Origin: Alphaproteobacteria bacterium
Lineage (GTDB): Bacteria; Pseudomonadota; Alphaproteobacteria; SP197
Direction of reading: 5' to 3'
Length of the DNA: 64,000 bases
Assembly: GCA_964291415.2 (NCBI GenBank)
Contig: OZ219917.1
Span: 1,178,012 to 1,242,011 of the forward strand
Part shown: piece by piece, positions 1-64,000 of the stretch
How positions within the stretch are numbered: the first letter of the stretch is position 1
Layout: every line of letters starts with the position of its first letter
The notes under the pieces: generated by a model
What the model was told of the DNA's origin: nothing
Database searches by the model: none
The model's input: only the letters and a program-made list of their open reading frames with translations
Made by a program: the position numbers and the translations under genes

Positions 1-222
1 TCGCACGGCACCGGTCCGCGCCTGCATGACCTGCGCCACCGGTTCGCCGTGAACACGCTGCTTGGGTGGTATCGCAACGAAGTCGATGTCGAACGTCACA
101 TCCCGCAACTCGCGACCTGGCTCGGCCATGCCCATGTGAGCGATACCTACTGGTATCTCACCGCCACGCCGGAGTTGCTGCATCTGGCCGCCCGACGTCT
201 CGACCGCAGGGCGCCGTCATGA
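1..222 (+). CDS. RIT element recombinase B (C-terminal part, truncated by window edge)
   Basis: Frame 1 reads GPRLHDLRHRFAVNTLLGWYR...LATWLGH...TYWYLTATPELL*, the C-terminus typical of the middle RIT recombinase; ATGA overlap with the next gene. Confidence 0.85.
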   Translation, partial: SHGTGPRLHDLRHRFAVNTLLGWYRNEVDVERHIPQLATWLGHAHVSDTYWYLTATPELLHLAARRLDRRAPS

Positions 223-1217
223 GCGATGCGGCAGACTTCCCGCGGCTGCTCGCGCTGTTCTTCACCGAGCGTCTCATGCGACAGCGCCAGGCCAGCCCGC
301 ACACCATCGCCAGCTACCGTTCGACGTTCCGCCTCCTGGTGCTCTACGCCCAGCGCGTGTTGAACACACCGCCCTCGGCGATGGCGCTCGCCGACTTCGA
401 CACCGAGCTGCTCGGCGACTTCCTCGGCCATCTCGAGACCGAACGCGGCAACGATGCGCGGACCCGCAACACCCGCCTTGCCGCCATCCGTTCGTTCTTC
501 CGCTTCGTCGCCTTGCAGGAACCCCGCCACGCCGCCCTGGCCCAGAGGGTCCTGGCCATCCCGGACAAGCGCTACACCCGCCGCCCCGTGACCTGGCTCG
601 AGCGCCCCGAAGTCGAGGCGCTCCTCGCGGCGCCGGACCCGCGATCCCGCAGCGGACGCCGCGACCGCGCCTTGCTGCTCGTGGCAGTCCAGACCGGACT
701 GCGCGCCTCGGAGCTCACCGGACTGCGATGCGAGGATGTTCAGCTCGGCGCCGGCGCCCACGTGCGGTGTCACGGCAAGGGACGAAAGGAGCGGTGCACG
801 CCGCTGCGCAAGGATGCGGCGAAGGCACTCCGGGCGTGGCTGGCCGAACGCCGCGGCGAGCCGCGCGACCCCGTGTTCCCCAATCAGCGCGGCGGCCCGC
901 TGAGCCATGACAGCCTCGCCTACCTCCTGGGCAAGCACGTGACGACCGCGCGGGCTCGATGTCCCTCGCTCGCCAGGAAACGTGTCAGCGCCCATTCATT
1001 GCGCCATTCGTGCGCCATGGAACTCCTTCACAGCGGTGTCGACCGCGCGGTCATTGCATTGTGGCTCGGTCATGAATCCGTCGAGACCACGTACGTCTAT
1101 CTGCACGCCGACCTGAAACTGAAGGAAAAGGCCATGGCGCACACTCAACCTTCACATGTGCCGCACACGCGTTACCGGCCCGACGATGACGTGTTGGCAT
1201 TCCTGAACAGCCTGTGA
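219..1217 (+). CDS. RIT element recombinase C (XerD-like tyrosine recombinase)
   Basis: SPHTIASYR N-terminal SAM-like domain; TGLRASEL, GKGRKER, HSLRHS, WLGH and TYVYLHADL motifs. Confidence 0.9.
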   Translation: MSDAADFPRLLALFFTERLMRQRQASPHTIASYRSTFRLLVLYAQRVLNTPPSAMALADFDTELLGDFLGHLETERGNDARTRNTRLAAIRSFFRFVALQEPRHAALAQRVLAIPDKRYTRRPVTWLERPEVEALLAAPDPRSRSGRRDRALLLVAVQTGLRASELTGLRCEDVQLGAGAHVRCHGKGRKERCTPLRKDAAKALRAWLAERRGEPRDPVFPNQRGGPLSHDSLAYLLGKHVTTARARCPSLARKRVSAHSLRHSCAMELLHSGVDRAVIALWLGHESVETTYVYLHADLKLKEKAMAHTQPSHVPHTRYRPDDDVLAFLNSL

Positions 1218-1300
1218 TTATCCCGGAATCAAGGTCCCTTCGAGCACGCTCCCCGCCCGTCTCCGCCGTCGATTCCGGAGTAAGACGGATCCGGCAATAA
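1218..1300. repeat. RIT terminal recombinase-binding repeats
   Basis: TTATCCCGGAATC (1218-1230) is inverted relative to GATTCCGGAGTAA (1271-1283) and GATCCGGCAATAA (1288-1300). Confidence 0.7.
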
Positions 1301-2280
1301 TGTCGCAGATCGTGGAGACGAACATCCTCGATCCCGGCCTCGTTGCGGGCCCTGTACCAGAGCCCGATCTCGCATGAGCGTGGCCGCGCAGGATCGCGCG
1401 GCGAGGGAAAGACCCAGACGCTGCTCGCCCTTGGCTGACGCTCGACAATCTCCTGGGCGGCGGCCGATAGCCAGACTTCGCGGGGCCCGGTCTTTGCATC
1501 GATCAGCCTGAGTGAGGCGCCGTGGACCTCGCGCCACCGCAGTCTGGTGATCTCGCCGCGTCGGCATCCGGTCAGCAGGAGCAGGCGGATCATGTCGGCC
1601 TGAGGTTGGTACGTGGGACGCGTCGCGACCATTCTGTCCAGTGTCTGGTAGAGGCAGGCGATTTCCTGCCTCGACAGGAACCGCGTCAGCGGCGGGCGCC
1701 TGTTTCGCTTCACGCTTCGCGTCGGGTCGCTGCTGATGTGGCCGCTCGCAACGGCGAACTTCATGATGCGGCGCAACGTTTGCAGCACCATGTTGGCGCC
1801 GCCCGGTGCAACCTTGCTGTAGGCATCGAACCACTTCTCAACATGTCGCGGTCCGATGTGATCGAGCCGCAGGGAACCGAATGACGGCAGCAACTGCCTC
1901 TTCAGTTCCCGGGCAAGGTATGCACGCCGTTGAGGTGTGCAGTGGTCGAGGACCGCTTCCTTCCATGGCCCTGTGGCGAAGGCGGAAAAGAGCGGGACAA
2001 CCCTGTCGGGCTTGCGATCGCCGGATCGTTCCTGGAGCATGAGGGTCAGGCAGTCTCGACGCGCCTCATCGATGGACTTTAGTGCCGCGGATCCGATGGT
2101 TGTTCGCGCCGGGCGTCCGTTCCTGAATTCCTGCCAGACATAGCTGCGATGGCCCGAGGACCGGACCCGCACACCAAAGCCGGCGAGAGAGGTGTCCCAG
2201 ACGGTGTACTCGACCTCACGGGGACGGAGTCTTTCGACAACAGCCTCCGTCAACCTGACCTTTCTCGCCCTGGTTCTCAT
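1300..2280 (-). pseudogene. Tyrosine integrase B of element 1, interrupted by the RIT element
   Basis: MRTRARKVRLT...WDTSLAGFGVRV arm-binding domain, TGCRRGEI, DAKTG, DVRLHDLRH, then homology to 9242-10393 stops abruptly; LLGH and catalytic Tyr are missing. Confidence 0.85.
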
Positions 2281-3398
2281 GCCAGACCCTCCGACAGAAC
2301 CGGCGCGAAGAGATTGATGGCCTGTCGAATCGTTTCGTCGGTGAGATGCGTGTAGCGCAGGGTCGAGGACGCCCTGGCGTGGCCAAGGAGTTTGCCGATC
2401 GCAAGAATGGTCTCGCCATTCTGGAGCGCGACGCTGGCATAGGAGTGGCGCAGATCGTGCAGGCGGACGCCGTTCAATCCGGCTTCCGCACGGATTTGCC
2501 GCCAGAATTCGTCGAGATGATGCCGTTTCGGCTTTGTTGCCGAAAAGACCCATGTGGACTTCCGCGGCAGGTTGTCGAGGACATCGCGCGCGGCTTGCGC
2601 CAGCCAGACCGTGCGCGGGCCGGTCTTGCTGTCCGGCAGGAACAATCGGCCTTCACGGTAATCCCTCCACCTGAGCATGATGATCTCACCCTTGCGGCAG
2701 CCGGTCAGGAGAAGCATCTGCACGGCGGCGGTATGCAACGGACGTCTTGATTGGTGGCGTGCCAGAACGGCGGCAAGACTGCGGTACTCCTCCGGCCGGA
2801 GAAACCGTTCGCGTAAGGTCTCGCGGTAGCGGCGGATACCGACGCAGGGGTTGCTGTTCTCCGGCCTGTAGTCCCAGATTTCGGCCTTCTGCATGATGAC
2901 GGACAGGATCGGTAGGGAGCGGTTGGCCGCCGCTGGCGTTGCATGCAGCGACCGGAACCAGGTTGCGACGTCCTGCTGGGTGATGTCGCTGATGATGCGG
3001 TCGGCGAAGAAGGGCAGGATCTGCCTCTTGAGATAGATCCGGTTGGCCGTGAGGGTGCCGGGCTTCCAGCGCCGCTTGTAGTGGTCAAGGACTTCCTCGG
3101 CGACAGTCTCGAAGAGTGCGTCCTTATCTGTCCAGGGATCCGCAGAGTCGCCGTTCCGGTACGCAGCCAGCATCGCGCGTGCCCGTTCACGAGCCTGCGC
3201 CATGGTCACGGCTCCGGCATCGTCGAGGGTCTTCCAGATTCTCCGGCCCTCGTGCTGAGACTGAATGAAGTAGCGTCTGGCGCCCGAGGGCATGATGCGC
3301 AGGCCAAATCCCTTCAGTTCGGTGTCCCTCACGTCCAGGATGACTTTCTTTGGCTTGAGCGTATCGACGCGGTGCTGGGTGAGGTGTAGCGTGGCCAT
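2277..3398 (-). CDS. Tyrosine integrase A of element 1 (arm-binding N-terminal domain)
   Basis: MATLHLTQHRVDTLKP, RDTELKGFGLRI, TGCRKGEI, DSKTG, HDLRH, LLGH, TLRY; homolog of 8114-9238. Confidence 0.9.
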   Translation of the reverse strand: MATLHLTQHRVDTLKPKKVILDVRDTELKGFGLRIMPSGARRYFIQSQHEGRRIWKTLDDAGAVTMAQARERARAMLAAYRNGDSADPWTDKDALFETVAEEVLDHYKRRWKPGTLTANRIYLKRQILPFFADRIISDITQQDVATWFRSLHATPAAANRSLPILSVIMQKAEIWDYRPENSNPCVGIRRYRETLRERFLRPEEYRSLAAVLARHQSRRPLHTAAVQMLLLTGCRKGEIIMLRWRDYREGRLFLPDSKTGPRTVWLAQAARDVLDNLPRKSTWVFSATKPKRHHLDEFWRQIRAEAGLNGVRLHDLRHSYASVALQNGETILAIGKLLGHARASSTLRYTHLTDETIRQAINLFAPVLSEGLA

Positions 3399-3504
3399 GG
3401 TTGTTTCCTCCGGTGTTCTGTGGCACTGGGGGAAGAATGGGGCCGCCTTTTCGCCCAAGTGTTGCACAAAACGAAAGAAAATACGTGTGTATTTTCCGTG
3501 GGTT

Positions 3505-3530
3505 AGCACTCAAAAGTGCGCCTCTTGTGT
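3505..3530. other. Predicted att end of dual-integrase element 1
   Basis: AGCACT-CAAA-AGTGCG-CCTCTT-GTGT has the same architecture, and a similar distance to the integrase start, as the left end of element 2. Confidence 0.6.
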
Positions 3531-3587
3531 AGCACGGAATGGCGGATATCGTGCGCCCTGAAGTTCGACACGATCGCGGTGGCAGGC

Positions 3588-4886
3588 ATGGCACAGCTTG
3601 CGCAGTCGTCTATCCGCCAGAGAGCCGCGAGGGCTCTTCCCGGTGGTACGTTCGGCAACGTCTCCGGAGATCTCGTCATTGCCCGGGGCAGCGGCAGCCG
3701 CGTGTGGGACGATGAAGGCCGCGAGTACATCGACTATCTCATCGGCTCGGGCCCCATGCTCATCGGGCATGCCCATCCCGAGGTCACGAGCGCGGTGCGC
3801 AGCCAGCTCGAAACGGGGACGACGTTCTTTGCCAGCAATCCCGAGGGCATCGCCCTCGCCGAAGCCATCATCGACGCCGTGCCGGCCGCCGAAAAGGTTC
3901 GTTTCACGAGTACGGGCTCGGAAGCCGACGCCTTTGCCATGCGCCTTGCCCGTGCCCATACGGGACGCCCGAAAATTCTCAAGTTCGAGGGCGGCTACCA
4001 CGGCTACAGCGACTACGCACTGATGAGCCTCGCGCCGAAAACGTCCGGAAACTCTCCCCGCCCGATTCCCGATTCCGCGGGCATTCCCGACACGGTGAGG
4101 GACACGATCCTTGTGGCGCCGTTCAACGATGCAGGTGCGGTGGAAAGTCTCTTGAGGGAGTACGGATCCGAGATCGCGGCGGTGTTCCTCGAGCCGATGC
4201 AGCGCCTCATCCCGCCGCAACCGGATTTCCTTGCCGCCTTGCGGAACCTGACGCGAGAACACGATGTGCTCCTCGTGTTCGACGAGGTGGTCACGGGATT
4301 CCGGCTGGGCATGGGCGGCGCCCAGGAATACTACGGAGTCGTTCCGGACCTCTGTACGCTCGGCAAGGTGATCGGGGGCGGCTTCCCGCTTGCAGCCATT
4401 GCAGGACGCGAGGACATCATGGCCGCCTTTGACAGCGAGCAGGCCGGCGCCGGGCGGTTCGTGCCGCAGGTCGGCACGCTCTCCGGCAATCCCGTGGCGG
4501 CCATGGCCGGCCTTGCAACGCTCGGCGTCCTGTCGCGTCCCGGCGTCTTTGAGCGACTCTTCGACACGGGCCGCCGCCTGATGGCGGCCCTCGAGAGGAT
4601 CCTGGCTGACAACGGGATCGATGCCCGGGTGGTCGGCGAACCTCCTCTGTTCGATGTCGTCTTCACCCATGGCGCCGTCAGCAATCACCGCGACATGCTG
4701 GCTGCCAACGCCGCGATGCTGAAGCGATTCAACGCTCTCCTCATGGAGAATGGCGTTCTCAAGGCGGATTCCAAGATCTACGTTTCCACGGCCATCGACG
4801 ACGAGGACATCACCCGTACGATTGCCGCAATGGAAGACGCCATCGGCCGCCTTGCCCGGGAATGTCACGCCGGTTACGTGTCATGA
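3588..4886 (+). CDS. Class III PLP aminotransferase (glutamate-1-semialdehyde aminomutase-like)
   Basis: YIDYLIGSGPMLIGH, STGSEA, FEGGYHG, FDEVVTGFR, TLGKVIGGGFP, GTLSGNP. Confidence 0.9.
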   Translation: MAQLAQSSIRQRAARALPGGTFGNVSGDLVIARGSGSRVWDDEGREYIDYLIGSGPMLIGHAHPEVTSAVRSQLETGTTFFASNPEGIALAEAIIDAVPAAEKVRFTSTGSEADAFAMRLARAHTGRPKILKFEGGYHGYSDYALMSLAPKTSGNSPRPIPDSAGIPDTVRDTILVAPFNDAGAVESLLREYGSEIAAVFLEPMQRLIPPQPDFLAALRNLTREHDVLLVFDEVVTGFRLGMGGAQEYYGVVPDLCTLGKVIGGGFPLAAIAGREDIMAAFDSEQAGAGRFVPQVGTLSGNPVAAMAGLATLGVLSRPGVFERLFDTGRRLMAALERILADNGIDARVVGEPPLFDVVFTHGAVSNHRDMLAANAAMLKRFNALLMENGVLKADSKIYVSTAIDDEDITRTIAAMEDAIGRLARECHAGYVS

Positions 4887-6013
4887 CGGATGTCAGTGTC
4901 GATGCCTCCGGGACATTCCTGATCCTGGGGTCCAGGCGCTTTCACGCCATCTGGCTGCGCGACAATGCGGCCGATCCCGAGACCCGTGACCCCGGCAATG
5001 GTCAGAGGCTGATTGCACTGGGCGCCATCCCGTCCAATCTCCGCATTGCCTCCGCGGCCGTCAGCAACACCACACTCATGGTCAACTTCGCCCCGGAGAT
5101 GAGGACGATCGCCTTCGACTTGTCCTGGCTCGAGCGGAATGCCTACGACCGGACGGGAGTTGACGGGCGTGGCTGGACGGATCCGGCAATCACCATGTGG
5201 ACCGGCGCCCGGCTGGGCGAGGCGCCGGTCGCGGACCTTGGGGATCTTGAGATGCGCGGCGCTGCGCTGCGCGACTGGCTTGGCCACGTCCGGCGCTATG
5301 GTGTGGCGCGGGTGATCAACGGGCCGGCGGCGCCCGGAGCGCTCTTTCGCATCGTCGATCTCTTCGGTCACGTGAGGGAGACCAACTATGGCCGTCACTT
5401 CGACGTTCGCACCCAGGTGAACCCGGTGAATCTTGCCTATACCGGACTCGCCCTTCAGGCCCATACCGACAACCCCTACCGGGACCCGGTGCCGACGATT
5501 CAACTGCTTTACTGTCTCGAGAGTTCGCTTGCCGGCGGCGACAGCATGGTCATCGACGGATTTGCCGCCGTTCGCCGCCTGCAGGACGAGAATCCGGATC
5601 ACTTCGATGTGCTTGCCGATCACTGTGCACGCTTCGCCTTTGACGGCGAGGATGGCGTCTCGCTCGCCGCCCGCCGTCCGCTGATCGAACTGGCGCCGGA
5701 CGGAGAACTCAGGTGCGTGCGTTTCAACAACCGGTCCCTGGCGGCCGTGAGGGATGTGCCCTTCGAGCGCATGGCCACGTGGTATGCGGCCTACCGGCAC
5801 CTTGGCGACATCGTCGACGACCCGATGATGGCGATTTCGTTCCGCCTGGAACCCGGCGAGTGCTTTGTTGTCGACAACACCCGCGTTCTTCACGGCCGTA
5901 CGGCGTGGACAGGCGCCGGCAACCGCTGGCTCCAGGGCTGCTATGCGGACATGGACGGGCTGCGCTCGACACACGAGGCGATGATGCAGGCAACATCGCG
6001 GACGCCGGTCTGA
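4883..6013 (+). CDS. tmpA: 2-(trimethylamino)ethylphosphonate dioxygenase (gamma-butyrobetaine dioxygenase-like)
   Basis: FHAIWLRDN, AHTDNPYRDPVP, DNTRVLHGR, RWLQGCYAD; translationally coupled to an HD protein. Confidence 0.75.
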   Translation: MTDVSVDASGTFLILGSRRFHAIWLRDNAADPETRDPGNGQRLIALGAIPSNLRIASAAVSNTTLMVNFAPEMRTIAFDLSWLERNAYDRTGVDGRGWTDPAITMWTGARLGEAPVADLGDLEMRGAALRDWLGHVRRYGVARVINGPAAPGALFRIVDLFGHVRETNYGRHFDVRTQVNPVNLAYTGLALQAHTDNPYRDPVPTIQLLYCLESSLAGGDSMVIDGFAAVRRLQDENPDHFDVLADHCARFAFDGEDGVSLAARRPLIELAPDGELRCVRFNNRSLAAVRDVPFERMATWYAAYRHLGDIVDDPMMAISFRLEPGECFVVDNTRVLHGRTAWTGAGNRWLQGCYADMDGLRSTHEAMMQATSRTPV

Positions 6014-6603
6014 TGGCCCAGGCGATCATCGATTGCCTGGCTGCCATCTTCGAAGACGTGGCGGCCGTCGAGTACCTTGGCGAGGACGTGACGATCGCCG
6101 AACACATGCTGCAGAGCGCCACCGTTGCCCAGAGAAGCGGCAGGAAGGAGGCGGTCATCGTCGGAGCGCTGCTTCACGACATCGGCCATGTGGCAGGCGA
6201 TTCCGGGATGTTCTCCATGACCGACATCCGGGACCGTCACCACGAGGTGGCCGGCGCCCGACTGGTGGAGCGTTTCTTTCCCGCCGTCGTGACCGACTGC
6301 ATACGCCACCATGTGGCGGCCAAGCGCTACCTCTCGGCTACCAGGCGTGGTTACCTGGAGAGGTTGAGCGACGCGTCGCGCCATTCGCTTTCCCTCCAGG
6401 GCGGCCCGATGGAGGCACACGAGGCCGGGCAGTTTGCCCGACACCCGCACCTCGGCGACATCATCGCCGTACGCCTCCTGGATGACGCCGGGAAGCGGCC
6501 CGGCATGAAGACGCCCGGATTTTCGCATTTCGTCCCGATCATCGAGAGCCTGGTGGAGGAACACCGGCGAAGCCAGAACAAGGAGGCGCATGATGCTGCT
6601 TGA
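6013..6603 (+). CDS. tmpB: PhnZ-like HD-domain diiron oxygenase (C-P bond cleavage)
   Basis: EYLGEDVTIAEHMLQ, LLHDIGH, HHVAAKRYL, SLSLQGGPM, DDAGK; TGATG overlap with tmpA. Confidence 0.75.
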   Translation: MAQAIIDCLAAIFEDVAAVEYLGEDVTIAEHMLQSATVAQRSGRKEAVIVGALLHDIGHVAGDSGMFSMTDIRDRHHEVAGARLVERFFPAVVTDCIRHHVAAKRYLSATRRGYLERLSDASRHSLSLQGGPMEAHEAGQFARHPHLGDIIAVRLLDDAGKRPGMKTPGFSHFVPIIESLVEEHRRSQNKEAHDAA

Positions 6604-6925
6604 CGTGCGAACCTACACCTGCCGTCCCGGCATGCTCAAAAGACACATGGAACTCTATGAGGCGTTCGGCAAGGAACCGCAGACGAGACACCTTGGACAG
6701 CCCCTGGCATGGCTGGTCACCGAGACCGGCAATCCCAACCAGTTTGTCCATATCTGGGTCTACGAGAATGCCGGTGACCGCGAGGCGCGTCGGAAGGCGA
6801 TGCAGGCGGATCCCGACTGGCAGGACTACCTGGCCCGCAGCGCCGAACTCGGCGCCCTCGAGAGTCAGGAGAACCGGCTCATGACGCCGGCAGGTTTCTT
6901 TCCGCCACCCGTCTGCCGGTCGTGA
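6590..6925 (+). CDS. NIPSNAP family protein
   Basis: DVRTYTCRPG, GNPNQFVHIWVY, DREARRKAMQADPDW. Confidence 0.9.
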   Translation: MMLLDVRTYTCRPGMLKRHMELYEAFGKEPQTRHLGQPLAWLVTETGNPNQFVHIWVYENAGDREARRKAMQADPDWQDYLARSAELGALESQENRLMTPAGFFPPPVCRS

Positions 6926-7617
6926 CCATGCCGGTCATTGCCGGCAATCCGCTGCCTTTTCCACAGGGGGGCGGCCTTGAGCCATCACGCACGGCGCTTC
7001 TCGTCATCGACATGCAGCGGGATTTCTGTGCGGAGAATGGCTACATGCACCGTCTCGGAGCCGACCTGGCGCGCCTGAGACAACCTGTCGAGCCGATTCG
7101 CCGTATCCTCGGCGCGGCGCGCCGGTGCGGGCTCACGATCATTCACACGCGCGAGGGCTATGCTCCGGATCTCTCGGACCTGCAGCCCTGGAAGGTTGGC
7201 GGCGCCGCCAACGAGGCCATCGGCAGCACCGGACCTCTGGGCCGGGCGCTCGTCCGGGGCGAGGAGGGGTGGAACATCATCGACGAACTCGCTCCGTCGC
7301 CCGGCGAGGACGTGTTCGACAAGGCAAGCTACGGGGTCTTCGCAACGACCGCGATCGACGCCGACCTTCGGGCGCGGGACATCCGGGCGGCGATCCTGGT
7401 CGGGCTCACCACCGATTGCTGTGTCACGTCGACCCTGCGCGAGGCCCTGGATCGCGGCATCGAGTGCGTGGTCGTCGAAGACTGCACGGCCGCGGCAAGC
7501 CAGCGGCGACACGATGCGGCCATCGACCTCATCCGCTCGTCCGGTGGCGTCTTCGGAACTCTCGCGAGGAGCGACGCTGTCATCGAGGCGCTCGAAACGA
7601 CGCATCGCCGGCGCTGA
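6922..7617 (+). CDS. Cysteine hydrolase (isochorismatase family, biuret hydrolase-like)
   Basis: LLVIDMQRDF, IHTREGY, DKASYG, GLTTDCCV. Confidence 0.85.
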   Translation: MTMPVIAGNPLPFPQGGGLEPSRTALLVIDMQRDFCAENGYMHRLGADLARLRQPVEPIRRILGAARRCGLTIIHTREGYAPDLSDLQPWKVGGAANEAIGSTGPLGRALVRGEEGWNIIDELAPSPGEDVFDKASYGVFATTAIDADLRARDIRAAILVGLTTDCCVTSTLREALDRGIECVVVEDCTAAASQRRHDAAIDLIRSSGGVFGTLARSDAVIEALETTHRRR

Positions 7618-7666
7618 CATTGTCGTCGGCGTCACTTCACGATAGCTTTCCGTCCTGGAGGCTTCC

Positions 7667-7983
7667 ATGGTGACGTTGACACCGCTCGATGCGGCCTTCG
7701 GAGCGGAGATTCACGGAGTCCGGCTTGCCGACGATTTCGCCGAGCCGGTCATGCGTACCCTGGTGGACGCGCTTCATGCCCATCGCGTGATCGTCATCAG
7801 GGACCAGGATCTCGACAAGGACCGGTTTCTCCGGTTCGGCAGGCTGTGGGGCGATCCCATCCCCCATGTCCTCGACCACATGCGCATGGATGGCTATCCC
7901 GAACTCATGACCGTGGGCAACACCGAAGAGCGGGACAGGGACGCCAAGATCCGCAACGGCGCCGCCCTGTGGCACACCGACCA
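7667..7983 (+). pseudogene. TauD/TfdA dioxygenase, 5-prime part (split by the integrated element)
   Basis: LTPLDAAFGAEIHGVRL...VIVIRDQDL...ALWHTD, ending at the direct repeat. Confidence 0.92.
7973..7983 (+). repeat. attL core CACACCGACCA
   Basis: Identical to 30595-30605. Confidence 0.92.
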
Positions 7984-8113
7984 CGCACCTTCGGTGCTGA
8001 ACTAAATTTCAACATACTGAAACAACGACGTTTTCTCTCTCACAACTTCACGCCTGGGACGCCGGAACAAGGCGTTTCCGTGCCCAAGGTGCAACAGGGA
8101 AGGGAGAGAAACC

Positions 8114-9238
8114 ATGGCGACGAGCCGCCTTACGCAACATCGCGTCGACACCCTCAAGCCGGGCGGGAAGACCCGTGACATCCGCGACAGGGACCTCAAG
8201 GGTTTCGGTGTTCGGATCCTGTCTTCGGGGCGCAAGCGTTTCTTCCTGCACCGTCAGGTGGACGGTAGGAGGGTCTGGCATGCCATCGGTGACGCCGACG
8301 ACATCACCCTGTCGTGCGCGCGTTCAAGGGCCAAGGCCTTGTTGGCAGCGAGATTGCTTGGCGAAGAAGCGGAGGCAATCGACCACATTGCCTTCGAGGT
8401 CGTAGCCGAGGAAGTCTTCCGCCGCTACGGGCGCCACTGGAAGCCACGCACACTCAGGGTCAATCTCGGATACTACAGAAACCAGATCTTGCCCTGGTTC
8501 AAGGGCATGGCCATTGCCGCCATCACGCGTCCTGATGTTCAGAAGTGGTTCGCCTCGCTTCACTCGACACCGGTGGCTGCCGATCGCTCGGCACCGGTGC
8601 TCTCGGTCATCCTCAGACAGGCCGAGGTCTACGGCTACCGCCCCGAGGGATCCAACCCCTGCAGCGGGATCAGGCGCTATCGCAGGCGGGGCCGTGAACG
8701 ATTCCTGACTTCCGACGAGATACGCCGGTTGAGCCGGGTTCTCGACCTGCATCATGAGCGCCATCTTCTTCAGGTATCCATCGTGCGACTTCTTCTCCTG
8801 ACGGGATGCCGCAAATCGGAAATTCTGACGCTCAGCTGGTCCGAATACCGCGAGGGCAAACTTCACCTCTCGGACTCCAAGACCGGACCGCGCACGGTGT
8901 GGCTGTCGTCCGCCGCACGTCGCATCCTCGATGGCCTGCCGCGGTCAGGGCCATGGGCGTTTCCTTCTCCCCTCAAGAACCGCCATCTGTCGGAGAGCGC
9001 GCTTGACGCATTCTGGTGGGGAGTCCGAGGCGAGGCGGCAATCGACGATGTCCATTGTCATGATCTTCGCCACAGTCATGCGTCGGTGGCCCTCGCTCAT
9101 GGCGAGACGATCCTCACCATCGGCAGGCTTCTCGGCCACAACGATCCGGCGACCACGCTGAAGTACACGCACCTTGCCGATGCAACCATCCACGAGGCTG
9201 CCGAAGCTCTCGCACCCATCCTTGCCGGGGAGGACTGA
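8114..9238 (+). CDS. Tyrosine integrase A of element 2
   Basis: RDRDLKGFGVRI arm domain; TGCRKSEI, DSKTG, HDLRH, LLGH, TLKY. Confidence 0.92.
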   Translation: MATSRLTQHRVDTLKPGGKTRDIRDRDLKGFGVRILSSGRKRFFLHRQVDGRRVWHAIGDADDITLSCARSRAKALLAARLLGEEAEAIDHIAFEVVAEEVFRRYGRHWKPRTLRVNLGYYRNQILPWFKGMAIAAITRPDVQKWFASLHSTPVAADRSAPVLSVILRQAEVYGYRPEGSNPCSGIRRYRRRGRERFLTSDEIRRLSRVLDLHHERHLLQVSIVRLLLLTGCRKSEILTLSWSEYREGKLHLSDSKTGPRTVWLSSAARRILDGLPRSGPWAFPSPLKNRHLSESALDAFWWGVRGEAAIDDVHCHDLRHSHASVALAHGETILTIGRLLGHNDPATTLKYTHLADATIHEAAEALAPILAGED

Positions 9239-9241
9239 ACC

Positions 9242-10393
9242 ATGCCTCGTAGGATGCGCCTCAGTGATCGCAACGTTGCACGGTTGCGTCAGGAGGCAGC
9301 CGAGTACACGGTCTGGGACACAAGGATGGCTGGTCTCGGTGTGCGTATCCGGCCGTCCGGGCAGCGGGCGTTCATCTATCTCGATAGTGGCGGTGGATCC
9401 TCGAAACGCCGCACCCTCGGTCAGACGATGCTGATGACGGTCGAAAACGCGCGCGCCGAGTGCTTTGCCATCCAGTCCGACGGAATTGAAGCCCGGGAAA
9501 CGGTCGCAAAGGTTCCCTTGTTTCGGGAGTTCGTTGCCGGCGTCTGGCGATCAGAATGCTACGAACGTCGAAAGCCCTCTTCCCGCCGCACTGCCGACAC
9601 CATACTTGCAAGCCAGTTGTTGCCGACATTCGGTGACGTGCCACTCGACCGGATCGACCGGCGATCCGTTCACCTCTGGTTTGACCGCTACAGCGTCACT
9701 GCGCCTGGTGGGGCCAACCGCGCGCTCGACGCCTTGCGTCAGATCATGAACCACGCCAAGGCCCACGGCCATATTGAAACCAATCCTGCAAGCCGCATCC
9801 GCCGTAATCCGGTGCGCAGGCTCAACCGGTTCCTTTCCCGCATCGAAATTCGTCGCCTGCACGCTGAACTGGACCGTTGCGCTGCAGAAAATCCGTCACG
9901 TGCAGCGCAGGCAGACATCGTCCGTCTGCTCGCCTGCACCGGTTGTCGACATGGCGAGATCCGAACCTTGAAATGGCAGGAAGTCGGTGTCGGTACGCTC
10001 GATCTCAGCGACAGCAAGACAGGTCCGAGAACGGTGTATCTCAGCCGCAAGGCACGAGAGATAATCGAGCGCCAGCCACGCACCGGCAGTCCGTATGTCT
10101 TTCCCTCGACGAACGATCCGGCACAGCCCGTTTCGCAGAATCACGCATTCTGGCAACTCGTTCGAACACGTGCCGGGATCGAGGATGTGCGTCTTCACGA
10201 CCTTCGTCACACATTCGCCAGCTATGCCGTCATGCAGGGTATTCCGCTGCCGACGGTGGCGCGTCTGCTTGGTCATCGGAAGGTTTCGATGACTCTGCGA
10301 TACGCACACGTTGCTGACCGGGACGTCGAAGCGGCGGCGGAGCGGGTCGGGAAAGCCATGACAGAGATCATGGAATCGGGTGGGGGATCCTGA
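9242..10393 (+). CDS. Tyrosine integrase B of element 2
   Basis: WDTRMAGLGVRI arm domain; TGCRHGEI, DSKTG, HDLRHTFAS, LLGH, TLRY. Confidence 0.92.
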   Translation: MPRRMRLSDRNVARLRQEAAEYTVWDTRMAGLGVRIRPSGQRAFIYLDSGGGSSKRRTLGQTMLMTVENARAECFAIQSDGIEARETVAKVPLFREFVAGVWRSECYERRKPSSRRTADTILASQLLPTFGDVPLDRIDRRSVHLWFDRYSVTAPGGANRALDALRQIMNHAKAHGHIETNPASRIRRNPVRRLNRFLSRIEIRRLHAELDRCAAENPSRAAQADIVRLLACTGCRHGEIRTLKWQEVGVGTLDLSDSKTGPRTVYLSRKAREIIERQPRTGSPYVFPSTNDPAQPVSQNHAFWQLVRTRAGIEDVRLHDLRHTFASYAVMQGIPLPTVARLLGHRKVSMTLRYAHVADRDVEAAAERVGKAMTEIMESGGGS

Positions 10394-10823
10394 GTCGATT
10401 TAATCCAATTTCGTTCGTATGCGATGCGGAATGGTTGAGAAGTGGTTCAACGCGTGGTGATGCCATGCGCTCAACCATGGACTTGGCGTTCGGAGAAATA
10501 GCACACTTCAGCGGCTAACGCTCTCGTTCAAGACCGTCAACTGCGACACCGGTGCATGATTCTTCTTCGGTATCAACTGAGCGTGGATCGCGAGTCGCGT
10601 CATGAATGTCCTTCGGACCGCTGTTCAAGTATTGCTTCTATCAATGCGCGTACGTACCGGGGTGGAGGGCTTTGCACGATTGTACCAACGGCCGGTTGCA
10701 CGACGGCACAGAAGCCGGATGCTACGATGTCAAATGCGAAAGCAGGGTCGAGTTCGAGTGAGTCGAACTCACTCTCGGAATGGAAGCCTGTTTCTAGTAC
10801 TTCCAGCGGTGCGCCCGAGCGTT

Positions 10824-11789
10824 CTATTCTTCGCTCTTTACCACATAGCCATGGTTTCTTTGCGTGGCCTCAAACGCGCTCTTCCCGAACATCGAAACAT
10901 CGCCCTGCATCGCGCGCAGAGTTTCGCTCTGAGCAGCACGATCGAGGTTTTCCATGTAAGACTCCCTAATCCTTTGCAGTTGTCGTTCCGAAATCTGCGA
11001 GTAGCCGTCTGCCGCCAGTCGGGCGCGTCCGAACATGAAGTCGCGCACATCCGACGGCAACTCGATGTCGTGTTGTCCTAACTGTCCGTGCCGAACGTGA
11101 AGCTTCGTTCCCTTCCAGCGGCGTGGGTAACTCATCCCAATGAATCCAAACAGGACAAATCTCCCCATCTTCGCATATGACATCGCCGACTCTCGATCGT
11201 GAGCAACATCAACATCGACTGCGCGAGCGAGATATCGGCTGATGTTGCGTGGTAAATTGGCAATCGAGGTGCCTGCAACTATATCAGTTACAAACATATG
11301 TTGTTCGGGAGGTCCAGGATTGGTCTCATGTCCCAGAAGGAACTGCGACCACTGTCTGAGGGCACCGTTGACGTTCGCCTTGATATGGTCGGGAAATTCG
11401 TCGAGGTAGCCACTGGATGTATACAATCTCAATACCCTCCATGATACGGAGGTCGCGAACTTCAGCATCCATGGACCATAACTGATGCGGCGAACGCTTC
11501 CGCTGTTGAGAGGAGCGAAACAGCTCTCGGCGAACTCTTTCTCCCAGGAAGAGAACAGCTGCTCGCAATCCCTGCACAACATTCGAGGTTTAAGACCATC
11601 CTGGACTCGCCGATTGGGGGATTCGGATGACCGAATATGGCCTGTTGCGGAAGTTCTCCGCAACCATTCGAAGACGAATCTTGGAATGATATGGCTCGCT
11701 TGCAAGTCGGACGATCCGGCGCACAAGGCGCATCGTTCAAAGTCGAGTCCATTGTTACCGATTGAAGAATATAATTTGTGCAACGTCAT
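10824..11789 (-). CDS. Zn-binding HNH-like endonuclease domain protein
   Basis: CALC...SHIIP...LCRDCEQ pattern; AT-richer than flanking host genes. Confidence 0.6.
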   Translation of the reverse strand: MTLHKLYSSIGNNGLDFERCALCAGSSDLQASHIIPRFVFEWLRRTSATGHIRSSESPNRRVQDGLKPRMLCRDCEQLFSSWEKEFAESCFAPLNSGSVRRISYGPWMLKFATSVSWRVLRLYTSSGYLDEFPDHIKANVNGALRQWSQFLLGHETNPGPPEQHMFVTDIVAGTSIANLPRNISRYLARAVDVDVAHDRESAMSYAKMGRFVLFGFIGMSYPRRWKGTKLHVRHGQLGQHDIELPSDVRDFMFGRARLAADGYSQISERQLQRIRESYMENLDRAAQSETLRAMQGDVSMFGKSAFEATQRNHGYVVKSEE

Positions 11790-11956
11790 CTCGCTCGATT
11801 TGGTGATCCGGCTTTTGGCACTTCAGTCGATGAGACTGGATTTTGTCGTGCTATCCTCGAGATCCCGATGCTACCGCTAACGGGTTTGAAGTACCCCGCT
11901 GCACACATAGTGGCAAAACACTCACAGTATTCGACAGCCTCGCCCTTCGTTGTACT

Positions 11957-12364
11957 TCAAGATACAGGTTTGATTTTCATATCCCGAACGTTCAACGGTA
12001 CGAAACACTCCAGAGCCCCGCGCTGTGGTTCTCCCAGTGTCGCGGAGACGGATTCGCAATGGACTGCCTGGGGAAACGTGAACTGTTTAGGCGTGTTCGG
12101 CTCTTGATCCATCTGTGATTCGATACTCCGACGAACATGCTCTGGCAACGCCGCGAGAATCAGCGCCAGTGGCGCCGGGCCAAAATCCAGGGAGAGAGCA
12201 TGACGTTCACCTGCATACATCGCGTCGACCATTAGCGAATACTGACCCGGGCGGCCGAGTGCATCGAATCCCCATATTGGGAATCCGTAGAAGTAGTGTT
12301 CCATGTGCGGGCTGTCGTAGCCGTCCTTTTTCAATCGCGTTCCGTAATCTGGTCGTAGCGTCAT
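11957..12364 (-). CDS. Hypothetical protein
   Basis: 135-aa ORF with upstream AAGGA and protein-like composition; no family recognised. Confidence 0.6.
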   Translation of the reverse strand: MTLRPDYGTRLKKDGYDSPHMEHYFYGFPIWGFDALGRPGQYSLMVDAMYAGERHALSLDFGPAPLALILAALPEHVRRSIESQMDQEPNTPKQFTFPQAVHCESVSATLGEPQRGALECFVPLNVRDMKIKPVS

Positions 12365-12840
12365 GGTTCGTGTTCCTTACCCGCGTTTGAGCGTGCATTG
12401 TATTGCGCCCCATGGGGAATTATTCGGGTTTCCACTGAGTTGTGGCCTGATTGAGGATTTACTCCATGCTTACGGAGTGTACGCCGAAGGACCGCAAGTT
12501 TGAAGCTTTGGACGGCGCTGGTTCACCGGTCGTTGCGCCAATGGCCGGATGACTTCGGACAGCGGTGTCTTGTTGGTGTGCGAGGCCGGTTGCCTGCTCG
12601 ACATCCCCGCCCCGGTTGCGCCATGTTTTGTCGGTCACCGCATTCTTTGTCTGCCAGGCATGTCCTGGAGACTCTTGATGCTACTCGGATGGTAGTGATA
12701 CGAGGATCTCGACGATCATGGTCGGCTGCCCGAAGACAGCGACCTTGCGTAGACTTGCGGACGTCCGCAGGTGAACGGTGCGATGCCTCCGCAGGAATGC
12801 CGACGGAGTCACGGACTGTCCGCCTCGAGGACACTGAACC

Positions 12841-12933
12841 GACTGGAGCCGGGTGCCAGGTGACCGGGTGCGAGCGGTGTTCCGCTTCGAGGGCGGCACG
12901 ACAGTGGACGTAGACCTGGTCGACTGTTGCTGA
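12841..12933 (+). pseudogene. HigB/RelE toxin remnant
   Basis: DWSRVPGDRVRAVFRFEGGTTVDVDLVDCC* resembles the HigB C-terminus; lies directly upstream of higA. Confidence 0.7.
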
Positions 12934-12952
12934 CTGGAAAGGACCCCTGACC

Positions 12953-13267
12953 ATGAGCGAGATTGCAGGCGATCGAATCGGCCCCACCCGGAACCCACCG
13001 CACCTTGGCGAACTCATCCGCGAGAGCATGGACGATGTGGGTCGGAACGCAACCGAAACGGCGGCACGGCGTGGCTGCGAGCGCGGAATGCTGTCGCGCC
13101 TGATGAACGGCAAAGCGGGTGTGTCGGCGAACATGGCGCTGGCGCTGGTGGATATCGGCTGGGGAACTGCCGAGTACTGGATGCGGATGCAGGCGAGCTT
13201 CGAGCTTGCGCAGGTGCGCCAAGGTCGGACTGCCGAAGCGCGACACGCAGGCGCGCTACAGGCATGA
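12953..13267 (+). CDS. higA: HigA antitoxin (Xre HTH)
   Basis: NPPHLGELIRE...LSRLMNGKAGVSANMALAL...AEYWMRMQASFELAQ. Confidence 0.85.
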   Translation: MSEIAGDRIGPTRNPPHLGELIRESMDDVGRNATETAARRGCERGMLSRLMNGKAGVSANMALALVDIGWGTAEYWMRMQASFELAQVRQGRTAEARHAGALQA

Positions 13268-13382
13268 TCGAGACTCGCGCCGGGGCGGACGACCGGGGCA
13301 CTGTCCGGGCGGCTGTCCTTCATCAGGTTTCGGCCAACGGCACGCCGTCCGGGGCGCGGCGCAGAGCGGGCGGTATAGCCTG

Positions 13383-16187
13383 ATGCGCCTGTCGTGGAAC
13401 GAGGTTCGCGCTCGCGCCGCCGCCTTTGCCGAGGACTGGAAGGACGCGGCTTACGAGAAGGGGGAGACGCAGAGTTTCTACAACGCCTTTTTCGACGTGT
13501 TCGGGGTGCGGCGTCGGAGTGTCGGGCGCTACGAGGAGCATGTTAAGAAGCTCGACAACAGTTCGGGTTTCATCGACCTGTTCTGGCCGGGCGTGCTGCT
13601 CGTCGAACAGAAAAGCGCCGGGCGCGATCTCCGCAAGGCTTACGAACAGGCCGGGGACTACTTCGACGCGCTGCCGGAACACGAGCGCCCTCGTTACATC
13701 CTGGTGAGCGACTTCCAGACCTTCGAGCTTCACGATCTTGACGAACGGGAAGCCGTCGCCTTCGCGCTCGCGGATCTGCCCGCCCATGTCGAATCGTTCG
13801 GCTTCATCCTCGGCGTGCAGCGCCGGACGTTCCGCGACCAGGACCCGGCGAACATTGAGGCCGCGGAACTGGTCGGACGGCTGCACGATGCGCTCGCCGA
13901 TGCCGGACACCGGGGTCACGATCTGGAACGCTTCCTGGTGCGAGTCGTGTTCTGCATGTTCGCCGACGACACCGGGATCTTCGAACCGCGCGATATCTTT
14001 CTCGACTTCATCGAGACACGCACCAGCGAAGACGGGGCCGATCTCGGACCGTGGCTCGCGCAACTGTTCGAAGTGCTCGACACTCCGGAGGACGAGCGAG
14101 CGGCGACTCTTGACGAGGACCTTGCGCGCTTCCCCTACGTCAACGGTGATCTCTTGAAGGGGCACCTGCGGACGTTCTCGTTCAACGCGGCAATGCGCGG
14201 GGCATTGCTCGACGCCTGCCGCTTCGACTGGTCGAACATCTCGCCCGCGATCTTCGGCGCGCTGTTCCAGTCGGTCATGGACCCGGCGGAACGCCGAGCC
14301 CAGGGGGCGCATTACACGACCGAGAAGAACATACTCAAGGTGATCGAGCCGCTGTTCATGGACGACCTGCGTGCTGAGTTTGAGCAGGTACGCAAGCGCC
14401 GCCGTGGCCGGCTTGCTGCACTCCACCAGTTCCAGGCAAAGCTTGGCAATCTGACGTTCTTCGACCCGGCCTGCGGCTGCGGCAATTTCCTCATCATCGC
14501 GTACCGGGAATTGCGGTTGCTGGAAATCGAGGTCATCCGGGAGATACGGGACGCGACCGCCGCGACCGATCAGGCGGTACTCGATGCGGCATGGCAGTCA
14601 GTAGTGGACGTGGATCAGTTCTACGGGATCGAGCTTGGCGAGTTCCCGACCCGCATCGCGGAGACCGTGCTGTGGATGATGGACCACATCATGAACAACC
14701 GGCTGAGCCTTGAGTTCGGTCAGACCTTCGTTCGTATCCCGCTAGAGAAGTCGCCGCATATCGTCTACGGCGACGCGCTGGAAACAGATTGGTCGGGTCT
14801 GCTGCCGTCGGACGACTGCTCCTTCGTGCTCGGCAATCCGCCGTTCGTGGGTTCGAAGTACCAGACGGCAGAGCAGCGTGCGCAGGTGCGTGGAATCGCG
14901 GCGCTCGGCAAGGGCGGTGGCACGCTCGATTACGTCGCCGCGTGGTTCATCAAGGCGGGAGAGTATCTGAAGGGCAGCTGCGCTCGGGTTGGCTTCGTCG
15001 CGACCAACTCGATCACGCAGGGCGAGCAAGTCGCGCAGCTATGGCCGGTCCTGTTCGGACGCTGCAAGCTGGAGATCGCCTTCGCGCACCGGACTTTCGC
15101 GTGGGGATCGGACGCGCGCGGCAAGGCGCATGTGCATGTCGTCATTCTCGGCCTCGACCGGCGGAACGCTGCACGAGCAGAGAAGCGGCTTTTCAGCTAT
15201 CCCGATATCAACGGTGATCCGGAAGAGAGCAGCCATTCGGCGCTGTCGCCGTACCTGTTCGACGCGGGCGGGTTGTCGGACCCGCATTTGGTGGTCCGGG
15301 AGGAAAGTGCACCGATCAACGGTATGCCGCAGCTTCTGACTGGCTCACAGCCCATCGATGGCGGCAAGTACATATTCGATGCAGCGGAACGTGGCGCGTT
15401 TCTGGAGGTGGAGCCGGAAGCCGCGCCCTGGATTCGACCGTTCATCGGCGCGCGGGAATACTTGCAGGGTGGAGAGCGGTGGATTCTGGCGCTGCACGAC
15501 GCTCCGCCGGCAGTTCTGGCGCGACTGCCGCGCGTGCGGGAGCGGATCGCCGCCGTTCGGGCCTTTCGGCAACGAAGCCAACGCAAGTCCACACTCAAGC
15601 TGGCCGAAACCCCGACGCTCTGGCAGATCAACGTCGTTCCCACGGCTCCGTTTCTAGTGATTCCGGAGGTCAGTTCGGAGCGACGGGAGTATGCTCCCAT
15701 CGGCTGGTTGGAGCCGCCTACGATACCCAGCAACCTCGTTCGCATCTTGAGCAACGCAACTTTGTCGAACTTCGCGCTGCTGACCTCGGCCATGCATATG
15801 GCGTGGCTGCGCCACATCGGCGGGCGCCTGAAGAGCGATTACCGCTATTCCATCGGTCTCGTCTACAACACGTTCCCGCCGCCGCCCAAGGGAAGGGACT
15901 TGTCGAAGTTAGAGCCACTCGCCCAAGCTGTCCTGGATGCACGCGCTGCCCATTCGGGCGCAACGCTCGCCGACCTCTACGATCCGGACCTGATGGCGCC
16001 GAACCTTCGCCGGGCACATCAGAAGCTCGATCGTGCGGTGGATCGGCTCTACCGGCGCTCGGGGTTCGCATCCGAGCGGGAACGTGTTGAATACCTGTTC
16101 ATGCTCTACGAGAGACTGCTCGCTCCGTTGACCGACGCGACAAAATCGAAGGGGCGCAGGCGTAAAGTCCAGGGTCGTGCGACATGA
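13383..16187 (+). CDS. MmeI-like type IIL restriction-modification enzyme
   Basis: LSWNEVRARAAAF, FIDLFWPGVLLVEQKS (PD-ExK), GAHYT, FDPACGCGNFL, GNPPF, GGRLKSDYRYS, TLADLYDP. Confidence 0.92.
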   Translation: MRLSWNEVRARAAAFAEDWKDAAYEKGETQSFYNAFFDVFGVRRRSVGRYEEHVKKLDNSSGFIDLFWPGVLLVEQKSAGRDLRKAYEQAGDYFDALPEHERPRYILVSDFQTFELHDLDEREAVAFALADLPAHVESFGFILGVQRRTFRDQDPANIEAAELVGRLHDALADAGHRGHDLERFLVRVVFCMFADDTGIFEPRDIFLDFIETRTSEDGADLGPWLAQLFEVLDTPEDERAATLDEDLARFPYVNGDLLKGHLRTFSFNAAMRGALLDACRFDWSNISPAIFGALFQSVMDPAERRAQGAHYTTEKNILKVIEPLFMDDLRAEFEQVRKRRRGRLAALHQFQAKLGNLTFFDPACGCGNFLIIAYRELRLLEIEVIREIRDATAATDQAVLDAAWQSVVDVDQFYGIELGEFPTRIAETVLWMMDHIMNNRLSLEFGQTFVRIPLEKSPHIVYGDALETDWSGLLPSDDCSFVLGNPPFVGSKYQTAEQRAQVRGIAALGKGGGTLDYVAAWFIKAGEYLKGSCARVGFVATNSITQGEQVAQLWPVLFGRCKLEIAFAHRTFAWGSDARGKAHVHVVILGLDRRNAARAEKRLFSYPDINGDPEESSHSALSPYLFDAGGLSDPHLVVREESAPINGMPQLLTGSQPIDGGKYIFDAAERGAFLEVEPEAAPWIRPFIGAREYLQGGERWILALHDAPPAVLARLPRVRERIAAVRAFRQRSQRKSTLKLAETPTLWQINVVPTAPFLVIPEVSSERREYAPIGWLEPPTIPSNLVRILSNATLSNFALLTSAMHMAWLRHIGGRLKSDYRYSIGLVYNTFPPPPKGRDLSKLEPLAQAVLDARAAHSGATLADLYDPDLMAPNLRRAHQKLDRAVDRLYRRSGFASERERVEYLFMLYERLLAPLTDATKSKGRRRKVQGRAT

Positions 16188-16275
16188 TCCATTCTCTTGG
16201 AGGTGAGAGCGCTGACGGTCAGCAGACCAGGATCTGCCTGGACGCATTGAGAACTATGCCAATGCGGGAACGAAA

Positions 16276-16458
16276 ATGACAGACCTTTCCGAAATCATTG
16301 GAGGCCTGATCGCCACCGGAAAGGAGGGCGACCACTGGGACTTCAAACGTGATTCGCATACCAAGACAGGCGACTTGATCAAGGACATCATGTGCCTTGC
16401 CAACACGCCCCGACATGCTGGAGACCGCTATATCGTCTATGGTGTCGACGACTGTTAG
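16276..16458 (+). pseudogene. AlbA_2/Schlafen-like domain fragment truncated by an IS end
   Basis: EGDHWDFKR...KDIMCLAN...YIVYGVDD; the stop codon lies inside the IS inverted repeat. Confidence 0.75.
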
Positions 16459-17067
16459 CGACGGTCAGAAAGTGCGCATAGTCGATGAAGTTCCCTTGAT
16501 GAGGGCTACCAGATGTAGAGGTGGGCACCTGGGATTACGGCGTTGATGACTCTGGCGCATTCGCCTAACTCCGGTGAAACACACTGACATAGTCTAGTTC
16601 AACATCCCAGGCCGCCGCCTCCGGAGGCGTCACCTCGACAAAGGTCGTCTCCCGCTTCAGCCGCCAGTAGCGCAACGAACTGCACGAGATGCCGTGAAGG
16701 CGGCAGAACTCGGCCTGGGTGCCGAGGAAACGCTCGTACTCCTCACAGATCTCGCGCCACCGGGCAGCGCCCTTCCTCGGCAACCGTGAGCGAACAACAT
16801 CGGTGCCCGACATGACAATCTCCCTTCGCTTGGAACAAAACGCCAAGCGATATCGCCAGTGATCAGCGACTCAAGACCGTCGCAAAGTGACCGGTTACGA
16901 GGTGACGGCGCCGGAGGCGGCAGCCTGGGATGTTGAACTGGCCTTTGGCGGCGGTATGGTCCTGCGTCATCGGAAGTCCTGATGTTGGGAGGCTGGCTGC
17001 GGCTCAGAACCAACCCGCCACAAGGGCGGTCACGCCAAACGCTTACACTTCCTTACCGTCGCCAACA
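16453..17067. mobile_element. Internally deleted IS21-like element containing IS66 debris
   Basis: TGTTAGCGACGGTCAGAAAGTG (16453) versus reverse complement TGTTGGCGACGGTAAGGAAGTG (ends 17067), 19/22 identical; IS66-type terminus CGCTTAC at 17040-17046. Confidence 0.6.
16565..16813 (-). pseudogene. IS66 TnpA accessory protein remnant
   Basis: WREICEEY...TQAEFCRLHGIS...LRYWR...FVEV...WDVEL. Confidence 0.75.
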
Positions 17068-17339
17068 ACTACAGTAGAGGAGCCCGCAACGAATGAAGAA
17101 CGCTACTTGTCGCTTCGCACCCTCACTCTTCGGAGACTTTACCGGGAAGTCTGGCGTTCTCCCATCCGTGTAGCTTGTCACGAAGTTCGGATATGCCTAA
17201 GTTGGCAACTCCGAAGTCAGGGACGCCGCACGGCGCATGGAGGCGAGAATCGTGACGACCAGGAAGGGCGTTCCAGTCACGTTCCGGTCATAAACTGGAG
17301 CAAACCAGCACCACTAGTGGGAATGCGGGCTAGTTCAGT

Positions 17340-18308
17340 CTATCTCCCTTGAACAAAAAGCGATTGAATCGCCCTACGATGTTTGCGGACTGTCGATTCA
17401 GAGAGCGCCGAGAATTCCGAAATTTCGCGGATATCCAAATCCTTCTGGCAACCTTCCAGGACCTTGAGACGATTTCGAAGTCCACGCGCGTTCCTCATTT
17501 CGAGAAGCTCCATTTGCAGAGTCTCGGCCTTTCCAGACAGATCATCCAACGCTACATTAACATACCGCAATACTCCCAAAGAACAATCGTCTCCGGTACG
17601 GCTATGGAGTAGAGGCATAACCGTCTCACGAATTGCATTCTCAATTCGGCTAGATGATTCTTCCCTGGACCACGAAAAAACATGAGACAGGGCAGGAGCC
17701 AACATACCATTTCGACGCTGGTATAGACTTTCTGCGGAACCGTCCGACATAGCGGCAAAGCCATCGTAATTCCCTAACTTCTCCCTAACAATACGAAGGT
17801 GTTTGCTTGTTCTCTCTGATGTCAGAAACACTGTCTCATTTGCATATTCACCGCGCATCGGTCCGATCAGGACATTCGCGCTACCGCCGTGGGAGACCAC
17901 TACAACCCCATCGCCAAGATTCCCCGAAAAAAAGACGTCCCCGGAAACTGCAACGAATGCAAGAGTTGCGGCAAGCTCACTGGGAGGGCTTCCCAATCCA
18001 CGCGCACGCTGGGCGATCTCTTCTTGACATACAACAAGTATTCGCTCCCGAATGCTGGCGGGATCAATCCAGGGTGCAGAGTCTCTAAGTACTTTGCTTG
18101 TAGCCTCGACAGCTGCAGCAGCACCATGCTCCGAGTGCTTCGCCGATCCGGCCCCGTCAGAAACCACGACGATTGCCATGCCGCCATCCAACGACACGCT
18201 GGAAGCGTCCTGACATGGTAAGCCGCAAAGACGATGACCCCGGCCCGCAGACGACATGGCCGCGCCGGTCCAGCGGCGTAAAGTCCGACCCGACCAGTTA
18301 TGCGTCAT
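17340..18308 (-). CDS. PP2C-family phosphatase of a TerY-P triad, with C-terminal HTH-like tail
   Basis: GRGH...PCQD, VSDGAGS, NLGDG, GEYANETVF, MSDG, TGDDCSL; tail DIREISEFSALSESTVRKH. Confidence 0.88.
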   Translation of the reverse strand: MTHNWSGRTLRRWTGAAMSSAGRGHRLCGLPCQDASSVSLDGGMAIVVVSDGAGSAKHSEHGAAAAVEATSKVLRDSAPWIDPASIRERILVVCQEEIAQRARGLGSPPSELAATLAFVAVSGDVFFSGNLGDGVVVVSHGGSANVLIGPMRGEYANETVFLTSERTSKHLRIVREKLGNYDGFAAMSDGSAESLYQRRNGMLAPALSHVFSWSREESSSRIENAIRETVMPLLHSRTGDDCSLGVLRYVNVALDDLSGKAETLQMELLEMRNARGLRNRLKVLEGCQKDLDIREISEFSALSESTVRKHRRAIQSLFVQGR

Positions 18309-18310
18309 CT

Positions 18311-18988
18311 TTAGATTTCAGCCCAGCCCTTGATACCATCGGTATCGAGAGGCACGCGCTGACCAGGTGTGCTGCCAGAAACCCGCTGAACACTCGCGCT
18401 CAACCACTCGAAAAACTTCTCGAACTCCAGTCCCCGAAGCCGCAGGGGTGCCCGAGCCGGGCTAAACTTTGCTAAGGTGTCCATGTCCGCGTCGTCTCCG
18501 ATTCCCACGGCGAACACTGACAACTCCTTTCCGTTTACCATGCGGACTACACGATCCACTGCATATTCAATGTCGTCAGTCGGCATACCATCCGTCATGA
18601 GAACCAACCATGGTTGATAATAGTCAACTCCCTTATCCTTGTACTCCTGCTTGCGCTTTCCAAGAATTCGAATCGTCTCATTGACCGCCTCACCCATTGG
18701 TGTGACACCGTCGGCTTCCATAGCCATGTCCGGCTTCCTTTCCACAGGCCCGAAGTTGGCAAGCAACTGAACGCCGCCATTGCCAAAAGTTACAATACCC
18801 ACCTCTGCAGAATACCGAGCCACATCGTCCTCGAATAGTGAGGAGTAAAAGCGATTCACTCCGCGCCTTAGCTCGATTACTTTGTCGCCCATCATCGAAC
18901 GGCTTGTATCCAAACACAGTACTACAGGCACACGTGGTGTGGGGTTCTCTACCAGATCTTGCCCACGAACCATCAGTTCGGTTCCCAT
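18311..18988 (-). CDS. terY: TerY-like vWA domain protein
   Basis: PRVPVVLCLDTSRSM (MIDAS), GVTPMG, DYYQPWLVLMTDG, FFEWLSAS. Confidence 0.9.
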   Translation of the reverse strand: MGTELMVRGQDLVENPTPRVPVVLCLDTSRSMMGDKVIELRRGVNRFYSSLFEDDVARYSAEVGIVTFGNGGVQLLANFGPVERKPDMAMEADGVTPMGEAVNETIRILGKRKQEYKDKGVDYYQPWLVLMTDGMPTDDIEYAVDRVVRMVNGKELSVFAVGIGDDADMDTLAKFSPARAPLRLRGLEFEKFFEWLSASVQRVSGSTPGQRVPLDTDGIKGWAEI

Positions 18989-19081
18989 GGAATTCTCCTT
19001 CAGCCTCAGTTGCGAATGCTATGCATAAGCGCTGCAGCACCACCAATGCTCACAACTTGTTCGTGCTTCGCATAGTTTCTG

Positions 19082-20767
19082 TCAAGAGCATCTCCGGCAC
19101 ACTACTTCGCCTTCGTCATATGTACCAAACTCTTCACCGCATACCGTGCACCGCCGGGAGAAGCCAATACCCGCCTCAATTTGCTGTCGGCTGGGTCTTT
19201 TGAATTCCTTTGGAAACGGGTCTTCCGACACGTATCCGTTTCGAAGATCGCTGCTATAGCGTGACATCAGCTCTTGCCACTCTCCCACATGCAGGTACCT
19301 TCCGTCAGTGAATACTTCATGGAATGTGTCTTTCATGTAGCGGGGAAGGTGACTGAACATGAACCGCCACGCGCCAGGTGGCACACCCTGTGCACCCTTG
19401 CCGCCGCGAGGGTAGGGGAAGTGACGCCTCAAGACATTTCGCGATGGATCGGCTCCTCCTTCATGAGAATAAGGAGGCTTACCCGGATGCAGGAGCATAA
19501 ATACGAGGGTAGCAACAGCAAAAGCTTCGTCTCTCTCCGTTCTCAAGATGGAGCTTAACCGCTCTTTGTACAACTCAGGAGAAAGATATGGAGGCATACC
19601 CACGGGGCAAGGGTAACCTTCCACCTGATAACTATCGCAATCTACCAAAAATATCGTTGAGTCGTCCTGTACCAGAATGTTCCTGGGGTTGATGTCTCCG
19701 AGCAGGACGTTTAGAGAATGCAAGTAGGCAACGGCATCCAAAATTGCTGCTGATAGGTTCACCAAATGTATGCGAGTCCAATCAGGACAATTCCTCCGCA
19801 AGAGCGGTGGTATGAAAAACGTAGGCTGAAGCGCTCTCCCTTCAGCTCTCGGCATCAGATAACCGACCATCTCGCCGTGAGGGTTGTATGCCTGCGAAAA
19901 AGGCCAGCAAATAGCTGAGTGGCTGATTTGCCGTGTTACCATCAAATCCAGTTTATCGATGATGTATGTTTTGAGGCGATCAGAATGGTAGATTTTGCAC
20001 ACTAGTCCATCCTGACTTGTCTCGTAGACCGTACCTTCTCCGCCCGCCCCTACTTTAGTCAGCAATTGTATACTCTTGCCTTCCTTGTCCTTTACTATGT
20101 CACCCTCTCGAGTGTGTGACGTCGTGTTGATAGTTGTTTCGTCGAGCAAGACATGGCGATGATAGGTTGGAAACGGGCTAAAAGGCGCGGTGTATTGTCC
20201 TGAATCGACCTTCCGCAATACAGTCTCTCTCGAATCGTCCCTCCCAGTCGGCGAATTGCTGTGGAGCGGGTGCCACTTGAGTCCGTCGGGTTCAGTGGGA
20301 TCCAAAGCCCAGCCCATGATATCTCCTATTCGATTGATCCGAATGGCCCTTATCTCTTGAATGCCTTTCACGGCATTGCTGACGTTTAGGGAAAGCAGGT
20401 CTCGCACGAGGCCACGGTCTTGGGCGATGATAACCAGCGGGTATTGACAGCGGAACTTAGTGAACATTGCCTGAAACTGATTATCGGCATGAGGATCGTC
20501 GTCATTGCTACCAATTAGCTCGGCGTCGCCGGTGTTGACTAAATTCTTTACCATCACTGTAGCCGCTCGTGCTTGACGAGCGACCAGTTCATCGGATCGA
20601 TTTACTAGTCGATTGAGCTCTTCCGCTACCGACCGTGCTACAATGATTGGCCGAATACCGTGCTGCCTCACGATCGGTATCAGTCGAGTATGGAAAGCAG
20701 CTTCCGCTTCCTTCTCCATGAGGCTGCTGGTGTCCACAAAAATACGCGTATCTTGGGACCATTGCAT
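19082..20767 (-). CDS. PIN domain - Ser/Thr kinase - Zn-ribbon fusion (TerY-P kinase)
   Basis: IFVDTSSL...VAEEL...HADN...AQDRGL (PIN); GAGGEGTVY, CKIY, GDINPRNIL, VDCDS (kinase); CTVC...CRRC. Confidence 0.85.
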   Translation of the reverse strand: MQWSQDTRIFVDTSSLMEKEAEAAFHTRLIPIVRQHGIRPIIVARSVAEELNRLVNRSDELVARQARAATVMVKNLVNTGDAELIGSNDDDPHADNQFQAMFTKFRCQYPLVIIAQDRGLVRDLLSLNVSNAVKGIQEIRAIRINRIGDIMGWALDPTEPDGLKWHPLHSNSPTGRDDSRETVLRKVDSGQYTAPFSPFPTYHRHVLLDETTINTTSHTREGDIVKDKEGKSIQLLTKVGAGGEGTVYETSQDGLVCKIYHSDRLKTYIIDKLDLMVTRQISHSAICWPFSQAYNPHGEMVGYLMPRAEGRALQPTFFIPPLLRRNCPDWTRIHLVNLSAAILDAVAYLHSLNVLLGDINPRNILVQDDSTIFLVDCDSYQVEGYPCPVGMPPYLSPELYKERLSSILRTERDEAFAVATLVFMLLHPGKPPYSHEGGADPSRNVLRRHFPYPRGGKGAQGVPPGAWRFMFSHLPRYMKDTFHEVFTDGRYLHVGEWQELMSRYSSDLRNGYVSEDPFPKEFKRPSRQQIEAGIGFSRRCTVCGEEFGTYDEGEVVCRRCS

Positions 20768-20814
20768 AGTGCAATCTCGCGATAATGCTCAAATGGGGTA
20801 GTTTTGGTTAGGCT

Positions 20815-20844
20815 GCCGAAATAGCCTCAAGTGCTATTTTCGGC
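20815..20844. terminator. Stem-loop overlapping the GIY-YIG stop, upstream of the PIN-kinase
   Basis: GCCGAAATAGC-CTCAAGT-GCTATTTTCGGC; no clear U-tract. Confidence 0.35.
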
Positions 20845-21186
20845 CACCGCCGCCCTGATTTTTGTTCCATGATGGTTTATGTCGGGCAATCGTCTTTTTT
20901 TCGTGCGCCCGTCGAGCCTTGGACGAAGAACCGGGTTTTGCCTCCTTGTAGGTAACTTCATGTTTGTCCGGATCAAAGCGGTCGCTCTTGTCCTTGCTCA
21001 TTTCTTCTTTGGTCTCCGCGTATGCTGGTTCAGGCGTTTCTGGAGATCTTTCGTCTCCCCGACATACTTCACTTCACCGGACTCCTTGTCGCGAATTCGA
21101 TACTCACCAGCGGTGTTCGGTGGAATGCTGGTTTCGCCCTTTTTCCATCGTTTGGGACGGCCCGGCCCATATGGATTGTTTGACAT
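20834..21186 (-). pseudogene. GIY-YIG nuclease split by a -1 frameshift near 21000
   Basis: AGEYRI...KYVGET...KRLNQH in frame 0; ARRAHEKKTIARHKPSWNKNQGGGGRK* in the -1 frame. Confidence 0.75.
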
Positions 21187-21506
21187 ACCTTCCCCCTTGT
21201 CCTCGGAGTCCACAGCTGCCCGCTTGACCAACAAGGGTACTTGGTCGGTTCGTGCATGGCAAGCTGAGGGGTGACGCAAGCGACTGACGCTCCTGCACGC
21301 AGGACCGTGGTAGCCGCCCTGTGATGGAACCAAGTGTCGTACAGGAGCTGATCCAGTTGGGTGCCATCCTCAATCCAATCGAAGAACTGTTGGGCCGCAA
21401 GACGCGCACCTCGGAAGCAGGGCACACCGCTCAAGCGAGCGGATTCGACCAAGACGGCACCTGCAAGCGGAATGGGAAGATCGGTGATCTCGTCAAGAGT
21501 TTTCAT
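21069..21506 (-). CDS. DUF433-like antitoxin (3-prime end probably degenerate)
   Basis: RLSGVPCFRGARL...FFDWIEDG...LDQLL. Confidence 0.55.
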   Translation of the reverse strand: MKTLDEITDLPIPLAGAVLVESARLSGVPCFRGARLAAQQFFDWIEDGTQLDQLLYDTWFHHRAATTVLRAGASVACVTPQLAMHEPTKYPCWSSGQLWTPRTRGKVCQTIHMGRAVPNDGKRAKPAFHRTPLVSIEFATRSPVK

Positions 21507-21633
21507 GGTGGCAGCCGAGTATGTGGTCGAACCAGCATCGAACAAATACGTTCCATTGCGTTCCCTGCACATGGTGCGTCAGTTTCCATTACCATGGGCC
21601 AACGGAGGATACACTGCGGTGGCGTACATTGAG

Positions 21634-22368
21634 ATGGCTTCGGTATCGGATCTATTGAAGAAGACCGGAGCGACGGCTTGCGTCGTACTGGCAATGTCAG
21701 CTGGAACCGTCAGCCCCTCGGGCGCTGAAGAGTTCGAGCCCCTGTGCGACCAGACCCATATCGAGCGCATGGTTTGGGACTGCTGGAACCCGGTCGATGT
21801 CAAGGGGCATCAGGAATGCCACTTCCGTGGCGCCCTGTCGCCGTATCACTATGCGCCGCCGATCGCGTGGTCGGGCGGCTGTCGCGATCGCAAGGCGGAG
21901 GGCGATGGCATGCTGGTGGACGCTCACGGCAACCGCTCGGCGGGCCGACTCGTCGCAGGGATGAAGGACGGCGGGTGGACGACCCTGCATGCCGATGGCG
22001 GCGTGATCGGGGAGGCCTTCGCGGACGGCACGCCCCATGGCCGGTGGGTCTTCGACTTTTCCGCCAAGGGCAACGGGTTCCACGTGATGACTTACGAGAA
22101 CGGTCGCCGGCATGGCCGGTGGGAACGTCGCGATCCGGACGAGTACAGCGAGACTGGGACGTTTGAGAAAGGGATGCGCACGGGCACCTGGACCATCATC
22201 TGGCCCGATGGCGTCGAAGCGCTGGTGCCGTACGTGGATGACGTCATCCACGGCGAGATGGCCGTCACCCGGGACGGGCTTCGGCTTGGCACACTCATCT
22301 ACCAGGGGGGCCGGCACGTCGACGGCATCCTCGACCCGATTCTCCTCTCCGAGCCGGGTGACCCCTGA
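21634..22368 (+). CDS. Exported MORN/YwqK-like repeat protein
   Basis: Signal-peptide-like N-terminus; repeated GxxxGxW units (GMKDGGW, GTPHGRW, GRRHGRW, GMRTGTW). Confidence 0.7.
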   Translation: MASVSDLLKKTGATACVVLAMSAGTVSPSGAEEFEPLCDQTHIERMVWDCWNPVDVKGHQECHFRGALSPYHYAPPIAWSGGCRDRKAEGDGMLVDAHGNRSAGRLVAGMKDGGWTTLHADGGVIGEAFADGTPHGRWVFDFSAKGNGFHVMTYENGRRHGRWERRDPDEYSETGTFEKGMRTGTWTIIWPDGVEALVPYVDDVIHGEMAVTRDGLRLGTLIYQGGRHVDGILDPILLSEPGDP

Positions 22369-22395
22369 GCCGGTCTTCGCAAGACTGGCAGCGTT

Positions 22396-23289
22396 TCATG
22401 GATCCGGATCCAGAATCGAACAGGCCATGCCCCGGTCATAGGCTCGCGCCACATTAATGCAGTGCATGACCTGCATGCCATGGCGCTCCCAGAACGCGTC
22501 GCGTTCCCGGATCTCGATTTCGGCCTTCGTCGGCCAGATGGCGGTCTCCCTCTGCAGGGCGACGCCAGTCGTACCGCACGCGAGACCGAAGACGATCAAC
22601 AGGGTCAATGCGATCCAGAACCACCGCCGCGCGACCGCGTTCCACGTGCCGTAACTGTTCGCCACTGCGCCCAGCACCGGCCGCATCGTCGCTACGTCGT
22701 TCATGGCCCTGGTGTTGTCGGCCACGGTCTCCCTGACGGCCGCCGCCTCGTCGAGGGCACGGCGGCTGCCGACCGCGGCGTCCTTGATCGCCGCCACGTC
22801 CCGGGCGACGGCGGTTGCGCCGGCGGCGGTCTGCCGCAACTCGTCGAGCGCCTCGGCTCCCGGCGTCACCCTCTCGGCGACGCGATCGATGCCGGCAAAG
22901 ACCGCGCCCTCGCGCTCGTCGAGGGATCGCGTGAGATCCTCCAGACTTCGCTTGATGCCCGCCGACAGCTCCTTCATCGCGGCGCGCTGTTCATCGGCGA
23001 ATCGCTGCAGAGCCGTGGCCTCCTTCGTTTCGCCGCTCCCCTTGCGTTCCCGTTCGATCTCGCGGGCCAGGCTCTCGGCCGCCGCACCCTGGGTTGCGGC
23101 GAGAGCGTCGATCTTCTCCGCGAGGACCGCTTCCGCCTGACCGACGATCCGCGCCATCTCGCCCTCGTGTTTTTCGAAGAGCGCTCTCAGGGTGGCGGGA
23201 TCCATCGATGCCTCGGGTCTCTGCTGGCGCTGCTCTCGGCGTCTGAGCCTTTCGGCGGTGCGGCGGTCTTCTCCGTCGTCGGACGTCAT
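22396..23289 (-). CDS. Coiled-coil protein with C-terminal TM helix (MobB-like accessory candidate)
   Basis: Long A/E/R-rich helix, hydrophobic segment WFWIALTLLIVFGLACG; divergent from the relaxase. Confidence 0.65.
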   Translation of the reverse strand: MTSDDGEDRRTAERLRRREQRQQRPEASMDPATLRALFEKHEGEMARIVGQAEAVLAEKIDALAATQGAAAESLAREIERERKGSGETKEATALQRFADEQRAAMKELSAGIKRSLEDLTRSLDEREGAVFAGIDRVAERVTPGAEALDELRQTAAGATAVARDVAAIKDAAVGSRRALDEAAAVRETVADNTRAMNDVATMRPVLGAVANSYGTWNAVARRWFWIALTLLIVFGLACGTTGVALQRETAIWPTKAEIEIRERDAFWERHGMQVMHCINVARAYDRGMACSILDPDP

Positions 23290-23351
23290 CGGCGTTTCCT
23301 TCGTGTCTGAGGGCGCTACCCGAAGCGGCGCGGTGCGCTACAATGCGGACC

Positions 23352-26300
23352 ATGGTCGCCACCGTCACCGCCATCACGTCCGCTTCGGCGACGGTGCACT
23401 ACTTCGAACAGGAGGGATACTACGCCAGGAACTCTCCCGAGCACCGCCGGGCGAGCTTCTGGCACGGCGCCGCGGCCCGGGCTCTCGGTCTCGGCCGCCA
23501 CGTCAAGCCGAAGATCTTCGAATCCATCCTCGCCGGCCATGTTCCCGGCACCGGCCAGCGCCTGGGCCGGGCGCGGGACGGCGAGCACCAGCACCGCCCG
23601 GGCGTCGACATCACGTTCTCGGCGCCGAAGTCGGTGTCGCTGCAGGCCCTGGTGAGGGGAGACGAACGGGTCATCAGGGCTCACGACGAGGCGGTGCGCA
23701 GCACCCTCGACATGATCGAGCGGGACTTCCTGGTGACGCGGGTTCACAACCCGGCGACGGGCAGACGCGAGCGCCGGCGGGCCCAGGGCATGGTGGCGGG
23801 CACCTTCCGGCATCTGGCCAGCCGCAACCTCGATCCCCAGCTCCACACGCACAGCGTGGTGGCCAACATGACCCGCGGCCCGGACGGGTCCTGGCGCAGC
23901 CTCGACACCGGCGGGCTCCACTCCCGGCGCCTGCTGATCGGCGCCCACTATCGGGGCGAGCTGGCGCGGCGATTGATGGATCTCGGCTACGAGCTCGAGG
24001 AGACGATGATCGGGCCGGTGCCGGGGTTCGAGATCGCCGGCTGGGAGAAGGAGACGCTCGACGCCTTTTCGACGCGCAGGAAGGAGATCGTCGAGCACGT
24101 CGAGGAGAAGGGCTGGGACTACAACGCGGCGACGGCCCAGGCGGCGACGCTGGCGACGCGGCGGCGCAAGAACGAGCCCCACCGGGAGATCCTGACCGGC
24201 ATGTGGCGCGAGCGTGCCGAATATCTGGGCATCGACCTCAGGCGCCGGCGCCTGACGCGCTCCGCGCCGCCCCCGGCACCGTCGGCCCTGGAGGTTGTGG
24301 CGCGGGTTGCCGAACACCTCGAGGAACGCCAGTCGGTCATCGCCGTCCACGACCTGGTGGCGGGCGCCCTCGCCCACGCACCGGGCCGTCACGACATGGC
24401 GGAGATCATGAGCGCCATCGACCGGCTGCGCCGTGACGGCCATCTCGTCGACGCCATCCGCTCGCGCGGCGGACCCTCCCTCGTCACGGACCGGGCGCTC
24501 AAGGCCGAGCGCGAGGTCGTGCGCCGCATGAAGGAGGGTGTGGGCGCCACGGCGGCGATCGTGCCGGCCGAAGCCGTCGAGCAGAAGCTCGCGGGCGCCA
24601 CCCTCACGCCGGGTCAGCAAGAGGCTCTCCGTCTCATCCTGGGCGAGGGCGATTCAATCGTCGGCGTGCAGGGGTTTGCAGGCACGGGGAAGACGACGAT
24701 GCTGCGCGAGGTCGTCGACCTCGCCGGTGCCGAGACCATCGTCGGTCTGGCGCCCTCGTCGAGCGCCGCCCGGACGCTTGCGCGGGAGGCCGGCATCGCC
24801 ACCCGGACCCTGCAGGGGTTCCTGGTGCGCCACGGCGATCTCTCGCCAGAGACGGCGGGGTCCTTCGCCGGCAAGGTGCTGGTGGTGGACGAGATGTCGC
24901 TCGCCAGCACCGCGCAGACGAGATCGCTCATGAGGATCGCCGATCACCTCGGCGCGGCCAGGCTGGTGATGGTGGGCGACAGCCGGCAGCTGCGCGCCGT
25001 CGAGGCGGGCCAGCCCTTCCGCCAGCTGCAGCAGGCGGGGATGGCGACCGCGGTCATGGACGACATCCGCCGCCAGCGCAGCCCGGGCCTCAAGGCCGCG
25101 GTTCTGGACGCCATTGCCGGCAAGCCCGGCGCAGCCCTGACGAAGCTCGGCGCCGACGTCCTCGAGGTCGACCACGAGGACCTCGGAACCAGTGCGGCGC
25201 GCATCTGGCTGGCGCTCTCGGCCGACGATCGCGCCGAGACGGCGCTGATGGCCCCCACCCACGTGCTGCGCCGGGAGATCAATGCCACCGTCAGGGACGG
25301 CCTCCGCGAAGAGGGCGTGCTCCGCGGGCGCCGCGTCACGCTCCCCACGCTCGTCAACCTCTCCATGACCCGGGCCCAGAAGCGCGAGATCCGCAACTAC
25401 CGCGAGGGCGACGTGGTGGTCTTCCACAACGACCTCCGCCACTACCGGGTGAGGTCGGGCGACATCTGCCCCATCTCGAGCATCGACGGCGAGCGTCTCC
25501 TGCTCGGCCACTCGGACGGCAAGGCCCGCCACGTGAAGCCCGATTCGGATGTCCGCTACCGCTACGACGTCTTCGAGAGCGACGCAATCGATCTCGAGGC
25601 CGGCGACCGCATCCGCTGGACCCGCAACCACAACCCGAGCGGCCTCGTCAACGGCGCCACCGCGACGGTCGAGAGGATCGGGAAGACGTCACTCGTCCTC
25701 AAGACCGACGAAGGCCGGCGCCTCGAGATGGAACTCGACGATCCGCGGCTGCGCCACATCGCGCACGCCTATGCGACGACGGTGCACGCGGCCCAGGGCC
25801 TCACCCGCGACAAGGTGATCGCGGTTCTCGATTCGGGCCACGGGCAGCTGGCCAACCAGCAGACCTTCTACGTCGAGATCAGCCGGGCCCGTGACGAGGC
25901 GATCATCGTCACCGACAACCGCGAGCAATTGGCCGAGACCCTGGAGGAGAACACGGGCGAGGTGCTGACCGCGCTGGAGGCGGTGGGCGAGAGCCTCGAC
26001 GAGGGCGCGATCGCCCGGCGCGTGCCCGAGAAGGAGAGCGTCGCGGACCTCGGCGTGGAACCCCTGGCGGTCGGCCGCTGGAAGCGCGCATGGAACCCGG
26101 ACCTTGCGCCAGACGAGCCTGCGGCGCTTGCGCAGCTGAAGACGCTGGCCGCCATGAGGGAATCACCCGATGAACGGGTGGCGGCCTGGGCCTCCGCGGA
26201 GTGGGCCCGCGAGAGCGCCCGGGCGGTCGCGCATGTCGAGGCGCGCCTGGCCGACGCCCTCGAGCGCCGGCCGGCGCTCCGGGTCGGCGAGGGAACGGAT

Positions 26301-27641
26301 GCCGCCGGCTACGCCGCCTGGCGCTTCGCGGCGGAGTCGGGCCTGGCTGCGGCGCGTGAGCTGACGGGCATGACCGAGGCGCCGGATCTCGCCGGACTCG
26401 CCGCCCGTGCCGAGTCGCTGCTGGCCGGTGACGACCGCGTCCTTGCCCGGCAGGCGACGGACGACCATGCCGCGGCCTGGGAGGCGCGCTGGCACGCCCT
26501 GGAACGACGCGCCGGCGAGGCAGGGCTGTCGGTCCACGACCACGGCGAGGCGTCCGGCGCCGTCGATCACGCGCGGCGGATCCTTGCGGATCCTGCCCTG
26601 GCCGGCGGCAGCCGGGACCGGATTGCCGCAACCGTCGAGGCCTTCGATGCCCGCGCACGAGCCCGCCGGCGGGCCGACGCATGGCTTGCCGCGTGGCAGG
26701 GGCGCCACCCCGCCGACCCGGCGGAGGCGATGATCGGCGCTGGCCGCGTGCTCGCTGCCGATCCCGCCCTGCCCGCGGCGCTGAAGTCCCGTCTCGATCG
26801 TGCCATCGGCCGCCATGAACGCCTGGCCCGGGAGGAATCCCTGACGGCAGCCGCGGAGACCGCGGAGCCTTCGATCGACGGCGCCCGGCCGGGCGCGCCG
26901 GTGACGCCCGAACCGGTGACGAAAGACGCCGCACCGCCCCCGCCGCCCATCGTCGAGGACGAACGGGAACGCGAGGCGCGGCGCGAGCGGGCCCGTCAGG
27001 CGGCCAACCGGGCGCGCCGGCAGGCCGACGACGCCCGGCGCCGGCTGGAGGACTGGGAGACGCACCTCGCCCATGGCCGCCTCGGTCACGTGATCGTCCT
27101 GGCGGACGCGGCGGCACGGAATCGCGATCTCGGCACGCAAGACCGCCGCCGTCTCGAGGAGGCGACGGCCCTGGCCCGCCGGCGCCTCGAGACCCACGAG
27201 GCGTATCGGGACTGGCAGAATGCCTGCCGGGCTCATGACACTGCCGCGAAGTCGCAGGGGCGCCACGCGCTCGACGACCCCGGCTGGCGGGACCTCGCGG
27301 CCCGCGCGGGCCGCCTTGCGGAGAACCCGGATTCGAGCGCCACGGCGCGCCGGGCGGCAGCGGAGTGGCTCGCGGCGTCGAAGGACATGGCGGAGGCCCG
27401 CCTGGCTTTCATCGAAAGGCGTCTGGCGTGGGAACGTGTGGAGGCCGAAGCGCAGGCTGCAGGACGGAACCCGCTCGATCTTCCCGAGGCCGGCGAGGTG
27501 GTGGCATGGCTGCGGGAGAACCCGGAAAGCGCCGGCGCCACCGAGGGCGAACGGCAGGCCATGAAGGATGTGGTGGCCCGTCACGAGGCCCGGCAGGCCG
27601 AACGCAAGAGCCGTGACCGCGGGTTCAGCTGGCGACTGTAG
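23352..27641 (+). CDS. MOBF (TrwC/TraI-like) relaxase-helicase with C-terminal extension
   Basis: HYFEQEGYY, DITFSAPKSVS, HLASRNLDPQLHTH (HUH), GFAGTGKTT, VDEMS, GDSRQL, YATTVHAAQG. Confidence 0.95.
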   Translation: MVATVTAITSASATVHYFEQEGYYARNSPEHRRASFWHGAAARALGLGRHVKPKIFESILAGHVPGTGQRLGRARDGEHQHRPGVDITFSAPKSVSLQALVRGDERVIRAHDEAVRSTLDMIERDFLVTRVHNPATGRRERRRAQGMVAGTFRHLASRNLDPQLHTHSVVANMTRGPDGSWRSLDTGGLHSRRLLIGAHYRGELARRLMDLGYELEETMIGPVPGFEIAGWEKETLDAFSTRRKEIVEHVEEKGWDYNAATAQAATLATRRRKNEPHREILTGMWRERAEYLGIDLRRRRLTRSAPPPAPSALEVVARVAEHLEERQSVIAVHDLVAGALAHAPGRHDMAEIMSAIDRLRRDGHLVDAIRSRGGPSLVTDRALKAEREVVRRMKEGVGATAAIVPAEAVEQKLAGATLTPGQQEALRLILGEGDSIVGVQGFAGTGKTTMLREVVDLAGAETIVGLAPSSSAARTLAREAGIATRTLQGFLVRHGDLSPETAGSFAGKVLVVDEMSLASTAQTRSLMRIADHLGAARLVMVGDSRQLRAVEAGQPFRQLQQAGMATAVMDDIRRQRSPGLKAAVLDAIAGKPGAALTKLGADVLEVDHEDLGTSAARIWLALSADDRAETALMAPTHVLRREINATVRDGLREEGVLRGRRVTLPTLVNLSMTRAQKREIRNYREGDVVVFHNDLRHYRVRSGDICPISSIDGERLLLGHSDGKARHVKPDSDVRYRYDVFESDAIDLEAGDRIRWTRNHNPSGLVNGATATVERIGKTSLVLKTDEGRRLEMELDDPRLRHIAHAYATTVHAAQGLTRDKVIAVLDSGHGQLANQQTFYVEISRARDEAIIVTDNREQLAETLEENTGEVLTALEAVGESLDEGAIARRVPEKESVADLGVEPLAVGRWKRAWNPDLAPDEPAALAQLKTLAAMRESPDERVAAWASAEWARESARAVAHVEARLADALERRPALRVGEGTDAAGYAAWRFAAESGLAAARELTGMTEAPDLAGLAARAESLLAGDDRVLARQATDDHAAAWEARWHALERRAGEAGLSVHDHGEASGAVDHARRILADPALAGGSRDRIAATVEAFDARARARRRADAWLAAWQGRHPADPAEAMIGAGRVLAADPALPAALKSRLDRAIGRHERLAREESLTAAAETAEPSIDGARPGAPVTPEPVTKDAAPPPPPIVEDEREREARRERARQAANRARRQADDARRRLEDWETHLAHGRLGHVIVLADAAARNRDLGTQDRRRLEEATALARRRLETHEAYRDWQNACRAHDTAAKSQGRHALDDPGWRDLAARAGRLAENPDSSATARRAAAEWLAASKDMAEARLAFIERRLAWERVEAEAQAAGRNPLDLPEAGEVVAWLRENPESAGATEGERQAMKDVVARHEARQAERKSRDRGFSWRL

Positions 27642-27875
27642 GCCGGTTGCGCTCCCGGGACCTCTTCCACGCGCCGGGCGGCGCAGTTCTCCCGGATCGC
27701 CTGATCGAGCTGACGGACCATGGTTTCGGGACGCCCTCGACGTCACCCCGGTCACGGCAGCACGCTGGCTCATGACCTTCCAGGAGCGTACGATGCGCCG
27801 GCGCGCCATGCTGCAACAGACGCGAACCGCGAAGGAGGGGGCAAGGACAGCCTCACCCACCAGGAGCATCGCCTC

Positions 27876-28412
27876 ATGACCATTCTGTCGTCTCTGTTGG
27901 ACTGCGAGCCCAGGCGACCGCGAGCCGGGTCCGCTGACTGGGATAGCGGGCCGCCGCCATCGCGCTGCCCGGGCGTGACCCGCGCAGGGTGTCTGATCCT
28001 GGTGCGAGCGGTCGACACGAAGTGGCCGCACGCCGAAGCATTTGTCGGAGGCACGAGGCTGCCGGGCTACCTGGACGGCATCGATGTCGGCACCGTGCTG
28101 GTCCACCGCGCGGGCGATTCCGCCATGCCGCTTGACGAGAGACCGTGGCAGGCCGGCAGGGCCCACCTCGACGGCGTCCGCTGGGAGGAAAAGACCTGGC
28201 CGGTCGAGGACTTCATCGCCTTCCGGGATCACGTCGCCAGTCTCATGGAGTTCACGGTTCCCGGCGACGAGCGCCCGCAATCACGCAACCTGCCCGTGGC
28301 GAGCGACGCCACCTCGCCCGACCGCGACGTCGCCGAATCCCGGACCGCCATCCCGGGGCTGCGTCAGGCTTCGCAGAGGCGCTCGCCGAACGGCACAAGG
28401 AGGGAACCATGA
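27876..28412 (+). CDS. Hypothetical protein, tandem paralog 1
   Basis: Shares RPWQAGRxHLDGVRWEEKTW...DFIAFRDHVASLMEFTVPGD with the next ORF; start uncertain. Confidence 0.6.
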   Translation: MTILSSLLDCEPRRPRAGSADWDSGPPPSRCPGVTRAGCLILVRAVDTKWPHAEAFVGGTRLPGYLDGIDVGTVLVHRAGDSAMPLDERPWQAGRAHLDGVRWEEKTWPVEDFIAFRDHVASLMEFTVPGDERPQSRNLPVASDATSPDRDVAESRTAIPGLRQASQRRSPNGTRREP

Positions 28413-28807
28413 ACGACCGACCTCGCCCGGCATACCTCCAGCGCACGATCCGCGAGGGGTACATCATCCTCGTCGACGCGGTCGACACCTCCTGGACCAA
28501 CGGCGGCGCCTTCGAGGGCGACGACACCCTGCCGGATCAGTTGGCCGACGTCCATGTCGGCACCGTCCTGGTGCGCTGCCCCGTCGACCCCGCCATTCCG
28601 CCAGGGAAGAGGCCATGGCAGGCCGGTCGGGTGCACCTCGACGGCGTCCGCTGGGAAGAGAAGACCTGGCCCCGCAAGGACTTCATCGCCTTCCGGGACC
28701 ACGTCGCCAGCCTCATGGAGTTCACGGTTCCCGGCGACGTGCGCTGGGAGTTCCGCAACCTGCCCGTGGTGAGCGATGCGCCGCCGGCTGGCCGCGACGT
28801 CGCCTGA
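28409..28807 (+). CDS. Hypothetical protein, tandem paralog 2
   Basis: AGGAGG RBS, ATGA overlap, paralog at 470-bp offset. Confidence 0.75.
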   Translation: MNDRPRPAYLQRTIREGYIILVDAVDTSWTNGGAFEGDDTLPDQLADVHVGTVLVRCPVDPAIPPGKRPWQAGRVHLDGVRWEEKTWPRKDFIAFRDHVASLMEFTVPGDVRWEFRNLPVVSDAPPAGRDVA

Positions 28808-29170
28808 TCCACCTTCACCGCCCTCGCCCGCCTCGAGAGACGGAGAGCCCCGCAGGCCACGCGGTGTCGCCGCCCGCCGCCGCCCACCGCCGAGTGCGAT
28901 GGCCGGGGCGGCCGAGGGTGATTGACGGGCGATCATCGGCGCCTCGCCGCGAAACGCCTCTCTACGGGCTTTCGTGGCGCTCTCAGGCGCGACACGCATC
29001 GTGCTGCAGCGATCGGTCTTTCCGCGGCATGGACGGCCCGCCGTCCCGCACTCTCAGCCGGTGGCCGCCGCGTCACAAGAACCGTGAGGCAGGCCATGCC
29101 GGATGCCGTGTCGCGCCTGGGATACCCGGCGGCCGTGGCAGCGGCCCGGCCGCGGGATCCGCTGGTGGCT

Positions 29171-29599
29171 TCAGGTGCGGTTGCGCGCGTACACCTCTTC
29201 CTCGATCCTGGCGGCGCGGCTGTCCTGCAGGACCTGTTCGAGCAGGCGGACCATCGTCCCGTGATGGCCGGTGCGGGTCATCGCGTCGAGCCTGACCTCG
29301 AAGAGCACCCTCAGGGTCTCGGCGAAGCCCGGCGTCCCGTCCGTCCCCTCCAGCGCCCGGACGGTCTCGGCGGTGGCCTTGACGGTCTCCAGCAGGGTTC
29401 GCTGTTCTTCCGGGCCGAGGACGAGGCGGGGCGGGTTCCTCACCTTCGACGGCGGGTTGCGGTTGAGCGCGCGATCGACAAGGAGCTTCGACATCGAGAC
29501 GCCCTCGCGGTCCGCAATGGCGCGGATGCGCTCGCGCTCGAGACGGCTGCACGAGATCGAGTGCATGGTGGCCCTCTCCTCGACGCGCCGGCCCGTCAC
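29171..29599 (-). CDS. Ribbon-helix-helix protein 3 (MobC-like)
   Basis: HSISCSRLERERIRAIADREGVSMSKLLVDRAL; GTGA overlap. Confidence 0.75.
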   Translation of the reverse strand: MTGRRVEERATMHSISCSRLERERIRAIADREGVSMSKLLVDRALNRNPPSKVRNPPRLVLGPEEQRTLLETVKATAETVRALEGTDGTPGFAETLRVLFEVRLDAMTRTGHHGTMVRLLEQVLQDSRAARIEEEVYARNRT

Positions 29600-29919
29600 G
29601 GTCCTTCTCTCCCGGCATCGCGCTGCGCCTGGAAGTCCCGGGCGGCGAGATAGAGGAACGACAGAGCTTCCATGGCCGTGACGTCGCTCCCCGGCAGGGG
29701 TTCCATCAGGTCCTCGAGAAGAAGCAGGGTCCGGTTCACCCGGTTGAGGAGGTCGCGCTGCTCCGCTTCCGTGAGCGTCAGGCGCATGTCGTCCTCGTCC
29801 TCCAGAGCACAGGCGACGAAAAAGCGCGAGATCGTCATCTTCGCCTCCTTCGCCCGCCGGCCGATCTCCGCCCAGTCGCTCGGCCGGCAGCTGACGCTGA
29901 ACTGCTGGTGGCGTCTCAT
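29596..29919 (-). CDS. Ribbon-helix-helix protein 2 (MobC-like)
   Basis: FSVSCRPSDWAEIGRRAKEAKMTISRFFVACAL; ATGA overlap. Confidence 0.75.
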   Translation of the reverse strand: MRRHQQFSVSCRPSDWAEIGRRAKEAKMTISRFFVACALEDEDDMRLTLTEAEQRDLLNRVNRTLLLLEDLMEPLPGSDVTAMEALSFLYLAARDFQAQRDAGREGP

Positions 29920-30248
29920 GTGCCCGGCTCCGTCCCGTCCATGCGGGCCTCGGCTTCCAGCAACGCCTCGACCTCGTCGCCGATCGCCCGCCAGGCCTCG
30001 CCCTCGCCGGCGCGCTCGAAGCGGTATTGCTCGATGCGGGCGAGCACCATGAGGCGGTGGGCAAGGCGCCACTGCAGGTCGGCCGGCAGGCCCTCCGGTC
30101 GTGGTGGCGTTGTGGCCAGGGCCCGCTGCACGACGTAGCGGGACTTGGGCATGTCGAGAGCCTTCGCGTTCTCGTCGATCCGCGCCCACTCGCTGTCCGT
30201 GGCCATGATGGTGCGCGCCTTGCGGCGCGGATCCTTCGCCTCCATCAT
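29916..30248 (-). CDS. Ribbon-helix-helix protein 1 (MobC-like)
   Basis: RTIMATDSEWARIDENAKALDMPKSRYVVQRAL. Confidence 0.75.
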   Translation of the reverse strand: MMEAKDPRRKARTIMATDSEWARIDENAKALDMPKSRYVVQRALATTPPRPEGLPADLQWRLAHRLMVLARIEQYRFERAGEGEAWRAIGDEVEALLEAEARMDGTEPGT

Positions 30249-30557
30249 GGGCTCATGCGCCGGCTGACGGAACGACACAGGGAAGCCGTGACGGCGTGTC
30301 GGACCGGGAAATCGGGAGATTCAACGGTCCAACAACACCATGGGTTCCATGTGTCCCCATTGTGCGGCTTTGACGTGGATGGCGGGTGTTGTGCGGTACC
30401 TGGGCCATGCTGGCAATGCTACGGAATTTTTCCGCAACTGCAACTATGAGACGACAGAAATGTCTTCTTGTATACGCCTTGTGTCGTCGTCAGGGGTTGA
30501 CGGGGTCATGTTTATCACGTAGTTACAGCAGCATGGAGAGAAGGCGGAAGCGTAAGG

Positions 30558-30586
30558 TTGTTTGATATATGTGTGATTGTCACTAT
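30558..30586 (+). promoter_or_regulatory. Candidate outward-facing promoter at the element right end
   Basis: TTGTTT-N17-CACTAT with TGn extended -10, in an AT-rich tract 8 bp before attR. Confidence 0.35.
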
Positions 30587-30594
30587 TGGTCTGT

Positions 30595-30605
30595 CACACC
30601 GACCA
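30595..30605 (+). repeat. attR core CACACCGACCA
   Basis: Identical to 7973-7983. Confidence 0.92.
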
Positions 30606-31161
30606 GTCCTACGAGGAGGTGCCGGCGAGCGCCACCATGCTCTATTCGATCCTGGCGCCCCGTGCAGGTGGCGAAACGCAGTTCTGCGACATGGCGGGGG
30701 CCTATGATTCCCTCGACGCCGCCACCAGGGAGAGGATCGACTCCCTCGAGGTGGCGCACAAGTACGGACGTGGCCGCCGCCTTGCGGGCGAAGCCACGGT
30801 CAATCCGATCATCAACGACGACCAGGACCGCCGGGTGCCGCCGGTCCATCACCCACTGGTGATGCGCCATCCGGTCACCGGCAGGAAGACACTCTACGCA
30901 ATCGGTCACGGAGCCTACGCCATCAGGGACATGGCCTCTAGGGAGGCCGGTGCGTTGCTCGATTCGCTGAAGGCCCATGCGTTGCGCGAGGAGCATATCT
31001 ATCGTCACCACTATCGCCCGGGCGATCTCGTCATCTGGGATACCCTGCAGACGATGCATGCGGCGAGCCCCATCGCCTTTGCCACGTCGCAGGAGAACGC
31101 CCGCCTTCTCTGGCGGATCAGCGTGCGCGGACTGCCGCAGGTCCTGTCACGGACCGTCTGA
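30595..31161 (+). pseudogene. TauD/TfdA dioxygenase, 3-prime part
   Basis: HTDQSYEEVPASATML, GGETQFCDM, HPLVMRHPVTGRKTLY, GDLVIWDTLQTMHAA, RLLWR. Confidence 0.92.
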
Positions 31162-31164
31162 TCG

Positions 31165-31578
31165 ATGTCGCCGGTCAGCGGAGGGTGCCTGTGCGGCGCC
31201 GTGCGGTATCGCATCGATGCGCCGCCGCTGTGGACGGCCTACTGTCACTGCCGGAGTTGCCGGCGCGCCACCGGCGCTCCCGTTTCCGCCTTTGTCGGGG
31301 CGGCCGCGTCGTCCGTGACCTTCACCGCCGGCCATCGGGCCATCCATGAATCCTCGCCCGGCGTCAGGCGAGGGTTCTGCGCTTCCTGCGGCACACCGTT
31401 GACCTACGAATCGGACGAGGTCCCCGGTGAAATCCACTTCTTTACGGGGACCTTCGACGACCCCGATTCCCTGCCACCCGCCCTGCATGTCTGGCACGAG
31501 GAGGCGCTTGCTTGGTTCGATACCGACGATGCGCTTGTCCGCCACGCACGAGGCAGTGGCCGCCTGGACGACAGGTGA
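31165..31578 (+). CDS. GFA family Zn-binding protein
   Basis: GGCLCGAVRY, CHCRSCRRATG, RGFCASCGT. Confidence 0.9.
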   Translation: MSPVSGGCLCGAVRYRIDAPPLWTAYCHCRSCRRATGAPVSAFVGAAASSVTFTAGHRAIHESSPGVRRGFCASCGTPLTYESDEVPGEIHFFTGTFDDPDSLPPALHVWHEEALAWFDTDDALVRHARGSGRLDDR

Positions 31579-31583
31579 GGGCT

Positions 31584-31835
31584 TCAGGCAAGGAGGGCGA
31601 AGACACCGCCGATGGCGATGATCACGAAGCCTGTGACCATGAACTTCGCCATCGAGAGCCTGAAGCGCGGGTTGGTGATATCCGCATGCTCGCGCTGGTG
31701 TTCCGTAAAGCTCATGTTGAGAATGTTGGCGAGCGAAAGCAGCCCGAACCCGACGATCATGATGCCCAGGGTGATGAAGATGACGGCCGCCACGTCCATG
31801 GATACCGATGGTACACGAAGGACGACGCGATACAA
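31584..31835 (-). CDS. Small two-TM membrane protein
   Basis: Two hydrophobic helices; start uncertain. Confidence 0.5.
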   Translation of the reverse strand: MYRVVLRVPSVSMDVAAVIFITLGIMIVGFGLLSLANILNMSFTEHQREHADITNPRFRLSMAKFMVTGFVIIAIGGVFALLA

Positions 31836-32182
31836 TCGACCGACGCGTCGTTGCCGCTGGAGAAGACGAACACGCCTCTGGCAGATCCCACCCTGTCAAT
31901 CGCGCATGCAGAAGAGCTGCAGGCCGCTGACGTCCACGGCACTGCCGCCCGGGCATGTCTCCGGCGTTCCCAGGCCGTCTTGTCCCCGCGGTGCGAGGAG
32001 TCAATCATCGGGGAGCGCCGACGGTTCCGATCGAGGGATTCAGGGAGGACGTCGGCAACCATGACCGAGATCCGGAGGGTCTTGGGTTTCGGGCGTGGTC
32101 CGTGGTATCCGTCGGTCATGTCGAGCAACCCTGGCAAACGCGCTTCCCCAATGGTGTTGCCACGACTCGGTCATTCCTCGGG

Positions 32183-32977
32183 ATGACACCCGGCGGACAT
32201 TCGCGTCTTTCGACGTTCGCGACAATGGCCCTCGCGGCCGGACTGTGTCTGGTGTGCGAACTCGCCCTTGCCGGAGACTACTATCTGCGCGGCGGCATCG
32301 GCCTCGACAGGCGGGAGACGGCAGACTTTACCGACACCGATTGCTCCACGGCCACTCCGGCGGCGCTCTACGGCTGCGGAACCGGAGGCGATGGTGCGCC
32401 CTATCGTTCGACGGGAGACTTCGGGACGGTGCCCTCGGTGGAACTCGGACTGGGCTACGATACCGGGGCGGTCCGGTTCGAGGTGCTGGCCGAGTACCGG
32501 CCCGGCTACTCCTTCGAGGGCCGCGCGAACTTCCTGGCGCCGGAGCGCCGGCAGGACGTATCGGCAGACCTGTCGTCTCTCTCCGGGATGATCGCCGGTT
32601 TCGTTGATCTCACCGCCCTGGGGGCGCCCGAATTCGGCCCCTTTGCGCCCTTCATCGGTGCGGGAATCGGCGCCGTGCACACCAGGATCGGGCAAACGAC
32701 CATGACGTTTCCGGCGACGACGACCATCGTGCCGGGCGGCAGCCGGACCGGACTGGCGTGGATGGCGACGGCCGGGGTCGCACTGGCGCTCGACGAGCGC
32801 GTCAGCCTCGATCTGGCCTGGCGCTACACGGACCTCGGCGAGGTCCGCACGCCGCGCGGGCCGGGCCGGGTCGTCTGGCGCGACGGAAGCCGGGCGCCAT
32901 TGCCGCTTGATCTCGCGCCGACCAAGGCGAGGCTCGAGAGCCACGGCGTCCGGCTGTCTCTGCGTTACAGGTTCTGA
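32183..32977 (+). CDS. Outer-membrane beta-barrel protein (opacity/porin-like)
   Basis: Signal peptide, YYLRGGIG, PFIGAGIG, LDLAWRY, C-terminal LRYRF. Confidence 0.85.
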   Translation: MTPGGHSRLSTFATMALAAGLCLVCELALAGDYYLRGGIGLDRRETADFTDTDCSTATPAALYGCGTGGDGAPYRSTGDFGTVPSVELGLGYDTGAVRFEVLAEYRPGYSFEGRANFLAPERRQDVSADLSSLSGMIAGFVDLTALGAPEFGPFAPFIGAGIGAVHTRIGQTTMTFPATTTIVPGGSRTGLAWMATAGVALALDERVSLDLAWRYTDLGEVRTPRGPGRVVWRDGSRAPLPLDLAPTKARLESHGVRLSLRYRF

Positions 32978-33230
32978 CGACGGTACCTCTCTCCTGGTGG
33001 ACGTTGTCTCACGAACCTCAGACTTGCAGGTCCGATGCGCACTGTGATTCTCCTCATTGGCGCCGTTGCCAGCGGTCGTGCCAGGATCGATCCGGACGAG
33101 AGGCAAGCGTCGGCGCGGCTCTGCCAACAAGCCGACCCCGGTGCTTGCGTCGCATCGCCGGTCTGCTTCATGCCTCCATTTCCCCTGCGGCGAACATGCT
33201 TGTGATCGGAACGGCGCCTGCCGTTGCTTC

Positions 33231-34445
33231 ATGATGTTTCGCCTCATCGAGAGAAACGCTCGTTTCCGGGTCTTCGTGCTTGCGCAATGCGTCCTGAACG
33301 CCGCGGAAGCCGCAGGCGATGTCATCATTCCCCTGATCGTTCTTGACCTCACCGGATCTGCAACCCTTGTGTCGTTCGTTGTCGTCCTGGAGATGGTGCC
33401 GTACTTCGTGTTTCATCTTCCATTCGGCGCCATCCTCGATCGGCGCGACCGAAAGCGGCTGATGATCCTGGCCGATCTCGGCCGTGCCCTCCTGCTTCTC
33501 CTTGTCGTCATCGTCCACCTTCTGAACGGACCTGTTCTCATCGCCCTGTTTGCGGCTGCCGTACCGTTCGGAACCCTGTCGTCGGTCTCGAATGCGGCGC
33601 GGTCGGCGATCGTGCCGCAGCTCGTCGAGAAGACCGAACTTGAAGGCGCCTACGGATGGACGGAGGCCACCGAGTCGGTTGCCTGGATCGCCGGACCCGC
33701 CGTCGCCGGCTTCACCGTGGCGATGGTTGGAGCCGTCGAGGCACTGTCGCTCGTATCCGCGTTTCTCGCCGCATTCGCCCTTGCGATCCTTTTCGTCAGG
33801 ATCGACTCACCGGCCGACGTCTCTTCAAGCAACGGCAGCCTCCTGCGCGATATCCGCGAGGGCCTGGTGTTCTTCCTGGGTCATGCGCGCCTGCGCACCA
33901 TGCAGTTGATCTGGACCGCCTACGGTGCCGTCGGATACGGCGTTGTCCTGGGACTTGTCTACGTGGGTTCCGGAGGTGATGCCAGCGATGCCCTCGCGGC
34001 GTCCTACGCCGTGTCTTCCTATGCGGCCGGTTCAGTGTTGGGGACGTTGTGTTCCGGCTATCTCAGGTTGAGGAGCGGGAACATCCCGGCCTGTTGTCTG
34101 ATCGTGTTTTCGGCCGGCGCGGCGCTCGTTGCCCAGGGGGGCCTTCATTTCCTTACTTCTGGCGCCTTCCTCATCGGAGCCGGCGAAGGATTCCTGCTTG
34201 TGCTCTACCTCTCGGCCAGGGCCTCGCACACGCCCGACCACCTGATGGCACGCGTCGTGAGTGCCTCCGCCCTGCTCGACAAGGGAGCGGGAATGCTGGC
34301 CGCGTTGTGGATCGGATTCTCGTTAAGCCTCGTCGGCGGCGGCGCAACGTTCCTGGTGATCGCGGGGCTCGGCATGGTCCTGGCGTTCCTCGCAGTTGTG
34401 TTCAGATCGGGGCTGGAACGCCGAACCGGTTCCCCCGGTCCCTGA
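33231..34445 (+). CDS. MFS transporter
   Basis: GAILDRRDRKRLMILADLGR motif, about 12 hydrophobic segments. Confidence 0.85.
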   Translation: MMFRLIERNARFRVFVLAQCVLNAAEAAGDVIIPLIVLDLTGSATLVSFVVVLEMVPYFVFHLPFGAILDRRDRKRLMILADLGRALLLLLVVIVHLLNGPVLIALFAAAVPFGTLSSVSNAARSAIVPQLVEKTELEGAYGWTEATESVAWIAGPAVAGFTVAMVGAVEALSLVSAFLAAFALAILFVRIDSPADVSSSNGSLLRDIREGLVFFLGHARLRTMQLIWTAYGAVGYGVVLGLVYVGSGGDASDALAASYAVSSYAAGSVLGTLCSGYLRLRSGNIPACCLIVFSAGAALVAQGGLHFLTSGAFLIGAGEGFLLVLYLSARASHTPDHLMARVVSASALLDKGAGMLAALWIGFSLSLVGGGATFLVIAGLGMVLAFLAVVFRSGLERRTGSPGP

Positions 34446-34654
34446 CGACGTCGGGCGGGAGGCATGCGTGGCCAGGATTGACTCGCTATCTCCCTTCCAG
34501 TCCCCAGGCATTCAGGTCGGCCTGTCGGAACACGGGGACCAGGCATGGTAGAACGCGGGATCCAGCCGAACACGATTGACCGGTCTTCAGTGTGTCTGGG
34601 GAGGCTGGCAAAAGGGCGGGCCTTCAGCCGAGCCGCGTGATTGGAGTGATTCAC

Positions 34655-35086
34655 ATGAAACCGGACGAGATGACGCGTGGCGGGTGTCTTTGCGGCAGCA
34701 TTCGATTCCGCATCGATGGAAAGATTGGAGACGCCAACTACTGCCATTGTCGAGATTGTCGACGCGCGAATGGCAGTGCGTTCAATGTCGGTGTGCGGGT
34801 TGAGAAGTCGGCGTTCAGTCTTGAAGGTTCTTCACTCTCCTCGTTCACAACGTCTGGAGAGAGTGGGGGAGAGGTTGCGCGATTCTTCTGCAGGGTTTGC
34901 GGATCACCTGTCTTCACGAGTTCATCTCGCAATGACAAGGTCGTCCATGTGAAGGCGGGGTCATTTGACGACCCCGATGTCGTTGTTCCCGGATATCAGA
35001 TTTGGACTGTTTCAAGAGTGCGGTGGGCGAAGCCGCCGCCTGAGATCGTCTCATTCTGCAAGAACAGGCCGAGGCATAAGCAGTGA
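34655..35086 (+). CDS. GFA family protein
   Basis: GGCLCGSIRF, CHCRDCRR, RFFCRVCGS. Confidence 0.9.
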   Translation: MKPDEMTRGGCLCGSIRFRIDGKIGDANYCHCRDCRRANGSAFNVGVRVEKSAFSLEGSSLSSFTTSGESGGEVARFFCRVCGSPVFTSSSRNDKVVHVKAGSFDDPDVVVPGYQIWTVSRVRWAKPPPEIVSFCKNRPRHKQ

Positions 35087-35775
35087 GCAAGGCAGTGCGG
35101 GAAACGAACACCGGTACTTTTCGTCTTGATGCGCAACGGGAGCCTCTCCTCGCAAGACATCCGACTGATCCGCCAGCCCTCGTATGCGGCGACAGCGGTA
35201 ACGCACACGGATCTCCAGGACGTTCCGGGTGCGCTTCCTCGAAGGGAGGACCTGTGGCAGACGGCGGGACCGGTCGAGGCGTCCGCCTTCAGCGCAACCT
35301 GCCAGGTCCGCCACAGATCGGCCACCAGCTGCCGCCGTCGTCGCGTCTGCGACGGCATCAGGCCGCCATGCTTCCATGGCTCTCCGGTTGGTCATCGAGA
35401 GACCGGCCGGGACTTTCTGACGATCCTTGGTCCGAACGACGGAAAGCGGGTCAGTGCATCACATCCTCGGCATAGGGCAAGGCAGGCGCGGCCAACGGGC
35501 AATCGACATCGACGTGTTGTTCGACAGGCCTGTATGGCTCGCACTCTACGGCCCCGGCCAGCGATCCGGACATTCAGCGCGAGATCATCAAGGGCTTCGA
35601 TTCAATGATGGTCTTGCTCGACGCCATCTTTCGGGATGTGTGTCGCAGTTCTCCGAACCCGGTCGGAAGCGCTCGTTCGGCGACGGTTGAAAAACGTCGC
35701 TAAACCGAAGAAAGTAGCGACGGAACCAGGTGCGATCCATCACTCGCTCTCGTCGCCCGGCGTTCCGGAAAGCGC

Positions 35776-35990
35776 ATGGAGATTCACATCACGGACAACG
35801 CAGGCGGCGTTCCGCCCGACACCATCGACAGGATGCTCAATCCCTTTGTTGCCGCCAGGCCGCCGGAGCGGGGCACTGCGTTGGGCCTTGGTCTCTCAAA
35901 CAATGTCATGTGTCGGCACGGGGGTGGGATCAGAGAGGGGCCTGAACCGGGTGAATTCATCGACATGATTGTCATGCCGCGTACGGAATC
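35776..35990 (+). pseudogene. Degenerate histidine-kinase HATPase fragment
   Basis: ITDNAGGVP...LNPF...GTALGLGLS...HGGGI...PGEF resemble decayed G1/F/G2 boxes. Confidence 0.7.
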
Positions 35991-36053
35991 GCCGTCGGAA
36001 GCGGGCGGTGATGGAATCACGGATATGCGGGACAACGGCCGGGAGCACATCAC

Positions 36054-37319
36054 ATGACGCCAGCGACGAGACGGCACGTTCTCCGGTACGGTCTTGCCGG
36101 ATGCCTGATGGGGCTCGGTGCGAAATCGCTTGGCGCGGCGACGTCATCTGGAGTCACCGACAGTGAGATCGTGCTGGGAATGTCTGCCGCATTCTCAGGG
36201 CCGTCCCGTGGTCTCGGCATAGAGCTGTTTCGCGGAGCGAGCGCCTACTTCGAGCATGTCAACCGGCACGGTGGCGTCGGAGGCAGGAAGGTCGTCCTGA
36301 AGACCTACGACGACGGCTATCAACCCAACCCGGCGGTCAAGAACACGCTGACTCTCATGCTGGAGGACGACGTCTTCGCCTTGTTCGGCTATGTCGGCAC
36401 ACCGACGGTCACGCGTGTCCTTCCCATGCTCAAGAAGTTCCAGGAGAAACAGATCTACCTGTTCTTTCCTTTCACCGGCGCGCAGCCCCAGCGGGAGCCG
36501 CCCTATGGCCCCTTCGCCTTCAATCTGCGCGCCTCCTATCGCCAAGAGACAGCCGGCCTTGTCCAGAACTTCGTCAACATCGGCCGCAGACGCATTGCGG
36601 TCTTCTATCAGGCCGACGCCTACGGCCGCAGCGGCTGGGCGGGTGTGCGCCGGGCGCTCAAGCAGTATGGAGAGCAGATTGTCGGCGAGGCGACCTACAG
36701 GCGGGGCTCGAAGTTTACCGGCGTCATGCGAGATCAGGTGGAGATTCTCAAGGCATCACGCCCCGATGCCGTCATTTGCATCGGAGCGTACGCCGCATGC
36801 GCTGCGTTTCTCCGAGATGCCGTGGACCTTGGGTTGCAGGTGCCTATAGCCAATGTGTCCTTTGTCGGGAGCGAGAATCTGCTCAATCTCATCACACAGG
36901 GGCGCGACGACGGCGAGCGTTACACCGCTCTGCTGGTGAATTCGCAGGTCGTGCCCAGCTACCACGATACGTCGATTCCGGCAGTCAGGCAGTACCAGGA
37001 ATTGATGGCGCGCCATGATCCTTCCGCGCCGCAGGAATTGTTGACGGAAAGCTACACGCCGTTTTCACACAGCTTTGTAAGTCTAGAGGGCTTCCTTGAT
37101 GCCAAGATGATGGTCGAAATTCTGGGACGCCTCGGCGAAATGCCGGAACGTGGGGCGCTGGAGGATGCCGTGTTCAGCATAACGGACTATGACCTGGGGA
37201 TTGGCGAGGCGGTGTCGTTCGGACCGGAGAGGCGTCAAGGCTTGCAAAAGGTCTACTACACCGTAGTCGATGAAGGTCGCTTTGTGCCGCTCCACAACTG
37301 GCAGGAGAGGTTTGCGTGA
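36054..37319 (+). CDS. Type I (Leu/Ile/Val-like) periplasmic binding protein
   Basis: Twin-Arg-like signal (TRRHVL), GVTDSEIVLG, YDDGYQP, GYVGTPT, NLRASY. Confidence 0.9.
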   Translation: MTPATRRHVLRYGLAGCLMGLGAKSLGAATSSGVTDSEIVLGMSAAFSGPSRGLGIELFRGASAYFEHVNRHGGVGGRKVVLKTYDDGYQPNPAVKNTLTLMLEDDVFALFGYVGTPTVTRVLPMLKKFQEKQIYLFFPFTGAQPQREPPYGPFAFNLRASYRQETAGLVQNFVNIGRRRIAVFYQADAYGRSGWAGVRRALKQYGEQIVGEATYRRGSKFTGVMRDQVEILKASRPDAVICIGAYAACAAFLRDAVDLGLQVPIANVSFVGSENLLNLITQGRDDGERYTALLVNSQVVPSYHDTSIPAVRQYQELMARHDPSAPQELLTESYTPFSHSFVSLEGFLDAKMMVEILGRLGEMPERGALEDAVFSITDYDLGIGEAVSFGPERRQGLQKVYYTVVDEGRFVPLHNWQERFA

Positions 37320-37320
37320 C

Positions 37321-38070
37321 ATGAAAATACCGAAACTCTTCCGAAGGACACTCTTTGGCGTTTTCTTTCTGTTCGGTGTGATCGGCGTGTCGACATCCTG
37401 GCTTAGCATTTATGCGGTCGATACACATTTGTCCAAGGAATACGAGGCGAACAGCAAGGGAATTGCGAAGACGATTGCGGATGCCAGTGTCGACATCCTG
37501 TTGAACAGCAACCTGACTGCCTTGCAGTCCCTTATTGATCAGTTCATCGAGATTCAGGGGGTAAGCTACATCTACATTGTCAGCGAAACCGGCGAGATCC
37601 TTGCCCATACCTTCGTCCCGGGCATTCCGGAGGAAATCAGGGCTGGTGACGTGACCAGCACGACGACGGTGGAACGCAGCTTGCCCGGTATGGGCGACTT
37701 CATTGAAGTGGCGAGCCCGATCCTGGCGGGCGTGGCTGGCACGGTGCACATAGGCATGGACACCGGGTTGATCGCCTTGAAGATTCAGAGAGCAATCGGT
37801 CAGCAAGTCTACCTCATGTGCATGATTTTTGTTGTCGGTGTCTTTGCCGCGATTTGGTTCGTCAATTTTGCTGCCAAGCCGGTTGACGGACTTCTGAGCT
37901 TCGCGGTCGGGCTCGCGAGAGAACAATCGGCTGACGGCGCCACGCGTGAGAGGTTGCTGGCGCGCAATGACGAAGCCGGCGATCTGGCACGGCTGATTCT
38001 GCATTTTTCGCGAGTGACAGACGGTCATGGAACGAAACGGCAGTCCGCGTCGGATCGCAGAGACGAGTAG
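37321..38070 (+). CDS. Membrane sensor-like protein (TM-periplasmic-TM-HAMP) with no output domain
   Basis: Two TM helices, KPV...RNDEAGDLA HAMP-like segment, ends shortly after. Confidence 0.7.
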   Translation: MKIPKLFRRTLFGVFFLFGVIGVSTSWLSIYAVDTHLSKEYEANSKGIAKTIADASVDILLNSNLTALQSLIDQFIEIQGVSYIYIVSETGEILAHTFVPGIPEEIRAGDVTSTTTVERSLPGMGDFIEVASPILAGVAGTVHIGMDTGLIALKIQRAIGQQVYLMCMIFVVGVFAAIWFVNFAAKPVDGLLSFAVGLAREQSADGATRERLLARNDEAGDLARLILHFSRVTDGHGTKRQSASDRRDE

Positions 38071-38076
38071 TCAGAA

Positions 38077-39393
38077 ATGACACAATCACGTGTAGTTGCG
38101 ATCCTTTGCTGTACGCTGCTTCAGGTTTGTCTGGGCACAGTCTACGCATGGAGCTTCTTTCAGACACTCCTGGTCAGACAGCTGGGCTGGTCGTTTACGG
38201 ACACGGCGGTGGCGTTCAGCATCACCATTTTTTCGCTCGGCATGTCCGCTGCAGGCGCAGGCATGCTATTGCCGAAGTTCGGTCCCCGCCGACTGGCGCT
38301 CGCCGGGAGCGTGATGTTCTCGGGAGGCTATGTCCTGGCGGGGTTCGCACTGCACATTGAGAGCCTGCTGCTCTTCTATCTTGGCTACGGCGTCATAGGG
38401 GGTGCCGGCATCGGGCTCGGCTACGTCACGCCCGTGGCCACGGTTGCCAAGTGGTTTCCGGATCGCAAGGGATTGGCCACCGGCATTGTCGTCATGGGCT
38501 TCGGGATAGGAGCGGTCGTCCTGAGCAAGGGACTTGCACCCTTGCTGGTGGTGGAGACGAAGGGCGACTTGCCGCTTGTCTTCATATGGCTTGGAGTGGT
38601 GTTTGCCGCCGTGTTGCTTCCGTGCAGCTGGGCTTTGAGGGATCCACCGCCGGAATTCACGAGGCGTTTCCGTGGCAGCGGGACGACAGGTGAACTGGAG
38701 GAAGACCCTGGTTCGACGGCGCGCTGCCTGCGTTCGGGTGAATTCGCCGTGATGTGGATTGTCTTTTTCTTCAATATTGCCGCGGGGATTGCCGTCATCA
38801 GCTTTCAGTCACCCTTGCTCCAGGACGTCTGGGGGATTGCCGATCCGTCAGTGGAGCCGGAAACTCTCGCCGAATATGGCGCGACCCTGATTGCCGCAAG
38901 TTCGATCTGCAACGGAGTCGGACGACTTTTCTGGGGGTTGCTCTCGGATCGAATTGGCCGTGTGCGCGTGTTCAGGATATTGCTTGCCAGTCAGATGATT
39001 GTCTTCGGAATCTTGATGACCGAGCGTGATCCCTGGATTTTCTCGATCCTTGTCTGCTACATCCTTCTCTGCTTTGGCGGTGGTTTTGCGACGATGCCGT
39101 CGTTCATTCTGGATGTGTTCGGGGTGCGGAGAATGTCGTCAGTCTACGGAGTGATGTTGACGGCCTGGGCGGCAGCAGGGGTATGTGGTCCCCTCTATAT
39201 CGGGTATCTCAAGGATCAGTATCCCGACCGCGCCATCATCTATTGCTTCCTCATCGGCGTGTTGATTCTGGGCCTGGGGTACGTGTTTTCCTATCTGCTG
39301 AATGACGGAAGAGTTCGACTTCGACGGCCGAGCGTGGAAAGCACGTTGCGGGAGTACGGCATTGCGATACCACGTCACAGGCCTGCGAGATGA
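38077..39393 (+). CDS. OFA-family MFS transporter (oxalate/formate antiporter-like)
   Basis: CLGTVYAWS, GLGYVTPVATVAKWFPDRKGLATG, FGGGF, YGVMLTAW. Confidence 0.88.
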   Translation: MTQSRVVAILCCTLLQVCLGTVYAWSFFQTLLVRQLGWSFTDTAVAFSITIFSLGMSAAGAGMLLPKFGPRRLALAGSVMFSGGYVLAGFALHIESLLLFYLGYGVIGGAGIGLGYVTPVATVAKWFPDRKGLATGIVVMGFGIGAVVLSKGLAPLLVVETKGDLPLVFIWLGVVFAAVLLPCSWALRDPPPEFTRRFRGSGTTGELEEDPGSTARCLRSGEFAVMWIVFFFNIAAGIAVISFQSPLLQDVWGIADPSVEPETLAEYGATLIAASSICNGVGRLFWGLLSDRIGRVRVFRILLASQMIVFGILMTERDPWIFSILVCYILLCFGGGFATMPSFILDVFGVRRMSSVYGVMLTAWAAAGVCGPLYIGYLKDQYPDRAIIYCFLIGVLILGLGYVFSYLLNDGRVRLRRPSVESTLREYGIAIPRHRPAR

Positions 39394-39426
39394 CCACGGG
39401 GTCCGAAGCCTGACGGCATTGGTGCT

Positions 39427-39918
39427 CTATTGAGGAATGGCAAGGAACACCATGGTGCCGATGCCCCACAGCACCATCTGAAAGTGCGTGTTCTGGGACC
39501 ACTGATGGCAGTACCAGTAGGCAAAGTGATTGCCCACGATCAGGAACCCGGACCAGATCGAGGTGAATCCGAGCGTGCCGACCAGAGCGGCGATCCTGGC
39601 CTGCTCCAGATCCGCAAGTCCGCCGAGGGCAAGCGCCATCCAGAGGGTGGCGCCCCACAACACAAGACAGACCAGCACCTCGAAGCAAACGATGAAGACA
39701 AAGATCGCCCGTTGCAGGGCATGGTTGGTGACACGCCGGCCCTCGATCAGCCTGTAGTCCTCGGGATACTCCTCCCTGAGTCGCGTGAGTTCCAGCACCT
39801 CCTTCGTGCCCGTGCCGTTCATCGAGGGATGGACGATGTTGTCCCGGACGCCGAGCAGCAGCCAGGCTCCCAGATGGGCTGTCAGACAGGTTTGCGCGAT
39901 AGCGACCATCGTTTCCAT
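39427..39918 (-). CDS. DUF2165-like membrane protein
   Basis: Four hydrophobic segments, DNI...N, WSGFLIVGNHFAYW. Confidence 0.6.
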   Translation of the reverse strand: METMVAIAQTCLTAHLGAWLLLGVRDNIVHPSMNGTGTKEVLELTRLREEYPEDYRLIEGRRVTNHALQRAIFVFIVCFEVLVCLVLWGATLWMALALGGLADLEQARIAALVGTLGFTSIWSGFLIVGNHFAYWYCHQWSQNTHFQMVLWGIGTMVFLAIPQ

Positions 39919-39932
39919 GTCGACTCCCCGAT

Positions 39933-40727
39933 TCAAGCCCTCGACTGCGGTGGCGCGGTTGCCTCGACTTCCTTCATCAGTTCGCAGAAGCCGGCAACCA
40001 TGGACGCGACGTCCCGTTCGCCCTTGTCGGCGCATGCGGCTGTGGCGTCGCCCACGACACCTTCGGGATTCAGGTCGTGGGACATCCAGGCAACGTTCGC
40101 CTCCGATCCGTGATAGCCGACCCGTCGGTGGCGCGCCTTCATGTCCGACTGCGTGCTGGCGAAGTCTTCGGCCTTGGACATGTCAACCAGATCGGGGCGC
40201 AGCGCCAGCATCACCGAGGTTTCGCTGTTGCCGCCATGGATATCCGTGAAGACCGGGCCGTAGTCGTAGATTTCCTGCCACGTGCCGAGGCGCGACCAGC
40301 TCGTGGTGACAACGAGCATGGCGTGTCTGACCCGCAGTTCGCGCGCGACAATCTCCATCGGGTGGACGTTGCCTCCATGGCTGGTGACAAGAACGATCTT
40401 CCGGACGCCAGCCCGCGCGACGGACTCGCCGATTTCGAGCCAGCTGCGGACCGTCGTGTCCCAGTCCAGAGTCAGCGTCCCGGGAAATCCAAGGTGTTCG
40501 TTGGACTTGCAGATCTCCTCCAGCGGCAGGAAGGTGACGGGACTGTCCGGCGGCAGGGCGGCGGCGCAGCGTTCGACCATGCCCTCGGCGATCAGGGCAT
40601 CGACGCCGACCGGCAGATGCGGCCCGTGCTGCTCGATTGCGGCAAGCGGCAGGACGGCGATCCATTCGGAGGTATCGCCGTCGAATTCGGTGGTTGGCAT
40701 CTCACGCCAGAAACGTCTGCTCGGCAT
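39933..40727 (-). CDS. Creatininase family amidohydrolase
   Basis: AIEQHGPHLPVGVD, SNEH...PGTL, SHGGN, IHGG...ETS. Confidence 0.92.
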   Translation of the reverse strand: MPSRRFWREMPTTEFDGDTSEWIAVLPLAAIEQHGPHLPVGVDALIAEGMVERCAAALPPDSPVTFLPLEEICKSNEHLGFPGTLTLDWDTTVRSWLEIGESVARAGVRKIVLVTSHGGNVHPMEIVARELRVRHAMLVVTTSWSRLGTWQEIYDYGPVFTDIHGGNSETSVMLALRPDLVDMSKAEDFASTQSDMKARHRRVGYHGSEANVAWMSHDLNPEGVVGDATAACADKGERDVASMVAGFCELMKEVEATAPPQSRA

Positions 40728-41118
40728 CCTTGTCCTCCTTGGCGGCGATGGCTTCGACTTCGACAAGAAACTCCGGCCGGCTGAATCCCGAGACGATCAT
40801 GAGCGTGGAGGCCGGCTTGTCCGGTCTCCTTGCCAGATAGGCGTCACGGGCTGCCATGTAGCCGGCCATATGGGCGCGGTCGGTCACGTAGGCGTTGAGC
40901 CGCACGATGTGCTCGCGGGCGACGCCAGCTTCAGCCAGTATCGCGTCGATGTTCTCGAAGCAGAACCTGGCCTGTGCTTCGGCCGTTTCGGGGATGGTTC
41001 CGTCCGGCCCTATGCCAAGCTGGCCAGAGGTCACCACCAAGTGCCGGGCCCTGACCTCGACGCCGTGGGAGTAGTCCGCAAAGGGCGGCTGGATCGCCGC
41101 GGGATTGAGGCTTCTCAT
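40702..41118 (-). CDS. RidA/YjgF family protein
   Basis: YSHG, SGQLG, PASTL, LVEVEAIA. Confidence 0.92.
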   Translation of the reverse strand: MRSLNPAAIQPPFADYSHGVEVRARHLVVTSGQLGIGPDGTIPETAEAQARFCFENIDAILAEAGVAREHIVRLNAYVTDRAHMAGYMAARDAYLARRPDKPASTLMIVSGFSRPEFLVEVEAIAAKEDKDAEQTFLA

Positions 41119-42524
41119 GGCGCAGTCCCGCGCAGGCCGGCGTATTCGTAGCTGCCGGTCGGATCATAGGAGTAGTCGGGGTGTTCCCAGCCAATCATCT
41201 TGCCGGGGTTCAGGAGCCCCTTCGGATCGGTGCGTCGCTTCAGATCGAGCCGCGCCTGGTCCGCATCGCAGTGATTGCCTTCCTCGTAGGTGTAGACATG
41301 CGGGTTGTAGCAGGGGCAGCCCATGGCCTCGAGGCTCCCAATGACCTCCACAAGGCGTGCCTCGCTGCTGTAACGGTAAAGCGGCAGCAGGCTCGCATAG
41401 AGACGGCCCGCGGCCCGTACGTATTCGACGTGACCGATGATTTCGCCTGGAAAGCGCTGCGCGATGTCCTCCACCGCGCCCAGCGGATCCTCCTCCGGCG
41501 TGCCGACCTGCAGATAGGTCATCGCGGGGTTGTTCTTCAGCGCCAGCAGAGTCGTGTGGTTCCAGGTCAGGTGATAGAGATGCGGCAGGCCCTTCCTGTC
41601 CTCGTCGCCCGCCCTGTCAGAGCGAAAGGCGATGCGTCCACCATCGTTCTGCAACAGGTCGAGCAGCGGCCCTACGGCGTTGGGCGCGGCGAGGATGCAC
41701 AGCAGGCTGTCGCCCTCCCGCAGGAACTTGCGATGGCGCGTGAAGTACCTGTAGGGAGCCGGCACCTGAATTGCCGCGAGTTGTTTCAGCCACAGACCTT
41801 CATGATGGGCAACCGCCCATCCCGCCCGCACCGCGGTCATCCAGTCGTCGAAGGAGACCAGCAGTTCGACCCAGTTCTGGGCCGGCGCCAGGGGTAGTTC
41901 GACCTCGGTGATGATGCCGTTCACGCCGTAGGAATGATGGACGATCGCAATGTCATCGCCGGTCAGGTCGATCAGACGAGGTTCTTCCTCGAGGGTCGCA
42001 AGGCGCAGGCGCAAGAGGTTGCCGGGTTCACGCAGCATGCCCCAGCGGATCGATCCGACGCCGCCAGACCCTCCGGCAACGAAGCCGCCGATGGTCGCGG
42101 TCTCGCGCGTCGAGGGATGCATGCGCAGCTCCTGCCCGCTGTGTTCGAGCGTTTCCGCCTCAATCCTGTTCAACACGGCACCCGGTTCGACAACGAGAAC
42201 GCCTTCGCCAATCGACTTGATTCGGTTCATCGATTTCATGTCCAGCACGACGCCGCCCGCAAGAGGCACGGCCTGGGCGTAGTTTCCGGTGCCGCCGCCG
42301 CGCGGGGTGACCGGAATGTCCAGTTCCCAGCATGCGGCCAGGACCCGCAGCAGTTCCTCCTCGTTGCGCGGCGAGACGACGGCCTCTGCCGTGACGTCCT
42401 TGAGCTTCTCCTTGAGAACCGGCGAATACCAGAATGAATCGCGGCTCTTCCCGCGGACCACGTTCGCACGCGTGGTGATCGGGATGTCGTCGATTCTTTC
42501 CGTGAGCGCCTCGATGCGGCTCAT
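41115..42524 (-). CDS. FAD-binding oxidoreductase (GlcD-like)
   Basis: PRGGGTGNY, TIGGFVAGGSGG, DPKGLLNPGK. Confidence 0.9.
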   Translation of the reverse strand: MSRIEALTERIDDIPITTRANVVRGKSRDSFWYSPVLKEKLKDVTAEAVVSPRNEEELLRVLAACWELDIPVTPRGGGTGNYAQAVPLAGGVVLDMKSMNRIKSIGEGVLVVEPGAVLNRIEAETLEHSGQELRMHPSTRETATIGGFVAGGSGGVGSIRWGMLREPGNLLRLRLATLEEEPRLIDLTGDDIAIVHHSYGVNGIITEVELPLAPAQNWVELLVSFDDWMTAVRAGWAVAHHEGLWLKQLAAIQVPAPYRYFTRHRKFLREGDSLLCILAAPNAVGPLLDLLQNDGGRIAFRSDRAGDEDRKGLPHLYHLTWNHTTLLALKNNPAMTYLQVGTPEEDPLGAVEDIAQRFPGEIIGHVEYVRAAGRLYASLLPLYRYSSEARLVEVIGSLEAMGCPCYNPHVYTYEEGNHCDADQARLDLKRRTDPKGLLNPGKMIGWEHPDYSYDPTGSYEYAGLRGTAP

Positions 42525-43852
42525 ATCCGCATTCCCTTCATGTCGTCCAGGTGTTGATAGTCAGGCGGGGTCGTATCGATCGGGTGTCCGCCGCGCAGGA
42601 CGATTCGATCCGAGAGCGGACGGGAAACGAACTCGCTCCAGTTGCGCGCCGTGAAGAGGATGAGATCGGCCGGCGCGCCTGGCTCCAGCCTGCCGCGACC
42701 GGACAGACCCATGAGGTCTGCCGCGGTCGTCGTCACGGCCATCGCCCAGTCGCCGAGCGGATGATCGAGCTGCATCATGCGCACGGCGTCACGAAAGAGT
42801 TCCGGGATATCGTGATCGCCGTAGGCGTAGAACGCGTCGCGTACGTTGTCCGAGGCGATGGCCACCGGAATGCCGTGCTTGCGCATTTCGTGCACCGGAG
42901 CGCAGCCGCGATAGCGCGGCGTTTCGCCGGCCCGGCGATCCATGAGATAGGCATTGCAAAGCGGCAGCGAGACGACGCCGATTCCGGCCCTTGCCACCCG
43001 CTCGAGCGTGCGCTCGAGCGTCTGTGGCGGTTGCACCGACAGGGCGCAGCAATGTCCGACCAGCACCGGTCGATCGAACCCGTTGCGCAACACCGCTCTG
43101 GCGATCGCGTCGAGGCCCCTGGATTCCGGATCGAGAACCTCATCGGCGTGCAAGTCGAGCTCCAGGCCGTAACGCCCGGCGATCGCCATGACGTCGTCGA
43201 GCGCGCGATCGAGTTCCACATTCGCAGGCACGAAGACGCTCAGGATGCCTGAATGATCGTGGCGCGCCCGTTCCGCCACTTCGCGGACCCAGTCGGGGTC
43301 CTCGTCTATGCTCACAAAAGGGCAGACCTGGAGCGCAATCCGATCGCGCCAGTCATCGGCCAGTTCACAGAGGGTGGCAAACGCCAGTGCGAACGAGGAA
43401 CGGCCGGAATCCACATGGCTGCGGATTGCCGTGGTGCCGTGGGCGAAGGCCGTGTTGAGTGCAAAGTCGGCCCTTTGCCGGATATCGTCTGCGCAGTGAT
43501 AGGCGGCCGCATCCCGACTGGCGCTGGCCGAGGCGCCGTCGAACGTGCCGTCCGCATTCGGCGAGCGCTGCCACACCAGCGCCTTGTCCAGGTGGGTGTG
43601 GCAATCGACCGGCCCCGGCCAGGCCATGGCTCTCGCCATATCGGGGCCGTCCGGCAGGTCGTCGCGGCTGGCAGGCGGACCAAGCCAGTCGATGCGCCCT
43701 TCGGCAATCACCATGTCGGCGCCCAGCAGGCCGTCGCCGACCTGAGGCAGGCCGGCCGTCGGCGCCGTTCCCTGGGGGAGGCGCAGGTTGCGCAGGGCCA
43801 GGGGCTCGCCTGCCTGCGCTGACAACAGCTGCCGGGGGGTGTGCTGTTTCAT
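42521..43852 (-). CDS. Cytosine/pterin deaminase-like amidohydrolase
   Basis: DCHTHLDK, HGTTAIRSH, DLHADE, GHCCAL, SDNVRDAFYAYG. Confidence 0.9.
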   Translation of the reverse strand: MKQHTPRQLLSAQAGEPLALRNLRLPQGTAPTAGLPQVGDGLLGADMVIAEGRIDWLGPPASRDDLPDGPDMARAMAWPGPVDCHTHLDKALVWQRSPNADGTFDGASASASRDAAAYHCADDIRQRADFALNTAFAHGTTAIRSHVDSGRSSFALAFATLCELADDWRDRIALQVCPFVSIDEDPDWVREVAERARHDHSGILSVFVPANVELDRALDDVMAIAGRYGLELDLHADEVLDPESRGLDAIARAVLRNGFDRPVLVGHCCALSVQPPQTLERTLERVARAGIGVVSLPLCNAYLMDRRAGETPRYRGCAPVHEMRKHGIPVAIASDNVRDAFYAYGDHDIPELFRDAVRMMQLDHPLGDWAMAVTTTAADLMGLSGRGRLEPGAPADLILFTARNWSEFVSRPLSDRIVLRGGHPIDTTPPDYQHLDDMKGMRI

Positions 43853-44736
43853 GGACGCGTCGCGGACAAGCCATCGGCATCACCGGCCGAGATGCAACAG
43901 CTCACCAGCGTTCGTGCCTGATCGTAGGGCCAGGGTGTGCCGCGGTGCAGAGTGGCGCGCTCGTCCCAAACCAGCACGTCTCCCGGACGCCAGTGATGGG
44001 CATAGACATGGCCCGGCCCGGTCATGCGTTCGATCAGGTCGTCGATGAACTTCTGGCCCTCGTCGTCGTCCATGCCGCTCGCCGCAAAGGCATGCGAAGC
44101 GACATAGACCGCCTCGGCGCCGGTCACCGGGTTGCGCCACACCGCGCGCCATTCGGTATCCGGCCACATGGTGAAGAGGTCCAGCTTGGCCAGGTCCGGA
44201 TCGATGCGGGCCCGTGAGTGACTGTAGCGATGGCGACATGTCATGCCGCGCAGCCGCTGCTGCATGGCTGGCTCGAGCGCCCCGAACCCGGCCCTGGTCG
44301 AAACGAATTCGGTGGCACCGCCCTTCTGCGGCACGACTCGCGCCTGCAGCACGTTGGCCAGTGCCGGCGTCGGCAGGAAGGTGCTGTCGGTGTGCCACAG
44401 CATGTTGGCTTTCAAGCCGAGCAGGCGCAGGTCGTCTTCATCATAGACGCCGCCATCCCCGGTCTCGTTGCTGACGCCGTAGGATATGCGCGGCTCGCCA
44501 TCCATGCGCCTGTTGGAGCGGTCTTCGATGGGCCCGAACAGCCGACCGAAGGCGAGGTGCTCCCGGTCGTCGAGGTGCTGTTCCGCGAACAGCAAAAGCG
44601 AATGCCGCTCAAACAGGGCACGGATTGCCGGGTAGATGCGATCCGCCGTGACGTCGCGCAAATCGACATCGTGCACCTCTACGCCAAACTCGGGATGCAG
44701 CGGTGTCGTCTTCAGTCGGTCCGTCTTGTCGCTCAT
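43849..44736 (-). CDS. TauD/TfdA family dioxygenase
   Basis: WHTDSTF, GGATEF, WRNPVTG, WDERATLHR. Confidence 0.92.
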   Translation of the reverse strand: MSDKTDRLKTTPLHPEFGVEVHDVDLRDVTADRIYPAIRALFERHSLLLFAEQHLDDREHLAFGRLFGPIEDRSNRRMDGEPRISYGVSNETGDGGVYDEDDLRLLGLKANMLWHTDSTFLPTPALANVLQARVVPQKGGATEFVSTRAGFGALEPAMQQRLRGMTCRHRYSHSRARIDPDLAKLDLFTMWPDTEWRAVWRNPVTGAEAVYVASHAFAASGMDDDEGQKFIDDLIERMTGPGHVYAHHWRPGDVLVWDERATLHRGTPWPYDQARTLVSCCISAGDADGLSATRP

Positions 44737-45109
44737 CGCCCGCCTCGCTCGTCAAGGGCAGGGTTCCCCGCAATTCGCCCCGTTGAGGTGCGCGAAATGA
44801 AAGCCGCCTGAAGGCGCCTGCGCGCCTGGCATGGAATCCTCGAGGGGCGTACATATCGGAGAAAACACCCGCACCGCCGACAGGGGACAATCGCCCGATC
44901 GTTGCCGGGTGCAGAATCGGCAAGGGAAAAAGCGACCTGGGCCATGCGTTCCTCCGTGAAGACGGAACTGCGGCCCTGATATAACCCTATCGCCAGTGGG
45001 TGCCCCGAAAGATGGAGCGACATCCCAAAGCTGTCAAGGTGTTTGCCAGGTGTTGAAGAGGGGACAGGTCGCGGCCTTCATCAGGTTCACTCAGGATCAT
45101 CTCTTGCCG

Positions 45110-45250
45110 CAATCCGGTACAGCCACGGGTTCCAGGGCAGGAGCTGGTCGAGGCGGTTGTGCGGCGTTCGCGGGCCAGGCTGATCACGCCCTGCGTCGCC
45201 AGCCAGACGCCTCATCCACGACACAGTGGCGAGCGCTTGCAGCGGACCCC
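45110..45250 (-). pseudogene. IS66 transposase C-terminal remnant
   Basis: PHNRLDQLLPWN motif. Confidence 0.55.
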
Positions 45251-45291
45251 GGGTCAGAGGACATCGCAGGATGGATGCGAAGGTCGGCCCG

Positions 45292-46725
45292 TCAGATTTG
45301 AGCGACGGGACGGCCGAGCGGTACAGCGGACTCCGGATACTCGCAGGGTAGAAACTCGCCCCGCCCCGGCTCGGCCAGTATCTCGCCGTCCGCCCAGACC
45401 ACGTCACCGCGCGACAGCGTGATCGCCGGCCATCCCGTGATGTTCATTCCCTCGTACGGCGTGTAGTCGACGTTGTGGTGAAGCAGGTCGTTGCTGATCG
45501 TCACCTCTCGCAAATCATCCCAGATGACGATGTCGGCGTCGCAACCGACTGCTATCGTGCCCTTCTGCGGATACAGCCCGTACAGCTTGGCGGGTGTCGT
45601 GGCTGTCAGTTCCACGAATCGCTCGAGGTTGATGATGTTCTTGCCGACTCCCTCCGAGAAGAGAAGCGGCATGCGGGTCTCAAGGCCCGGTACACCGTTC
45701 GGGATCCAGCGAAACGAGGCGTCTTCACCGTGCATCTTCTTTCCGCCGGGACCCTCGAAACGGGTCGGGGCATGATCGGACGAAAACACGTCGAAGGTTC
45801 CGTTGCGAAGTCCATCCCAGATCACCTGCTGGTTGGCCTTGTCCCGGGGCGGTGGGCTGCAGACGCACTTGGCGCCCTCGAAGCCGGGCTTGTCGAGGTC
45901 ATCCTCGGTAAGGAACAGGTACTGCGGACAGGTTTCCGCAAACAGCTTGAGACCCCGGGCCCGGGCCCTGTGGATTTCGTCCACCACATCACGAGCGGAA
46001 ACGTGCACCAGCAGTATCGGCACATCCAGGAGTTCGGCCAGGGTGATGGCCCGGTGCGTGCCTTCGCGCTCGACAGGCCGCGGACGCGAATGGGCATGGT
46101 ACTTCGGAGCAATCTTTCCCGACTGCTCCAGCCGATCGGTCAGCCAGCTGATGCAATCGCCATTTTCGGCATGCACCATCACGAAAGCCCGTTCACGGCG
46201 CGCCAGCGCCAGCACGTCCAGGATCTCGCGGTCATTCAGCATGAGGCCGTCGTACGTCATGTAAATCTTGAAGGAGGTGTAGCCGTCCCGGATCAGTCCC
46301 GGCATTTCCTGGCCCAGGACGTGTTCGTTGGGATCAACGACGATCATGTGAATCGCGTAGTCGGTGACCGCTCGGTTCTCGGCGCGCCCGCGATACTCGT
46401 TCACGGCCTCCCTGAGACTCTGGCCCCTGAACTGCAACGCAAAGGGAATCACCGTGGTCGTGCCGCCGGCCAGCGCCGAGCGTGTGCCGGTAAGGAAGTC
46501 GTCGGCGCATACCGATCCATTCCTGCTGGGCTGATCGATGTGACAGTGACTGTCAACGCCACCGGGGGTCACCGTTCGCCCCTCGGCATCGATCACATGA
46601 TCGGCGCCTTCCAGTGAATCTGCCAGCGCCGCGATGCGGCCATCGCGAATGCCGATGTCACACCTGACGACGGCGGCTGACGTCGCCACCATACCTCCCC
46701 GAACGATGGTATCGAATCTGCTCAC
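45292..46725 (-). CDS. hydA: Dihydropyrimidinase (hydantoinase)
   Basis: PGGVDSHCH, GGTTT, SFKIYMTY, VHAENG, ETCPQY, CSPP, SSDHAP, HHNVDYTPYEG. Confidence 0.92.
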   Translation of the reverse strand: MSRFDTIVRGGMVATSAAVVRCDIGIRDGRIAALADSLEGADHVIDAEGRTVTPGGVDSHCHIDQPSRNGSVCADDFLTGTRSALAGGTTTVIPFALQFRGQSLREAVNEYRGRAENRAVTDYAIHMIVVDPNEHVLGQEMPGLIRDGYTSFKIYMTYDGLMLNDREILDVLALARRERAFVMVHAENGDCISWLTDRLEQSGKIAPKYHAHSRPRPVEREGTHRAITLAELLDVPILLVHVSARDVVDEIHRARARGLKLFAETCPQYLFLTEDDLDKPGFEGAKCVCSPPPRDKANQQVIWDGLRNGTFDVFSSDHAPTRFEGPGGKKMHGEDASFRWIPNGVPGLETRMPLLFSEGVGKNIINLERFVELTATTPAKLYGLYPQKGTIAVGCDADIVIWDDLREVTISNDLLHHNVDYTPYEGMNITGWPAITLSRGDVVWADGEILAEPGRGEFLPCEYPESAVPLGRPVAQI

Positions 46726-46772
46726 GTGTCTCTCCTCTCATTCCTGGCGGCATGACGGACCGACAGACGAGC

Positions 46773-47840
46773 CTACGGCGGCGCTACGCCGAGCTGCCTG
46801 CCAATCTCCAGACCGTCCTCCCAGCAGTGGCGGTCGATCCGCACCTCGCCCTCTTCGAGCGCACGCCTCCGACGCGTGGCGCTGCCCTCACCGGGATACC
46901 TGATTTCCGTCACGCCGGGAGCCTTCCTGGAGGACTTGACCGCTCCGAGGCGCTGACCCACGGAGCGCTTGAAGCTCTCGATGCTGCCAAACATCTCCGG
47001 GTCGATCGCGATGAACAGGTGACCCTTGAGGGCCCCCTCCTTTTCCACGTGGTCCACGCCCATGTCACAACCGACCAGGGCGCCCGAGAGGAAATCGATC
47101 AGCAGCAGCAGACCGTAGCCCTTGTGTCCGCCCGGGTCGATAGCGCCGGTATCGCGGGCGTAGTTGAGGCCGTCGCACACCAGGTCGGGATCGCCCGTGG
47201 AACGCCCGGACCTGTCGTGAGCCACCCCGTCGGGGAGTCTGCCCCGGTAGCGCCGGGAATAGCGCACGTAGGTGGGCAGCGTTGCGCAGGGTGTGAAATC
47301 GGCCAGAAACGGCGTGCTTCCGGTCGGCACCGAGAACGCCATCGGGTTGCTTCCGATGACGGGCTCGACGCCTCCGACCGGGTGGACGACGGGCACGACG
47401 TCGTCGCTGAACACCATGCCGACCACATCCCGGTTTGCCATGCGCTCCGCGTACAAGCCCGCATGAAACAGGTCATGGCTGTTTCTGACCCCGACAACCG
47501 CGCATCCGGCGACTTTCGCCTTGGCGGCCGCGACCTCGGCCGCCAGAAGCCCGGCCAGCGGACCCGGGCCCGAGTTTCCGTCTATGAGCGCAAAGCAGGC
47601 CTTTCCCCTGACGATGACAGGTCTTGCGACCGGGTCGGCCTCGCCCTTCCGGTAGTACTGCAGGTGGCTGTTGATCAGGTGATTGAAGCCCTGCACGCCC
47701 ACACCCCTCAAATCTGATTCAAGATGCACGTCCGCCACGACGGCCGCAGCCTCCCGGTCGAACCCCACCGCTTCCAGGAGACGTTGCATGTAGGTCCGCA
47801 GGACATCGATGCGAACCGATCTCGTTTCGTGGCCAAGCAT
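46773..47840 (-). CDS. Ldh_2 family oxidoreductase (malate/L-lactate/ureidoglycolate dehydrogenase-like)
   Basis: ESDLRGV, RNSH, GSNPMAF, GGHKGYGL, IAIDP, IRYPGE. Confidence 0.88.
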   Translation of the reverse strand: MLGHETRSVRIDVLRTYMQRLLEAVGFDREAAAVVADVHLESDLRGVGVQGFNHLINSHLQYYRKGEADPVARPVIVRGKACFALIDGNSGPGPLAGLLAAEVAAAKAKVAGCAVVGVRNSHDLFHAGLYAERMANRDVVGMVFSDDVVPVVHPVGGVEPVIGSNPMAFSVPTGSTPFLADFTPCATLPTYVRYSRRYRGRLPDGVAHDRSGRSTGDPDLVCDGLNYARDTGAIDPGGHKGYGLLLLIDFLSGALVGCDMGVDHVEKEGALKGHLFIAIDPEMFGSIESFKRSVGQRLGAVKSSRKAPGVTEIRYPGEGSATRRRRALEEGEVRIDRHCWEDGLEIGRQLGVAPP

Positions 47841-48290
47841 GGTGTCTCCTTCCTCACGGCCCGCATGGCCGCCATGGGTGGGGCAATGCCGGTTTCGAAG
47901 ATGCTAACCCGAATCGGCCAGACTGAAATCTCCGCCTCTCCACCCTCAAGGCCCTGCGCCCCCCACAGGACAGACCGAGATCGCGACAGCCTGTTCGATC
48001 TCGGCCTGGAACTCAACGCAATCGCCATTCCCGCGCACAGGCTGTCGTCACAGGTGCTCTGGTGAACGCCGGCATGCTGCACCCCGTGATGTGCGTTGCA
48101 GCGAGCAGCGCGGGAAAGACGGTGACCAGCATGATCGGCGTTGTCATGCCGGCGCACAGCATCGCAACATGTTGATTCAATGGAATTCCGGGGTGCCAAT
48201 CGACAAGGCTGGGCCATGAAGCCACTGGACTTTCGAACAGGAGCAGGTCAGGTTGACCCGCTTGGTGGTGGAAGACCGGAGCGGGACGCC

Positions 48291-49025
48291 ATGATTCCGG
48301 ACTGGAACCTCGACGGCCGCGTGGTCGTCAACTGGAAGACCTGCAACTGGCAGCCCTTTCCCGTCCTGGGGGGAGGGGAGACAGGCCTGACGTGGCACCC
48401 GATCCGCTCCGTGTCCGGATGCGGCGACGGCACCTACCTGATGAAGGTGGCGCCGGGCGGCGGAGTCGGGCTGCACGTTCACACGTGCCGGGAGTCCTTC
48501 GTCATTCTCGATGGCGCACTGGTGGACGGTGACGGCACAGTCCTCGTCGAGGGCGACGTGGCAACCTACGATCCTGGCACGCGCCACCACACGGACAGCC
48601 CTGAAGGCTGCACGCTGATGGTCTGGAGCGAGGCGCCGGTCGACGTGGTCGAGGGTGTGGGGGAGGTTGCGGCCCTGAAGTCCGGACGCAGGATTGTCAA
48701 CTGGAAGACAGCCGCCTACGAACGCTACCCCGGCCTGCCCGAGACCGCGGATCAGATCGACTGGTGCAACGTGCGCGCCGACCCGGAGACGAGCCAGGGC
48801 CTGTCGCTCGTCAGGTTCGCGCCGGGCGCCAGTTCCAGGCTCCACGAGCACAAGGGCTGGGAGGAGTTCATCGTGCTGGATGGAATGGCCACCGACCCCG
48901 ATGGCACGACCTACCGTACCGGCGACGCGGTGAGCCTGCCCCCGGGCAGCGTCCACGCATCCCGCTCCGACACCGGCTGCATAGGCGCCGTCATGATCGA
49001 GAAGCCACTCGTGAGGCTGGCGTAG
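48291..49025 (+). CDS. Tandem ChrR-like bicupin protein
   Basis: Two cupin repeats: HVHTCRESFVILDG...PGTRH and HEHKGWEEFIVLDG...PGSVH. Confidence 0.8.
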   Translation: MIPDWNLDGRVVVNWKTCNWQPFPVLGGGETGLTWHPIRSVSGCGDGTYLMKVAPGGGVGLHVHTCRESFVILDGALVDGDGTVLVEGDVATYDPGTRHHTDSPEGCTLMVWSEAPVDVVEGVGEVAALKSGRRIVNWKTAAYERYPGLPETADQIDWCNVRADPETSQGLSLVRFAPGASSRLHEHKGWEEFIVLDGMATDPDGTTYRTGDAVSLPPGSVHASRSDTGCIGAVMIEKPLVRLA

Positions 49026-49059
49026 GCGAAGATCGGGAAGTCGCGCGAGCGGTGTCGAT

Positions 49060-49300
49060 CCCGGTGCGGCGGGTCATGGTGTTCCGGGTCCTCAAGCCCG
49101 ATGGAGAGACGTACCGGTGCTTCGGAGACGCCGGCCGCCTCCATCTGCTGGCGGGTTGTGGAGGCCGGATGGGTGACCGGCGACAAGGCGTCTCCGACGC
49201 TGGCACGACGAGCAAGGAGCCGCAATGCCTCGATGAGTTTCACACCTGCCTCGCGGCCTCCCTTCAGTTCGCAGTCGAAGATCGCGCCGGGGCCGCATGA
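49060..49300 (-). pseudogene. O-acetylhomoserine sulfhydrylase (Cys/Met PLP enzyme) C-terminal remnant
   Basis: GAIF.CELKGGREAG...ASVGD...THPASTT...VRLSIGLED. Confidence 0.75.
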
Positions 49301-49540
49301 TGAGGGCGCCCGGCCCGGCAGTGTTGACAGTTCGTGCACCGCCACGACCGACCCGTGAGGCTCGCGTCAACCCGCCGCAAATGGAGGCCGCCGGACCACG
49401 GCAACGGGAGACAGGTGCCGTCACTCGGGGCCCGTTGCACCATGATTCATGGCCCCGCCATGTCGTCGGAACGCGAGGATAACTGGACCCAATCGATCGT
49501 GGACGGCATGCTGGACAACACACACGAGGAGACACGAGGG

Positions 49541-50068
49541 ATGGATGCAATCGTGACGGAGCCCGGAGCTTTCATCGGTTTCGACGAGCCGGTCCTCGCC
49601 CACCTCGGGCAGAAACCCGAGATGGTGGTCTGGGATACCAGCGACGAGAGGATGTGGGTCGAGATCGAGCCGAACATCTTCTTCCGCCCGTTGATGTTTG
49701 ACATGGTGACCGGCGCCCACAGCGAGCTTCTCAAGATCCACGGGCCCGCGACCCTTGGTCGCCATCGCCACACCGCAGCGGTGCACGGCTTCGTGATCAA
49801 GGGCGAGTGGCACTACAAGGAGCACACCTGGAGAGCGAAGCAGGGCTCGTACATCTACGAGGCTCCGGGCGAGGTGCACACGCTGACCGTTGATGCCGAC
49901 TGCGAGGAAATGATCACGTACTTCTATGTCGGCGGTTCGCTGATCTACATGGACGACGACGAGAACATCCTCTCGATCGAGGACAACATCGGGCTGATCG
50001 AGATGTGCCGGGATCACTTCGAAAAGGTGGGCCTGGGCGGCGATTTCGTGCACAACTTCATCCGCTGA
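49541..50068 (+). CDS. 2,4'-dihydroxyacetophenone dioxygenase-family cupin
   Basis: FRPLMFD, RHRHTAAVHG, GEWHYKEH, YEAPGEVHTL. Confidence 0.85.
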   Translation: MDAIVTEPGAFIGFDEPVLAHLGQKPEMVVWDTSDERMWVEIEPNIFFRPLMFDMVTGAHSELLKIHGPATLGRHRHTAAVHGFVIKGEWHYKEHTWRAKQGSYIYEAPGEVHTLTVDADCEEMITYFYVGGSLIYMDDDENILSIEDNIGLIEMCRDHFEKVGLGGDFVHNFIR

Positions 50069-50353
50069 CCGACAATCCGGCCGTGTTCGGAAAGTCCGAT
50101 GAGGAGCACGGGCGGCACAGGACCCGTCAGGGAAACACGGCCCACATGGTCCCCGGCGACCGGCGAGGCTTCCGTCACGCGAGTTGAAGAGTTGCAGGCG
50201 CCGGACGTGCGGACCATTCCATTCCGTCAGCCCAATCGCATTCCGGGGGACGTTGGTGTCGGGTTTGCCTTGCTGCTGGCCGCGAGTCACGGCAACGAAG
50301 GATGAGATCCGGGCAGGGCGCAACAAGGAAATCGACCAAATCTGGAGGAAACG

Positions 50354-51742
50354 GTGGACAACACGAAGCTCTGGGGTGGAGAGCCCTACTATGGCCTGGA
50401 CTACGAATTCGACCCCCAGTGGTTCCTCACCGATGAGCAGAAGAAGCTCCAGCGCCAGCTCATTGAAGTGTGCCACGATGTCCTTCGTCCCAACGCGGCC
50501 ACGTGCGACGAGTCGGGCGCCTACCCCTGGGAGAGCGTGAAGGCTCTGGCCGAGCTGCGGCTGCTCGGTTGCATCGTGCCCGAAAAGTGGGGCGGCCGTG
50601 GCGAGAATCACACGGGCCTCGCGATGATCGGCGAGACCATTACCCGCTACGGCTGTCCATCGACCGGGGTGATCTTCATGATGCACATGGCCGGTCTCGC
50701 GGCGCTTCTGTTCCGGGCCGGAGGCAATCGGGCCATACAGGAGCTCCTTGCCCGCATCGACACCGACGTCATGATCGGCTCGGCCTCCTATACCGATCCG
50801 GAGACGGGCGGCCACTTCTGGTATCCCAAGATCTCCGGCGTCGAGAAGGTCGACGGCGGCTGGCATGTCAGGAAGAGTTCGGCGTTCACCACCTCCTGCG
50901 GCGAGGCCCGCTGGATGACGACCCAGACGACAAGCCCCGGCTTTGACGGGGACTATTCCGACCTCTCGGTCTTCCTCGTCTACGAGGACGAGATGAAGCC
51001 CAACCCGGGACTTTGGGACGTCATGGGCATGCGGGCTACCAGTTCCGGTCCTGTCGACTTCGACGTGGTGCTGCCCGAGGACCGCATGGTCGGTCCGCCG
51101 GGCGACGGCGCTGCCTCCAACGACGAGGCCGTCAACGCGGTGGGGATGATCATGTACGGCGCCCTCTACTGCGGAGTGGCCATGGGGGCGCTGGACGTCG
51201 CCAAGCGCTATACAACCCGGCGCCGTCACGCCAACTTCGGTCAGTGCGTTGCAGACTATCCGACCACGCATGACGTCTACGGAACCAGCCTGGTGGACGC
51301 CCAGGCCGCGCGCATGTTCCTCTTCGGCTTCTGCCAACAACTGGACCGGGCTACCGACAACGGCGACTGGGCCCTGTACGAGGAGGATCCCGATGCGCGA
51401 CCCCGCTCCCCGTACATCCTGTGGGGCTTGAAAGTGAAGGAAGTGGCGGCCCGCGCCGCCAGCGAGGTCACCGAGCGCATGTTCCGGCTGTTCGGCGGTT
51501 CAGGGTTCAGTCGCAACCTCGAGATCGAGCGCCTTCTGCGGGACTCCAAGGCTGGCTGGGTCATGGGACCGAGCAACGAGGTGACCCGCGGCATGGTGGG
51601 GCGTTGGGCTCTGCATGGCGGCGAGGCCGTTGACTGGTGGAATCAACGCCCCAACATTGGCCTGCTCAACGCCGAAATCGGCAAGCTCGACCCTGAAGAC
51701 AAGAAGAAACTCATCGCGCAGCTTGAATCCACCCTTGCCTGA
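50354..51742 (+). CDS. Acyl-CoA dehydrogenase family protein
   Basis: LTDEQKKL, VPEKWGG, WDVMGMRATSSG, FGGSGF...IERLLRD. Confidence 0.9.
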   Translation: MDNTKLWGGEPYYGLDYEFDPQWFLTDEQKKLQRQLIEVCHDVLRPNAATCDESGAYPWESVKALAELRLLGCIVPEKWGGRGENHTGLAMIGETITRYGCPSTGVIFMMHMAGLAALLFRAGGNRAIQELLARIDTDVMIGSASYTDPETGGHFWYPKISGVEKVDGGWHVRKSSAFTTSCGEARWMTTQTTSPGFDGDYSDLSVFLVYEDEMKPNPGLWDVMGMRATSSGPVDFDVVLPEDRMVGPPGDGAASNDEAVNAVGMIMYGALYCGVAMGALDVAKRYTTRRRHANFGQCVADYPTTHDVYGTSLVDAQAARMFLFGFCQQLDRATDNGDWALYEEDPDARPRSPYILWGLKVKEVAARAASEVTERMFRLFGGSGFSRNLEIERLLRDSKAGWVMGPSNEVTRGMVGRWALHGGEAVDWWNQRPNIGLLNAEIGKLDPEDKKKLIAQLESTLA

Positions 51743-52049
51743 GGCATCCGCCCAGCAGGCAGGGTAGGGCGGCGTCGCCGACCGACGTGTTGCACGGATC
51801 GTGTGACGATGCCTCGAACGACCGTTCGGGTCATCGCCACGCGTCCCCTCGCTTCTCGCGCGAGCGACCGCAAGGAGCTGGCGAGACGGAGAAGAAGATC
51901 GCTTTCACGATCGCGGTCATCGAGGACGGCGGTACGTCCGGGGCGTGGTGAACCAACCATGCGGGCTTCCGGGACGGTGAACACCTGGCCCTGACGCCGG
52001 CCTGTTGTATCTGCCTGCACAGCCGTTCAGGCATTGTGGCCAGCCAGGC

Positions 52050-52282
52050 GGTGCTGAAATCGGACGAGCATGCTTGCGACCTGCCTTGAGGCTGCGCCCA
52101 GATTCCGGCGTGGCGAGAAAGCGGCGAAGGACGTCATCGCCCGGCAGGTCGGCACCATCCGGGACGCGTGGGATGACATGTGTGAGGAGGCCGCACTGAC
52201 CGAAGTCGAGCGCAACCTCTACGGCCAGCGCATCTTTCTGAACGACTGCATCTTCGAAGGCACGGCGGAGGGCCTGTGGTGA
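52050..52282 (+). pseudogene. HipA-family toxin C-terminal remnant
   Basis: LATCLEAAPRF...IRDAWDDMCEEAALTEVERN...IFLN. Confidence 0.6.
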
Positions 52283-52547
52283 CGGAGATCCCGCCAGCCA
52301 CGATGGCGGGTCTGTTGGCCGGCCGTTTCGTGTGATTGCTTTGCGGACGTCATGTGATGACGGGCGCGGTGCTCGCGAACGCTCCGAAGAATGAGACGCA
52401 GGTATGTGCGCGACGTGATAGTGGTCAGCGGCGGGTCGGTCTTGGCGTTCTGGCGGGCCAGACCGGGATGGACGGTCAAGGGCTGGTTGGAATCCTGCGC
52501 GTCGCGGTAGCGGCCTTGCAACGCCGCAATTCGGCCCGGTCTCTTGA

Positions 52548-54785
52548 TCAGACCTTTCCGGCACTCGCGATGGCGGCGACGTTGAGCAGGCCCCGTGCGG
52601 TGGCGTTCGGTGTGACGATATGGGCTGCGCCGCCATAGCCGAGCAGAATCGGGCCGATCGGCTGGGCGTTGCCAAGGGCCGACAGCGCGTGGATCGCCGC
52701 ATTGGCTGCGTCCATCCCCGGAAACACCAGGATGTTGGCGCGGTCGGTGAGCCGCGCTTCGGGCAGGAAGCGATCGCGCGCTGCCTTGTCGAAGGCCAGG
52801 TTGAGCTGCATCTCGCCCTCGAATTCGAAATCGGCTTGCGTCTCGGCAAGGATTTCGGTCGCACGGCGCATCCGGGCCGCGCTCGGGCTGGAATGAGCAC
52901 CGAAATTGGCATGGCTGATCAGCGCGACCCGCGGGACCTGGCCGAAGGCGTGGACCTGCGCCGCCGCCGCGCGGCAGATCCCGGCAATTGCTTCCGCATC
53001 CGGTTCGTAGTTCACGTAGCCGTCGGCGATGAAGACGGTGCCGGAATCCATGATCAGCGGCACCAGGGCCGTAACGGTTTCCGCCCGGGTTCCCAGTATC
53101 TGGTCGACATGTTCCAGATGGGTCGAATAGTGACCCGAGGTGCCGCAGATCAGGCAGGCCGCTCCACCCTCGCGGACGTGCATTGCCGCGGCCAGAGTGT
53201 CGCTGGTCCGGAACAGCTTGCGGGCGGCCTCCGGGCCGATTCCGTCGCGGGCGCGCAGACTGTGGAGTCTTGCGCCATAGCGCTCGATCAGCTCCTCGTC
53301 ATCATGGTCGAACACTTCGAAGTCCCGGTCGGGCGCCACGCGCAGGCCCATCTCGGCGCACAGGGCAGCGATCCGGCTTGCCCGCCCGGTGGCGACGGGC
53401 GCCGCGATGCCCTCATCGAGGATGTTCTGGATTGCCCGGAGTACCCGCCGGTCCTCGCCCTCGGCAAAGATCACCTTGCGCGGCGCCGCCCGGGCGCTGT
53501 CGAAGATCGGCCGCATCAGGAAGCTGGTTCGGTAAACGAAACTGGAAAGCCGGGTACGGTAGGCATCGAGATTCTCGAGCGGGCGCGTCGCGACGCCGCT
53601 GTCCATCGCCGCCCCGGCGACGGCCGGTGCGATCGCGCCGAGAAGCCGCGGATCGAAGGGCCGAGGCAAGAGGTAGTCGCGGCCGAACTTCAGCCGATCC
53701 TCGCCATAGGCCCGGGCGACCTCGTCGGTAATGCCCGCGCGCGCCAGTTCGGCCAGCGCGGTAACGCAGGCAAGTTCCATCTTCCGGTTGATGGCCGTCG
53801 CGCCGACATCGAGCGCGCCGCGAAAAATGAATGGAAAGCACAGGACGTTGTTGACCTGGTTCGGATAATCGGTCCGCCCGGTGCAGACGATGGCGTCCGG
53901 GCGCACGGTGCGGACCTCTTCGGGCATGATCTCCGGCACCGGGTTGGCCAGCGCCATGACCATCGGTTCCGGTCCCATGCGCCGGCACTGCTCGGAACTC
54001 AGCACGTTCGGCCCGGAAAGGCCGAGAAAGATCTCTGCGCCGTCGATCGCATCGTCCAGGGTTCGCGAGCAGGTGTCCTGGGCGAAGGCGGCCTTGTGCG
54101 GCTCCGCGTGACGCCCCGTGTGGACAAGCCCATCGATGTCGATCAGCCAAACGTTCTCGCGCTGCAGGCCGAGGTCCAGAAGCAGGTTCAGACAGGCGAT
54201 GCCGGCAGCGCCGCCGCCGGTCGAGACCAGCTTGACCCGGCTGAGATCCTTGCCCAGAAGATGCATGCCGTTGACGACGGCGGCGGCGACGACGATGGCG
54301 GTGCCGTGCTGGTCGTCATGGAAGACGGGAATGTTCATTTCCGCCCTCAGCCGGTTCTCGACCCGGAAGCAGTCGGGCGCCTTGATGTCTTCCAGATTGA
54401 TGGCGCCGAAGGCCGGCTCGAGCCGCCGGATCGTGTCGGCCAGCGCGTCCGGATCGCTCTCGTCGATCTCGATGTCGAACACGTCGATATCGGCAAATTT
54501 CTTGAAAAGGACAGCTTTGCCTTCCATGACCGGTTTTGCCGCCAGCGCCCCGATGTTGCCGAGACCGAGCACGGCCGAGCCGTTGGTGACGACCGCAACC
54601 AGGTTGGCCCGGGCCGTGTAGCGCGCCGCATCTTCAGGTCGTTCGGCGATCGCGCTGCTCGCCTCTGCGACGCCCGGGGAATAGGCCAGCGCAAGATCGC
54701 GTTGGTTGGCCAGCGGCTTGGTCGGGCGGATCGCCAGTTTCCCCGGCCTGCCGGCTGCGTGATAGCGTAGAGCGTCCTGGTCCAT
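52548..54785 (-). CDS. maeB: NADP-dependent malic enzyme with PTA domain
   Basis: DLALAYSPGVA, KPVMEGKAVLFK, INLEDIKAP, FHDDQHGT, YPNQVNN, FAEGED, FEGEM. Confidence 0.95.
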   Translation of the reverse strand: MDQDALRYHAAGRPGKLAIRPTKPLANQRDLALAYSPGVAEASSAIAERPEDAARYTARANLVAVVTNGSAVLGLGNIGALAAKPVMEGKAVLFKKFADIDVFDIEIDESDPDALADTIRRLEPAFGAINLEDIKAPDCFRVENRLRAEMNIPVFHDDQHGTAIVVAAAVVNGMHLLGKDLSRVKLVSTGGGAAGIACLNLLLDLGLQRENVWLIDIDGLVHTGRHAEPHKAAFAQDTCSRTLDDAIDGAEIFLGLSGPNVLSSEQCRRMGPEPMVMALANPVPEIMPEEVRTVRPDAIVCTGRTDYPNQVNNVLCFPFIFRGALDVGATAINRKMELACVTALAELARAGITDEVARAYGEDRLKFGRDYLLPRPFDPRLLGAIAPAVAGAAMDSGVATRPLENLDAYRTRLSSFVYRTSFLMRPIFDSARAAPRKVIFAEGEDRRVLRAIQNILDEGIAAPVATGRASRIAALCAEMGLRVAPDRDFEVFDHDDEELIERYGARLHSLRARDGIGPEAARKLFRTSDTLAAAMHVREGGAACLICGTSGHYSTHLEHVDQILGTRAETVTALVPLIMDSGTVFIADGYVNYEPDAEAIAGICRAAAAQVHAFGQVPRVALISHANFGAHSSPSAARMRRATEILAETQADFEFEGEMQLNLAFDKAARDRFLPEARLTDRANILVFPGMDAANAAIHALSALGNAQPIGPILLGYGGAAHIVTPNATARGLLNVAAIASAGKV

Positions 54786-55009
54786 GTCCTGCCCCTCGAA
54801 CCGGCGGAAAGCGACCTTGGCAGTCAGGAACCGTATCACACAAGCCGCGAGGTGGCCGCCGGCCCGATGGTCATTCGGTTCCATGCAACGCCGCGACGCA
54901 TTCGCGCGTGAAGCATGTTCCGCACCGACCCGCTCGCGTTGATCGATCAAGAGCCTGGCCAGAAACGGGCATCCGACTGTCTCGCAGGACCGGCGGCGGG
55001 GCTGTGTCG

Positions 55010-55460
55010 AGGACCGCTTGCCGGCTGCCCGGCACGCTCGAACGTCGGGCCTGTGTCGTGGTCTACACGGTGTGGCGTTCGACCGTTCGCATCAACTCGG
55101 CCCGCAAGGCCAATGGCGAGGAGGTCGCGAGCCATGGGCACAGCCCGCATCCGGATTGATCCCGACGATCCCTCCAACCTGCCCGGGGGAGGGTCGATCC
55201 AGCCAGGGCGGAGTGCACGAGGCGGAGATCGCGGCGCAGGAGCGGGGAGATGAGACCATGCAGGACATGGCGCGATGCGCGCGTCGGGTCCGGCGGTGGC
55301 TCGGCCTCTCTCAGGCCGAACTGACGCGGCGCATCGACGTGCCACACGAGACGATCCGCAACGGGAGCAGGGCAAGCGCTGCCCGATCGGAGCGGCGCGC
55401 CTCGCAACGGGTGCTCGACAAGACCCCGGAATCCGGGCTTCGCGCGCCGACCCATCCATA
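55010..55460 (+). pseudogene. Decayed BrnT-like toxin / HTH antitoxin pair
   Basis: VVVYT...VRINSARKAN..E; ARRVRRWLGLSQAELTRRIDVPHETIRN. Confidence 0.65.
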
Positions 55461-55623
55461 TCGTCCGGTACGTGATGCTGTCACGCGTCGGACCTCGCAT
55501 GCCCCCACTTGCACTCTCTGAGCCACCCACGTGATTGCCTGCAGGCGCTGGTCGCGAGAAGGCGAAGCGGTCATGGCCGCGGGCGTCGCGCAGGCTGGTG
55601 TCCTTTCGCGCTATCGCCCGATC

Positions 55624-57441
55624 TCACAAAGAGTCGCCTCGTCCCGCCGACGGGCTCCTGCGTCCCTCCTCGGCGGCGCTTCGTTCATCCTCGGCGAACA
55701 TCTCTTCGAGCTCTCGGGTCCAGTGCTTCGCCTCTTCGGCCATGCGGTCCGTGTCGTGCGCGATCGCGCGCTGGCGGAGCAGGCGTTCGGTGTCGTGGTC
55801 GCGGAAGGTGTTGACGGTGCGCCGGCTTTCGACGTCGTCGAGTCCCAGTTCCTTCAGGATCGCGTGGGCGAGCTCGAGGCTCGAATGAAAGGTGTCCCGC
55901 ACGATGTGCGTGATGCCGAGGTCCATCAACGCATGGGCGTGCTGGCGGTTGCGCGCTCGTGCGAAGATCGTGAGGTGCGGGAAGTGTCTGCGCACGGCGC
56001 GCGCCGTCACGAGCGATTGCTCGACATCCTCGATCGCAAGCACGAAGAGAACCGCCTTGTCGGCATTCGCTGCGCGCAGCAATTCGACGCGGCTCGCGTC
56101 GCCGTAGTAGACCTCGCTGCCGAAGCGGCGCACGAAGTCGACCTGGTCCGCGCTCGTCTCGAGAGCGGTGAAGCCGATGCGGCGCACGCGCAGGATGCGG
56201 CCCACAATCTGGCCGACCCTGCCGAACCCGGCGATGATGACCCGGTTCTCTTCCTCGATGTGCTGCTCGTACGCCGGTTCCACCTTCGGCTCCAGTCGGT
56301 TGTTCAGCCAGTCGCTCGCCCTGAGAGCCAGCGGCGTTGCCGCCATCGAGAGTGTCACTGCAACGATCAGCATGTCGGCGGTGCGCCCGTCCATCAGCAC
56401 GGAAGACACGCCAAGCGCGAGGATGACGAAGGCGAACTCGCCTCCCTGCGAGAGCGCCACGGTGGTGCCGCGGATCGTGCGCCAGTTCGTCGTTTCGATA
56501 CGCACGACGGCAATCAGGCAGAGCATCTTGACCACCATCAGACCGAGCGCGAGACCCAGCACGGCAAGCGGCGTTTCGATCACCAGGCCGATGTTGACAG
56601 TCATTCCGACTGCCATGAAGAACAGGCCGAGAAGCAGCCCCTTGAAGGGCTCGATATCGGCTTCGAGTTCGTGCCGATACTCGGAATCGGCGAGCAGCAC
56701 GCCGGCCAGGAACGCGCCGAGGGCCATCGAGAGGCCGACGAGCTCCATCAGCAGGGCCACGCCGACGACCGTGAGCAGGGCCGTGGCGGTGAACACCTCG
56801 TGCGTGCCGAACCGCGCCACAAGCCGCAGCGCGTGACGCAGGAGATAGCGGCCACCGAGCACCATCAGCGCGATCATGCCGACCGCCTTGGCGATATCGA
56901 GCCAGAGAGCTCCCTCCGCGGCGCTTCCGGACGCGGGCGCCAGAAGGGGCAGAAGGGCCAGAATGGGGATCACCGCGAGGTCCTGGAACAGCAGGATCGA
57001 GAACGACAGGCGGCCGTGGCGGGTCGTGAGTTCGTTGCGCTCGGCGAGCGCCTGCAGTGCGAAGGCGGTTGACGACAGTGACAGGGCGAGTCCGGCAACC
57101 ACGGCGGCCTCGATCGGCAGTCCCAACGCCAGGGCGAGACCGGCGAGCGCTACCGCGGTCAGCGCGAACTGCCCTCCGCCCAACCCGAACACCGCCCGGC
57201 GCATGGCCCATAGACGCAGCGGCTGCAGTTCGAGGCCGATGACGAACAGCAGCAGGACGACTCCGAGTTCGGCGAAATGAAGGATCTCCTGCTCGTCGTC
57301 GACAAGGTCCAGCGCCCAGGGACCGACGATCAGGCCCGCCAGCATGTAGCCGAGAACCGAACCCATACCGGCCCGCTTGGCAAGCGGGACGACGACCACG
57401 GCCGCGGCGAGAAAGATGGCAACCTGTTCGAGAAACGCCAT
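55624..57441 (-). CDS. kefC: Glutathione-regulated K+ efflux antiporter (CPA2, KefB/KefC)
   Basis: FAELGVVLLLFVIGLEL, LSSTA, LLFQDL, EPFKGLLLGLFF, GFGRVGQ, YYGDA. Confidence 0.88.
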   Translation of the reverse strand: MAFLEQVAIFLAAAVVVVPLAKRAGMGSVLGYMLAGLIVGPWALDLVDDEQEILHFAELGVVLLLFVIGLELQPLRLWAMRRAVFGLGGGQFALTAVALAGLALALGLPIEAAVVAGLALSLSSTAFALQALAERNELTTRHGRLSFSILLFQDLAVIPILALLPLLAPASGSAAEGALWLDIAKAVGMIALMVLGGRYLLRHALRLVARFGTHEVFTATALLTVVGVALLMELVGLSMALGAFLAGVLLADSEYRHELEADIEPFKGLLLGLFFMAVGMTVNIGLVIETPLAVLGLALGLMVVKMLCLIAVVRIETTNWRTIRGTTVALSQGGEFAFVILALGVSSVLMDGRTADMLIVAVTLSMAATPLALRASDWLNNRLEPKVEPAYEQHIEEENRVIIAGFGRVGQIVGRILRVRRIGFTALETSADQVDFVRRFGSEVYYGDASRVELLRAANADKAVLFVLAIEDVEQSLVTARAVRRHFPHLTIFARARNRQHAHALMDLGITHIVRDTFHSSLELAHAILKELGLDDVESRRTVNTFRDHDTERLLRQRAIAHDTDRMAEEAKHWTRELEEMFAEDERSAAEEGRRSPSAGRGDSL

Positions 57442-57544
57442 GTCACATGCCCTTTCCCTTCGAGCCGCGCCCGCGGCGTCGGGTCTTGCGGCCACAACTT
57501 CGGAATTCTACCGTGCGGGCCGGAGCCACGGGAGTGTGTTGAAC

Positions 57545-57997
57545 ATGCTCGACATCGAGAAGGTGGACCACATCGGCATCCGGGTCAGCGACAGGGCCGT
57601 GTCGATTGCGTTCTACGAACGCCTCGGCTTCAAGACCCTTGCCGACGCGGGCTTCGAGAAGGGCCACCCCATCATCATGCAGCATCCCTCGGGCGTCGTG
57701 CTGAACCTGCTCGGTCCGTCAAACTCCATGAACGGCACCAACATCCTGATGGATGTGGACGAGAAGTATCCGGGCATCACCCACGTCTCGTTCAAGGTGG
57801 CCTCGCTCGACGCCGCCAAGGCGTTCCTTGCGGAGAGCGGCATTCCACTCAGTGGCCAGTTCTCGTTCAGGGACCTGCAGGCGGTCTTCATCCGCGATCC
57901 CGACCGCAACGTGATCGAGCTTGACGCCTATGCCGGCAAGGAACCGGAGACCCGGGCCGACCCTGCCGAGGATGACGGGTACCGGGCGCATCCGTAG
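57545..57997 (+). CDS. VOC/glyoxalase family protein
   Basis: VDHIGIRV...FYERLGF...THVSF...FIRDPDRNVIEL. Confidence 0.9.
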   Translation: MLDIEKVDHIGIRVSDRAVSIAFYERLGFKTLADAGFEKGHPIIMQHPSGVVLNLLGPSNSMNGTNILMDVDEKYPGITHVSFKVASLDAAKAFLAESGIPLSGQFSFRDLQAVFIRDPDRNVIELDAYAGKEPETRADPAEDDGYRAHP

Positions 57998-58069
57998 ACG
58001 GGCGATTCCGACCCCCTGGTACCGGATTTTGCTCGACAGGAACAGGCGCTGCATGGCGGGAACGTTGCG

Positions 58070-58410
58070 GCCTCGCACTCCCGGGCCGTGGAAGCCGTCT
58101 CCCAGGTAGTCGCTGTCGGCGGTCTTCGAGGAGAAACGCGCGTTCGCGAGCCCATGTCGACCCAGTCCGGCACACCGATGGTGCCCCCGCTCCGGGCCGC
58201 GAAGGGTCCGCGATCGTCGCCGTCGCGGTACCCTTGAGCCGCGCTGGCGCAGTCATCGGGTTCGCCTCGGCGAAGCCCGTCCAGGTTGCGCTCGCCGTGC
58301 CCGCCGGGGTGGTGTCTGTGGCGTCGCCCGCCACCCGCGCCGGGGCCGACGCGAAGTTCGCCGCTGCAAGCGGTCCCCACGATATCCGCCGACAACGGTT
58401 CCGCGCCGAG
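58070..58410 (-). pseudogene. Degenerate paralog of the adjacent TbpB-like lipoprotein C-terminus
   Basis: VAGDATDTTPAGTASATWTGFAEA...GTATATIAD matches VAGDATGTNPAGTGSATWRGIAEA...GTATVTIAD; frameshifted downstream. Confidence 0.7.
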
Positions 58411-58549
58411 CGCCAGGACGGCGAAGCTGTACGCGCCTTCCTCGTCCCTTCGTTGCGGGCCCCGCTACAGCCGGGACCGGCACGTGCCTGTCGTCGATGC
58501 CTGAGCCCCGCGCGTACCGGGACCCAGTCCCGGTACGCGCGCCTCATCC

Positions 58550-59461
58550 TTATGGCGTCCTTCTTGCTCCGAAGGCGCCGATGTAGCCGGTGGTGTCGAA
58601 GACGCCCCAGGCCTCCTCGTGCGCCGGCCCGTGGAAGGCTCCGGAGAGGTGGTCGGTCCCGGCGACGCCCGCGGCGAAGCGGCCGCCGGCAAGCGCCATG
58701 CCGGTCCAGTCGCCGATGGTGTGGCCGGCCACGTCGATGCCGACATCGACCCGCGGCTGCGAGAGATCGGCGATGGTCACCGTCGCCGTGCCCATGAGCC
58801 GCTCGAAGGTCCCCGTCGGGCTCGCCTCGGCGATGCCTCGCCACGTCGCGCTCCCCGTGCCGGCGGGGTTCGTGCCCGTGGCGTCGCCCGCCACGTAGGC
58901 CCGGGCCAGGGAGAAGTCGCCGGTGTACGCCGTCCCCTCGATCGTCGCCGCCAGCGGGCCTTCGCCCAGCGCCAGCACCGCGAAGCCGTGTTCGCCCCAG
59001 AACCCCCAGCTCGTCACCTCCGGAGAGGCGCTGAGGACCTCGAGGCTCTCCCGCGTCGTCGCCGTGGCGAACCCGCCACGCGTGCCGAGGCTCGCCTCGA
59101 TCGTCTCGGGGCCCATGGCGCCCGAGGCGGAGGCGTCGAACAGGTCCGCCACCGTGGTCGCCGTGCCGTCCGCCGCAACGCAGCGGCCGCCGGCGCAGGT
59201 GACGCCCTCGACGCTGGAGTCCTCGATCGCCGCCCCGCCCTCGGCCATCAGGGACGCGTGCGTGCGCGAGCCGGTCATCAGCAGCGTGTCGGCACGCTCG
59301 AGCACGCCGCCGAGGCGGGCCACGTCCTCGTTGGCCGAGCCCGACAGACCCGACCCCGCGCCCGGCTCGCCGGGCGAGGAGGAGCCCCCGCCGCCGCCGC
59401 AGGCGGCGAGGGCCACGGCCGCGGCCACCACGGCCGCGGTCATCACTGTCCTGGAGTTCAT
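58550..59461 (-). CDS. Lipoprotein with TbpB-like C-terminal beta-barrel
   Basis: Lipobox LAAC-GGGGG; SATWRG, GAFHGPAHEEAWGVF, YIGAFGA. Confidence 0.8.
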   Translation of the reverse strand: MNSRTVMTAAVVAAAVALAACGGGGGSSSPGEPGAGSGLSGSANEDVARLGGVLERADTLLMTGSRTHASLMAEGGAAIEDSSVEGVTCAGGRCVAADGTATTVADLFDASASGAMGPETIEASLGTRGGFATATTRESLEVLSASPEVTSWGFWGEHGFAVLALGEGPLAATIEGTAYTGDFSLARAYVAGDATGTNPAGTGSATWRGIAEASPTGTFERLMGTATVTIADLSQPRVDVGIDVAGHTIGDWTGMALAGGRFAAGVAGTDHLSGAFHGPAHEEAWGVFDTTGYIGAFGARRTP

Positions 59462-59499
59462 CGCAAGCATCCCTCTTGTCACGTTGGATCCGCGCCGGC

Positions 59500-62400
59500 T
59501 CAGAAGCGCAGACGCACGTCAAGCCTGAGCAGGTGCTCGGTCCCGGCGCCCTCGCGGCGCTCGCCCGCAAACTCGACATGCAGGCGCTCCGCCTCGAAGC
59601 GCGTCCCCAGCCGCAGCCGCCGGCTGTCGCCGCCGGCCACGCCGGTCTCCGCAAACGGCGTCAGCAACCCGTAGGGCGTCACGCCCAGGCCGTAGCCGAT
59701 GCGCGCGTCCAGCGCCATGGCGCCACCCGACGCCTCGCCCACCGTCGGCAGCTCGGCGCCCCACAGCGCCTCGGCGGCGCCCGTGCCGGCCCCCCAGTGC
59801 GGGCTCAGCATCAGCGACAGGCCGCGGCCCTGCGCTCCCGGACCGACACGCGCCGTCACGCTCACGCCGCGCTCCTCGGCGCCCTCCTCGGAGTGCGCCG
59901 CCAGCCAGCGGCCCCGCGCCTCCACATGGAACCGCGGCGCCGTGTAGCGCACGCCGCCCACGGTCTCCAGGCCGCTCCCGGCCAGACCGTCGCCGCCGTC
60001 GCGCCGCGCCGCCGCCTCGACGAAGGGCACCAGCGCCGTGTCGCCGTCCAGCGCAATGCGCCGCGACGCCTCCAGGCCCGTGCGCAGGCGCCAGCTGTCC
60101 GCCGTCAGGCCGTCCACATAGTCCGGGCCGTCGTCGGTCTCCAGGCGCGCCAGGCTGGCGTCCGCCCGCACCGCAAGGTCGATGCCGGCCAGGGCCGGAA
60201 GCGCATGGCGCAGTCCCGCCGAGCCCATCCACATCACAAGGTCGCTGGTCTCGGCCTCGCCGCCCTCCAGGCGGTGCCGCGCCTCGCCGCGGCCGGCGCC
60301 CAGAACGCCGTGCAGTTCCAGGTCCTCCGACAGCGTCCACCGCCCGTAGGGGTAGAGCGCCGTCAGATCGGTCTCCAGGCGGCCCTCGCCGGAGCCCGCC
60401 GCGCCGTCGAAGCGGTAGTCCGCCTCGCCCGTGCCGTGGCTCACCGCCAGACCCGCCACCCACGGTCCCGACCGGGCGTCGATGCCCAGCCAGCCCGTGC
60501 GCAGCTCGCCCTCGTAGCGCATCCCTTCCGGGCGCCCCGCGAAGGTCCCGAGATCGCCGCGGCCCCACACCGCCCACAGCGGTGCATCCGAACCCTCGGC
60601 CTCACCCAGCGTCAGCGAGAACGCGCTCGCCTGCATGAGCTCTTCGGCCTCGACGCCCCGGCTGCGCACCGGGGCGCAGACCTCGCCGGCGTCCGTCTGC
60701 CCGAGGCGGCCCGGGACGTCGGGCACACACCTCCGCCCCACATCCGCAGGACCCGCCCCGGACACCCCGAACGGCACCGTCTCGCCGGCCAGCGTCAGAC
60801 CGCTCGCCGGCACCGAGGCCGCAAACCGCGCCGCGATGTTGTCGAGCGCGCTCGACAGAGCCCGCCGCGCCACCGCCGCCAGCGTGCGCCGCACCGAGCG
60901 CTTCACCAGCGCCGTGCGGGCGTCCGCCACCGTCACCTGGAACGTCAGGATCGCCGCATCCGTGTCCGCCCGGTTGGCGTCCGCGTCGTCCGCCCGCCAG
61001 GTGAAGACCCAGTCTCCCACCGCCGCCGGCGTCCCCGACAGCCTCCGCGTCGCCGCGTCGATGTCGAGACCCGCCAGGCCCGCGGGATCCGAGGTCAGGG
61101 CGTAGCTCAGCTCGCCGTTGCCCCCCGTCGCCGCCGGCAGCACCGCAGGCTCCATCGCCTCGCCAACCGTCAGCACCAGGGATGCCATCGGCGCCCCGAA
61201 GACCGGCGCCGTGTCGCGCACCGTCACCGTCACCTCGTCGCTGCCGGCCAGACCCCCCGGGTCCGTCACCGTCAGGCGGAACACCATCGCGCCCGACTCC
61301 GCCGGCGCCGTGAACGTCGCCCGCGCCGTGGCCGCCCCCGAGAGCGTCACCGACGCCCCCGAGACCTGCGTCCACGCATGGCTCAGCGCGTCCCCGTCCG
61401 GGTCCGTGCTCCCCGAGCCGTCCAGCGTCACCGACGCTCCCGGCTCGACCGCCATGTCCGCACCCGCAGACGCCACAGGCGTGCCCTCCGCCGGCTCCGA
61501 CGCGCCGCCGCCCGGCGAGCGCGGGATGAAGGCCGGAGGCGGTCCGTAGGTCACGGCCCTGTCCTCGATGCCCGCCGCCTCGTTGCCCGCGATGTCCTGG
61601 ATCGGGTTCGTGCCCTTCATGTAGCTCACCGTGACCGTCTCGCCCTCGCTGACCGCCGAGGCCACGGTCAGCACGACCGCGCTGCCGGTCACCTCGACGC
61701 CGCCGGCGACCGACCGTTCGCTCCCCTCCACCGTCACCGTGAAGTCCCCGGCCGCCGGCACGGAGCCCTGGTCCAGCGCCTCGTCGTAGACGAGCGTCAG
61801 CACGCTCTCCTGCACGGTGGCGCTGAACAGCCTCGGCGGCCTCGTGTCGGACGTGCGGTTGTCGACCGCCACCCGGGAGAAGTCCGGAGCCTCGTACCGG
61901 TTCGCGTGGGTGTCCCGGATCGGGTTCTCGCCCCTGGTGTAGCTCACCGTGACCCGCTGGCCCGCGGTGACCTCCGAGGCCAGGGTCAGCACGACCGCGC
62001 TGTGGGTCATGGCGACGCCGGAGACCGACCGGTCGCTCCCCGCCACCGTCACCGTGAAGTCCATCGCTGCCGGGACGGAGCCCGGGTCCAGCATCACGTC
62101 GTAGAGCAGCGTCAGCGTCGTCGCGTGCACCACGGCGCGCTCCAGCACCGGCGTCTCCCCCGTGACGTTGGTGACCGCATGGTCCGTGAAGCTCTCCGCC
62201 GGGCTCCCCGTGCGGTCGGCGCGCCGGATCGGCCTCGTCGCCTCCGCGGTGTAGCTCATCGTGACCGTCTGGCCCTCGCCGACCGCCGAGGCCAGGGTCA
62301 GCACGACCGTGCTGCGCCTCACCTCGACGCCGGTGACGGTCAGCGCATTCTCCGCCGCCGTCACTGCGAAGTCGTCCGGGGCAGGCCCGGAAGCCTCGTC

Positions 62401-64000
62401 CAGCGGCTCGCCGTAGTCCAGGGTCAGCGCCGTGCCGTCCACCGACGCCGACCGGAGCACGGGCGTCTCCGTGACGTTCATGACCGGATGGTCCGTGAAG
62501 CTCACCGCCGGGCTCCCCGTGCGGTCGGCACGCCGGATCGGGTTCGCGCCCCTGGTGTAGCTCACCGTGACCGTCTCGTCCCCGCCGACCGCCGAGGCCA
62601 GGGTCAGCACCACCGTGCTGCCGCTCACGTCGACGCCGGTGACGGACAGATCGGCACCCGCCGCCGTCACCGCGAAGTCAGCCGGGGCAGGCTCGGAAGC
62701 CTCGTCCAGCGCCTCGTCGAAGGTCAGCGTCAGCACCCGGCCGTCCACCAAAGCGGACGCGAGCGCGGGCGTCTCCGTGACGTTGGTGACCGCCCGGTTC
62801 GTGAAGCTCTCCGCCGGCTCCCCCATGCCGTCGGCGCGCTGGATCGGCTTCGTCGCGTCCGCGACGTAGCTGACCGTGACCGTCTCGCCCTCGTTCGCCG
62901 GCGCGGCCAGGGTCAGCACCACCGTGCTGCCGCTGACGTCGACGCCGGTGACGGAGAGCGCATTGCCCGCCGCCGTCACCGTGAAGTCCCCGGTCGCCGG
63001 CACGGAGCCCTGGTTCAGCGGCTCGCCGTAGTCCAGGGTCAGCACCGTGCTGTCCACCCACGCCGACTGGAGCACGGGCAGCACTTCGGCCGGCGGCGGT
63101 CCGTAGGTCACAGCCATGGCCTCGATGTCCGCCGCCACGTTGCCCGCAAGGTCCTGGATCGGGTGGTCGCCAGCCACGCCCGTGAAGGTGTCGTAGTCCA
63201 GGGTCACGTTCTGACCCTTCGTCACCACCTGGCCCAGGGTCAGGGTCATCGTCCGGCCGGCCACGGTGATGGCGGTCACCGTCGCCGGGATGGAGGTGGT
63301 CCCCTCGGGGGAGTTGACCTCCATGTCGACCTGGAATCGGCTCGCCGCCGGCGTGCGGGACGGAGCCAGCGTCTCGTCGTAGGTCAGGGTCAGCACGTGC
63401 CCCTGCACGGTGGCGGCAAGCAGCCCCGGCGCCGTGGTGTCGGACGACGTGCGGTTGTCGGCCGCGACCCCGGAGAAGCCCGCCGCCTCGTAGCGGTTCG
63501 CGTCGGTGTCCCGGATCGGGTTCGCGCCCCTCGTGTAGCTCACCGTGACACTCTGGCCCGCGGTGACCGCCGGGGCCGCCAGGGTCAGCACGACCGCGCT
63601 GTGGGTCACCTCGACGCCGGTCACCGACCGGCCGCTCCCCGCCACCGTCACCGCGAAGTCCCCGGTCGCCGGCACGGAGCCCTGGTCCAGAGCCTCGTCG
63701 TAGAGCAGCGTCAGCGTCGTCTGGTGCACCACGGCGCTCTTCAGCGTCGGCGACTTCACCGCGATGTTCGTGACCATCTGTCCCGTGAAGCTCTCCGCCG
63801 GATCCCCCGCGCCGCCGGCGCGCCGGATCGGGTTCGTGCCCTTCGTGTAGCTCACCGTGACCGCCTCGCCCTCGCCGACCGCCGAGGCCAGGGTCAGCGC
63901 GACCGTGCGGCCGCTCACGTCGACGCCGGTGACCGACACCGCGTCGCCCGCCGCCGTCACCGCGAAGTCCCCGGGAGCGGGCTCGGAATCCTCGTCCAGC
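59500..64000 (-). CDS. Autotransporter adhesin with SwmB-like repeats, PKD/Ig domains and beta-barrel (5-prime end outside window)
   Basis: At least 8 repeats of LTLxYDExL..SVPA..DF.VT...VTVSY; AGADMAV...VTLDGSGSTDPDGD; WGRGD...LYPY...C-terminal LRF. Confidence 0.9.
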   Translation of the reverse strand, partial: LDEDSEPAPGDFAVTAAGDAVSVTGVDVSGRTVALTLASAVGEGEAVTVSYTKGTNPIRRAGGAGDPAESFTGQMVTNIAVKSPTLKSAVVHQTTLTLLYDEALDQGSVPATGDFAVTVAGSGRSVTGVEVTHSAVVLTLAAPAVTAGQSVTVSYTRGANPIRDTDANRYEAAGFSGVAADNRTSSDTTAPGLLAATVQGHVLTLTYDETLAPSRTPAASRFQVDMEVNSPEGTTSIPATVTAITVAGRTMTLTLGQVVTKGQNVTLDYDTFTGVAGDHPIQDLAGNVAADIEAMAVTYGPPPAEVLPVLQSAWVDSTVLTLDYGEPLNQGSVPATGDFTVTAAGNALSVTGVDVSGSTVVLTLAAPANEGETVTVSYVADATKPIQRADGMGEPAESFTNRAVTNVTETPALASALVDGRVLTLTFDEALDEASEPAPADFAVTAAGADLSVTGVDVSGSTVVLTLASAVGGDETVTVSYTRGANPIRRADRTGSPAVSFTDHPVMNVTETPVLRSASVDGTALTLDYGEPLDEASGPAPDDFAVTAAENALTVTGVEVRRSTVVLTLASAVGEGQTVTMSYTAEATRPIRRADRTGSPAESFTDHAVTNVTGETPVLERAVVHATTLTLLYDVMLDPGSVPAAMDFTVTVAGSDRSVSGVAMTHSAVVLTLASEVTAGQRVTVSYTRGENPIRDTHANRYEAPDFSRVAVDNRTSDTRPPRLFSATVQESVLTLVYDEALDQGSVPAAGDFTVTVEGSERSVAGGVEVTGSAVVLTVASAVSEGETVTVSYMKGTNPIQDIAGNEAAGIEDRAVTYGPPPAFIPRSPGGGASEPAEGTPVASAGADMAVEPGASVTLDGSGSTDPDGDALSHAWTQVSGASVTLSGAATARATFTAPAESGAMVFRLTVTDPGGLAGSDEVTVTVRDTAPVFGAPMASLVLTVGEAMEPAVLPAATGGNGELSYALTSDPAGLAGLDIDAATRRLSGTPAAVGDWVFTWRADDADANRADTDAAILTFQVTVADARTALVKRSVRRTLAAVARRALSSALDNIAARFAASVPASGLTLAGETVPFGVSGAGPADVGRRCVPDVPGRLGQTDAGEVCAPVRSRGVEAEELMQASAFSLTLGEAEGSDAPLWAVWGRGDLGTFAGRPEGMRYEGELRTGWLGIDARSGPWVAGLAVSHGTGEADYRFDGAAGSGEGRLETDLTALYPYGRWTLSEDLELHGVLGAGRGEARHRLEGGEAETSDLVMWMGSAGLRHALPALAGIDLAVRADASLARLETDDGPDYVDGLTADSWRLRTGLEASRRIALDGDTALVPFVEAAARRDGGDGLAGSGLETVGGVRYTAPRFHVEARGRWLAAHSEEGAEERGVSVTARVGPGAQGRGLSLMLSPHWGAGTGAAEALWGAELPTVGEASGGAMALDARIGYGLGVTPYGLLTPFAETGVAGGDSRRLRLGTRFEAERLHVEFAGERREGAGTEHLLRLDVRLRF

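Follow-up and report, generated by a model that had tools for sequence, protein, structure and literature searches.

The window, the whole 64,000-nucleotide stretch of alphaproteobacterial DNA analysed here, covers part of one island, E1, and all of a second, E2. Both are complete islands, with ends set against an uninterrupted homologous locus on contig C3: C1:1143000-1147056, window positions 3521-7983 and window positions 30595-36000 are colinear with C3 at 91-95% identity, and E1 and E2 are the sole interruptions of this colinear locus. E1 is 34.5 kb long, part of it lying in window positions 1-3520, and E2 is 22.6 kb long (7984-30594) and splits a TauD gene. A direct repeat starting with ACAC flanks E1 and likewise E2. 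The two islands were inserted independently, in opposite orientation, at one host locus and are probably mobilizable integrative elements. In run X2, one contig spans the 7983/7984 junction at ~94% identity, and in runs X3 and X4 contigs continue past 7983 into unbroken TauD sequence. The left-end module of each island is a pair of tyrosine recombinase genes, IntA and IntB, and these pairs are the integration modules of E1 and E2. The features of the left part of the window are as follows.

1-1302, plus strand: right-hand part of a ~3.4-kb RIT-type element within IntB1, with Phage_integrase and SAM_1 matches; its last recombinase gene is at 66-1217 and the C-terminus of the preceding recombinase near 19-207
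1303-2280, minus strand: 5' part of IntB1, ~326 codons, severed just past RLHDLRH
2277-3398, minus strand: IntA1, intact, 373 aa
3399-3520, minus strand: E1 left end (attL side), reading CGCACTTTTGAGTGCTAAC from 3520; homology to C3 begins at 3521
3521-3533: one copy of the E1 13-bp direct repeat, minus strand GCTACACAAGAGG; the other copy is C1:1147044-1147056, outside the window
3521-7983, plus strand: host segment between E1 and E2, belonging to neither, 95.6% identical to C3:165365-160903; by Pfam it holds aminotransferase, TauD, HD, NIPSNAP and isochorismatase genes and, at 7667-7983, the N-part of another TauD gene
7973-7983: E2 direct repeat copy 1, CACACCGACCA, within the TauD codons for WHTD
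7984-8113, plus strand: E2 left end, with the palindrome-bearing terminus CGCACCTTCGGTGCTGAAC (7984-8002), then a 110-bp conserved leader to IntA2
8114-9238, plus strand: IntA2, intact, 374 aa
9242-10393, plus strand: IntB2, intact, 383 aa

An earlier note on this DNA had placed four integrase genes here, both IntA proteins starting MATxxLTQHRVDTLKP, and the coordinates and the match between IntA1 and IntA2 (55% identity, 204/373; shared N-terminus MAT..LTQHRVDTLKP) agree with this. IntB1 and IntB2 are 47% identical across 322 residues, and IntA and IntB share 37% identity. The IntB1 ATG overlaps the IntA1 stop codon (ATGA), and IntB2 starts 3 nt past the IntA2 stop. All four proteins match the Pfam families Phage_integrase, SAM-like or central domain and Arm-DNA-bind_3, in the order arm domain, SAM-like/central domain, catalytic domain. 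The intact genes score 67-83 bits against PF00589 and have the R-K-H-R-H/W-Y residues of the tyrosine recombinase superfamily; the complete R-K-H-R-H-Y set previously claimed for the intact pair is found in both IntA2 (R233, K256, H316, R319, H342, Y351) and IntB2 (R236, K259, H319, R322, H345, Y354). The arm-binding domain claimed for both proteins stands for IntA, at 37 bits against an Arm-DNA-bind_3 cut-off of 27, and is a sub-cut-off match of 22-25 bits in IntB, the N-terminus of which aligns residue for residue with that of IntA. The IntA N-terminus also matches the solved N-domain of a CP4-like integrase, 3jtz (E 1.1e-4).

IntB directly follows IntA in all 16 copies of genome G014 and at 17 of 19 genus loci, the remaining two being truncated by the locus end. 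Among 36 pairs, one of them partial, the distance between intA and intB is +3 nt in 15, -4 nt in 11 and, by alignment, -7 to +5 nt in the rest; in the annotated pairs of Shewanella and Vibrio the overlap is 4 nt. The R-K-H-R-H-Y set is invariant in 29/29 A and 29/29 B proteins of intact pairs. In a quick tree the A clade and the B clade are each monophyletic (SH-aLRT 95 each), with the pairs encoded on a Shewanella megaplasmid and on a Vibrio plasmid represented in both. The co-occurring clades sought by the earlier note were thus recovered, and its claim that the pairing predates the split of the two elements is borne out more broadly than it was made. The A-A and B-B distances co-vary (Mantel r 0.96; 0/2000 permutations as high), a result that shows only the absence of shuffling, because linked genes co-diverge with or without interaction.

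The module consists of a ~130-bp conserved left end, intA and intB, the genes overlapping by 4 nt or lying 3 nt apart, and is the sole DNA common to most copies. Cargo begins at the intB stop, and homology between copies ceases ~20-50 nt from it: the copies L113 and L114 share 97% identity for 2.5 kb and differ beyond that, and an X2 contig leaves the window sequence at 10372. The module is old, being present in Alpha- and Gammaproteobacteria, and is highly multiplied in this genus, with at least 16 copies in one genome. The remainder of E2 and the sequence just beyond it are laid out as follows.

10394-23342: variable cargo
10.4-12.5 kb: low-GC stretch without family matches
12953-13267: HTH gene
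13119-16187, plus strand: MmeI-type restriction-modification gene
17340-18308, minus strand: PP2C
18311-18988, minus strand: VWA
19082-20767, minus strand: protein kinase
23343-27641, plus strand: TrwC-type relaxase/helicase, 1432 aa (TrwC 265 bits, AAA_30 152 bits)
29916-30278, minus strand: small NikA-like (ribbon-helix-helix) gene near the right end (Pfam E 1.8e-4, sub-cut-off)
30400-30594, plus strand: right end with conserved TTGACG-17-TAGTTA and GTGTGA...TCACAC blocks, ending ...TGGTCTGT, from an alignment of six right ends
30595-30605: direct repeat copy 2, CACACCGACCA
30606-31161, plus strand: C-terminal part of the split TauD gene (TauD profile positions 100-266), matching the last 185 residues of the intact C3 copy at 96% identity

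By tblastx the TrwC gene has 50-60% matches both in E1 and in element L042, and the NikA-like gene is conserved in other elements (55-68% by tblastx against element L036). A Pfam scan of 115 E2 ORFs yielded no type IV secretion family and no Xis/AlpA-type match, so that at this level the earlier report of no recognisable excisionase holds; the only small DNA-binding matches were one HTH_31 and NikA-like ribbon-helix-helix matches. With IntA/IntB, TrwC, the NikA-like gene, direct repeats and a mapped empty site, and no type IV secretion family, E2 can be classed by gene content and boundaries as a putative integrative mobilizable element. A promoter scan of the right end called no promoter at the putative outward promoter-like block (TTGACG-17-TAGTTA).

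The E2-type left end is kept at 5 further places in the same genome. Of 76 copies from 11 genomes including G000, 68 have a left junction that reads ACACN-N6/7-GCACY-N3-6-RGTGC, and the flanks outside it are unrelated. The palindrome usually has the form GCACC-N3-GGTGC and its arms co-vary, being GCACT...AGTGC in E1, at C1:248182 and in L095. Besides the TauD gene and an intergenic site, the insertion targets include dozens of unrelated places, and the ACAC box is the only sequence common to them. A perfect repeat of at least 10 bp (ACACN+N5) flanks 10 of 11 complete elements, the other having a single mismatch; no right end was found for 4 of the 15 copies searched. The base following the repeat differs between attL and attR, as is expected at the edge of a crossover region, and the 10-bp repeat could alternatively stem from a non-canonical, duplication-like insertion. 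Putative inheritance of the N5 'address' rests on two independent close pairs: among pairs of copies at different sites, the two closest (IntA DNA 98.5% and 93% identical) share 4/5 N5 bases against a background mean of ~1.4, and no N5 likeness beyond chance is apparent once IntA identity is ~92%. Clearly, a 10-bp match does not suffice for insertion, or else the element is rarely active, because the E2 10-mer is present at 16 other, unoccupied places in the genome.

The earlier proposal of a heteromeric recombinase or of separate integration and excision enzymes fits the asymmetric core, the strict co-occurrence, the start/stop coupling and the two full catalytic sets. The best explanation, in which our confidence and our doubt are evenly balanced, is that IntA and IntB act as one heteromeric recombinase on an asymmetric core. 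The two proteins would jointly form a heteromer, probably A2B2, and the attP x attB reaction would in other respects be canonical. The left half-site would be the ACAC box, present in every target and at the element's right end, followed by a crossover region of 6-7 bp in which the first base is usually C and the next five are free; the right half-site would be the palindrome GCACC-N3-GGTGC, which is carried by the element and has no equivalent in targets. The ACAC box would be recognised on both partners by one of the integrases; the other integrase would recognise the palindrome on attP but occupy the right half of the target without sequence specificity, and each would cut one strand pair in the manner of XerC and XerD. 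Strands can be swapped only between matching crossover regions, so the element would land at sites matching its own ACACN+N5, which would explain the perfect 10-bp repeats, and the N5 'address' would drift via rare events that tolerate one mismatch. Assembly of the intasome would fall to the arm-type N-terminal domains of both proteins together with the conserved end blocks, which might make a separate excisionase unnecessary, and the TrwC relaxase and NikA-like protein would let a conjugative helper transfer the excised circle. One protein might conceivably read both half-sites, judging from the similar words ACACC and GCACC, and many single P4-type integrases handle asymmetric sites. A tentative extension, which we consider somewhat improbable, is that the pair is a natural retargetable integration system in which A2B2 would need only the 4-5-bp ACAC box, the rest being read by base-pairing of the 5-nt attP 'address'; a one-base slip of this address would open new sites, and this would explain how a single protein pair has spread islands to dozens of unrelated sites in a genome with neither a tRNA anchor nor an excisionase.

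The heteromeric recombinase has to be weighed against a division of labour in time, in which one integrase integrates and the other performs or directs excision in place of an excisionase, the two being co-inherited without a mixed tetramer. The lack of a Xis/AlpA-type match among the 115 E2 ORFs, the full catalytic sets and arm-type N-termini that could let each protein build its own intasome, and the unlike end repeats (left GCACC/GGTGC, right GGTGTGA/TCACACC) speak for this scheme, but it is unlikely given that integration and excision by tyrosine recombinases are the same chemistry at the same core, that in known systems the switch of direction is made by small accessory proteins and not by another recombinase, and that start/stop coupling points to equal, simultaneous production. 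Less likely still, one integrase alone would act at attL and attR and the other would serve a second transaction such as cargo swapping 3' of intB, resolution of circle multimers or inversion between modules. The near-identical modules with unrelated cargo in L113 and L114, the end of homology close to the intB stop, the departure of an X2 contig and the mutually facing, inverted orientation of E1 and E2 would suit such a transaction, but no second conserved site was seen, conserved non-coding DNA being confined to the two ends, and the boundary at intB may equally mark the start of unconstrained sequence. That the genes are chance neighbours, from stacked single-integrase elements or recent tandem duplication without joint function, is highly improbable and already contradicted: the G038 pair and the second integrase on C4 do group with single integrases, outside the A and B clades, but IntA and IntB are paired at 16/16 and 17/19 loci, have no att-like DNA between them and, at just 37% identity, form separate old clades.

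P4/CP4 elements have one integrase, usually a tRNA or tmRNA target and a small Xis/AlpA partner, and their integrases with Arm-DNA-bind_3 (DUF4102) belong to what we take to be the subgroup named IntSXT. The IntA/IntB elements resemble them in domain order, in the position of the integrase gene at the element end and in the flanking direct repeats. The typical P4/CP4 plan was nevertheless rejected: the module always has two different integrases and occurs in many copies per genome, the targets are unrelated and are not tRNA genes, no tRNA gene lies in the window, and the 115 E2 ORFs gave no AlpA/Xis partner. Membership of XerC/XerD was likewise rejected, with NCBIfam scores of 49-68 bits against cut-offs of 330-335. 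The likeness to XerC/XerD is one of concept only, namely two paralogous tyrosine recombinases with full active sites and a core with unlike half-sites, and would extend to a heteromer in the case of IntA/IntB; Xer proteins lack arm domains, are encoded by unlinked housekeeping genes and depend on FtsK.

Two or more tyrosine recombinase genes, grouped in an operon at an element end, also occur in Tn554 (TnpA, TnpB, TnpC), SEs (IntA, Tfp, IntB, Srap), GInts (GinABCD) and RITs (PMC10214605, PMC3414803). Knockout of either intA or intB abolishes SE circle formation, according to PMC10214605. Tn554, SEs and GInts need TnpC, Tfp plus Srap, and GinC plus GinD, respectively (PMC10214605, PMC3414803), whereas the IntA/IntB module has no conserved gene between or after intA and intB. 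According to PMC10214605, 6 bp of the previous site travel with SEs and Tn554 as a footprint at one end, so that their flanks are not repeats, in contrast to the perfect repeats in 10/11 IntA/IntB elements. An SE assignment (intA-tfp-intB operon plus srap) was rejected on the 3-nt gap or 4-nt overlap and the lack of a conserved gene after intB; the Tn554 family (tnpA-tnpB-tnpC, with unduplicated flanks and the 6-bp footprint, as given in PMC10214605) was rejected on the lack of a third conserved gene and the repeats of at least 10 bp in 10/11. The RIT class, defined by three adjacent recombinase genes, was rejected for the two-gene module. Published conjugative elements sited at tRNA-Leu have two adjacent tyrosine recombinases thought to work in tandem and 11-13-bp direct repeats; they differ in being conjugative and tRNA-Leu-sited, and are compared with IntA/IntB by description only, the paper giving no experiment on the recombinase pair.

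Literature searches returned no description of a paired IntA/IntB module, and this two-integrase unit, which recurs in many bacteria, seems not to have been described before. The accepted picture is that an integrative island depends on a single integrase with a small directionality factor and is usually anchored at a tRNA gene. The elements described here depart from it: two full-length arm-type integrases, an ancient and obligate pair, carry islands with relaxase and defence genes into short sites that contain ACAC. If the mixed tetramer is real, with the half-site read by protein and the crossover by homology, it would offer a compact model for the evolution of site choice in tyrosine recombinases, a clear means by which annotators could recognise and delimit a large class of islands that now go unannotated and, possibly, a recombinase retargetable by editing five bases.

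IntB1 itself is not decayed; it is broken after HDLRH by the inserted RIT element, and its displaced C-terminus lies beyond the window at C1:1175715-1175879. Window positions 1-1302 are 100% identical to a second copy of the element at C4:472734-474035, and three tandem recombinase matches are found at C1:1176627-1179225 and likewise at C4:471349-473947. RITs are characterised by three adjacent, overlapping tyrosine recombinase genes between inverted repeats, over ~3.5 kb, and the insert is placed among them on its three recombinase matches. Four IntB genes in G014 also carry an insert of this class; it is 3.57 kb long, its ORFs encode 413, 314 and 361 aa, and its termini are long inverted repeats.

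The four integrase genes that the earlier note had read in the window, forming the pairs IntA1/IntB1 of island E1 and IntA2/IntB2 of island E2, are all present as described:

3398-2277, minus strand, IntA1; its start resembles that of IntA2, to which it is 55% identical
2280 to about 1300, minus strand, IntB1 reading frame, interrupted after RLHDLRH
8114-9238, plus strand, IntA2, 55% identical to IntA1
9242-10393, plus strand, IntB2, 47% identical to the IntB1 frame over 322 residues

IntA2 and IntB2 are 37% identical to each other, and in E1 the intA and intB genes overlap as ATGA. In a profile search all four integrases matched a catalytic domain, a SAM-like/central domain and Arm-DNA-bind_3, the last scoring over the curated cut-off in IntA and under it in IntB. 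The N-terminus of IntA matches 3jtz, the N-domain of a CP4-like integrase, and the closest solved catalytic domains are those of XerA, a XerC-like protein, HP1 integrase and XerD, at E values of 1e-12 to 1e-16. Judged by these domain matches, IntA and IntB appear to be arm-type island integrases.

The match of IntB1 ends directly after RLHDLRH because another element has inserted there. Positions 472734-474035 of contig C4 of the same assembly match window 1-1302 at 100% identity, three tandem tyrosine recombinase genes of a recombinase-in-trio (RIT) type element are found at both places, and the C-terminal part of IntB1, displaced by the insertion, is at C1:1175715-1175879, shortly beyond the window on its own contig, C1. 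The two identical RIT copies of the assembly (one at C4:470627-474035) are oppositely oriented, and each adjoins the HDLRH codons of a separate integrase gene. In another genome, G014, four IntB genes (loci L034, L035, L038 and L040) are broken at residue ~228 by a 3.57-kb RIT, 100% identical among them and present in both orientations, the inserts lying at roughly 4800-8400 of the locus when read in the direction of the element; the pattern suggests that integrase coding sequence is a RIT target. At C4:469688-475463 two more arm-type integrases stand in tandem, with the RIT interrupting the first. The second groups in a clade of single integrases and not with A or B, and the tandem may therefore differ in kind from the A/B module.

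The window is the end of C1 in an assembly of 4.44 Mb in five contigs with 8.99% contamination. Contig C3 of that assembly holds the host locus at 91-95% identity without either island, in a 14-kb colinear stretch (C3:155486-169400) made up of three matches:

C3:169400-165352, matching C1:1143000-1147056
C3:165365-160903, matching window 3521-7983
C3:160913-155486, matching window 30595-36000

The TauD gene is whole in C3 (...WHTDQSYEE...) and is cut in the window into 7667-7983 and 30606-31161. This colinearity, with TauD intact there and split here, delimits E2, and the islands and their flanks are as follows:

7984-30594, E2, 22,611 bp
7973-7983 and 30595-30605, direct repeats flanking E2, CACACCGACCA
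3520 leftwards to C1:1147057, E1, about 34.5 kb including the RIT, flanked by GCTACACAAGAGG

E1 and E2 are directed away from each other, with 4.46 kb of ordinary host DNA between them. A composite transposon bounded by the two islands is ruled out, as C3 shows this middle segment to be host DNA. C3 may derive from a paralogous replicon or from a relative assembled along with the genome, and the contamination value makes it possible that it is such a relative and not a second copy in one cell; whichever its origin, the locus is usable as the empty site. Among contigs from public sequencing runs, one from X2 spans 7983/7984 at about 94% identity, and contigs from X3 and X4 continue from 7983 into unbroken TauD sequence, possibly corresponding to the C3 copy. 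The islands, each with a module comprising the left end, intA and intB, are real and delimited to the base.

Behind intB, E2 carries a low-GC stretch without family matches, an HTH gene and an MmeI-type restriction-modification gene, followed by genes for a PP2C phosphatase, a VWA protein, a protein kinase and a TrwC relaxase of 1432 aa, with a NikA-like small gene at the right end. None of 115 E2 ORFs (42 and 73 in two family scans) matched a type IV secretion family, and the earlier statement that no excisionase is recognisable holds for the same ORFs, none of which matches an Xis/AlpA-type family. With a TrwC relaxase and neither of these groups of families, E2 looks like an integrative mobilizable element from its gene content. 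The relaxase region has tblastx matches of 50-60% in E1 and in one element of G014; a second G014 element holds matches to the NikA-like gene. The cargo at 12953-20767 looks defensive, the small HTH gene overlapping the start of the MmeI-type gene and the PP2C, VWA and kinase genes lying on the strand opposite to it. Non-coding cargo at 16588-16947 holds a 59-nt inverted repeat, 83% complementary, with its arms 242 nt apart.

At a threshold of E <= 1e-40, and with A- and B-type matches counted together, IntA-like proteins were found in 26 of 61 genomes, including 14 of the 22 in the window's genus, with at least 32 matches in some genomes; a related-locus search with one protein as query yielded a single locus. 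In G014, IntB directly follows IntA at all 16 full-length IntA genes fetched, and the pair is present at 17 of 19 loci in the genus, the other two ending at the locus edge. Ten more distant loci (30-46% identity) hold a single integrase. Of 36 pairs, 15 have IntB starting at +3 nt relative to the IntA stop and 11 at -4 nt; by alignment the remainder range from -7 to +5, and one pair is partial. On plasmids, IntA finds its best matches in the Shewanella oneidensis MR-1 megaplasmid and in one from Vibrio europaeus, and each match is likewise the leading gene of two overlapping integrase genes. Neither A nor B departs from the six catalytic residues in any of 29 intact pairs. Distances among A and among B proteins are correlated with a Mantel r of 0.96 (0 of 2000 permutations as high), which for linked genes shows only that partners have not been shuffled. 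A quick maximum-likelihood tree built from 71 proteins separates a B clade from an A clade (SH-aLRT 95 each), with Shewanella and Vibrio members in both; a third clade, on the A side, contains the single integrases, the second integrase of the C4 tandem and a tandem from genome G038. The tree and the near-constant pairing bear out the proposal that A and B are co-occurring clades and that their pairing is older than the split of the elements.

The left end reads CGCACC-N3-GGTGCTGAAC in E2 and CGCACT-N4-AGTGCTAAC in E1, and the palindrome arms change in concert in E1, in L095 and in a module remnant at C1:248182. The pattern ACACN, 6 or 7 bases, GCACY-N3-6-RGTGC is found in 68 of 76 copies from 11 genomes, that of the window included, against a chance expectation, by our estimate from base frequencies, of roughly 1% of copies; the outer 12 bases are unrelated between the 76 copies. 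The fifth base of ACACN is mostly C; one subfamily has G instead, and E1 and a single further copy have A. Far ends were located for 11 elements of 10.0 to about 40 kb (E1, E2, L032, L033, L036, L042, L039, L041, L047, L046 and L113). In all 11 the repeat consists of ACACN and the next five bases (N5), perfect in ten and with one mismatch in L046, and the base or two after it is element-derived at the intA-side end (attL) and host-derived at the far end (attR). No right end was found within 29-49 kb for L037 and L044, L045 gave only a doubtful candidate and L114 none; a search of G014 with the pattern GGTYTGYYACAC gave six matches, none adjoining a module. Six right ends can be aligned, and these share GGTGTGA, an inverted copy of the terminal TCACACC, and an outward-directed TTGAC(A/G)-17-TAG(T/A)TA about 95 bp from the end. 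A promoter scan called no promoter-like site at either end of E2, so that a promoter remains an unsupported reading of TTGACx-17-TAGTTA.

Further remnants in the assembly lie at C1:522924, C2:1275399, C4:853662(-) and C2:877944(-); like that at C1:248182, they consist of the conserved left end with an N-terminal IntA piece, or of the end alone. The C2:877944 remnant adjoins tRNA-like sequence. A tRNA-targeting island is ruled out by the lack of a tRNA gene in the window, though the C1:248182 remnant begins 9 nt after an apparent tRNA 3' end (GGTTCGAATCC...CCA).

Upon excision, the circle joint would read right end, ACACN, N5, C or NC, and then the GCACC palindrome, for E2 a predicted ...TGGTCTGT-CACACCGACCA-CGCACCTTCGG..., and the target would contribute ACACN-N5 only. 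Such a core would comprise two unlike half-sites, with the ACAC box as the left one and the palindrome as the right one, an arrangement that would fit the canonical core, and both partners would need the same sequence in the crossover region between them. Where crossover regions differ, standard strand exchange leaves the old sequence at one end and the new at the other. The perfection of ten of the repeats therefore argues for landing where N5, in effect an address, already matches, and the single L046 mismatch looks like a tolerated one. Between different sites, the two closest module pairs (IntA DNA identity 98.5% and 93%) have four of five N5 bases in common, a small sample, and pairs at about 92% identity and below have a mean of 1.4-1.6; L032 and L033, with near-identical right ends, are one N5 base apart. 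The genome contains the 10-mer of E2 at 16 further places, all empty.

Two unlike half-sites, two co-translated complete enzymes and no excisionase make a mixed tetramer of IntA and IntB the simplest reading, and we consider it an even call from sequence that the two act jointly in this way. A division of labour, with one integrase for integration and the other for excision, appears unlikely. Slimmer still is the chance that one enzyme has a second, separate job in multimer resolution, inversion or cargo exchange at the intB boundary. DNA likeness among the G014 copies begins some 135 bp ahead of the IntA start and usually ceases at about the IntB stop; two modules of genome G005 share 97% identity for 2.5 kb before continuing into different DNA, and an X2 contig diverges from the window at 10372, which is 21 nt short of the IntB2 stop. 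The IntB 3' boundary could be a hot spot of cargo exchange or simply unconstrained sequence. Module copies lose likeness about 20-50 nt before the IntB stop (window 10372-10393 and the G014 copies), IntB tails range from 376 to 423 aa, and unrelated cargo lies behind near-identical modules.

IntA and IntB are not members of XerC/XerD, and Tn554, SEs, GInts and RITs, as treated in the relevant passages of two accounts (PMC10214605, PMC3414803), all need further proteins that are absent from the IntA/IntB module. The former account describes SEs and Tn554 as leaving a carried-over 6-bp footprint and no repeat. Two neighbouring tyrosine recombinases, int1 and int2, proposed to act in tandem, have been described for the conjugative elements ICEPmu1/ICEMh1, which lie at tRNA-Leu between direct repeats of 11-13 bp. 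A term search of Smyshlyaev et al. (PMC8138268) turned up no mention of tandem or heteromeric integrase pairs, and we found no description of the module in the open-access literature on tandem, paired, adjacent or dual integrases. Elements of the E1/E2 type are of a known kind, integrative mobilizable elements driven by tyrosine recombinases; apparently unpublished is their unusual core, in which an A/B integrase pair is obligate and the target is short and anchored by ACAC.

Away from both islands, window 59476-64000 holds five to seven tandem repeats of ~306-315 nt, 61-91% alike, within a very long minus-strand open frame that reaches the contig end.

Follow-up and report, generated by a model that had tools for sequence, protein, structure and literature searches.

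A TauD/TfdA-family dioxygenase gene is split in the window (the whole 64-kb stretch of DNA that was analyzed) by a 22.6-kb element, and we consider this probably a recent or polymorphic insertion by an integrative mobilizable element (IME). The boundaries are marked by an 11-bp direct repeat, CACACCGACCA, which occurs only twice in the window, at 7973–7983 and 30595–30605 (+); shuffles gave an expectation of 0.02 matches, and two matches were reached in 1 of 100. At each copy the TauD frame reads CAC ACC GAC (His-Thr-Asp). Joining 7667–7983 to 30606–31161 yields 873 nt, or 290 codons and a terminal stop, with no internal stops. Repeat, frame and stop-free halves are thus as an earlier note on this DNA had described them. 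The split gene and the element body are laid out as follows.

7667..7983 (+), N-terminal fragment of a TauD/TfdA-family Fe(II)/2-oxoglutarate dioxygenase (PF02668, E 1.2e-13; collinear with orthologues)
7973..7983 (+), attL copy of the repeat (family core ACACC followed by N5 = GACCA)
7984..30594 (no strand), body of the IME, 22,611 bp (22,622 bp counting one copy of the repeat), which the C3 haplotype and nine relatives lack; the breaks coincide precisely with the repeat
30595..30605 (+), attR copy of the repeat
30595..31161 (+), remainder of the dioxygenase (C-terminal fragment), opening with the second copy of the His-Thr-Asp codons and closing with the stop codon (PF02668, E 2.5e-40)

The N-terminal fragment comprises 105 codons up to His-Thr-Asp, followed by seven element-encoded codons and a TAA ending at 8005; in tblastn, the C-terminal fragment shares 98.9% identity with the joined frame across 190 aa. 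Of the 267 positions of the PF02668 profile, the former matches 3–104 and the latter 100–266. Because these ranges complete each other, each fragment supplies one half of a single domain, with W-H-T-D at the joint. Both score above the cut-off, and together they span the whole domain and its His-x-Asp motif. Among solved dioxygenases, an intact orthologue matches the taurine, phenoxypropionate and sulfate-ester enzymes with E values of 1e-33 to 1e-19. Assignment as taurine dioxygenase proper was rejected: the intact orthologue L003:1195-2064 scored 131.8 bits, where the NF007104 equivalog requires 313. The TauD cluster also includes a TmpA-type 2-trimethylaminoethylphosphonate dioxygenase (539 bits; cut-off 400). 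Neither half shows decay: 10 of 290 codons are unique to the window (6 synonymous, 4 not), and there are no indels. The split gene is presumably inactive.

Uninterrupted forms of the gene were found at 10 orthologous loci, namely in nine genomes of the genus and on contig C3 of the assembly itself (partial matches in G002, G010 and G011 were left out). The joined frame aligns with all of them end to end and stop-free (90.3–96.5% amino acid identity), so precise excision would restore the gene, as had been proposed. The empty site reads ...ctgtggCACACCGACCAgtcctac..., the attB sequence foreseen from the window; the 11-mer is exact at 8 of the 10 loci and carries one or two synonymous differences at the other two. 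C3 and the window are collinear on either side and overlap in the 11-bp core alone. Contigs from two public runs, X1 and X5, also read through the empty site. The attB contig at 7983 ends 10 bases beyond the core and could therefore come from the window's haplotype or from the 95%-identical C3 haplotype. At the neighboring island A, the X1 empty-site contig has the window's own haplotype flank. Word depth in X1 was 26.7 for the flank contig versus 5.2 for the element contig, each with 0 differences; these depths are not copy numbers. Of the two junctions that the earlier note suggested searching for, attB was recovered from both runs. No attP (circular) junction was found in the assembly or among those loose ends of the public runs that were listed (13 more fell outside the listing), and ongoing excision is therefore hypothetical. 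The insertion is polymorphic in the sampled population, where the TauD site occurs both empty and occupied. With all 10 examined orthologous loci empty, an empty form in C3 and in public-run contigs, and undecayed halves, the evidence favors the recent insertion that the earlier note had offered as one of two alternatives.

The assembly is a mixture of strains (contamination 8.99%), in which C3, a second haplotype, duplicates 168 of 180 kb of other contigs at 92–98% identity. The X1 flank contigs depart from the window sequence at 11 positions, each time with the C3 allele, and the contigs listed for X1 include none that bridges attL. Such mixing raises the question of whether different strains were joined chimerically at the junctions, with no cell carrying the element in its TauD gene. 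Yet each junction coincides with the 11-bp repeat, which obeys the ACACC+N5 rule of the family (see below), with the family palindrome in place and an integrase gene ∼130 bp inside. Chimeric joining would not yield such an arrangement at the two ends. X1 element contigs also match the window identically along stretches of 513 and 3246 bases. We regard an assembly artefact as extremely improbable.

The insertion thus stands as the preferred reading, and the content of the insert is that of an IME. Its GC content falls to 0.51–0.59 in the cargo and rises to 0.70–0.77 in the relaxase region. Pfam, NCBIfam and PADLOC searches agree with the earlier note in placing two integrases, a MOBF relaxase and defense-type cargo inside it:

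7985..7997 (+), palindrome GCACC-TTC-GGTGC, adjoining the crossover region; occurs once in the window
8114..9238 (+), int1, tyrosine integrase with an Arm-DNA-bind_3 N-terminus (PF00589, PF13356, PF14659)
9242..10393 (+), int2, paralogous tyrosine integrase (Pfam; 37% identity to int1; always in tandem with int1)
10824..11789 (−), cargo ORF, 321 aa (weak HNH_2 match only, E 0.045)
13119..16187 (+), type IIG restriction-modification enzyme of the MmeI family (five MmeI domains in Pfam, E 4e-25 to 4.5e-81; PADLOC REase_MTase_IIG, 1158.9 bits)
17340..18308 (−), PP2C-type protein phosphatase (PF13672, E 7.1e-44)
18311..18988 (−), von Willebrand factor A (VWA) domain protein (PF00092, E 9.3e-12)
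19082..20767 (−), Ser/Thr protein kinase domain protein (PF00069, E 5.6e-9; weak PADLOC kinase matches, PD-T4-6, E 1.6e-8)
21361..22368 (+) and 22396..23289 (−), two ORFs upstream of the relaxase gene, whose counterparts in the G010:C2 element are 48% identical and identically placed
23343..27641 (+), TrwC/MobF-family relaxase-helicase, 1432 aa (PF08751, E 9.8e-79, plus AAA_30; NCBIfam MobF, 271.9 bits; cut-off 100)
29916..30278 (−), NikA-like ribbon-helix-helix protein (PF21983, E 1.8e-4, below the gathering score)

Both integrases match PF00589 above its cut-off with catalytic R, HxxR, H and Y visible; in the alignment of int1 these appear as R...HxxR...H...Y. Integrases, 11-bp repeats with empty counterparts, and a MobF relaxase unaccompanied by mating-pore (T4SS) genes are as expected of an IME, with the palindrome as the one pointer to an oriT. 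None of the 20-plus scanned ORFs of the element matched T4SS or coupling-protein families. An IME would also excise and move with the help of a conjugative system acting in trans; VirB4 (PF03135) was not found in genome G000, and one coupling protein lies at C4:511889. In the MmeI-type enzyme, PF20464, PF20465, PF20473, PF20466 and PF20467 all score above their cut-offs, in this order, in one polypeptide. Its true start is probably downstream of 13119, since the domains begin near residue 90. The kinase, PP2C and VWA genes form a triad in the cargo. Default-threshold searches of Pfam, NCBIfam and PADLOC found no family for the ORF at 10824..11789, and family searches with the two ORFs upstream of the relaxase gene gave none. 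X1 contigs differ by one base at 10948, within the former ORF. The NikA-like protein, a probable relaxosome accessory, belongs to the family backbone, with homologues close to the right end in 7 of 8 bounded elements and in the G014 element.

The terminal palindrome is a candidate for an IR2-type hairpin of oriT or, alternatively, for a symmetric protein-binding site. Across 79 related left ends, 99.2% of cells are paired, with five compensatory changes at the inner pair, and the palindrome is also retained in two small elements that lack TrwC. The arms of IR2 in the R388 nic-site oligonucleotide reported in PMC4176350 are the same, GCACC/GGTGC. As described there, the R388 oriT combines the IR2 hairpin with a nic site recognized by TrwC (PMC4176350); the element has a TrwC-family relaxase and these five-base arms. 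The loop is 3 nt in the element but 4 nt in the R388 IR2, and the bases that follow the element hairpin, unlike the arms, mismatch the reported R388 nic region on both strands (PMC4176350).

Related elements are numerous in the genus, with up to 16–25 integrase copies per genome. Int1 and int2 are in tandem in all 10 fetched elements and in the G014 TauD element; TrwC is present in 6 of 8 bounded elements, and cargo varies between elements. At left ends, ACACN lies 5–6 nt from the conserved palindrome in 73 of 75 distinct flanks, and the sequence beyond is unrelated. Perfect 10–12-bp repeats beginning with ACACC were found in 9 of 11 elements fetched as one set (lengths 10–35 kb); for the other two, no repeat was found within 40 kb. 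Adding island A of the window (14-bp repeat) and the G014 element (10-bp repeat) to these nine gives 11 elements with both ends resolved, all with perfect repeats of at least 10 bp that contain ACACN plus five bases. A position weight matrix (PWM) of insertion sites has almost zero information outside ACACS. The family therefore inserts at dozens of unrelated sites (about 70) that share only ACACN plus five bases. Each member needs such a site and the five-base 'address' differs by lineage, so that many unrelated genes are hit. As His-Thr codons (CAC ACC) spell the family core, the TauD insertion is sequence-driven; the 10-mer ACACCGACCA occurs 19 times in the assembly, 16 of them unoccupied non-TauD sites.

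Two other family members, among 72 other distinct ACACC/ACACG sites, are inserted at H-T-D codons of TauD-family paralogues. The label 'dioxygenase-targeting', used in the earlier note, fails as a family rule, and the enrichment of TauD-family genes among insertion sites is weak and suggestive. Other integrases use tRNA genes as landing pads, and an evolved preference could make the CAC-ACS-GAY word of a large, redundant enzyme family a similarly cheap pad present in every host. Consistent with this, the three H-T-D insertions (window, L091 and L124) are independent, in three paralogues, three species and three integrase subfamilies; G000 has at least 17 TauD-family paralogues, and TauD H-T-D sites make up just 5 of its 18,086 ACACC/ACACG sites (0.03%; PWM-weighted 0.11%). 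Under a G000-based random-site null, P(≥2 of 72) is 2e-4 to 3e-3, for sites that are phylogenetically non-independent. That lack of independence weakens the case, and P rises to 0.06 under a five times more generous null and to ∼0.02 if any TauD-gene position counts (∼0.33% of the genome by our own arithmetic). Moreover, three other CACACCGAC sites are outside TauD genes, and just 2 of the 72 are within them, one away from the catalytic motif. Insertion at a non-catalytic HTD points to the DNA word, not enzyme function, as the attractor. We consider an evolved preference improbable.

Genes restored by excision are known from skin/sigK, SPβ/spsM, the nifD element and the comK prophage, where the element occupies the same site across strains and leaves on a developmental or infection cue. 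By analogy, a reversible switch, the second alternative of the earlier note, would be an evolved on/off device whose condition-triggered excision restores the enzyme; it finds no support beyond restorability. Here too a coding gene is split between short direct repeats and rebuilt intact by precise excision, neither half has decayed, empty-site molecules are present in the sample set, and another TauD paralogue is restorably split by a second family member. In contrast to those systems, the TauD site is empty at all 10 relative loci examined (occupancy 0/10, with the three partial matches left out), and the family is promiscuous, at about 70 unrelated sites. The element also looks like a complete, transfer-competent IME rather than a domesticated remnant, no attP was seen in the assembly or among the listed ends of the public runs, and the second TauD case, at a non-catalytic HTD, is explained by the DNA word and not by function. 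A regulated switch is thus very unlikely.

For the insertion favored here, we propose that the element entered the TauD gene through site-specific recombination catalyzed by Int1 and Int2. Crossover would use the 10–11-bp identity between the attP of the element and the chromosome, ACACC plus GACCA, now duplicated at both ends. The target word is spelled by chance by the His-Thr-Asp-Gln codons (CAC ACC GAC CA), and the gene is split after the Asp codon. The five variable bases may be a homology-checked overlap and the palindrome a transfer-origin hairpin; excision across the repeats would rebuild the dioxygenase gene exactly.

Known elements share parts of this design. Among IMEs or 'mobilizable transposons' with low-specificity tyrosine integrases, a 2017 review describes Tn4555, Tn5520 and the duo-integrase MTnPi1-3 of Prevotella intermedia (PMC5704250). 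Like these, the element has its own integrases and relaxase, no mating-pore genes, and family copies at different locations; like MTnPi, it encodes a tyrosine integrase duo (PMC5704250). By description, those elements prefer AT-rich sites and reach 2–6 copies (PMC5704250), whereas the present family uses ACACN plus five bases, with perfect repeats of at least 10 bp, 16–25 integrase copies per genome and a MOBF relaxase. The review states that MobF was encoded by no canonical IME then known (PMC5704250). SEs also encode two tyrosine recombinases at one end and move to more than one site. However, they are arranged intA-CDS2-intB-CDS4, with 19-bp terminal inverted repeats, 6 bp carried from the previous site (hence imperfect ends) and no relaxase, in contrast to the adjacent int1-int2, perfect repeats, terminal palindrome and TrwC relaxase seen here.

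Tentatively, these elements may form an undescribed family of tandem-integrase MOBF mobilizable elements that behave like 'programmable' transposons. An invariant, protein-recognized ACACS and a portable, occasionally changing five-base overlap would make up the 10-bp address of a lineage, the att core would abut or overlap the transfer origin, and TauD genes would be a recurrent landing pad. If so, such a design would allow 16–25 copies per genome by scarless, reversible insertions and, because CAC-ACS-GAY encodes His-Thr-Asp, would produce reversible knock-outs of redundant dioxygenases in a natural population.

The 64-kb window contains exactly two copies of the 11-mer CACACCGACCA, at 7973–7983 and 30595–30605; shuffling gave an expectation of 0.02 matches, and two copies were reached in 1 of 100 shuffles. 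In the frame of a TauD-like dioxygenase ORF, each copy spells CAC ACC GAC. Joining 7667–7983 to 30606–31161 yields 873 nt, that is, 290 codons plus a terminal stop, and the two fragments match positions 3–104 and 100–266 of the 267 in the Pfam TauD profile (PF02668). The earlier note had described this repeat and the joinable halves correctly in every checkable detail, and the look at selection that it suggested revealed no decay: window-unique codons number 10 of 290 (6 synonymous, 4 nonsynonymous), with no indels. One of the nonsynonymous changes, E126A, falls at a position invariant across 10 orthologues. The features of the locus are as follows.

Features of the split gene, its surroundings and the insert (window positions)
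3600–7617 (region): class-III aminotransferase, TmpA-type dioxygenase, NIPSNAP and isochorismatase-family hydrolase; catabolic cluster around the split gene
4862–6013: TmpA-type 2-trimethylaminoethylphosphonate dioxygenase (539 bits, cut-off 400)
7984–30594: insert body, 22,611 bp
7985–7997: palindrome GCACC-TTC-GGTGC, sole occurrence in the window
8114–9238: int1, tyrosine integrase, left end
9242–10393: int2, tyrosine integrase, left end, in tandem with int1
Cargo: MmeI-family type IIG restriction-modification enzyme
Cargo: PP2C phosphatase, VWA protein and Ser/Thr kinase, a contiguous triad
Towards the right end: TrwC/MobF relaxase-helicase, 1432 aa (NCBIfam MobF 271.9 bits, cut-off 100)
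29916–30278: NikA-like gene, right end (below the Pfam gathering score)
31165–32977 (region): GFA and outer-membrane beta-barrel protein, downstream of the split gene, same catabolic cluster

The two integrases are 37% identical, and both keep the catalytic residues. The phosphatase/VWA/kinase triad resembles the 'TerY-P' triad; its kinase matches in PADLOC were weak. Among the element ORFs scanned, no match to mating-pore or coupling-protein families was found. Integrases, relaxase and NikA-like gene, with no mating-pore genes found, thus make up the gene set of an integrative mobilizable element (IME), and the element shares the mode of working of IMEs. The whole assembly (G000) has four TrwC genes of full length and a single coupling protein, and a PF03135 search of it returned no VirB4.

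A right-flank search of 40 relatives gave near full-length matches in nine genomes of the same genus, plus a second match on contig C3 of G000 itself; partial, weaker matches in G002, G010 and G011 were left out of this 10-locus comparison. At all ten loci the joined TauD frame aligns end to end without stops (90.3–96.5% amino-acid identity), and the core is present in single copy, in the context ctgtggCACACCGACCAgtcctac. Eight of these empty loci have the exact 11-mer, and the other two differ by one or two synonymous changes. Window and C3 align up to 7983 and again from 30595, the two alignments overlapping in the 11-bp core only. Comparison with relatives, as the earlier note had proposed, thus turned up an uninterrupted gene at each of these loci. 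Restorable gene splits are well known, skin in sigK being one example, and conserved occupancy is their defining feature. Here 10 of 10 compared loci are empty, so a regulated switch in the dioxygenase gene is very improbable. The earlier note had left the choice between a recent insertion and a reversible switch; the former is favored by the empty sites and by the target rule of the element family, and against the latter stands occupancy that is not conserved. We consider it likely that a member of a promiscuous IME family inserted here, guided by sequence, and that the insertion is recent or polymorphic.

Of 22 other genomes in the genus, 14 have homologues of Int1 (E ≤ 1e-60); 10 genomes from the family's four other genera have none. 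Some genomes hold many: 16 matches in G014 (all 56–80% identical), 17 in G006, 16 in G019, and 25, many of them partial, in G011. Across the class, evenly sampled, a match (E ≤ 1e-70) turned up in 6 of 400 other genomes, and one of the six (G330, family f155) shows the same end structure at two loci. An Int1 search of the genome-contig set returned one locus, identical in sequence to a G019 contig. When the whole element was compared with plasmids by megablast, no related element appeared; the only matches, at 70–74% in four records, were to MmeI-like methyltransferase genes.

Every int1 homologue is preceded, at a distance of about 130 bp, by a terminus of constant design: unrelated flank, ACACN, 5–6 variable bases, then CGCACC-N3-GGTGCT. 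The 88 loci with the palindrome represent 75 distinct flanks, 73 of which have ACACN at the expected spacing (63 ACACC, 7 ACACG, 2 ACACA and 1 ACACT). A position weight matrix built on 67 non-TauD ACACC/ACACG sites is nearly devoid of information beyond the core. The element's right end, in a nucleotide search of the genus, matched only 3 of 22 other genomes; since right ends are poorly conserved, element ends were located by their repeats. We fetched 11 elements (up to 40 kb each), two of them without resolved ends. Perfect 10–12-bp end repeats starting ACACC, 10–35 kb apart, bound nine of the 11, including the element in the window. The rule is also fitted by island A, at the left edge of the window (14-bp repeat including ACACA+N5), and by a G014 element (10-bp repeat). 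The int1–int2 pair is present in 10 of 10 elements, and TrwC and the NikA-like gene in 6 and 7, respectively, of eight bounded ones; all genes outside this backbone differ between elements.

Integrases that are 88–91% identical to one another occupy sites with different five-base segments, and for a pair 98.9% identical the segments differ at one base. In different species, the same segment is found again beside similar flanks (L086/L123, L019/L081 and L084/L130/L118). On our reading, the ACACS core would be recognized by protein, and the five bases would form an overlap that is checked for homology, carried by each lineage and occasionally changed. Other mechanisms were considered and rejected. 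Integration by the relaxase alone (HUH) needs no identical five-base segments, yet these are present at both ends of 11/11 resolved elements; moreover, the integrase pair is universal, and TrwC is absent from two of eight bounded elements. Coupling-sequence carry-over of the Tn916/CTnDOT/SE type gives non-identical ends, and target-site duplication of the DDE type does not suit a conserved backbone without a transposase.

Other family members and mobile sequences were seen in the window and elsewhere. Island A (34.5 kb, C1:1147056–1181532, window 1–3534) belongs to the same family, and its end at 3520–3534 has the 14-bp repeat CCTCTTGTGTAGCA.

Features of island A and its surroundings (window positions unless stated)
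66–1217, plus: XerC-type tyrosine recombinase, abutting or overlapping the int2-like ORF
1051–2553, minus: int2-like ORF
2292–3398, minus: int1-like gene, 55% identical to Int1
C1:1153213: TrwC

Window 1–1302 is 100% identical to C4:472734–474035 and may be a nested mobile insertion. A possible decayed family member lies at C1:522922–523270, where the element's left end and int1 start recur at 80% identity; its flank is variant, and early in its integrase frame one base seems to differ. In G005 (C2:917930–952905), two int1 copies, L101 and L102, face each other across 33 kb; they are 98.9% identical, with a single difference between their five-base segments, and could represent tail-to-tail elements or a composite. 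The last stretch of the window (58473–64000), which closes contig C1, has a long plus-strand frame (59476–63999) that is still open where the contig stops, shows internal repeats of ∼300 bp (78–84% identity) and has no Pfam match. Copies 92–99% identical lie on C4 at about 792.6–796.3 kb and 970.4–974.5 kb.

Contig C3 (180 kb) is collinear with, and 92–98% identical to, the path from the C4 start through C5 to the C1 end; the second copy covers 168,111 of its 180,020 bases. Neither the element nor island A is present on it. The estimated contamination of the assembly is 8.99%. Together, duplication and contamination point to a strain mixture in which C3 is an alternative haplotype, and copy counts from G000 are therefore to be taken with care. 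The public sequencing runs were available as contigs only, and contig depths are not copy numbers. Run X1 contained 0.79 of the sampled words from the attL region; other runs with such words are labelled as metagenomes of sponges or coral reefs, or have a coded name for the organism. Word depths in X1, which are not copy numbers, were 21–39 for the flank, 10–13 for island A and 5.2–5.7 for the element; likewise, a 622-base flank contig and a 3246-base element contig, both with zero differences, had depths of 26.7 and 5.2. One contig each in X1 and X5 runs through 7983 into GTCCTACGAG, giving the empty site (attB) that the earlier note had thought worth seeking; the ten bases past the core do not tell the two haplotypes apart. 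The empty site of island A was seen on C3 and in an X1 contig whose left flank is the window's own sequence, not C3's. The X1 flank differs from the window at 11 positions, each a C3 allele, so X1 is perhaps not the exact source, or the contig is a haplotype consensus. At window 10948, inside a 321-aa cargo ORF, X1 contigs are one base shorter, which could stem from strain variation or from an indel introduced in assembly. The circle junction (attP), also proposed as a check, had no match in the assembly or among the loose run-contig ends listed; its absence is no evidence against excision.

Bases of the terminal palindrome pair in 99.2% of cells across 79 aligned left ends, and its inner pair, left free by the selection pattern, shows five double changes that keep pairing. 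Its arms equal those of IR2 in the R388 nic-site oligonucleotide; according to the same study, TrwC recognizes the proximal arm and the single-stranded bases after it (PMC4176350). The bases after the R388 hairpin are unlike those after the element's palindrome. Here the top strand continues with family-conserved bases (T, then A at +3), and the bottom strand with the five that vary. The hairpin would sit ∼330 bp upstream of the NikA-like gene in the excised circle. We infer that the palindrome is a transfer-origin hairpin adjoining the att core; alternatively, it would serve as a symmetric site for protein binding.

Does the family favor TauD genes? Of the 19 copies of the 10-mer ACACCGACCA in the assembly, two mark the element ends and one is the C3 copy; the remaining 16 are likewise unoccupied and all lie outside TauD genes. 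The 10-mer is found in the split gene because His-Thr-Asp-Gln is encoded there as CAC ACC GAC CA. Three sets of family loci held 0 other TauD insertions in 30 (29 distinct), 1 in 40 (10 shared with the first set) and 1 in 48. A TauD match at L075 was disregarded, being weak (E 0.005) and away from the junction. L041, L107 and L131 carry CACACCGAC, with only 27–46 stop-free codons in frame and no TauD similarity. In G014, a 37,793-bp element with Int1, Int2, TrwC and NikA-like homologues splits another TauD paralogue; the joined frame (293 aa, no stops) is 88% identical to G000's intact paralogue. The H-T-D struck there lies 14 residues upstream of the W-H-A-D metal motif. In G006 the insertion is exactly at W-H-T-D, and the right end is off the contig. 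TauD H-T-D sites make up 5 of 18,086 ACACC/ACACG sites in G000 (0.03%; 0.11% by weight matrix), and the probability of at least 2 of 72 insertions in them is 2e-4 to 3e-3 under a G000-based null. These values speak for a real preference for TauD genes; against it, a null five times more generous gives P = 0.06, and the G014 case is non-catalytic. Counting any position in any TauD gene (∼0.33% of the genome by our own arithmetic) gives P ∼0.02. Because the sites are not independent and the null is built on G000 counts, the bias is suggestive only, and we regard a real preference as doubtful. The non-catalytic G014 case indicates that a DNA word, not enzyme chemistry, draws the element.

Among described elements, the nearest in behavior are 'mobilizable transposons', whose tyrosine integrases have low specificity; the duo-integrase MTnPi elements are among them. 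A 2017 review gives 2–6 copies for these and states that MobF relaxases were absent from the canonical IMEs known by then (PMC5704250). SEs (PMC9345347) and Tn554 relatives (PMC3414803) also have two recombinases, but their genes are ordered otherwise, their ends are built differently and perfect repeats are lacking. In literature on tandem-integrase or low-specificity elements we found no match to the family, most subscription journals lying outside the search.

The locus itself is ordinary, and the element family is moderately interesting. For the locus the outcome is deflationary: the in-frame split at a catalytic motif turns out to be a chance match of DNA words rather than a designed switch. 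The useful outcome is a sharply delimited family of mobile elements whose simple target rule is easy to check: ACACN and five further bases, perfect repeats of at least 10 bp, and a palindrome at the terminus. With this rule, the ends of such islands can be fixed with single-base precision in these genomes. It accounts for a large part of the genus's integrase load, and it offers a tractable system for the division of labor between two tandem tyrosine recombinases and for the drift of overlap specificity. It also exemplifies island-level polymorphism within one natural population, with defence cargo in a minority of cells.

Follow-up and report, generated by a model that had tools for sequence, protein, structure and literature searches.

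The integrase-proximal end of a 22.6-kb genomic island, here called element 2, carries a short hairpin-bearing site that appears to be the attP/attL core of an integrative mobilizable element (IME) and, judged from its sequence, may well also form the IR2-plus-nic part of a MOBF origin of transfer (oriT). Whether or not it has a second function, this hairpin end is a real, conserved and unusual site that is common to a large family of islands. Element 2 lies in a window of 64,000 nucleotides, which is the whole stretch of DNA analyzed.

Element 2 spans positions 7974-30594 and is inserted in a gene for a TauD/TfdA-family dioxygenase, between two copies of a ten-nucleotide block, N5+GGTGT, within an 11-bp direct repeat. 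The attL copy occupies 7973..7983 (bottom strand TGGTCGGTGTG); read on the top strand, CACACCGACCA is present at 7973-7983 and repeated at 30595-30605, the attR copy (minus strand), after which host TauD sequence resumes at 30606. The 5' part of the dioxygenase gene (7667..8005, plus strand; Pfam profile positions 3-104) is an open reading frame whose last 7 codons are element-encoded, and the 3' part lies at 30595..31161 (plus strand; Pfam profile positions 100-266, matched at 30577-31161). Joining the two parts across the core restores the frame (...WHTD^QSYEE; here and below, ^ marks a junction or a nick). The empty site, ...CACACCGACCA^GTCCTACGAG, is also represented, as contigs of runs X24 and X4 pass from 7983 straight into GTCCTACGAG.

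Two adjacent genes encode tandem tyrosine recombinases. Integrase 1 (8114..9238, plus strand) is of the P4 type, with an arm-binding domain and the catalytic residues R, K, HxxR, H and Y, and integrase 2 (9242..10393, plus strand), 37% identical to it, likewise has an arm-binding domain and its catalytic residues. Toward the other end lie a gene for a 1432-aa MOBF relaxase-helicase with a TrwC domain and AAA_30/UvrD domains (23343..27641, plus strand) and a gene for a NikA-like ribbon-helix-helix (RHH) relaxosome accessory protein (29916..30278, minus strand), recognized through a weak Pfam match. The RHH gene points away from the core and has homologues at the same position in sister elements. 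No match to the VirB4 family (PF03135) was found anywhere in the genome, whose only T4CP is encoded on another contig (C4:511910-513061), and no mating-pair or coupling-protein Pfam domains were found among the element 2 open reading frames scanned. Because it has its own integrases and a relaxase, with no VirB4 match and the only T4CP elsewhere, element 2 is, by its gene content, an IME.

Read on the bottom strand, positions 7998 to 7973 give AGCACCGAAGGTGCG-TGGTCG-GTGT-G, that is, AGCACC-GAA-GGTGC-G-TGGTCG-GTGT-G, which bears out the hairpin-GCG-N6-GTGT layout described in the initial annotation. The palindrome GCACC-GAA-GGTGC (7985..7997, minus strand) is foldable as DNA, with stem arms GCACC at 7997-7993 and GGTGC at 7989-7985, a GAA loop and a G at 7984 following the proximal arm. 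Within the window the 26-mer at 7998-7973 has no second copy, even when 3 mismatches are tolerated, and it was recovered in 0 of 100 shuffles. The obligatory N5+GGTGT block (7983-7974, minus strand) lies within the attL repeat, and the switch from element to host falls between 7974 and 7973, at the predicted nick position. GGTGC and GGTGT form a direct repeat spaced one helical turn apart. The single-sequence fold of the hairpin is unexceptional (z = -1.7); the structural support for it is comparative.

A comparison within the same genome is element 1 (C1:1147043-1181545), which also encodes a relaxase and an RHH gene and has the same hairpin-GCG-N6-GTGT layout, as had been proposed. Its hairpin end, GCACT-CAAA-AGTGC-G-CCTCTT-GTGT (3506-3530, plus strand), carries a compensatory stem change and runs into a 14-bp repeat, CCTCTTGTGTAGCA (3521-3534, plus strand), whose other copy, at C1:1147043, lies outside the window. 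The tandem integrase genes of element 1 (1051..3509, minus strand; int1 at 2277-3509, int2 interrupted) encode proteins 55% (int1) and 47% (int2) identical to those of element 2. In this genome, moreover, a remnant lies at the 5' end of tRNA-Gly(CCC), contig C2 carries a fourth hairpin end, and contig C4 a decayed one.

Of 22 other genomes of the genus, 14 encode int1 homologues, and several of these hold at least 13 matches. The pattern AGCAC-N-loop-N-GTGCG-N6-GTGT yielded 43 matches in 13 of 23 genus genomes (reversed control, 4), and GCACC-loop-GGTGCG-N2-9-GGTGT yielded 76 in 16 of 23 (reversed control, 1). At 12 close int1 loci, picked by protein similarity and not by the motif, the motif was present ~115 nt upstream of int1 in every case. 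Three spacing classes could be distinguished: GCG-N6-GTGT, comprising elements with int1 at least 68% identical to that of element 2, plus element 1; GCG-N7-GTGT, with int1 about 57-63% identical; and GCG-N4-GTGT, with int1 43-45% identical. Members of the N6 and N7 groups all have their hairpin on the integrase side, with about 115-145 nt between it and int1. A pattern search across the class (401 genomes) matched 40 places, compared with about 20 in the reversed control, and its matches are mostly noise; at one of them (G038) a relaxase is encoded 6 kb away, and no RHH gene or core repeat was found there.

Conservation within the 43 matches is uneven. The loop varies (GAA, AAA, GCA, ACA, ACG, CACA, CAAA), and the fifth stem pair is perfect in 38 matches; in four of the five imperfect ones the change lies in the distal arm and GGTGCG is kept. 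GGTGCG is the proximal-arm sequence in 41 of 43, the exceptions being AGTGCG in element 1, compensated by the distal arm, and an unpaired TGTGCG (G013:1280656). Stem covariation is seen as GCACT/AGTGC in element 1 and as GCATC/GATGC in L075, an N4 member. The hairpin is conserved as a structure, its stems covary, and it precedes int1 by 115 nt on the opposite strand; this would also fit some other single-strand role in the transferred DNA, linked to conjugative entry and not to nicking, for instance in complementary-strand priming or as a promoter that drives the integrase genes from single-stranded DNA. By the standard of known single-strand origins or promoters a 5-bp stem is small, however, and such a role leaves the fixed G, the fixed distance classes to GGTGT and the identity to IR2 unexplained, so that it is considered very improbable.

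The junctions of the family define a clear target rule. Both ends were sought for 33 elements, and the ten nucleotides before the junction (N5+GGTGT) were identical at the two ends in 23 of them; in two others a single end-to-end mismatch was present in the block, both times at -6. For the remaining eight no far end was found (L040/41, L046/47, G012_2518, G013_1681, G010C2_740, G014_2425, G004C2_314, and G004C1_1099, whose only match is doubtful). Every element has an N5 of its own. This holds even for four elements, three from G014 and one from G010, with relaxase domains each ~90% identical to that of element 2. In the N7 class, identity still begins six nucleotides before GTGT in three of six elements, which indicates that the identity block is anchored on GTGT and not on the hairpin. 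Identity past GTGT^ extends 0 nt in 10 of 21 cases, +1 in 7, +2 in 2 and +4 in 2, close to chance once corrected for the purine bias at +1. On the left side, CG, GCG or TGCG is shared between target and element in 7 of 14 N6-class cases. In reconstructed attB sites conservation is confined to -5..-1 (G in 19/21, GTGT in 21/21), apart from a weak one at +1 (purine in 18/21), while in reconstructed attP sites both GTGT and a purine at +1 are present in 21/21. No dyad symmetry was seen in reconstructed attP or attB, nor were inverted core-type sites of the kind that flank a 6-8 bp overlap.

A free sequence that must match between partners is a hallmark of the overlap region of tyrosine recombinases. 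That N5 is identical within elements and different between them thus points to a DNA-DNA homology rule of this kind: the target is a fixed GGTGT after a free 5-mer that must equal the element's own 5-mer. The rule explains how at least 13 related islands share one genome at different genes, and the family offers a case of reprogrammable site choice by tyrosine integrases in directly testable form. Given this homology rule, the repeats on both attP arms (described below) and the two intact integrases, integration and excision are very probably carried out by the tandem tyrosine integrases.

The initial annotation had also raised relaxase-assisted integration, in which the HUH relaxase on the T-strand would cut a chromosomal N5-GGTGT^R sequence and join the element to it. 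Strand transfer would produce the observed order at the junctions and an identity that stops abruptly at GTGT^, and the target, which shows conservation only on the 5' side of the junction and at +1, has no visible dyad. TrwC of R388 is itself able to integrate, with a minimal target of 14+3 and an essential core of 6+2, and the product topology is the same (target 5' part, then element...hairpin-nic 5' part, then target 3' part), according to the study of that reaction (PMC3264647). TrwC there requires bases that are read by the protein (6+2, better 14+3), whereas the target of element 2 is set by identity to a lineage 5-mer. TrwC targets also need the proximal arm, whereas attB shows only a partial CG/GCG preference (7/14, N6 group). 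Above all, N5 differs between elements even where the relaxase domains are ~90% identical to that of element 2, yet it matches at both ends in 23 of the 25 resolved elements. We know of no relaxase that checks its target by DNA-DNA homology. Moreover, every element has two intact integrases and a full arm-type attP, and clean-ended elements that lack a relaxase exist (G013_2580). The matching N5, the arm repeats and the intact integrases thus disfavor catalysis or assistance of integration by the relaxase, which is improbable. Element 2 likewise differs from HUH rolling-circle transposons of the IS91/Helitron type in its two tyrosine integrases and its lineage-specific 10-nt identity.

The sequences flanking the core have the organization of a recombinase attachment site. 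The P arm contains conserved blocks at 8030..8100, among them TTCTCTCTCAC (about 8033-8043), which is paired with an inverted block in the P' arm, and GTGCAACAGG (about 8084-8098), whose bottom strand is a GTTGCAC repeat. The P' arm, which starts at 30594 and corresponds to the region upstream of the RHH gene (30279..30594), contains GGAGAGAAG (about 30535-30543), inverted repeats of the GACGACA type (30450-30459/30479-30488) and a GTTGCA repeat (about 30423-30448), with further inverted repeats near the start of the RHH gene (30268-30334). Direct repeats of the GTTGCAC(Y)NGGGG type are present on both attP arms, at about -110 and +150, and the GAGAGAGAA and TTCTCTC blocks (GAGAGA/TCTCTC) are inverted at about -58 and +54 with the core at the center; the GACGACA/TGTCGTC repeats adjoin the RHH gene. 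From this arrangement we infer that the arm repeats are bound as arm-type sites.

This layout resembles heterobivalent attP sites of the P4/lambda type, which share the adjacent integrase genes, an identical core at both junctions, precise insertion, motifs repeated on both arms and the need for homology in a short variable overlap. It differs from them in having tandem integrases, no recognizable inverted core-type sites, an attB conserved on one side only (GGTGT), a protein-coding or tRNA target that differs per lineage, and a mini-hairpin abutting the core. XerC/XerD at dif and the two tyrosine recombinases of Tn554 illustrate that two different recombinases could account for unlike half-sites, and the unlikeness of the two sides of the core here could stem from the two unlike integrases.

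A classical attP layout governed by the N5 homology rule, with the hairpin always on the integrase side in the N6 and N7 groups, would fit a site used for attachment alone, at which the hairpin and GGTGT serve the integrases or an accessory factor, the likeness to nic is convergent or vestigial, and the relaxase nicks elsewhere. The GGTGC/GGTGT repeat could then be two sites for one protein. This is the main alternative and a possible explanation, though doubtful on several grounds. The overlap has no visible dyad and attB has no conserved left half-site; the identity block keeps to GTGT while the distance to the hairpin varies (N4, N6, N7); and the variable 3-4 nt center with covarying arms suits a hairpin better than a duplex site for a dimer. 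In addition, int1 and int2 persist together with a GGTGT core but no hairpin in four elements (L082-L084, L085), which also lack the relaxase and the RHH gene; L082-L084 occupy a site in a porin gene (CCACTGGTGT).

A reason to consider an additional oriT function is the likeness to MOBF sites, which holds against the R388 and F records, in line with the original observation. The R388 oriT (record L031) reads gcgcaccgaaaggtgcg-tattgtct^atag and lies between trwA and stbA. The five stem pairs GCACC/GGTGC of its IR2 and the G that follows are identical in element 2, the loop is purine-rich in both, and GTNT^purine lies 3' of the hairpin. R388 has a sixth stem pair and a GAAA loop, whereas the GAA loop of element 2 is one base shorter. 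Further differences are a spacer of 6 nt instead of 4 (6-7 nt in the family, which puts 10-11 nt between hairpin and nick, against 8), GTGT in place of GTCT, the RHH gene on the opposite side and the splitting of the site by chromosomal integration; cleavage in element 2 is a prediction. With the RHH gene 316 nt 3' of the putative nick, on the non-hairpin side, this gene would lead the transferred strand into the recipient, whereas in R388 and F the order is the opposite. The spacer length and the position of the RHH gene had both been correctly noted as caveats from the outset.

In the F plasmid (L035), gcgtggggtgt^gg lies upstream of traM on the opposite strand. F, pYAZ2 and a plasmid of B. 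cenocepacia HI2424 share with element 2 the order GCG...GGTGT^G and a nick strand that lies opposite the transfer genes. On its far side element 2 begins with GAC, just as GTGT^ is followed by GAC in the two beta-proteobacterial plasmids (pYAZ2, HI2424). Unlike element 2, F has no IR2-type hairpin beside nic within the stretch read, and pYAZ2 and the HI2424 plasmid show N4 spacing, their nic positions being inferred from the motif.

The relaxase of element 2 is indeed TrwC-like, as first proposed, its N-terminal domain being 39% identical to TrwC of R388. It keeps the Tyr pairs, the HUH motif and the third histidine, as well as Arg81 (the G17 contact) and Ser89/Pro91/Gln159 (the T23 pocket). 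The spacer-reading residues of TrwC (Asn182, Asp183, Val186, Arg190, Asp216, Asn218, Lys262), which include the readers of T18, T21 and C24, are not conserved. The site varies in a matching way. In the randomization experiments on R388 (PMC4176350), the loop was free, the distal arm tolerant, the proximal arm with G17 and also T23 fixed, and +1 a purine, and the positions equivalent to the spacer were strictly read. In the present family the loop and distal arm vary, the proximal arm with its G and the T at -3 are fixed, and +1 is a purine, while no constraint is seen on the 4-5 nt that separate GCG from GGTGT, in a hairpin-to-nick segment of 10-11 nt. Identity to the arms of R388 IR2 together with this matching pattern of tolerance would be a large coincidence at a site used for attachment alone. 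The unread spacer and its non-canonical length speak for that explanation, as a fixed 8-nt read segment, a feature of MOBF sites, is lacking in the N6 and N7 elements and present in the distant N4 subgroup. The GT[GC]T^purine nick motif is present (21/21 attP), as a match at the sequence level.

The putative nic site lies in the intergenic region adjoining the RHH gene, where an oriT is expected. A second hairpin+GCG-N-GT[GC]T site was not found in element 2, nor was any alternative MOBF-like site, which again disfavors nicking elsewhere by the relaxase; an IR2-like site was not found at the other relaxase locus of the genome either (contig C4, with the T4CP). An accessory gene on the hairpin side, absent from element 2, is present in an N4 variant (G020/L099), where the RHH gene lies 300 nt off on the hairpin side with the relaxase adjoining, an R388-like arrangement. 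On its 3' flank this variant shows homology to the P' arm of a different element, and no core repeat was found at the integrase end of the G020 'B' locus. The hairpin-core-P' unit of this locus may be an oriT inside the element or, alternatively, the junction of two tandem elements of which the neighbor has decayed. Among plasmids, the relatives of the relaxase reach no more than 42% identity. Four of five plasmid loci (L032-L034, L068, L069) show GCG-N4-GTGT upstream of a trwA-like gene; no nic-like site was recognizable at the Cereibacter plasmid locus, and the GCACC hairpin is absent from all five.

The initial annotation had suggested looking for the hairpin in related elements that lack a relaxase and comparing hairpin and N6 with the relaxase and integrase phylogenies. 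A perfect hairpin without a relaxase in cis was found in at least five elements (G014 d, G014 f, G014_2425, G013_2580 and G004C2_314). G014 d and f are ~10 kb long with broken RHH genes, and G013_2580 is a complete 10-kb element with clean ends and neither a relaxase nor an RHH gene. Retention of the hairpin in such elements favors a role in attachment alone and weakens the oriT reading, yet leaves room for it because trans-mobilization is possible. No relaxase-bearing element without the hairpin was found among the elements examined. As for the phylogenies, the relaxase tree has four clades, and spacing class tracks these clades and the integrase identity classes equally; spacing therefore does not discriminate between oriT and attachment site. 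The proposal of a fused attachment site and oriT, the favored reading though at about even odds, keeps the support of family conservation and of a switch point at the predicted nick, set against the unread 6-7 nt spacer, the side on which the RHH gene lies and the hairpins of relaxase-less elements.

If the site does combine both functions, the five variable nucleotides and part of GGTGT would form the overlap, in which attP and attB must match by base pairing, and the integrases would exchange strands within the N5-GGTGT block. Each lineage would carry its own 5-nt 'address', so that many lineages could coexist in one genome. Excision would yield a circle reading hairpin-GCG-N5-GGTGT^R with the RHH repeats beyond, and it is an evenly balanced proposition, based on the comparison with TrwC and TraI, that the relaxase binds GGTGCG and nicks after GGTGT as those two enzymes do. 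On the hairpin strand of this circle the RHH operator-like repeats and the RHH gene would follow about 100-300 nt past GGTGT^R. The TrwC-type relaxase would contact the invariant proximal arm and tolerate an unread spacer longer by 4-5 nt. Integration would part the hairpin and nick from the RHH side, so that a complete oriT would exist only after excision, and transfer would need the helper coupling protein and type IV secretion system of another element.

That a single site of 25-30 bp is at once the attP core for two integrases and the IR2/nic of the relaxase, with the nick at the very bond where element switches to host and transfer gated by excision, is offered tentatively and is rather unlikely in this full form. 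The 3' end of the transferred strand would then be the lineage N5-GGTGT address, the same ten nucleotides that are required in the chromosomal target, and a 3'-terminal address could let relaxase-bound single strands help to find or prime the target. If true, this would be a natural oriT and attachment site sharing the same nucleotides, with excision as a simple physical switch on which a complete oriT depends. In the open full-text literature, as far as its texts were accessible and with subscription journals outside the scope, no described case of an oriT overlapping attP was found.

Between the integrase genes and the relaxase gene, element 2 carries its cargo (13119..20767), which consists of an MmeI-like restriction-modification enzyme (13119-16187, plus strand) and a PP2C/VWA/protein-kinase trio (17340-20767, minus strand). 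This combination of restriction and kinase/phosphatase functions looks like phage defense.

A VirB4-family match (PF03135) was not found on any contig of the genome that carries the window. This genome encodes four TrwC-type relaxase genes, and its only coupling protein lies beside the relaxase on contig C4. To transfer, its elements would depend on a helper in a different cell line or on a transfer system that escaped detection.

The cargo of element 2, the 22.6-kb integrative mobilizable element (window 7974-30594), occupies a low-GC stretch (0.51-0.56) at 13119-20767. It consists of an MmeI-family restriction-modification enzyme, in which all five MmeI domains are present, and a PP2C phosphatase / VWA / protein kinase trio encoded on the opposite strand; this combination looks like phage defence. 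Directly past the relaxase gene, at 27720-28880, lie two paralogous ORFs in tandem, 58% identical over 150 aa, in which no Pfam matches were found.

The junctions of the wider family are marked by a 10-nt repeat, N5 followed by GGTGT, at both ends. Only two elements have unequal end repeats, L056/L057 (genome G005) and L080/L094 (G014), and both mismatches fall at position -6 relative to the junction. This position would be the middle of a 9-bp block (-10 to -2), or adjoin the middle of an 8-bp one, and the shared mismatch may mark a part of the overlap that is exempt from the homology check.

Four species share an occupied site within a porin-like gene, CCACTGGTGT|GGCCG..GAAGAGATGATGGCCGA (L079 and L081-L084; G014, G012, G013 and G004); one of the copies there has the hairpin and four lack it. 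The hairpin-less copies may be old insertions that have been vertically inherited. Elsewhere in the genome that carries the window, at C2:877931-877955, another hairpin end of this family adjoins the 5' end of tRNA-Gly(CCC), and its N6-GTGT overlaps the initial bases of the tRNA. Because only ~25 codons of the first integrase gene, int1, remain there, this locus represents a decayed element. In G020, at the locus with the N4 spacing class (L099), a GG(T/A)AAC(G/A)TGTG-like repeat occurs five or six times at 7985-8190 (G020:C1:3275984-3276189), 200-400 nt past the hairpin/core; these repeats look like iterons or arm sites.

In Element 1, the related element at the window's left end, the second integrase gene, int2 (1051-2270, minus strand), breaks off near codon 323. 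The part encoding the C-terminus is found ~3.4 kb to the left, beyond the window edge (C1:1175715-1175879), and the DNA that splits the gene includes a further, XerC-like tyrosine recombinase gene (66-1217, plus strand).

Between the two elements lies a small gene cluster (3516-7617) with a class-III aminotransferase, whose gene's 5' end is the insertion place of Element 1, a second, intact TauD-family gene (4862-6013), an HD-domain protein, a NIPSNAP protein and an isochorismatase. At the other end of the window, a very large open frame on the minus strand (59500-64000; >1480 aa) extends past the edge. It has tandem repeats of ~310 nt, a GC3 of 0.94 and a GC content of 72-76%, and its product is probably a protein rich in repeats that is secreted or sits on the cell surface.
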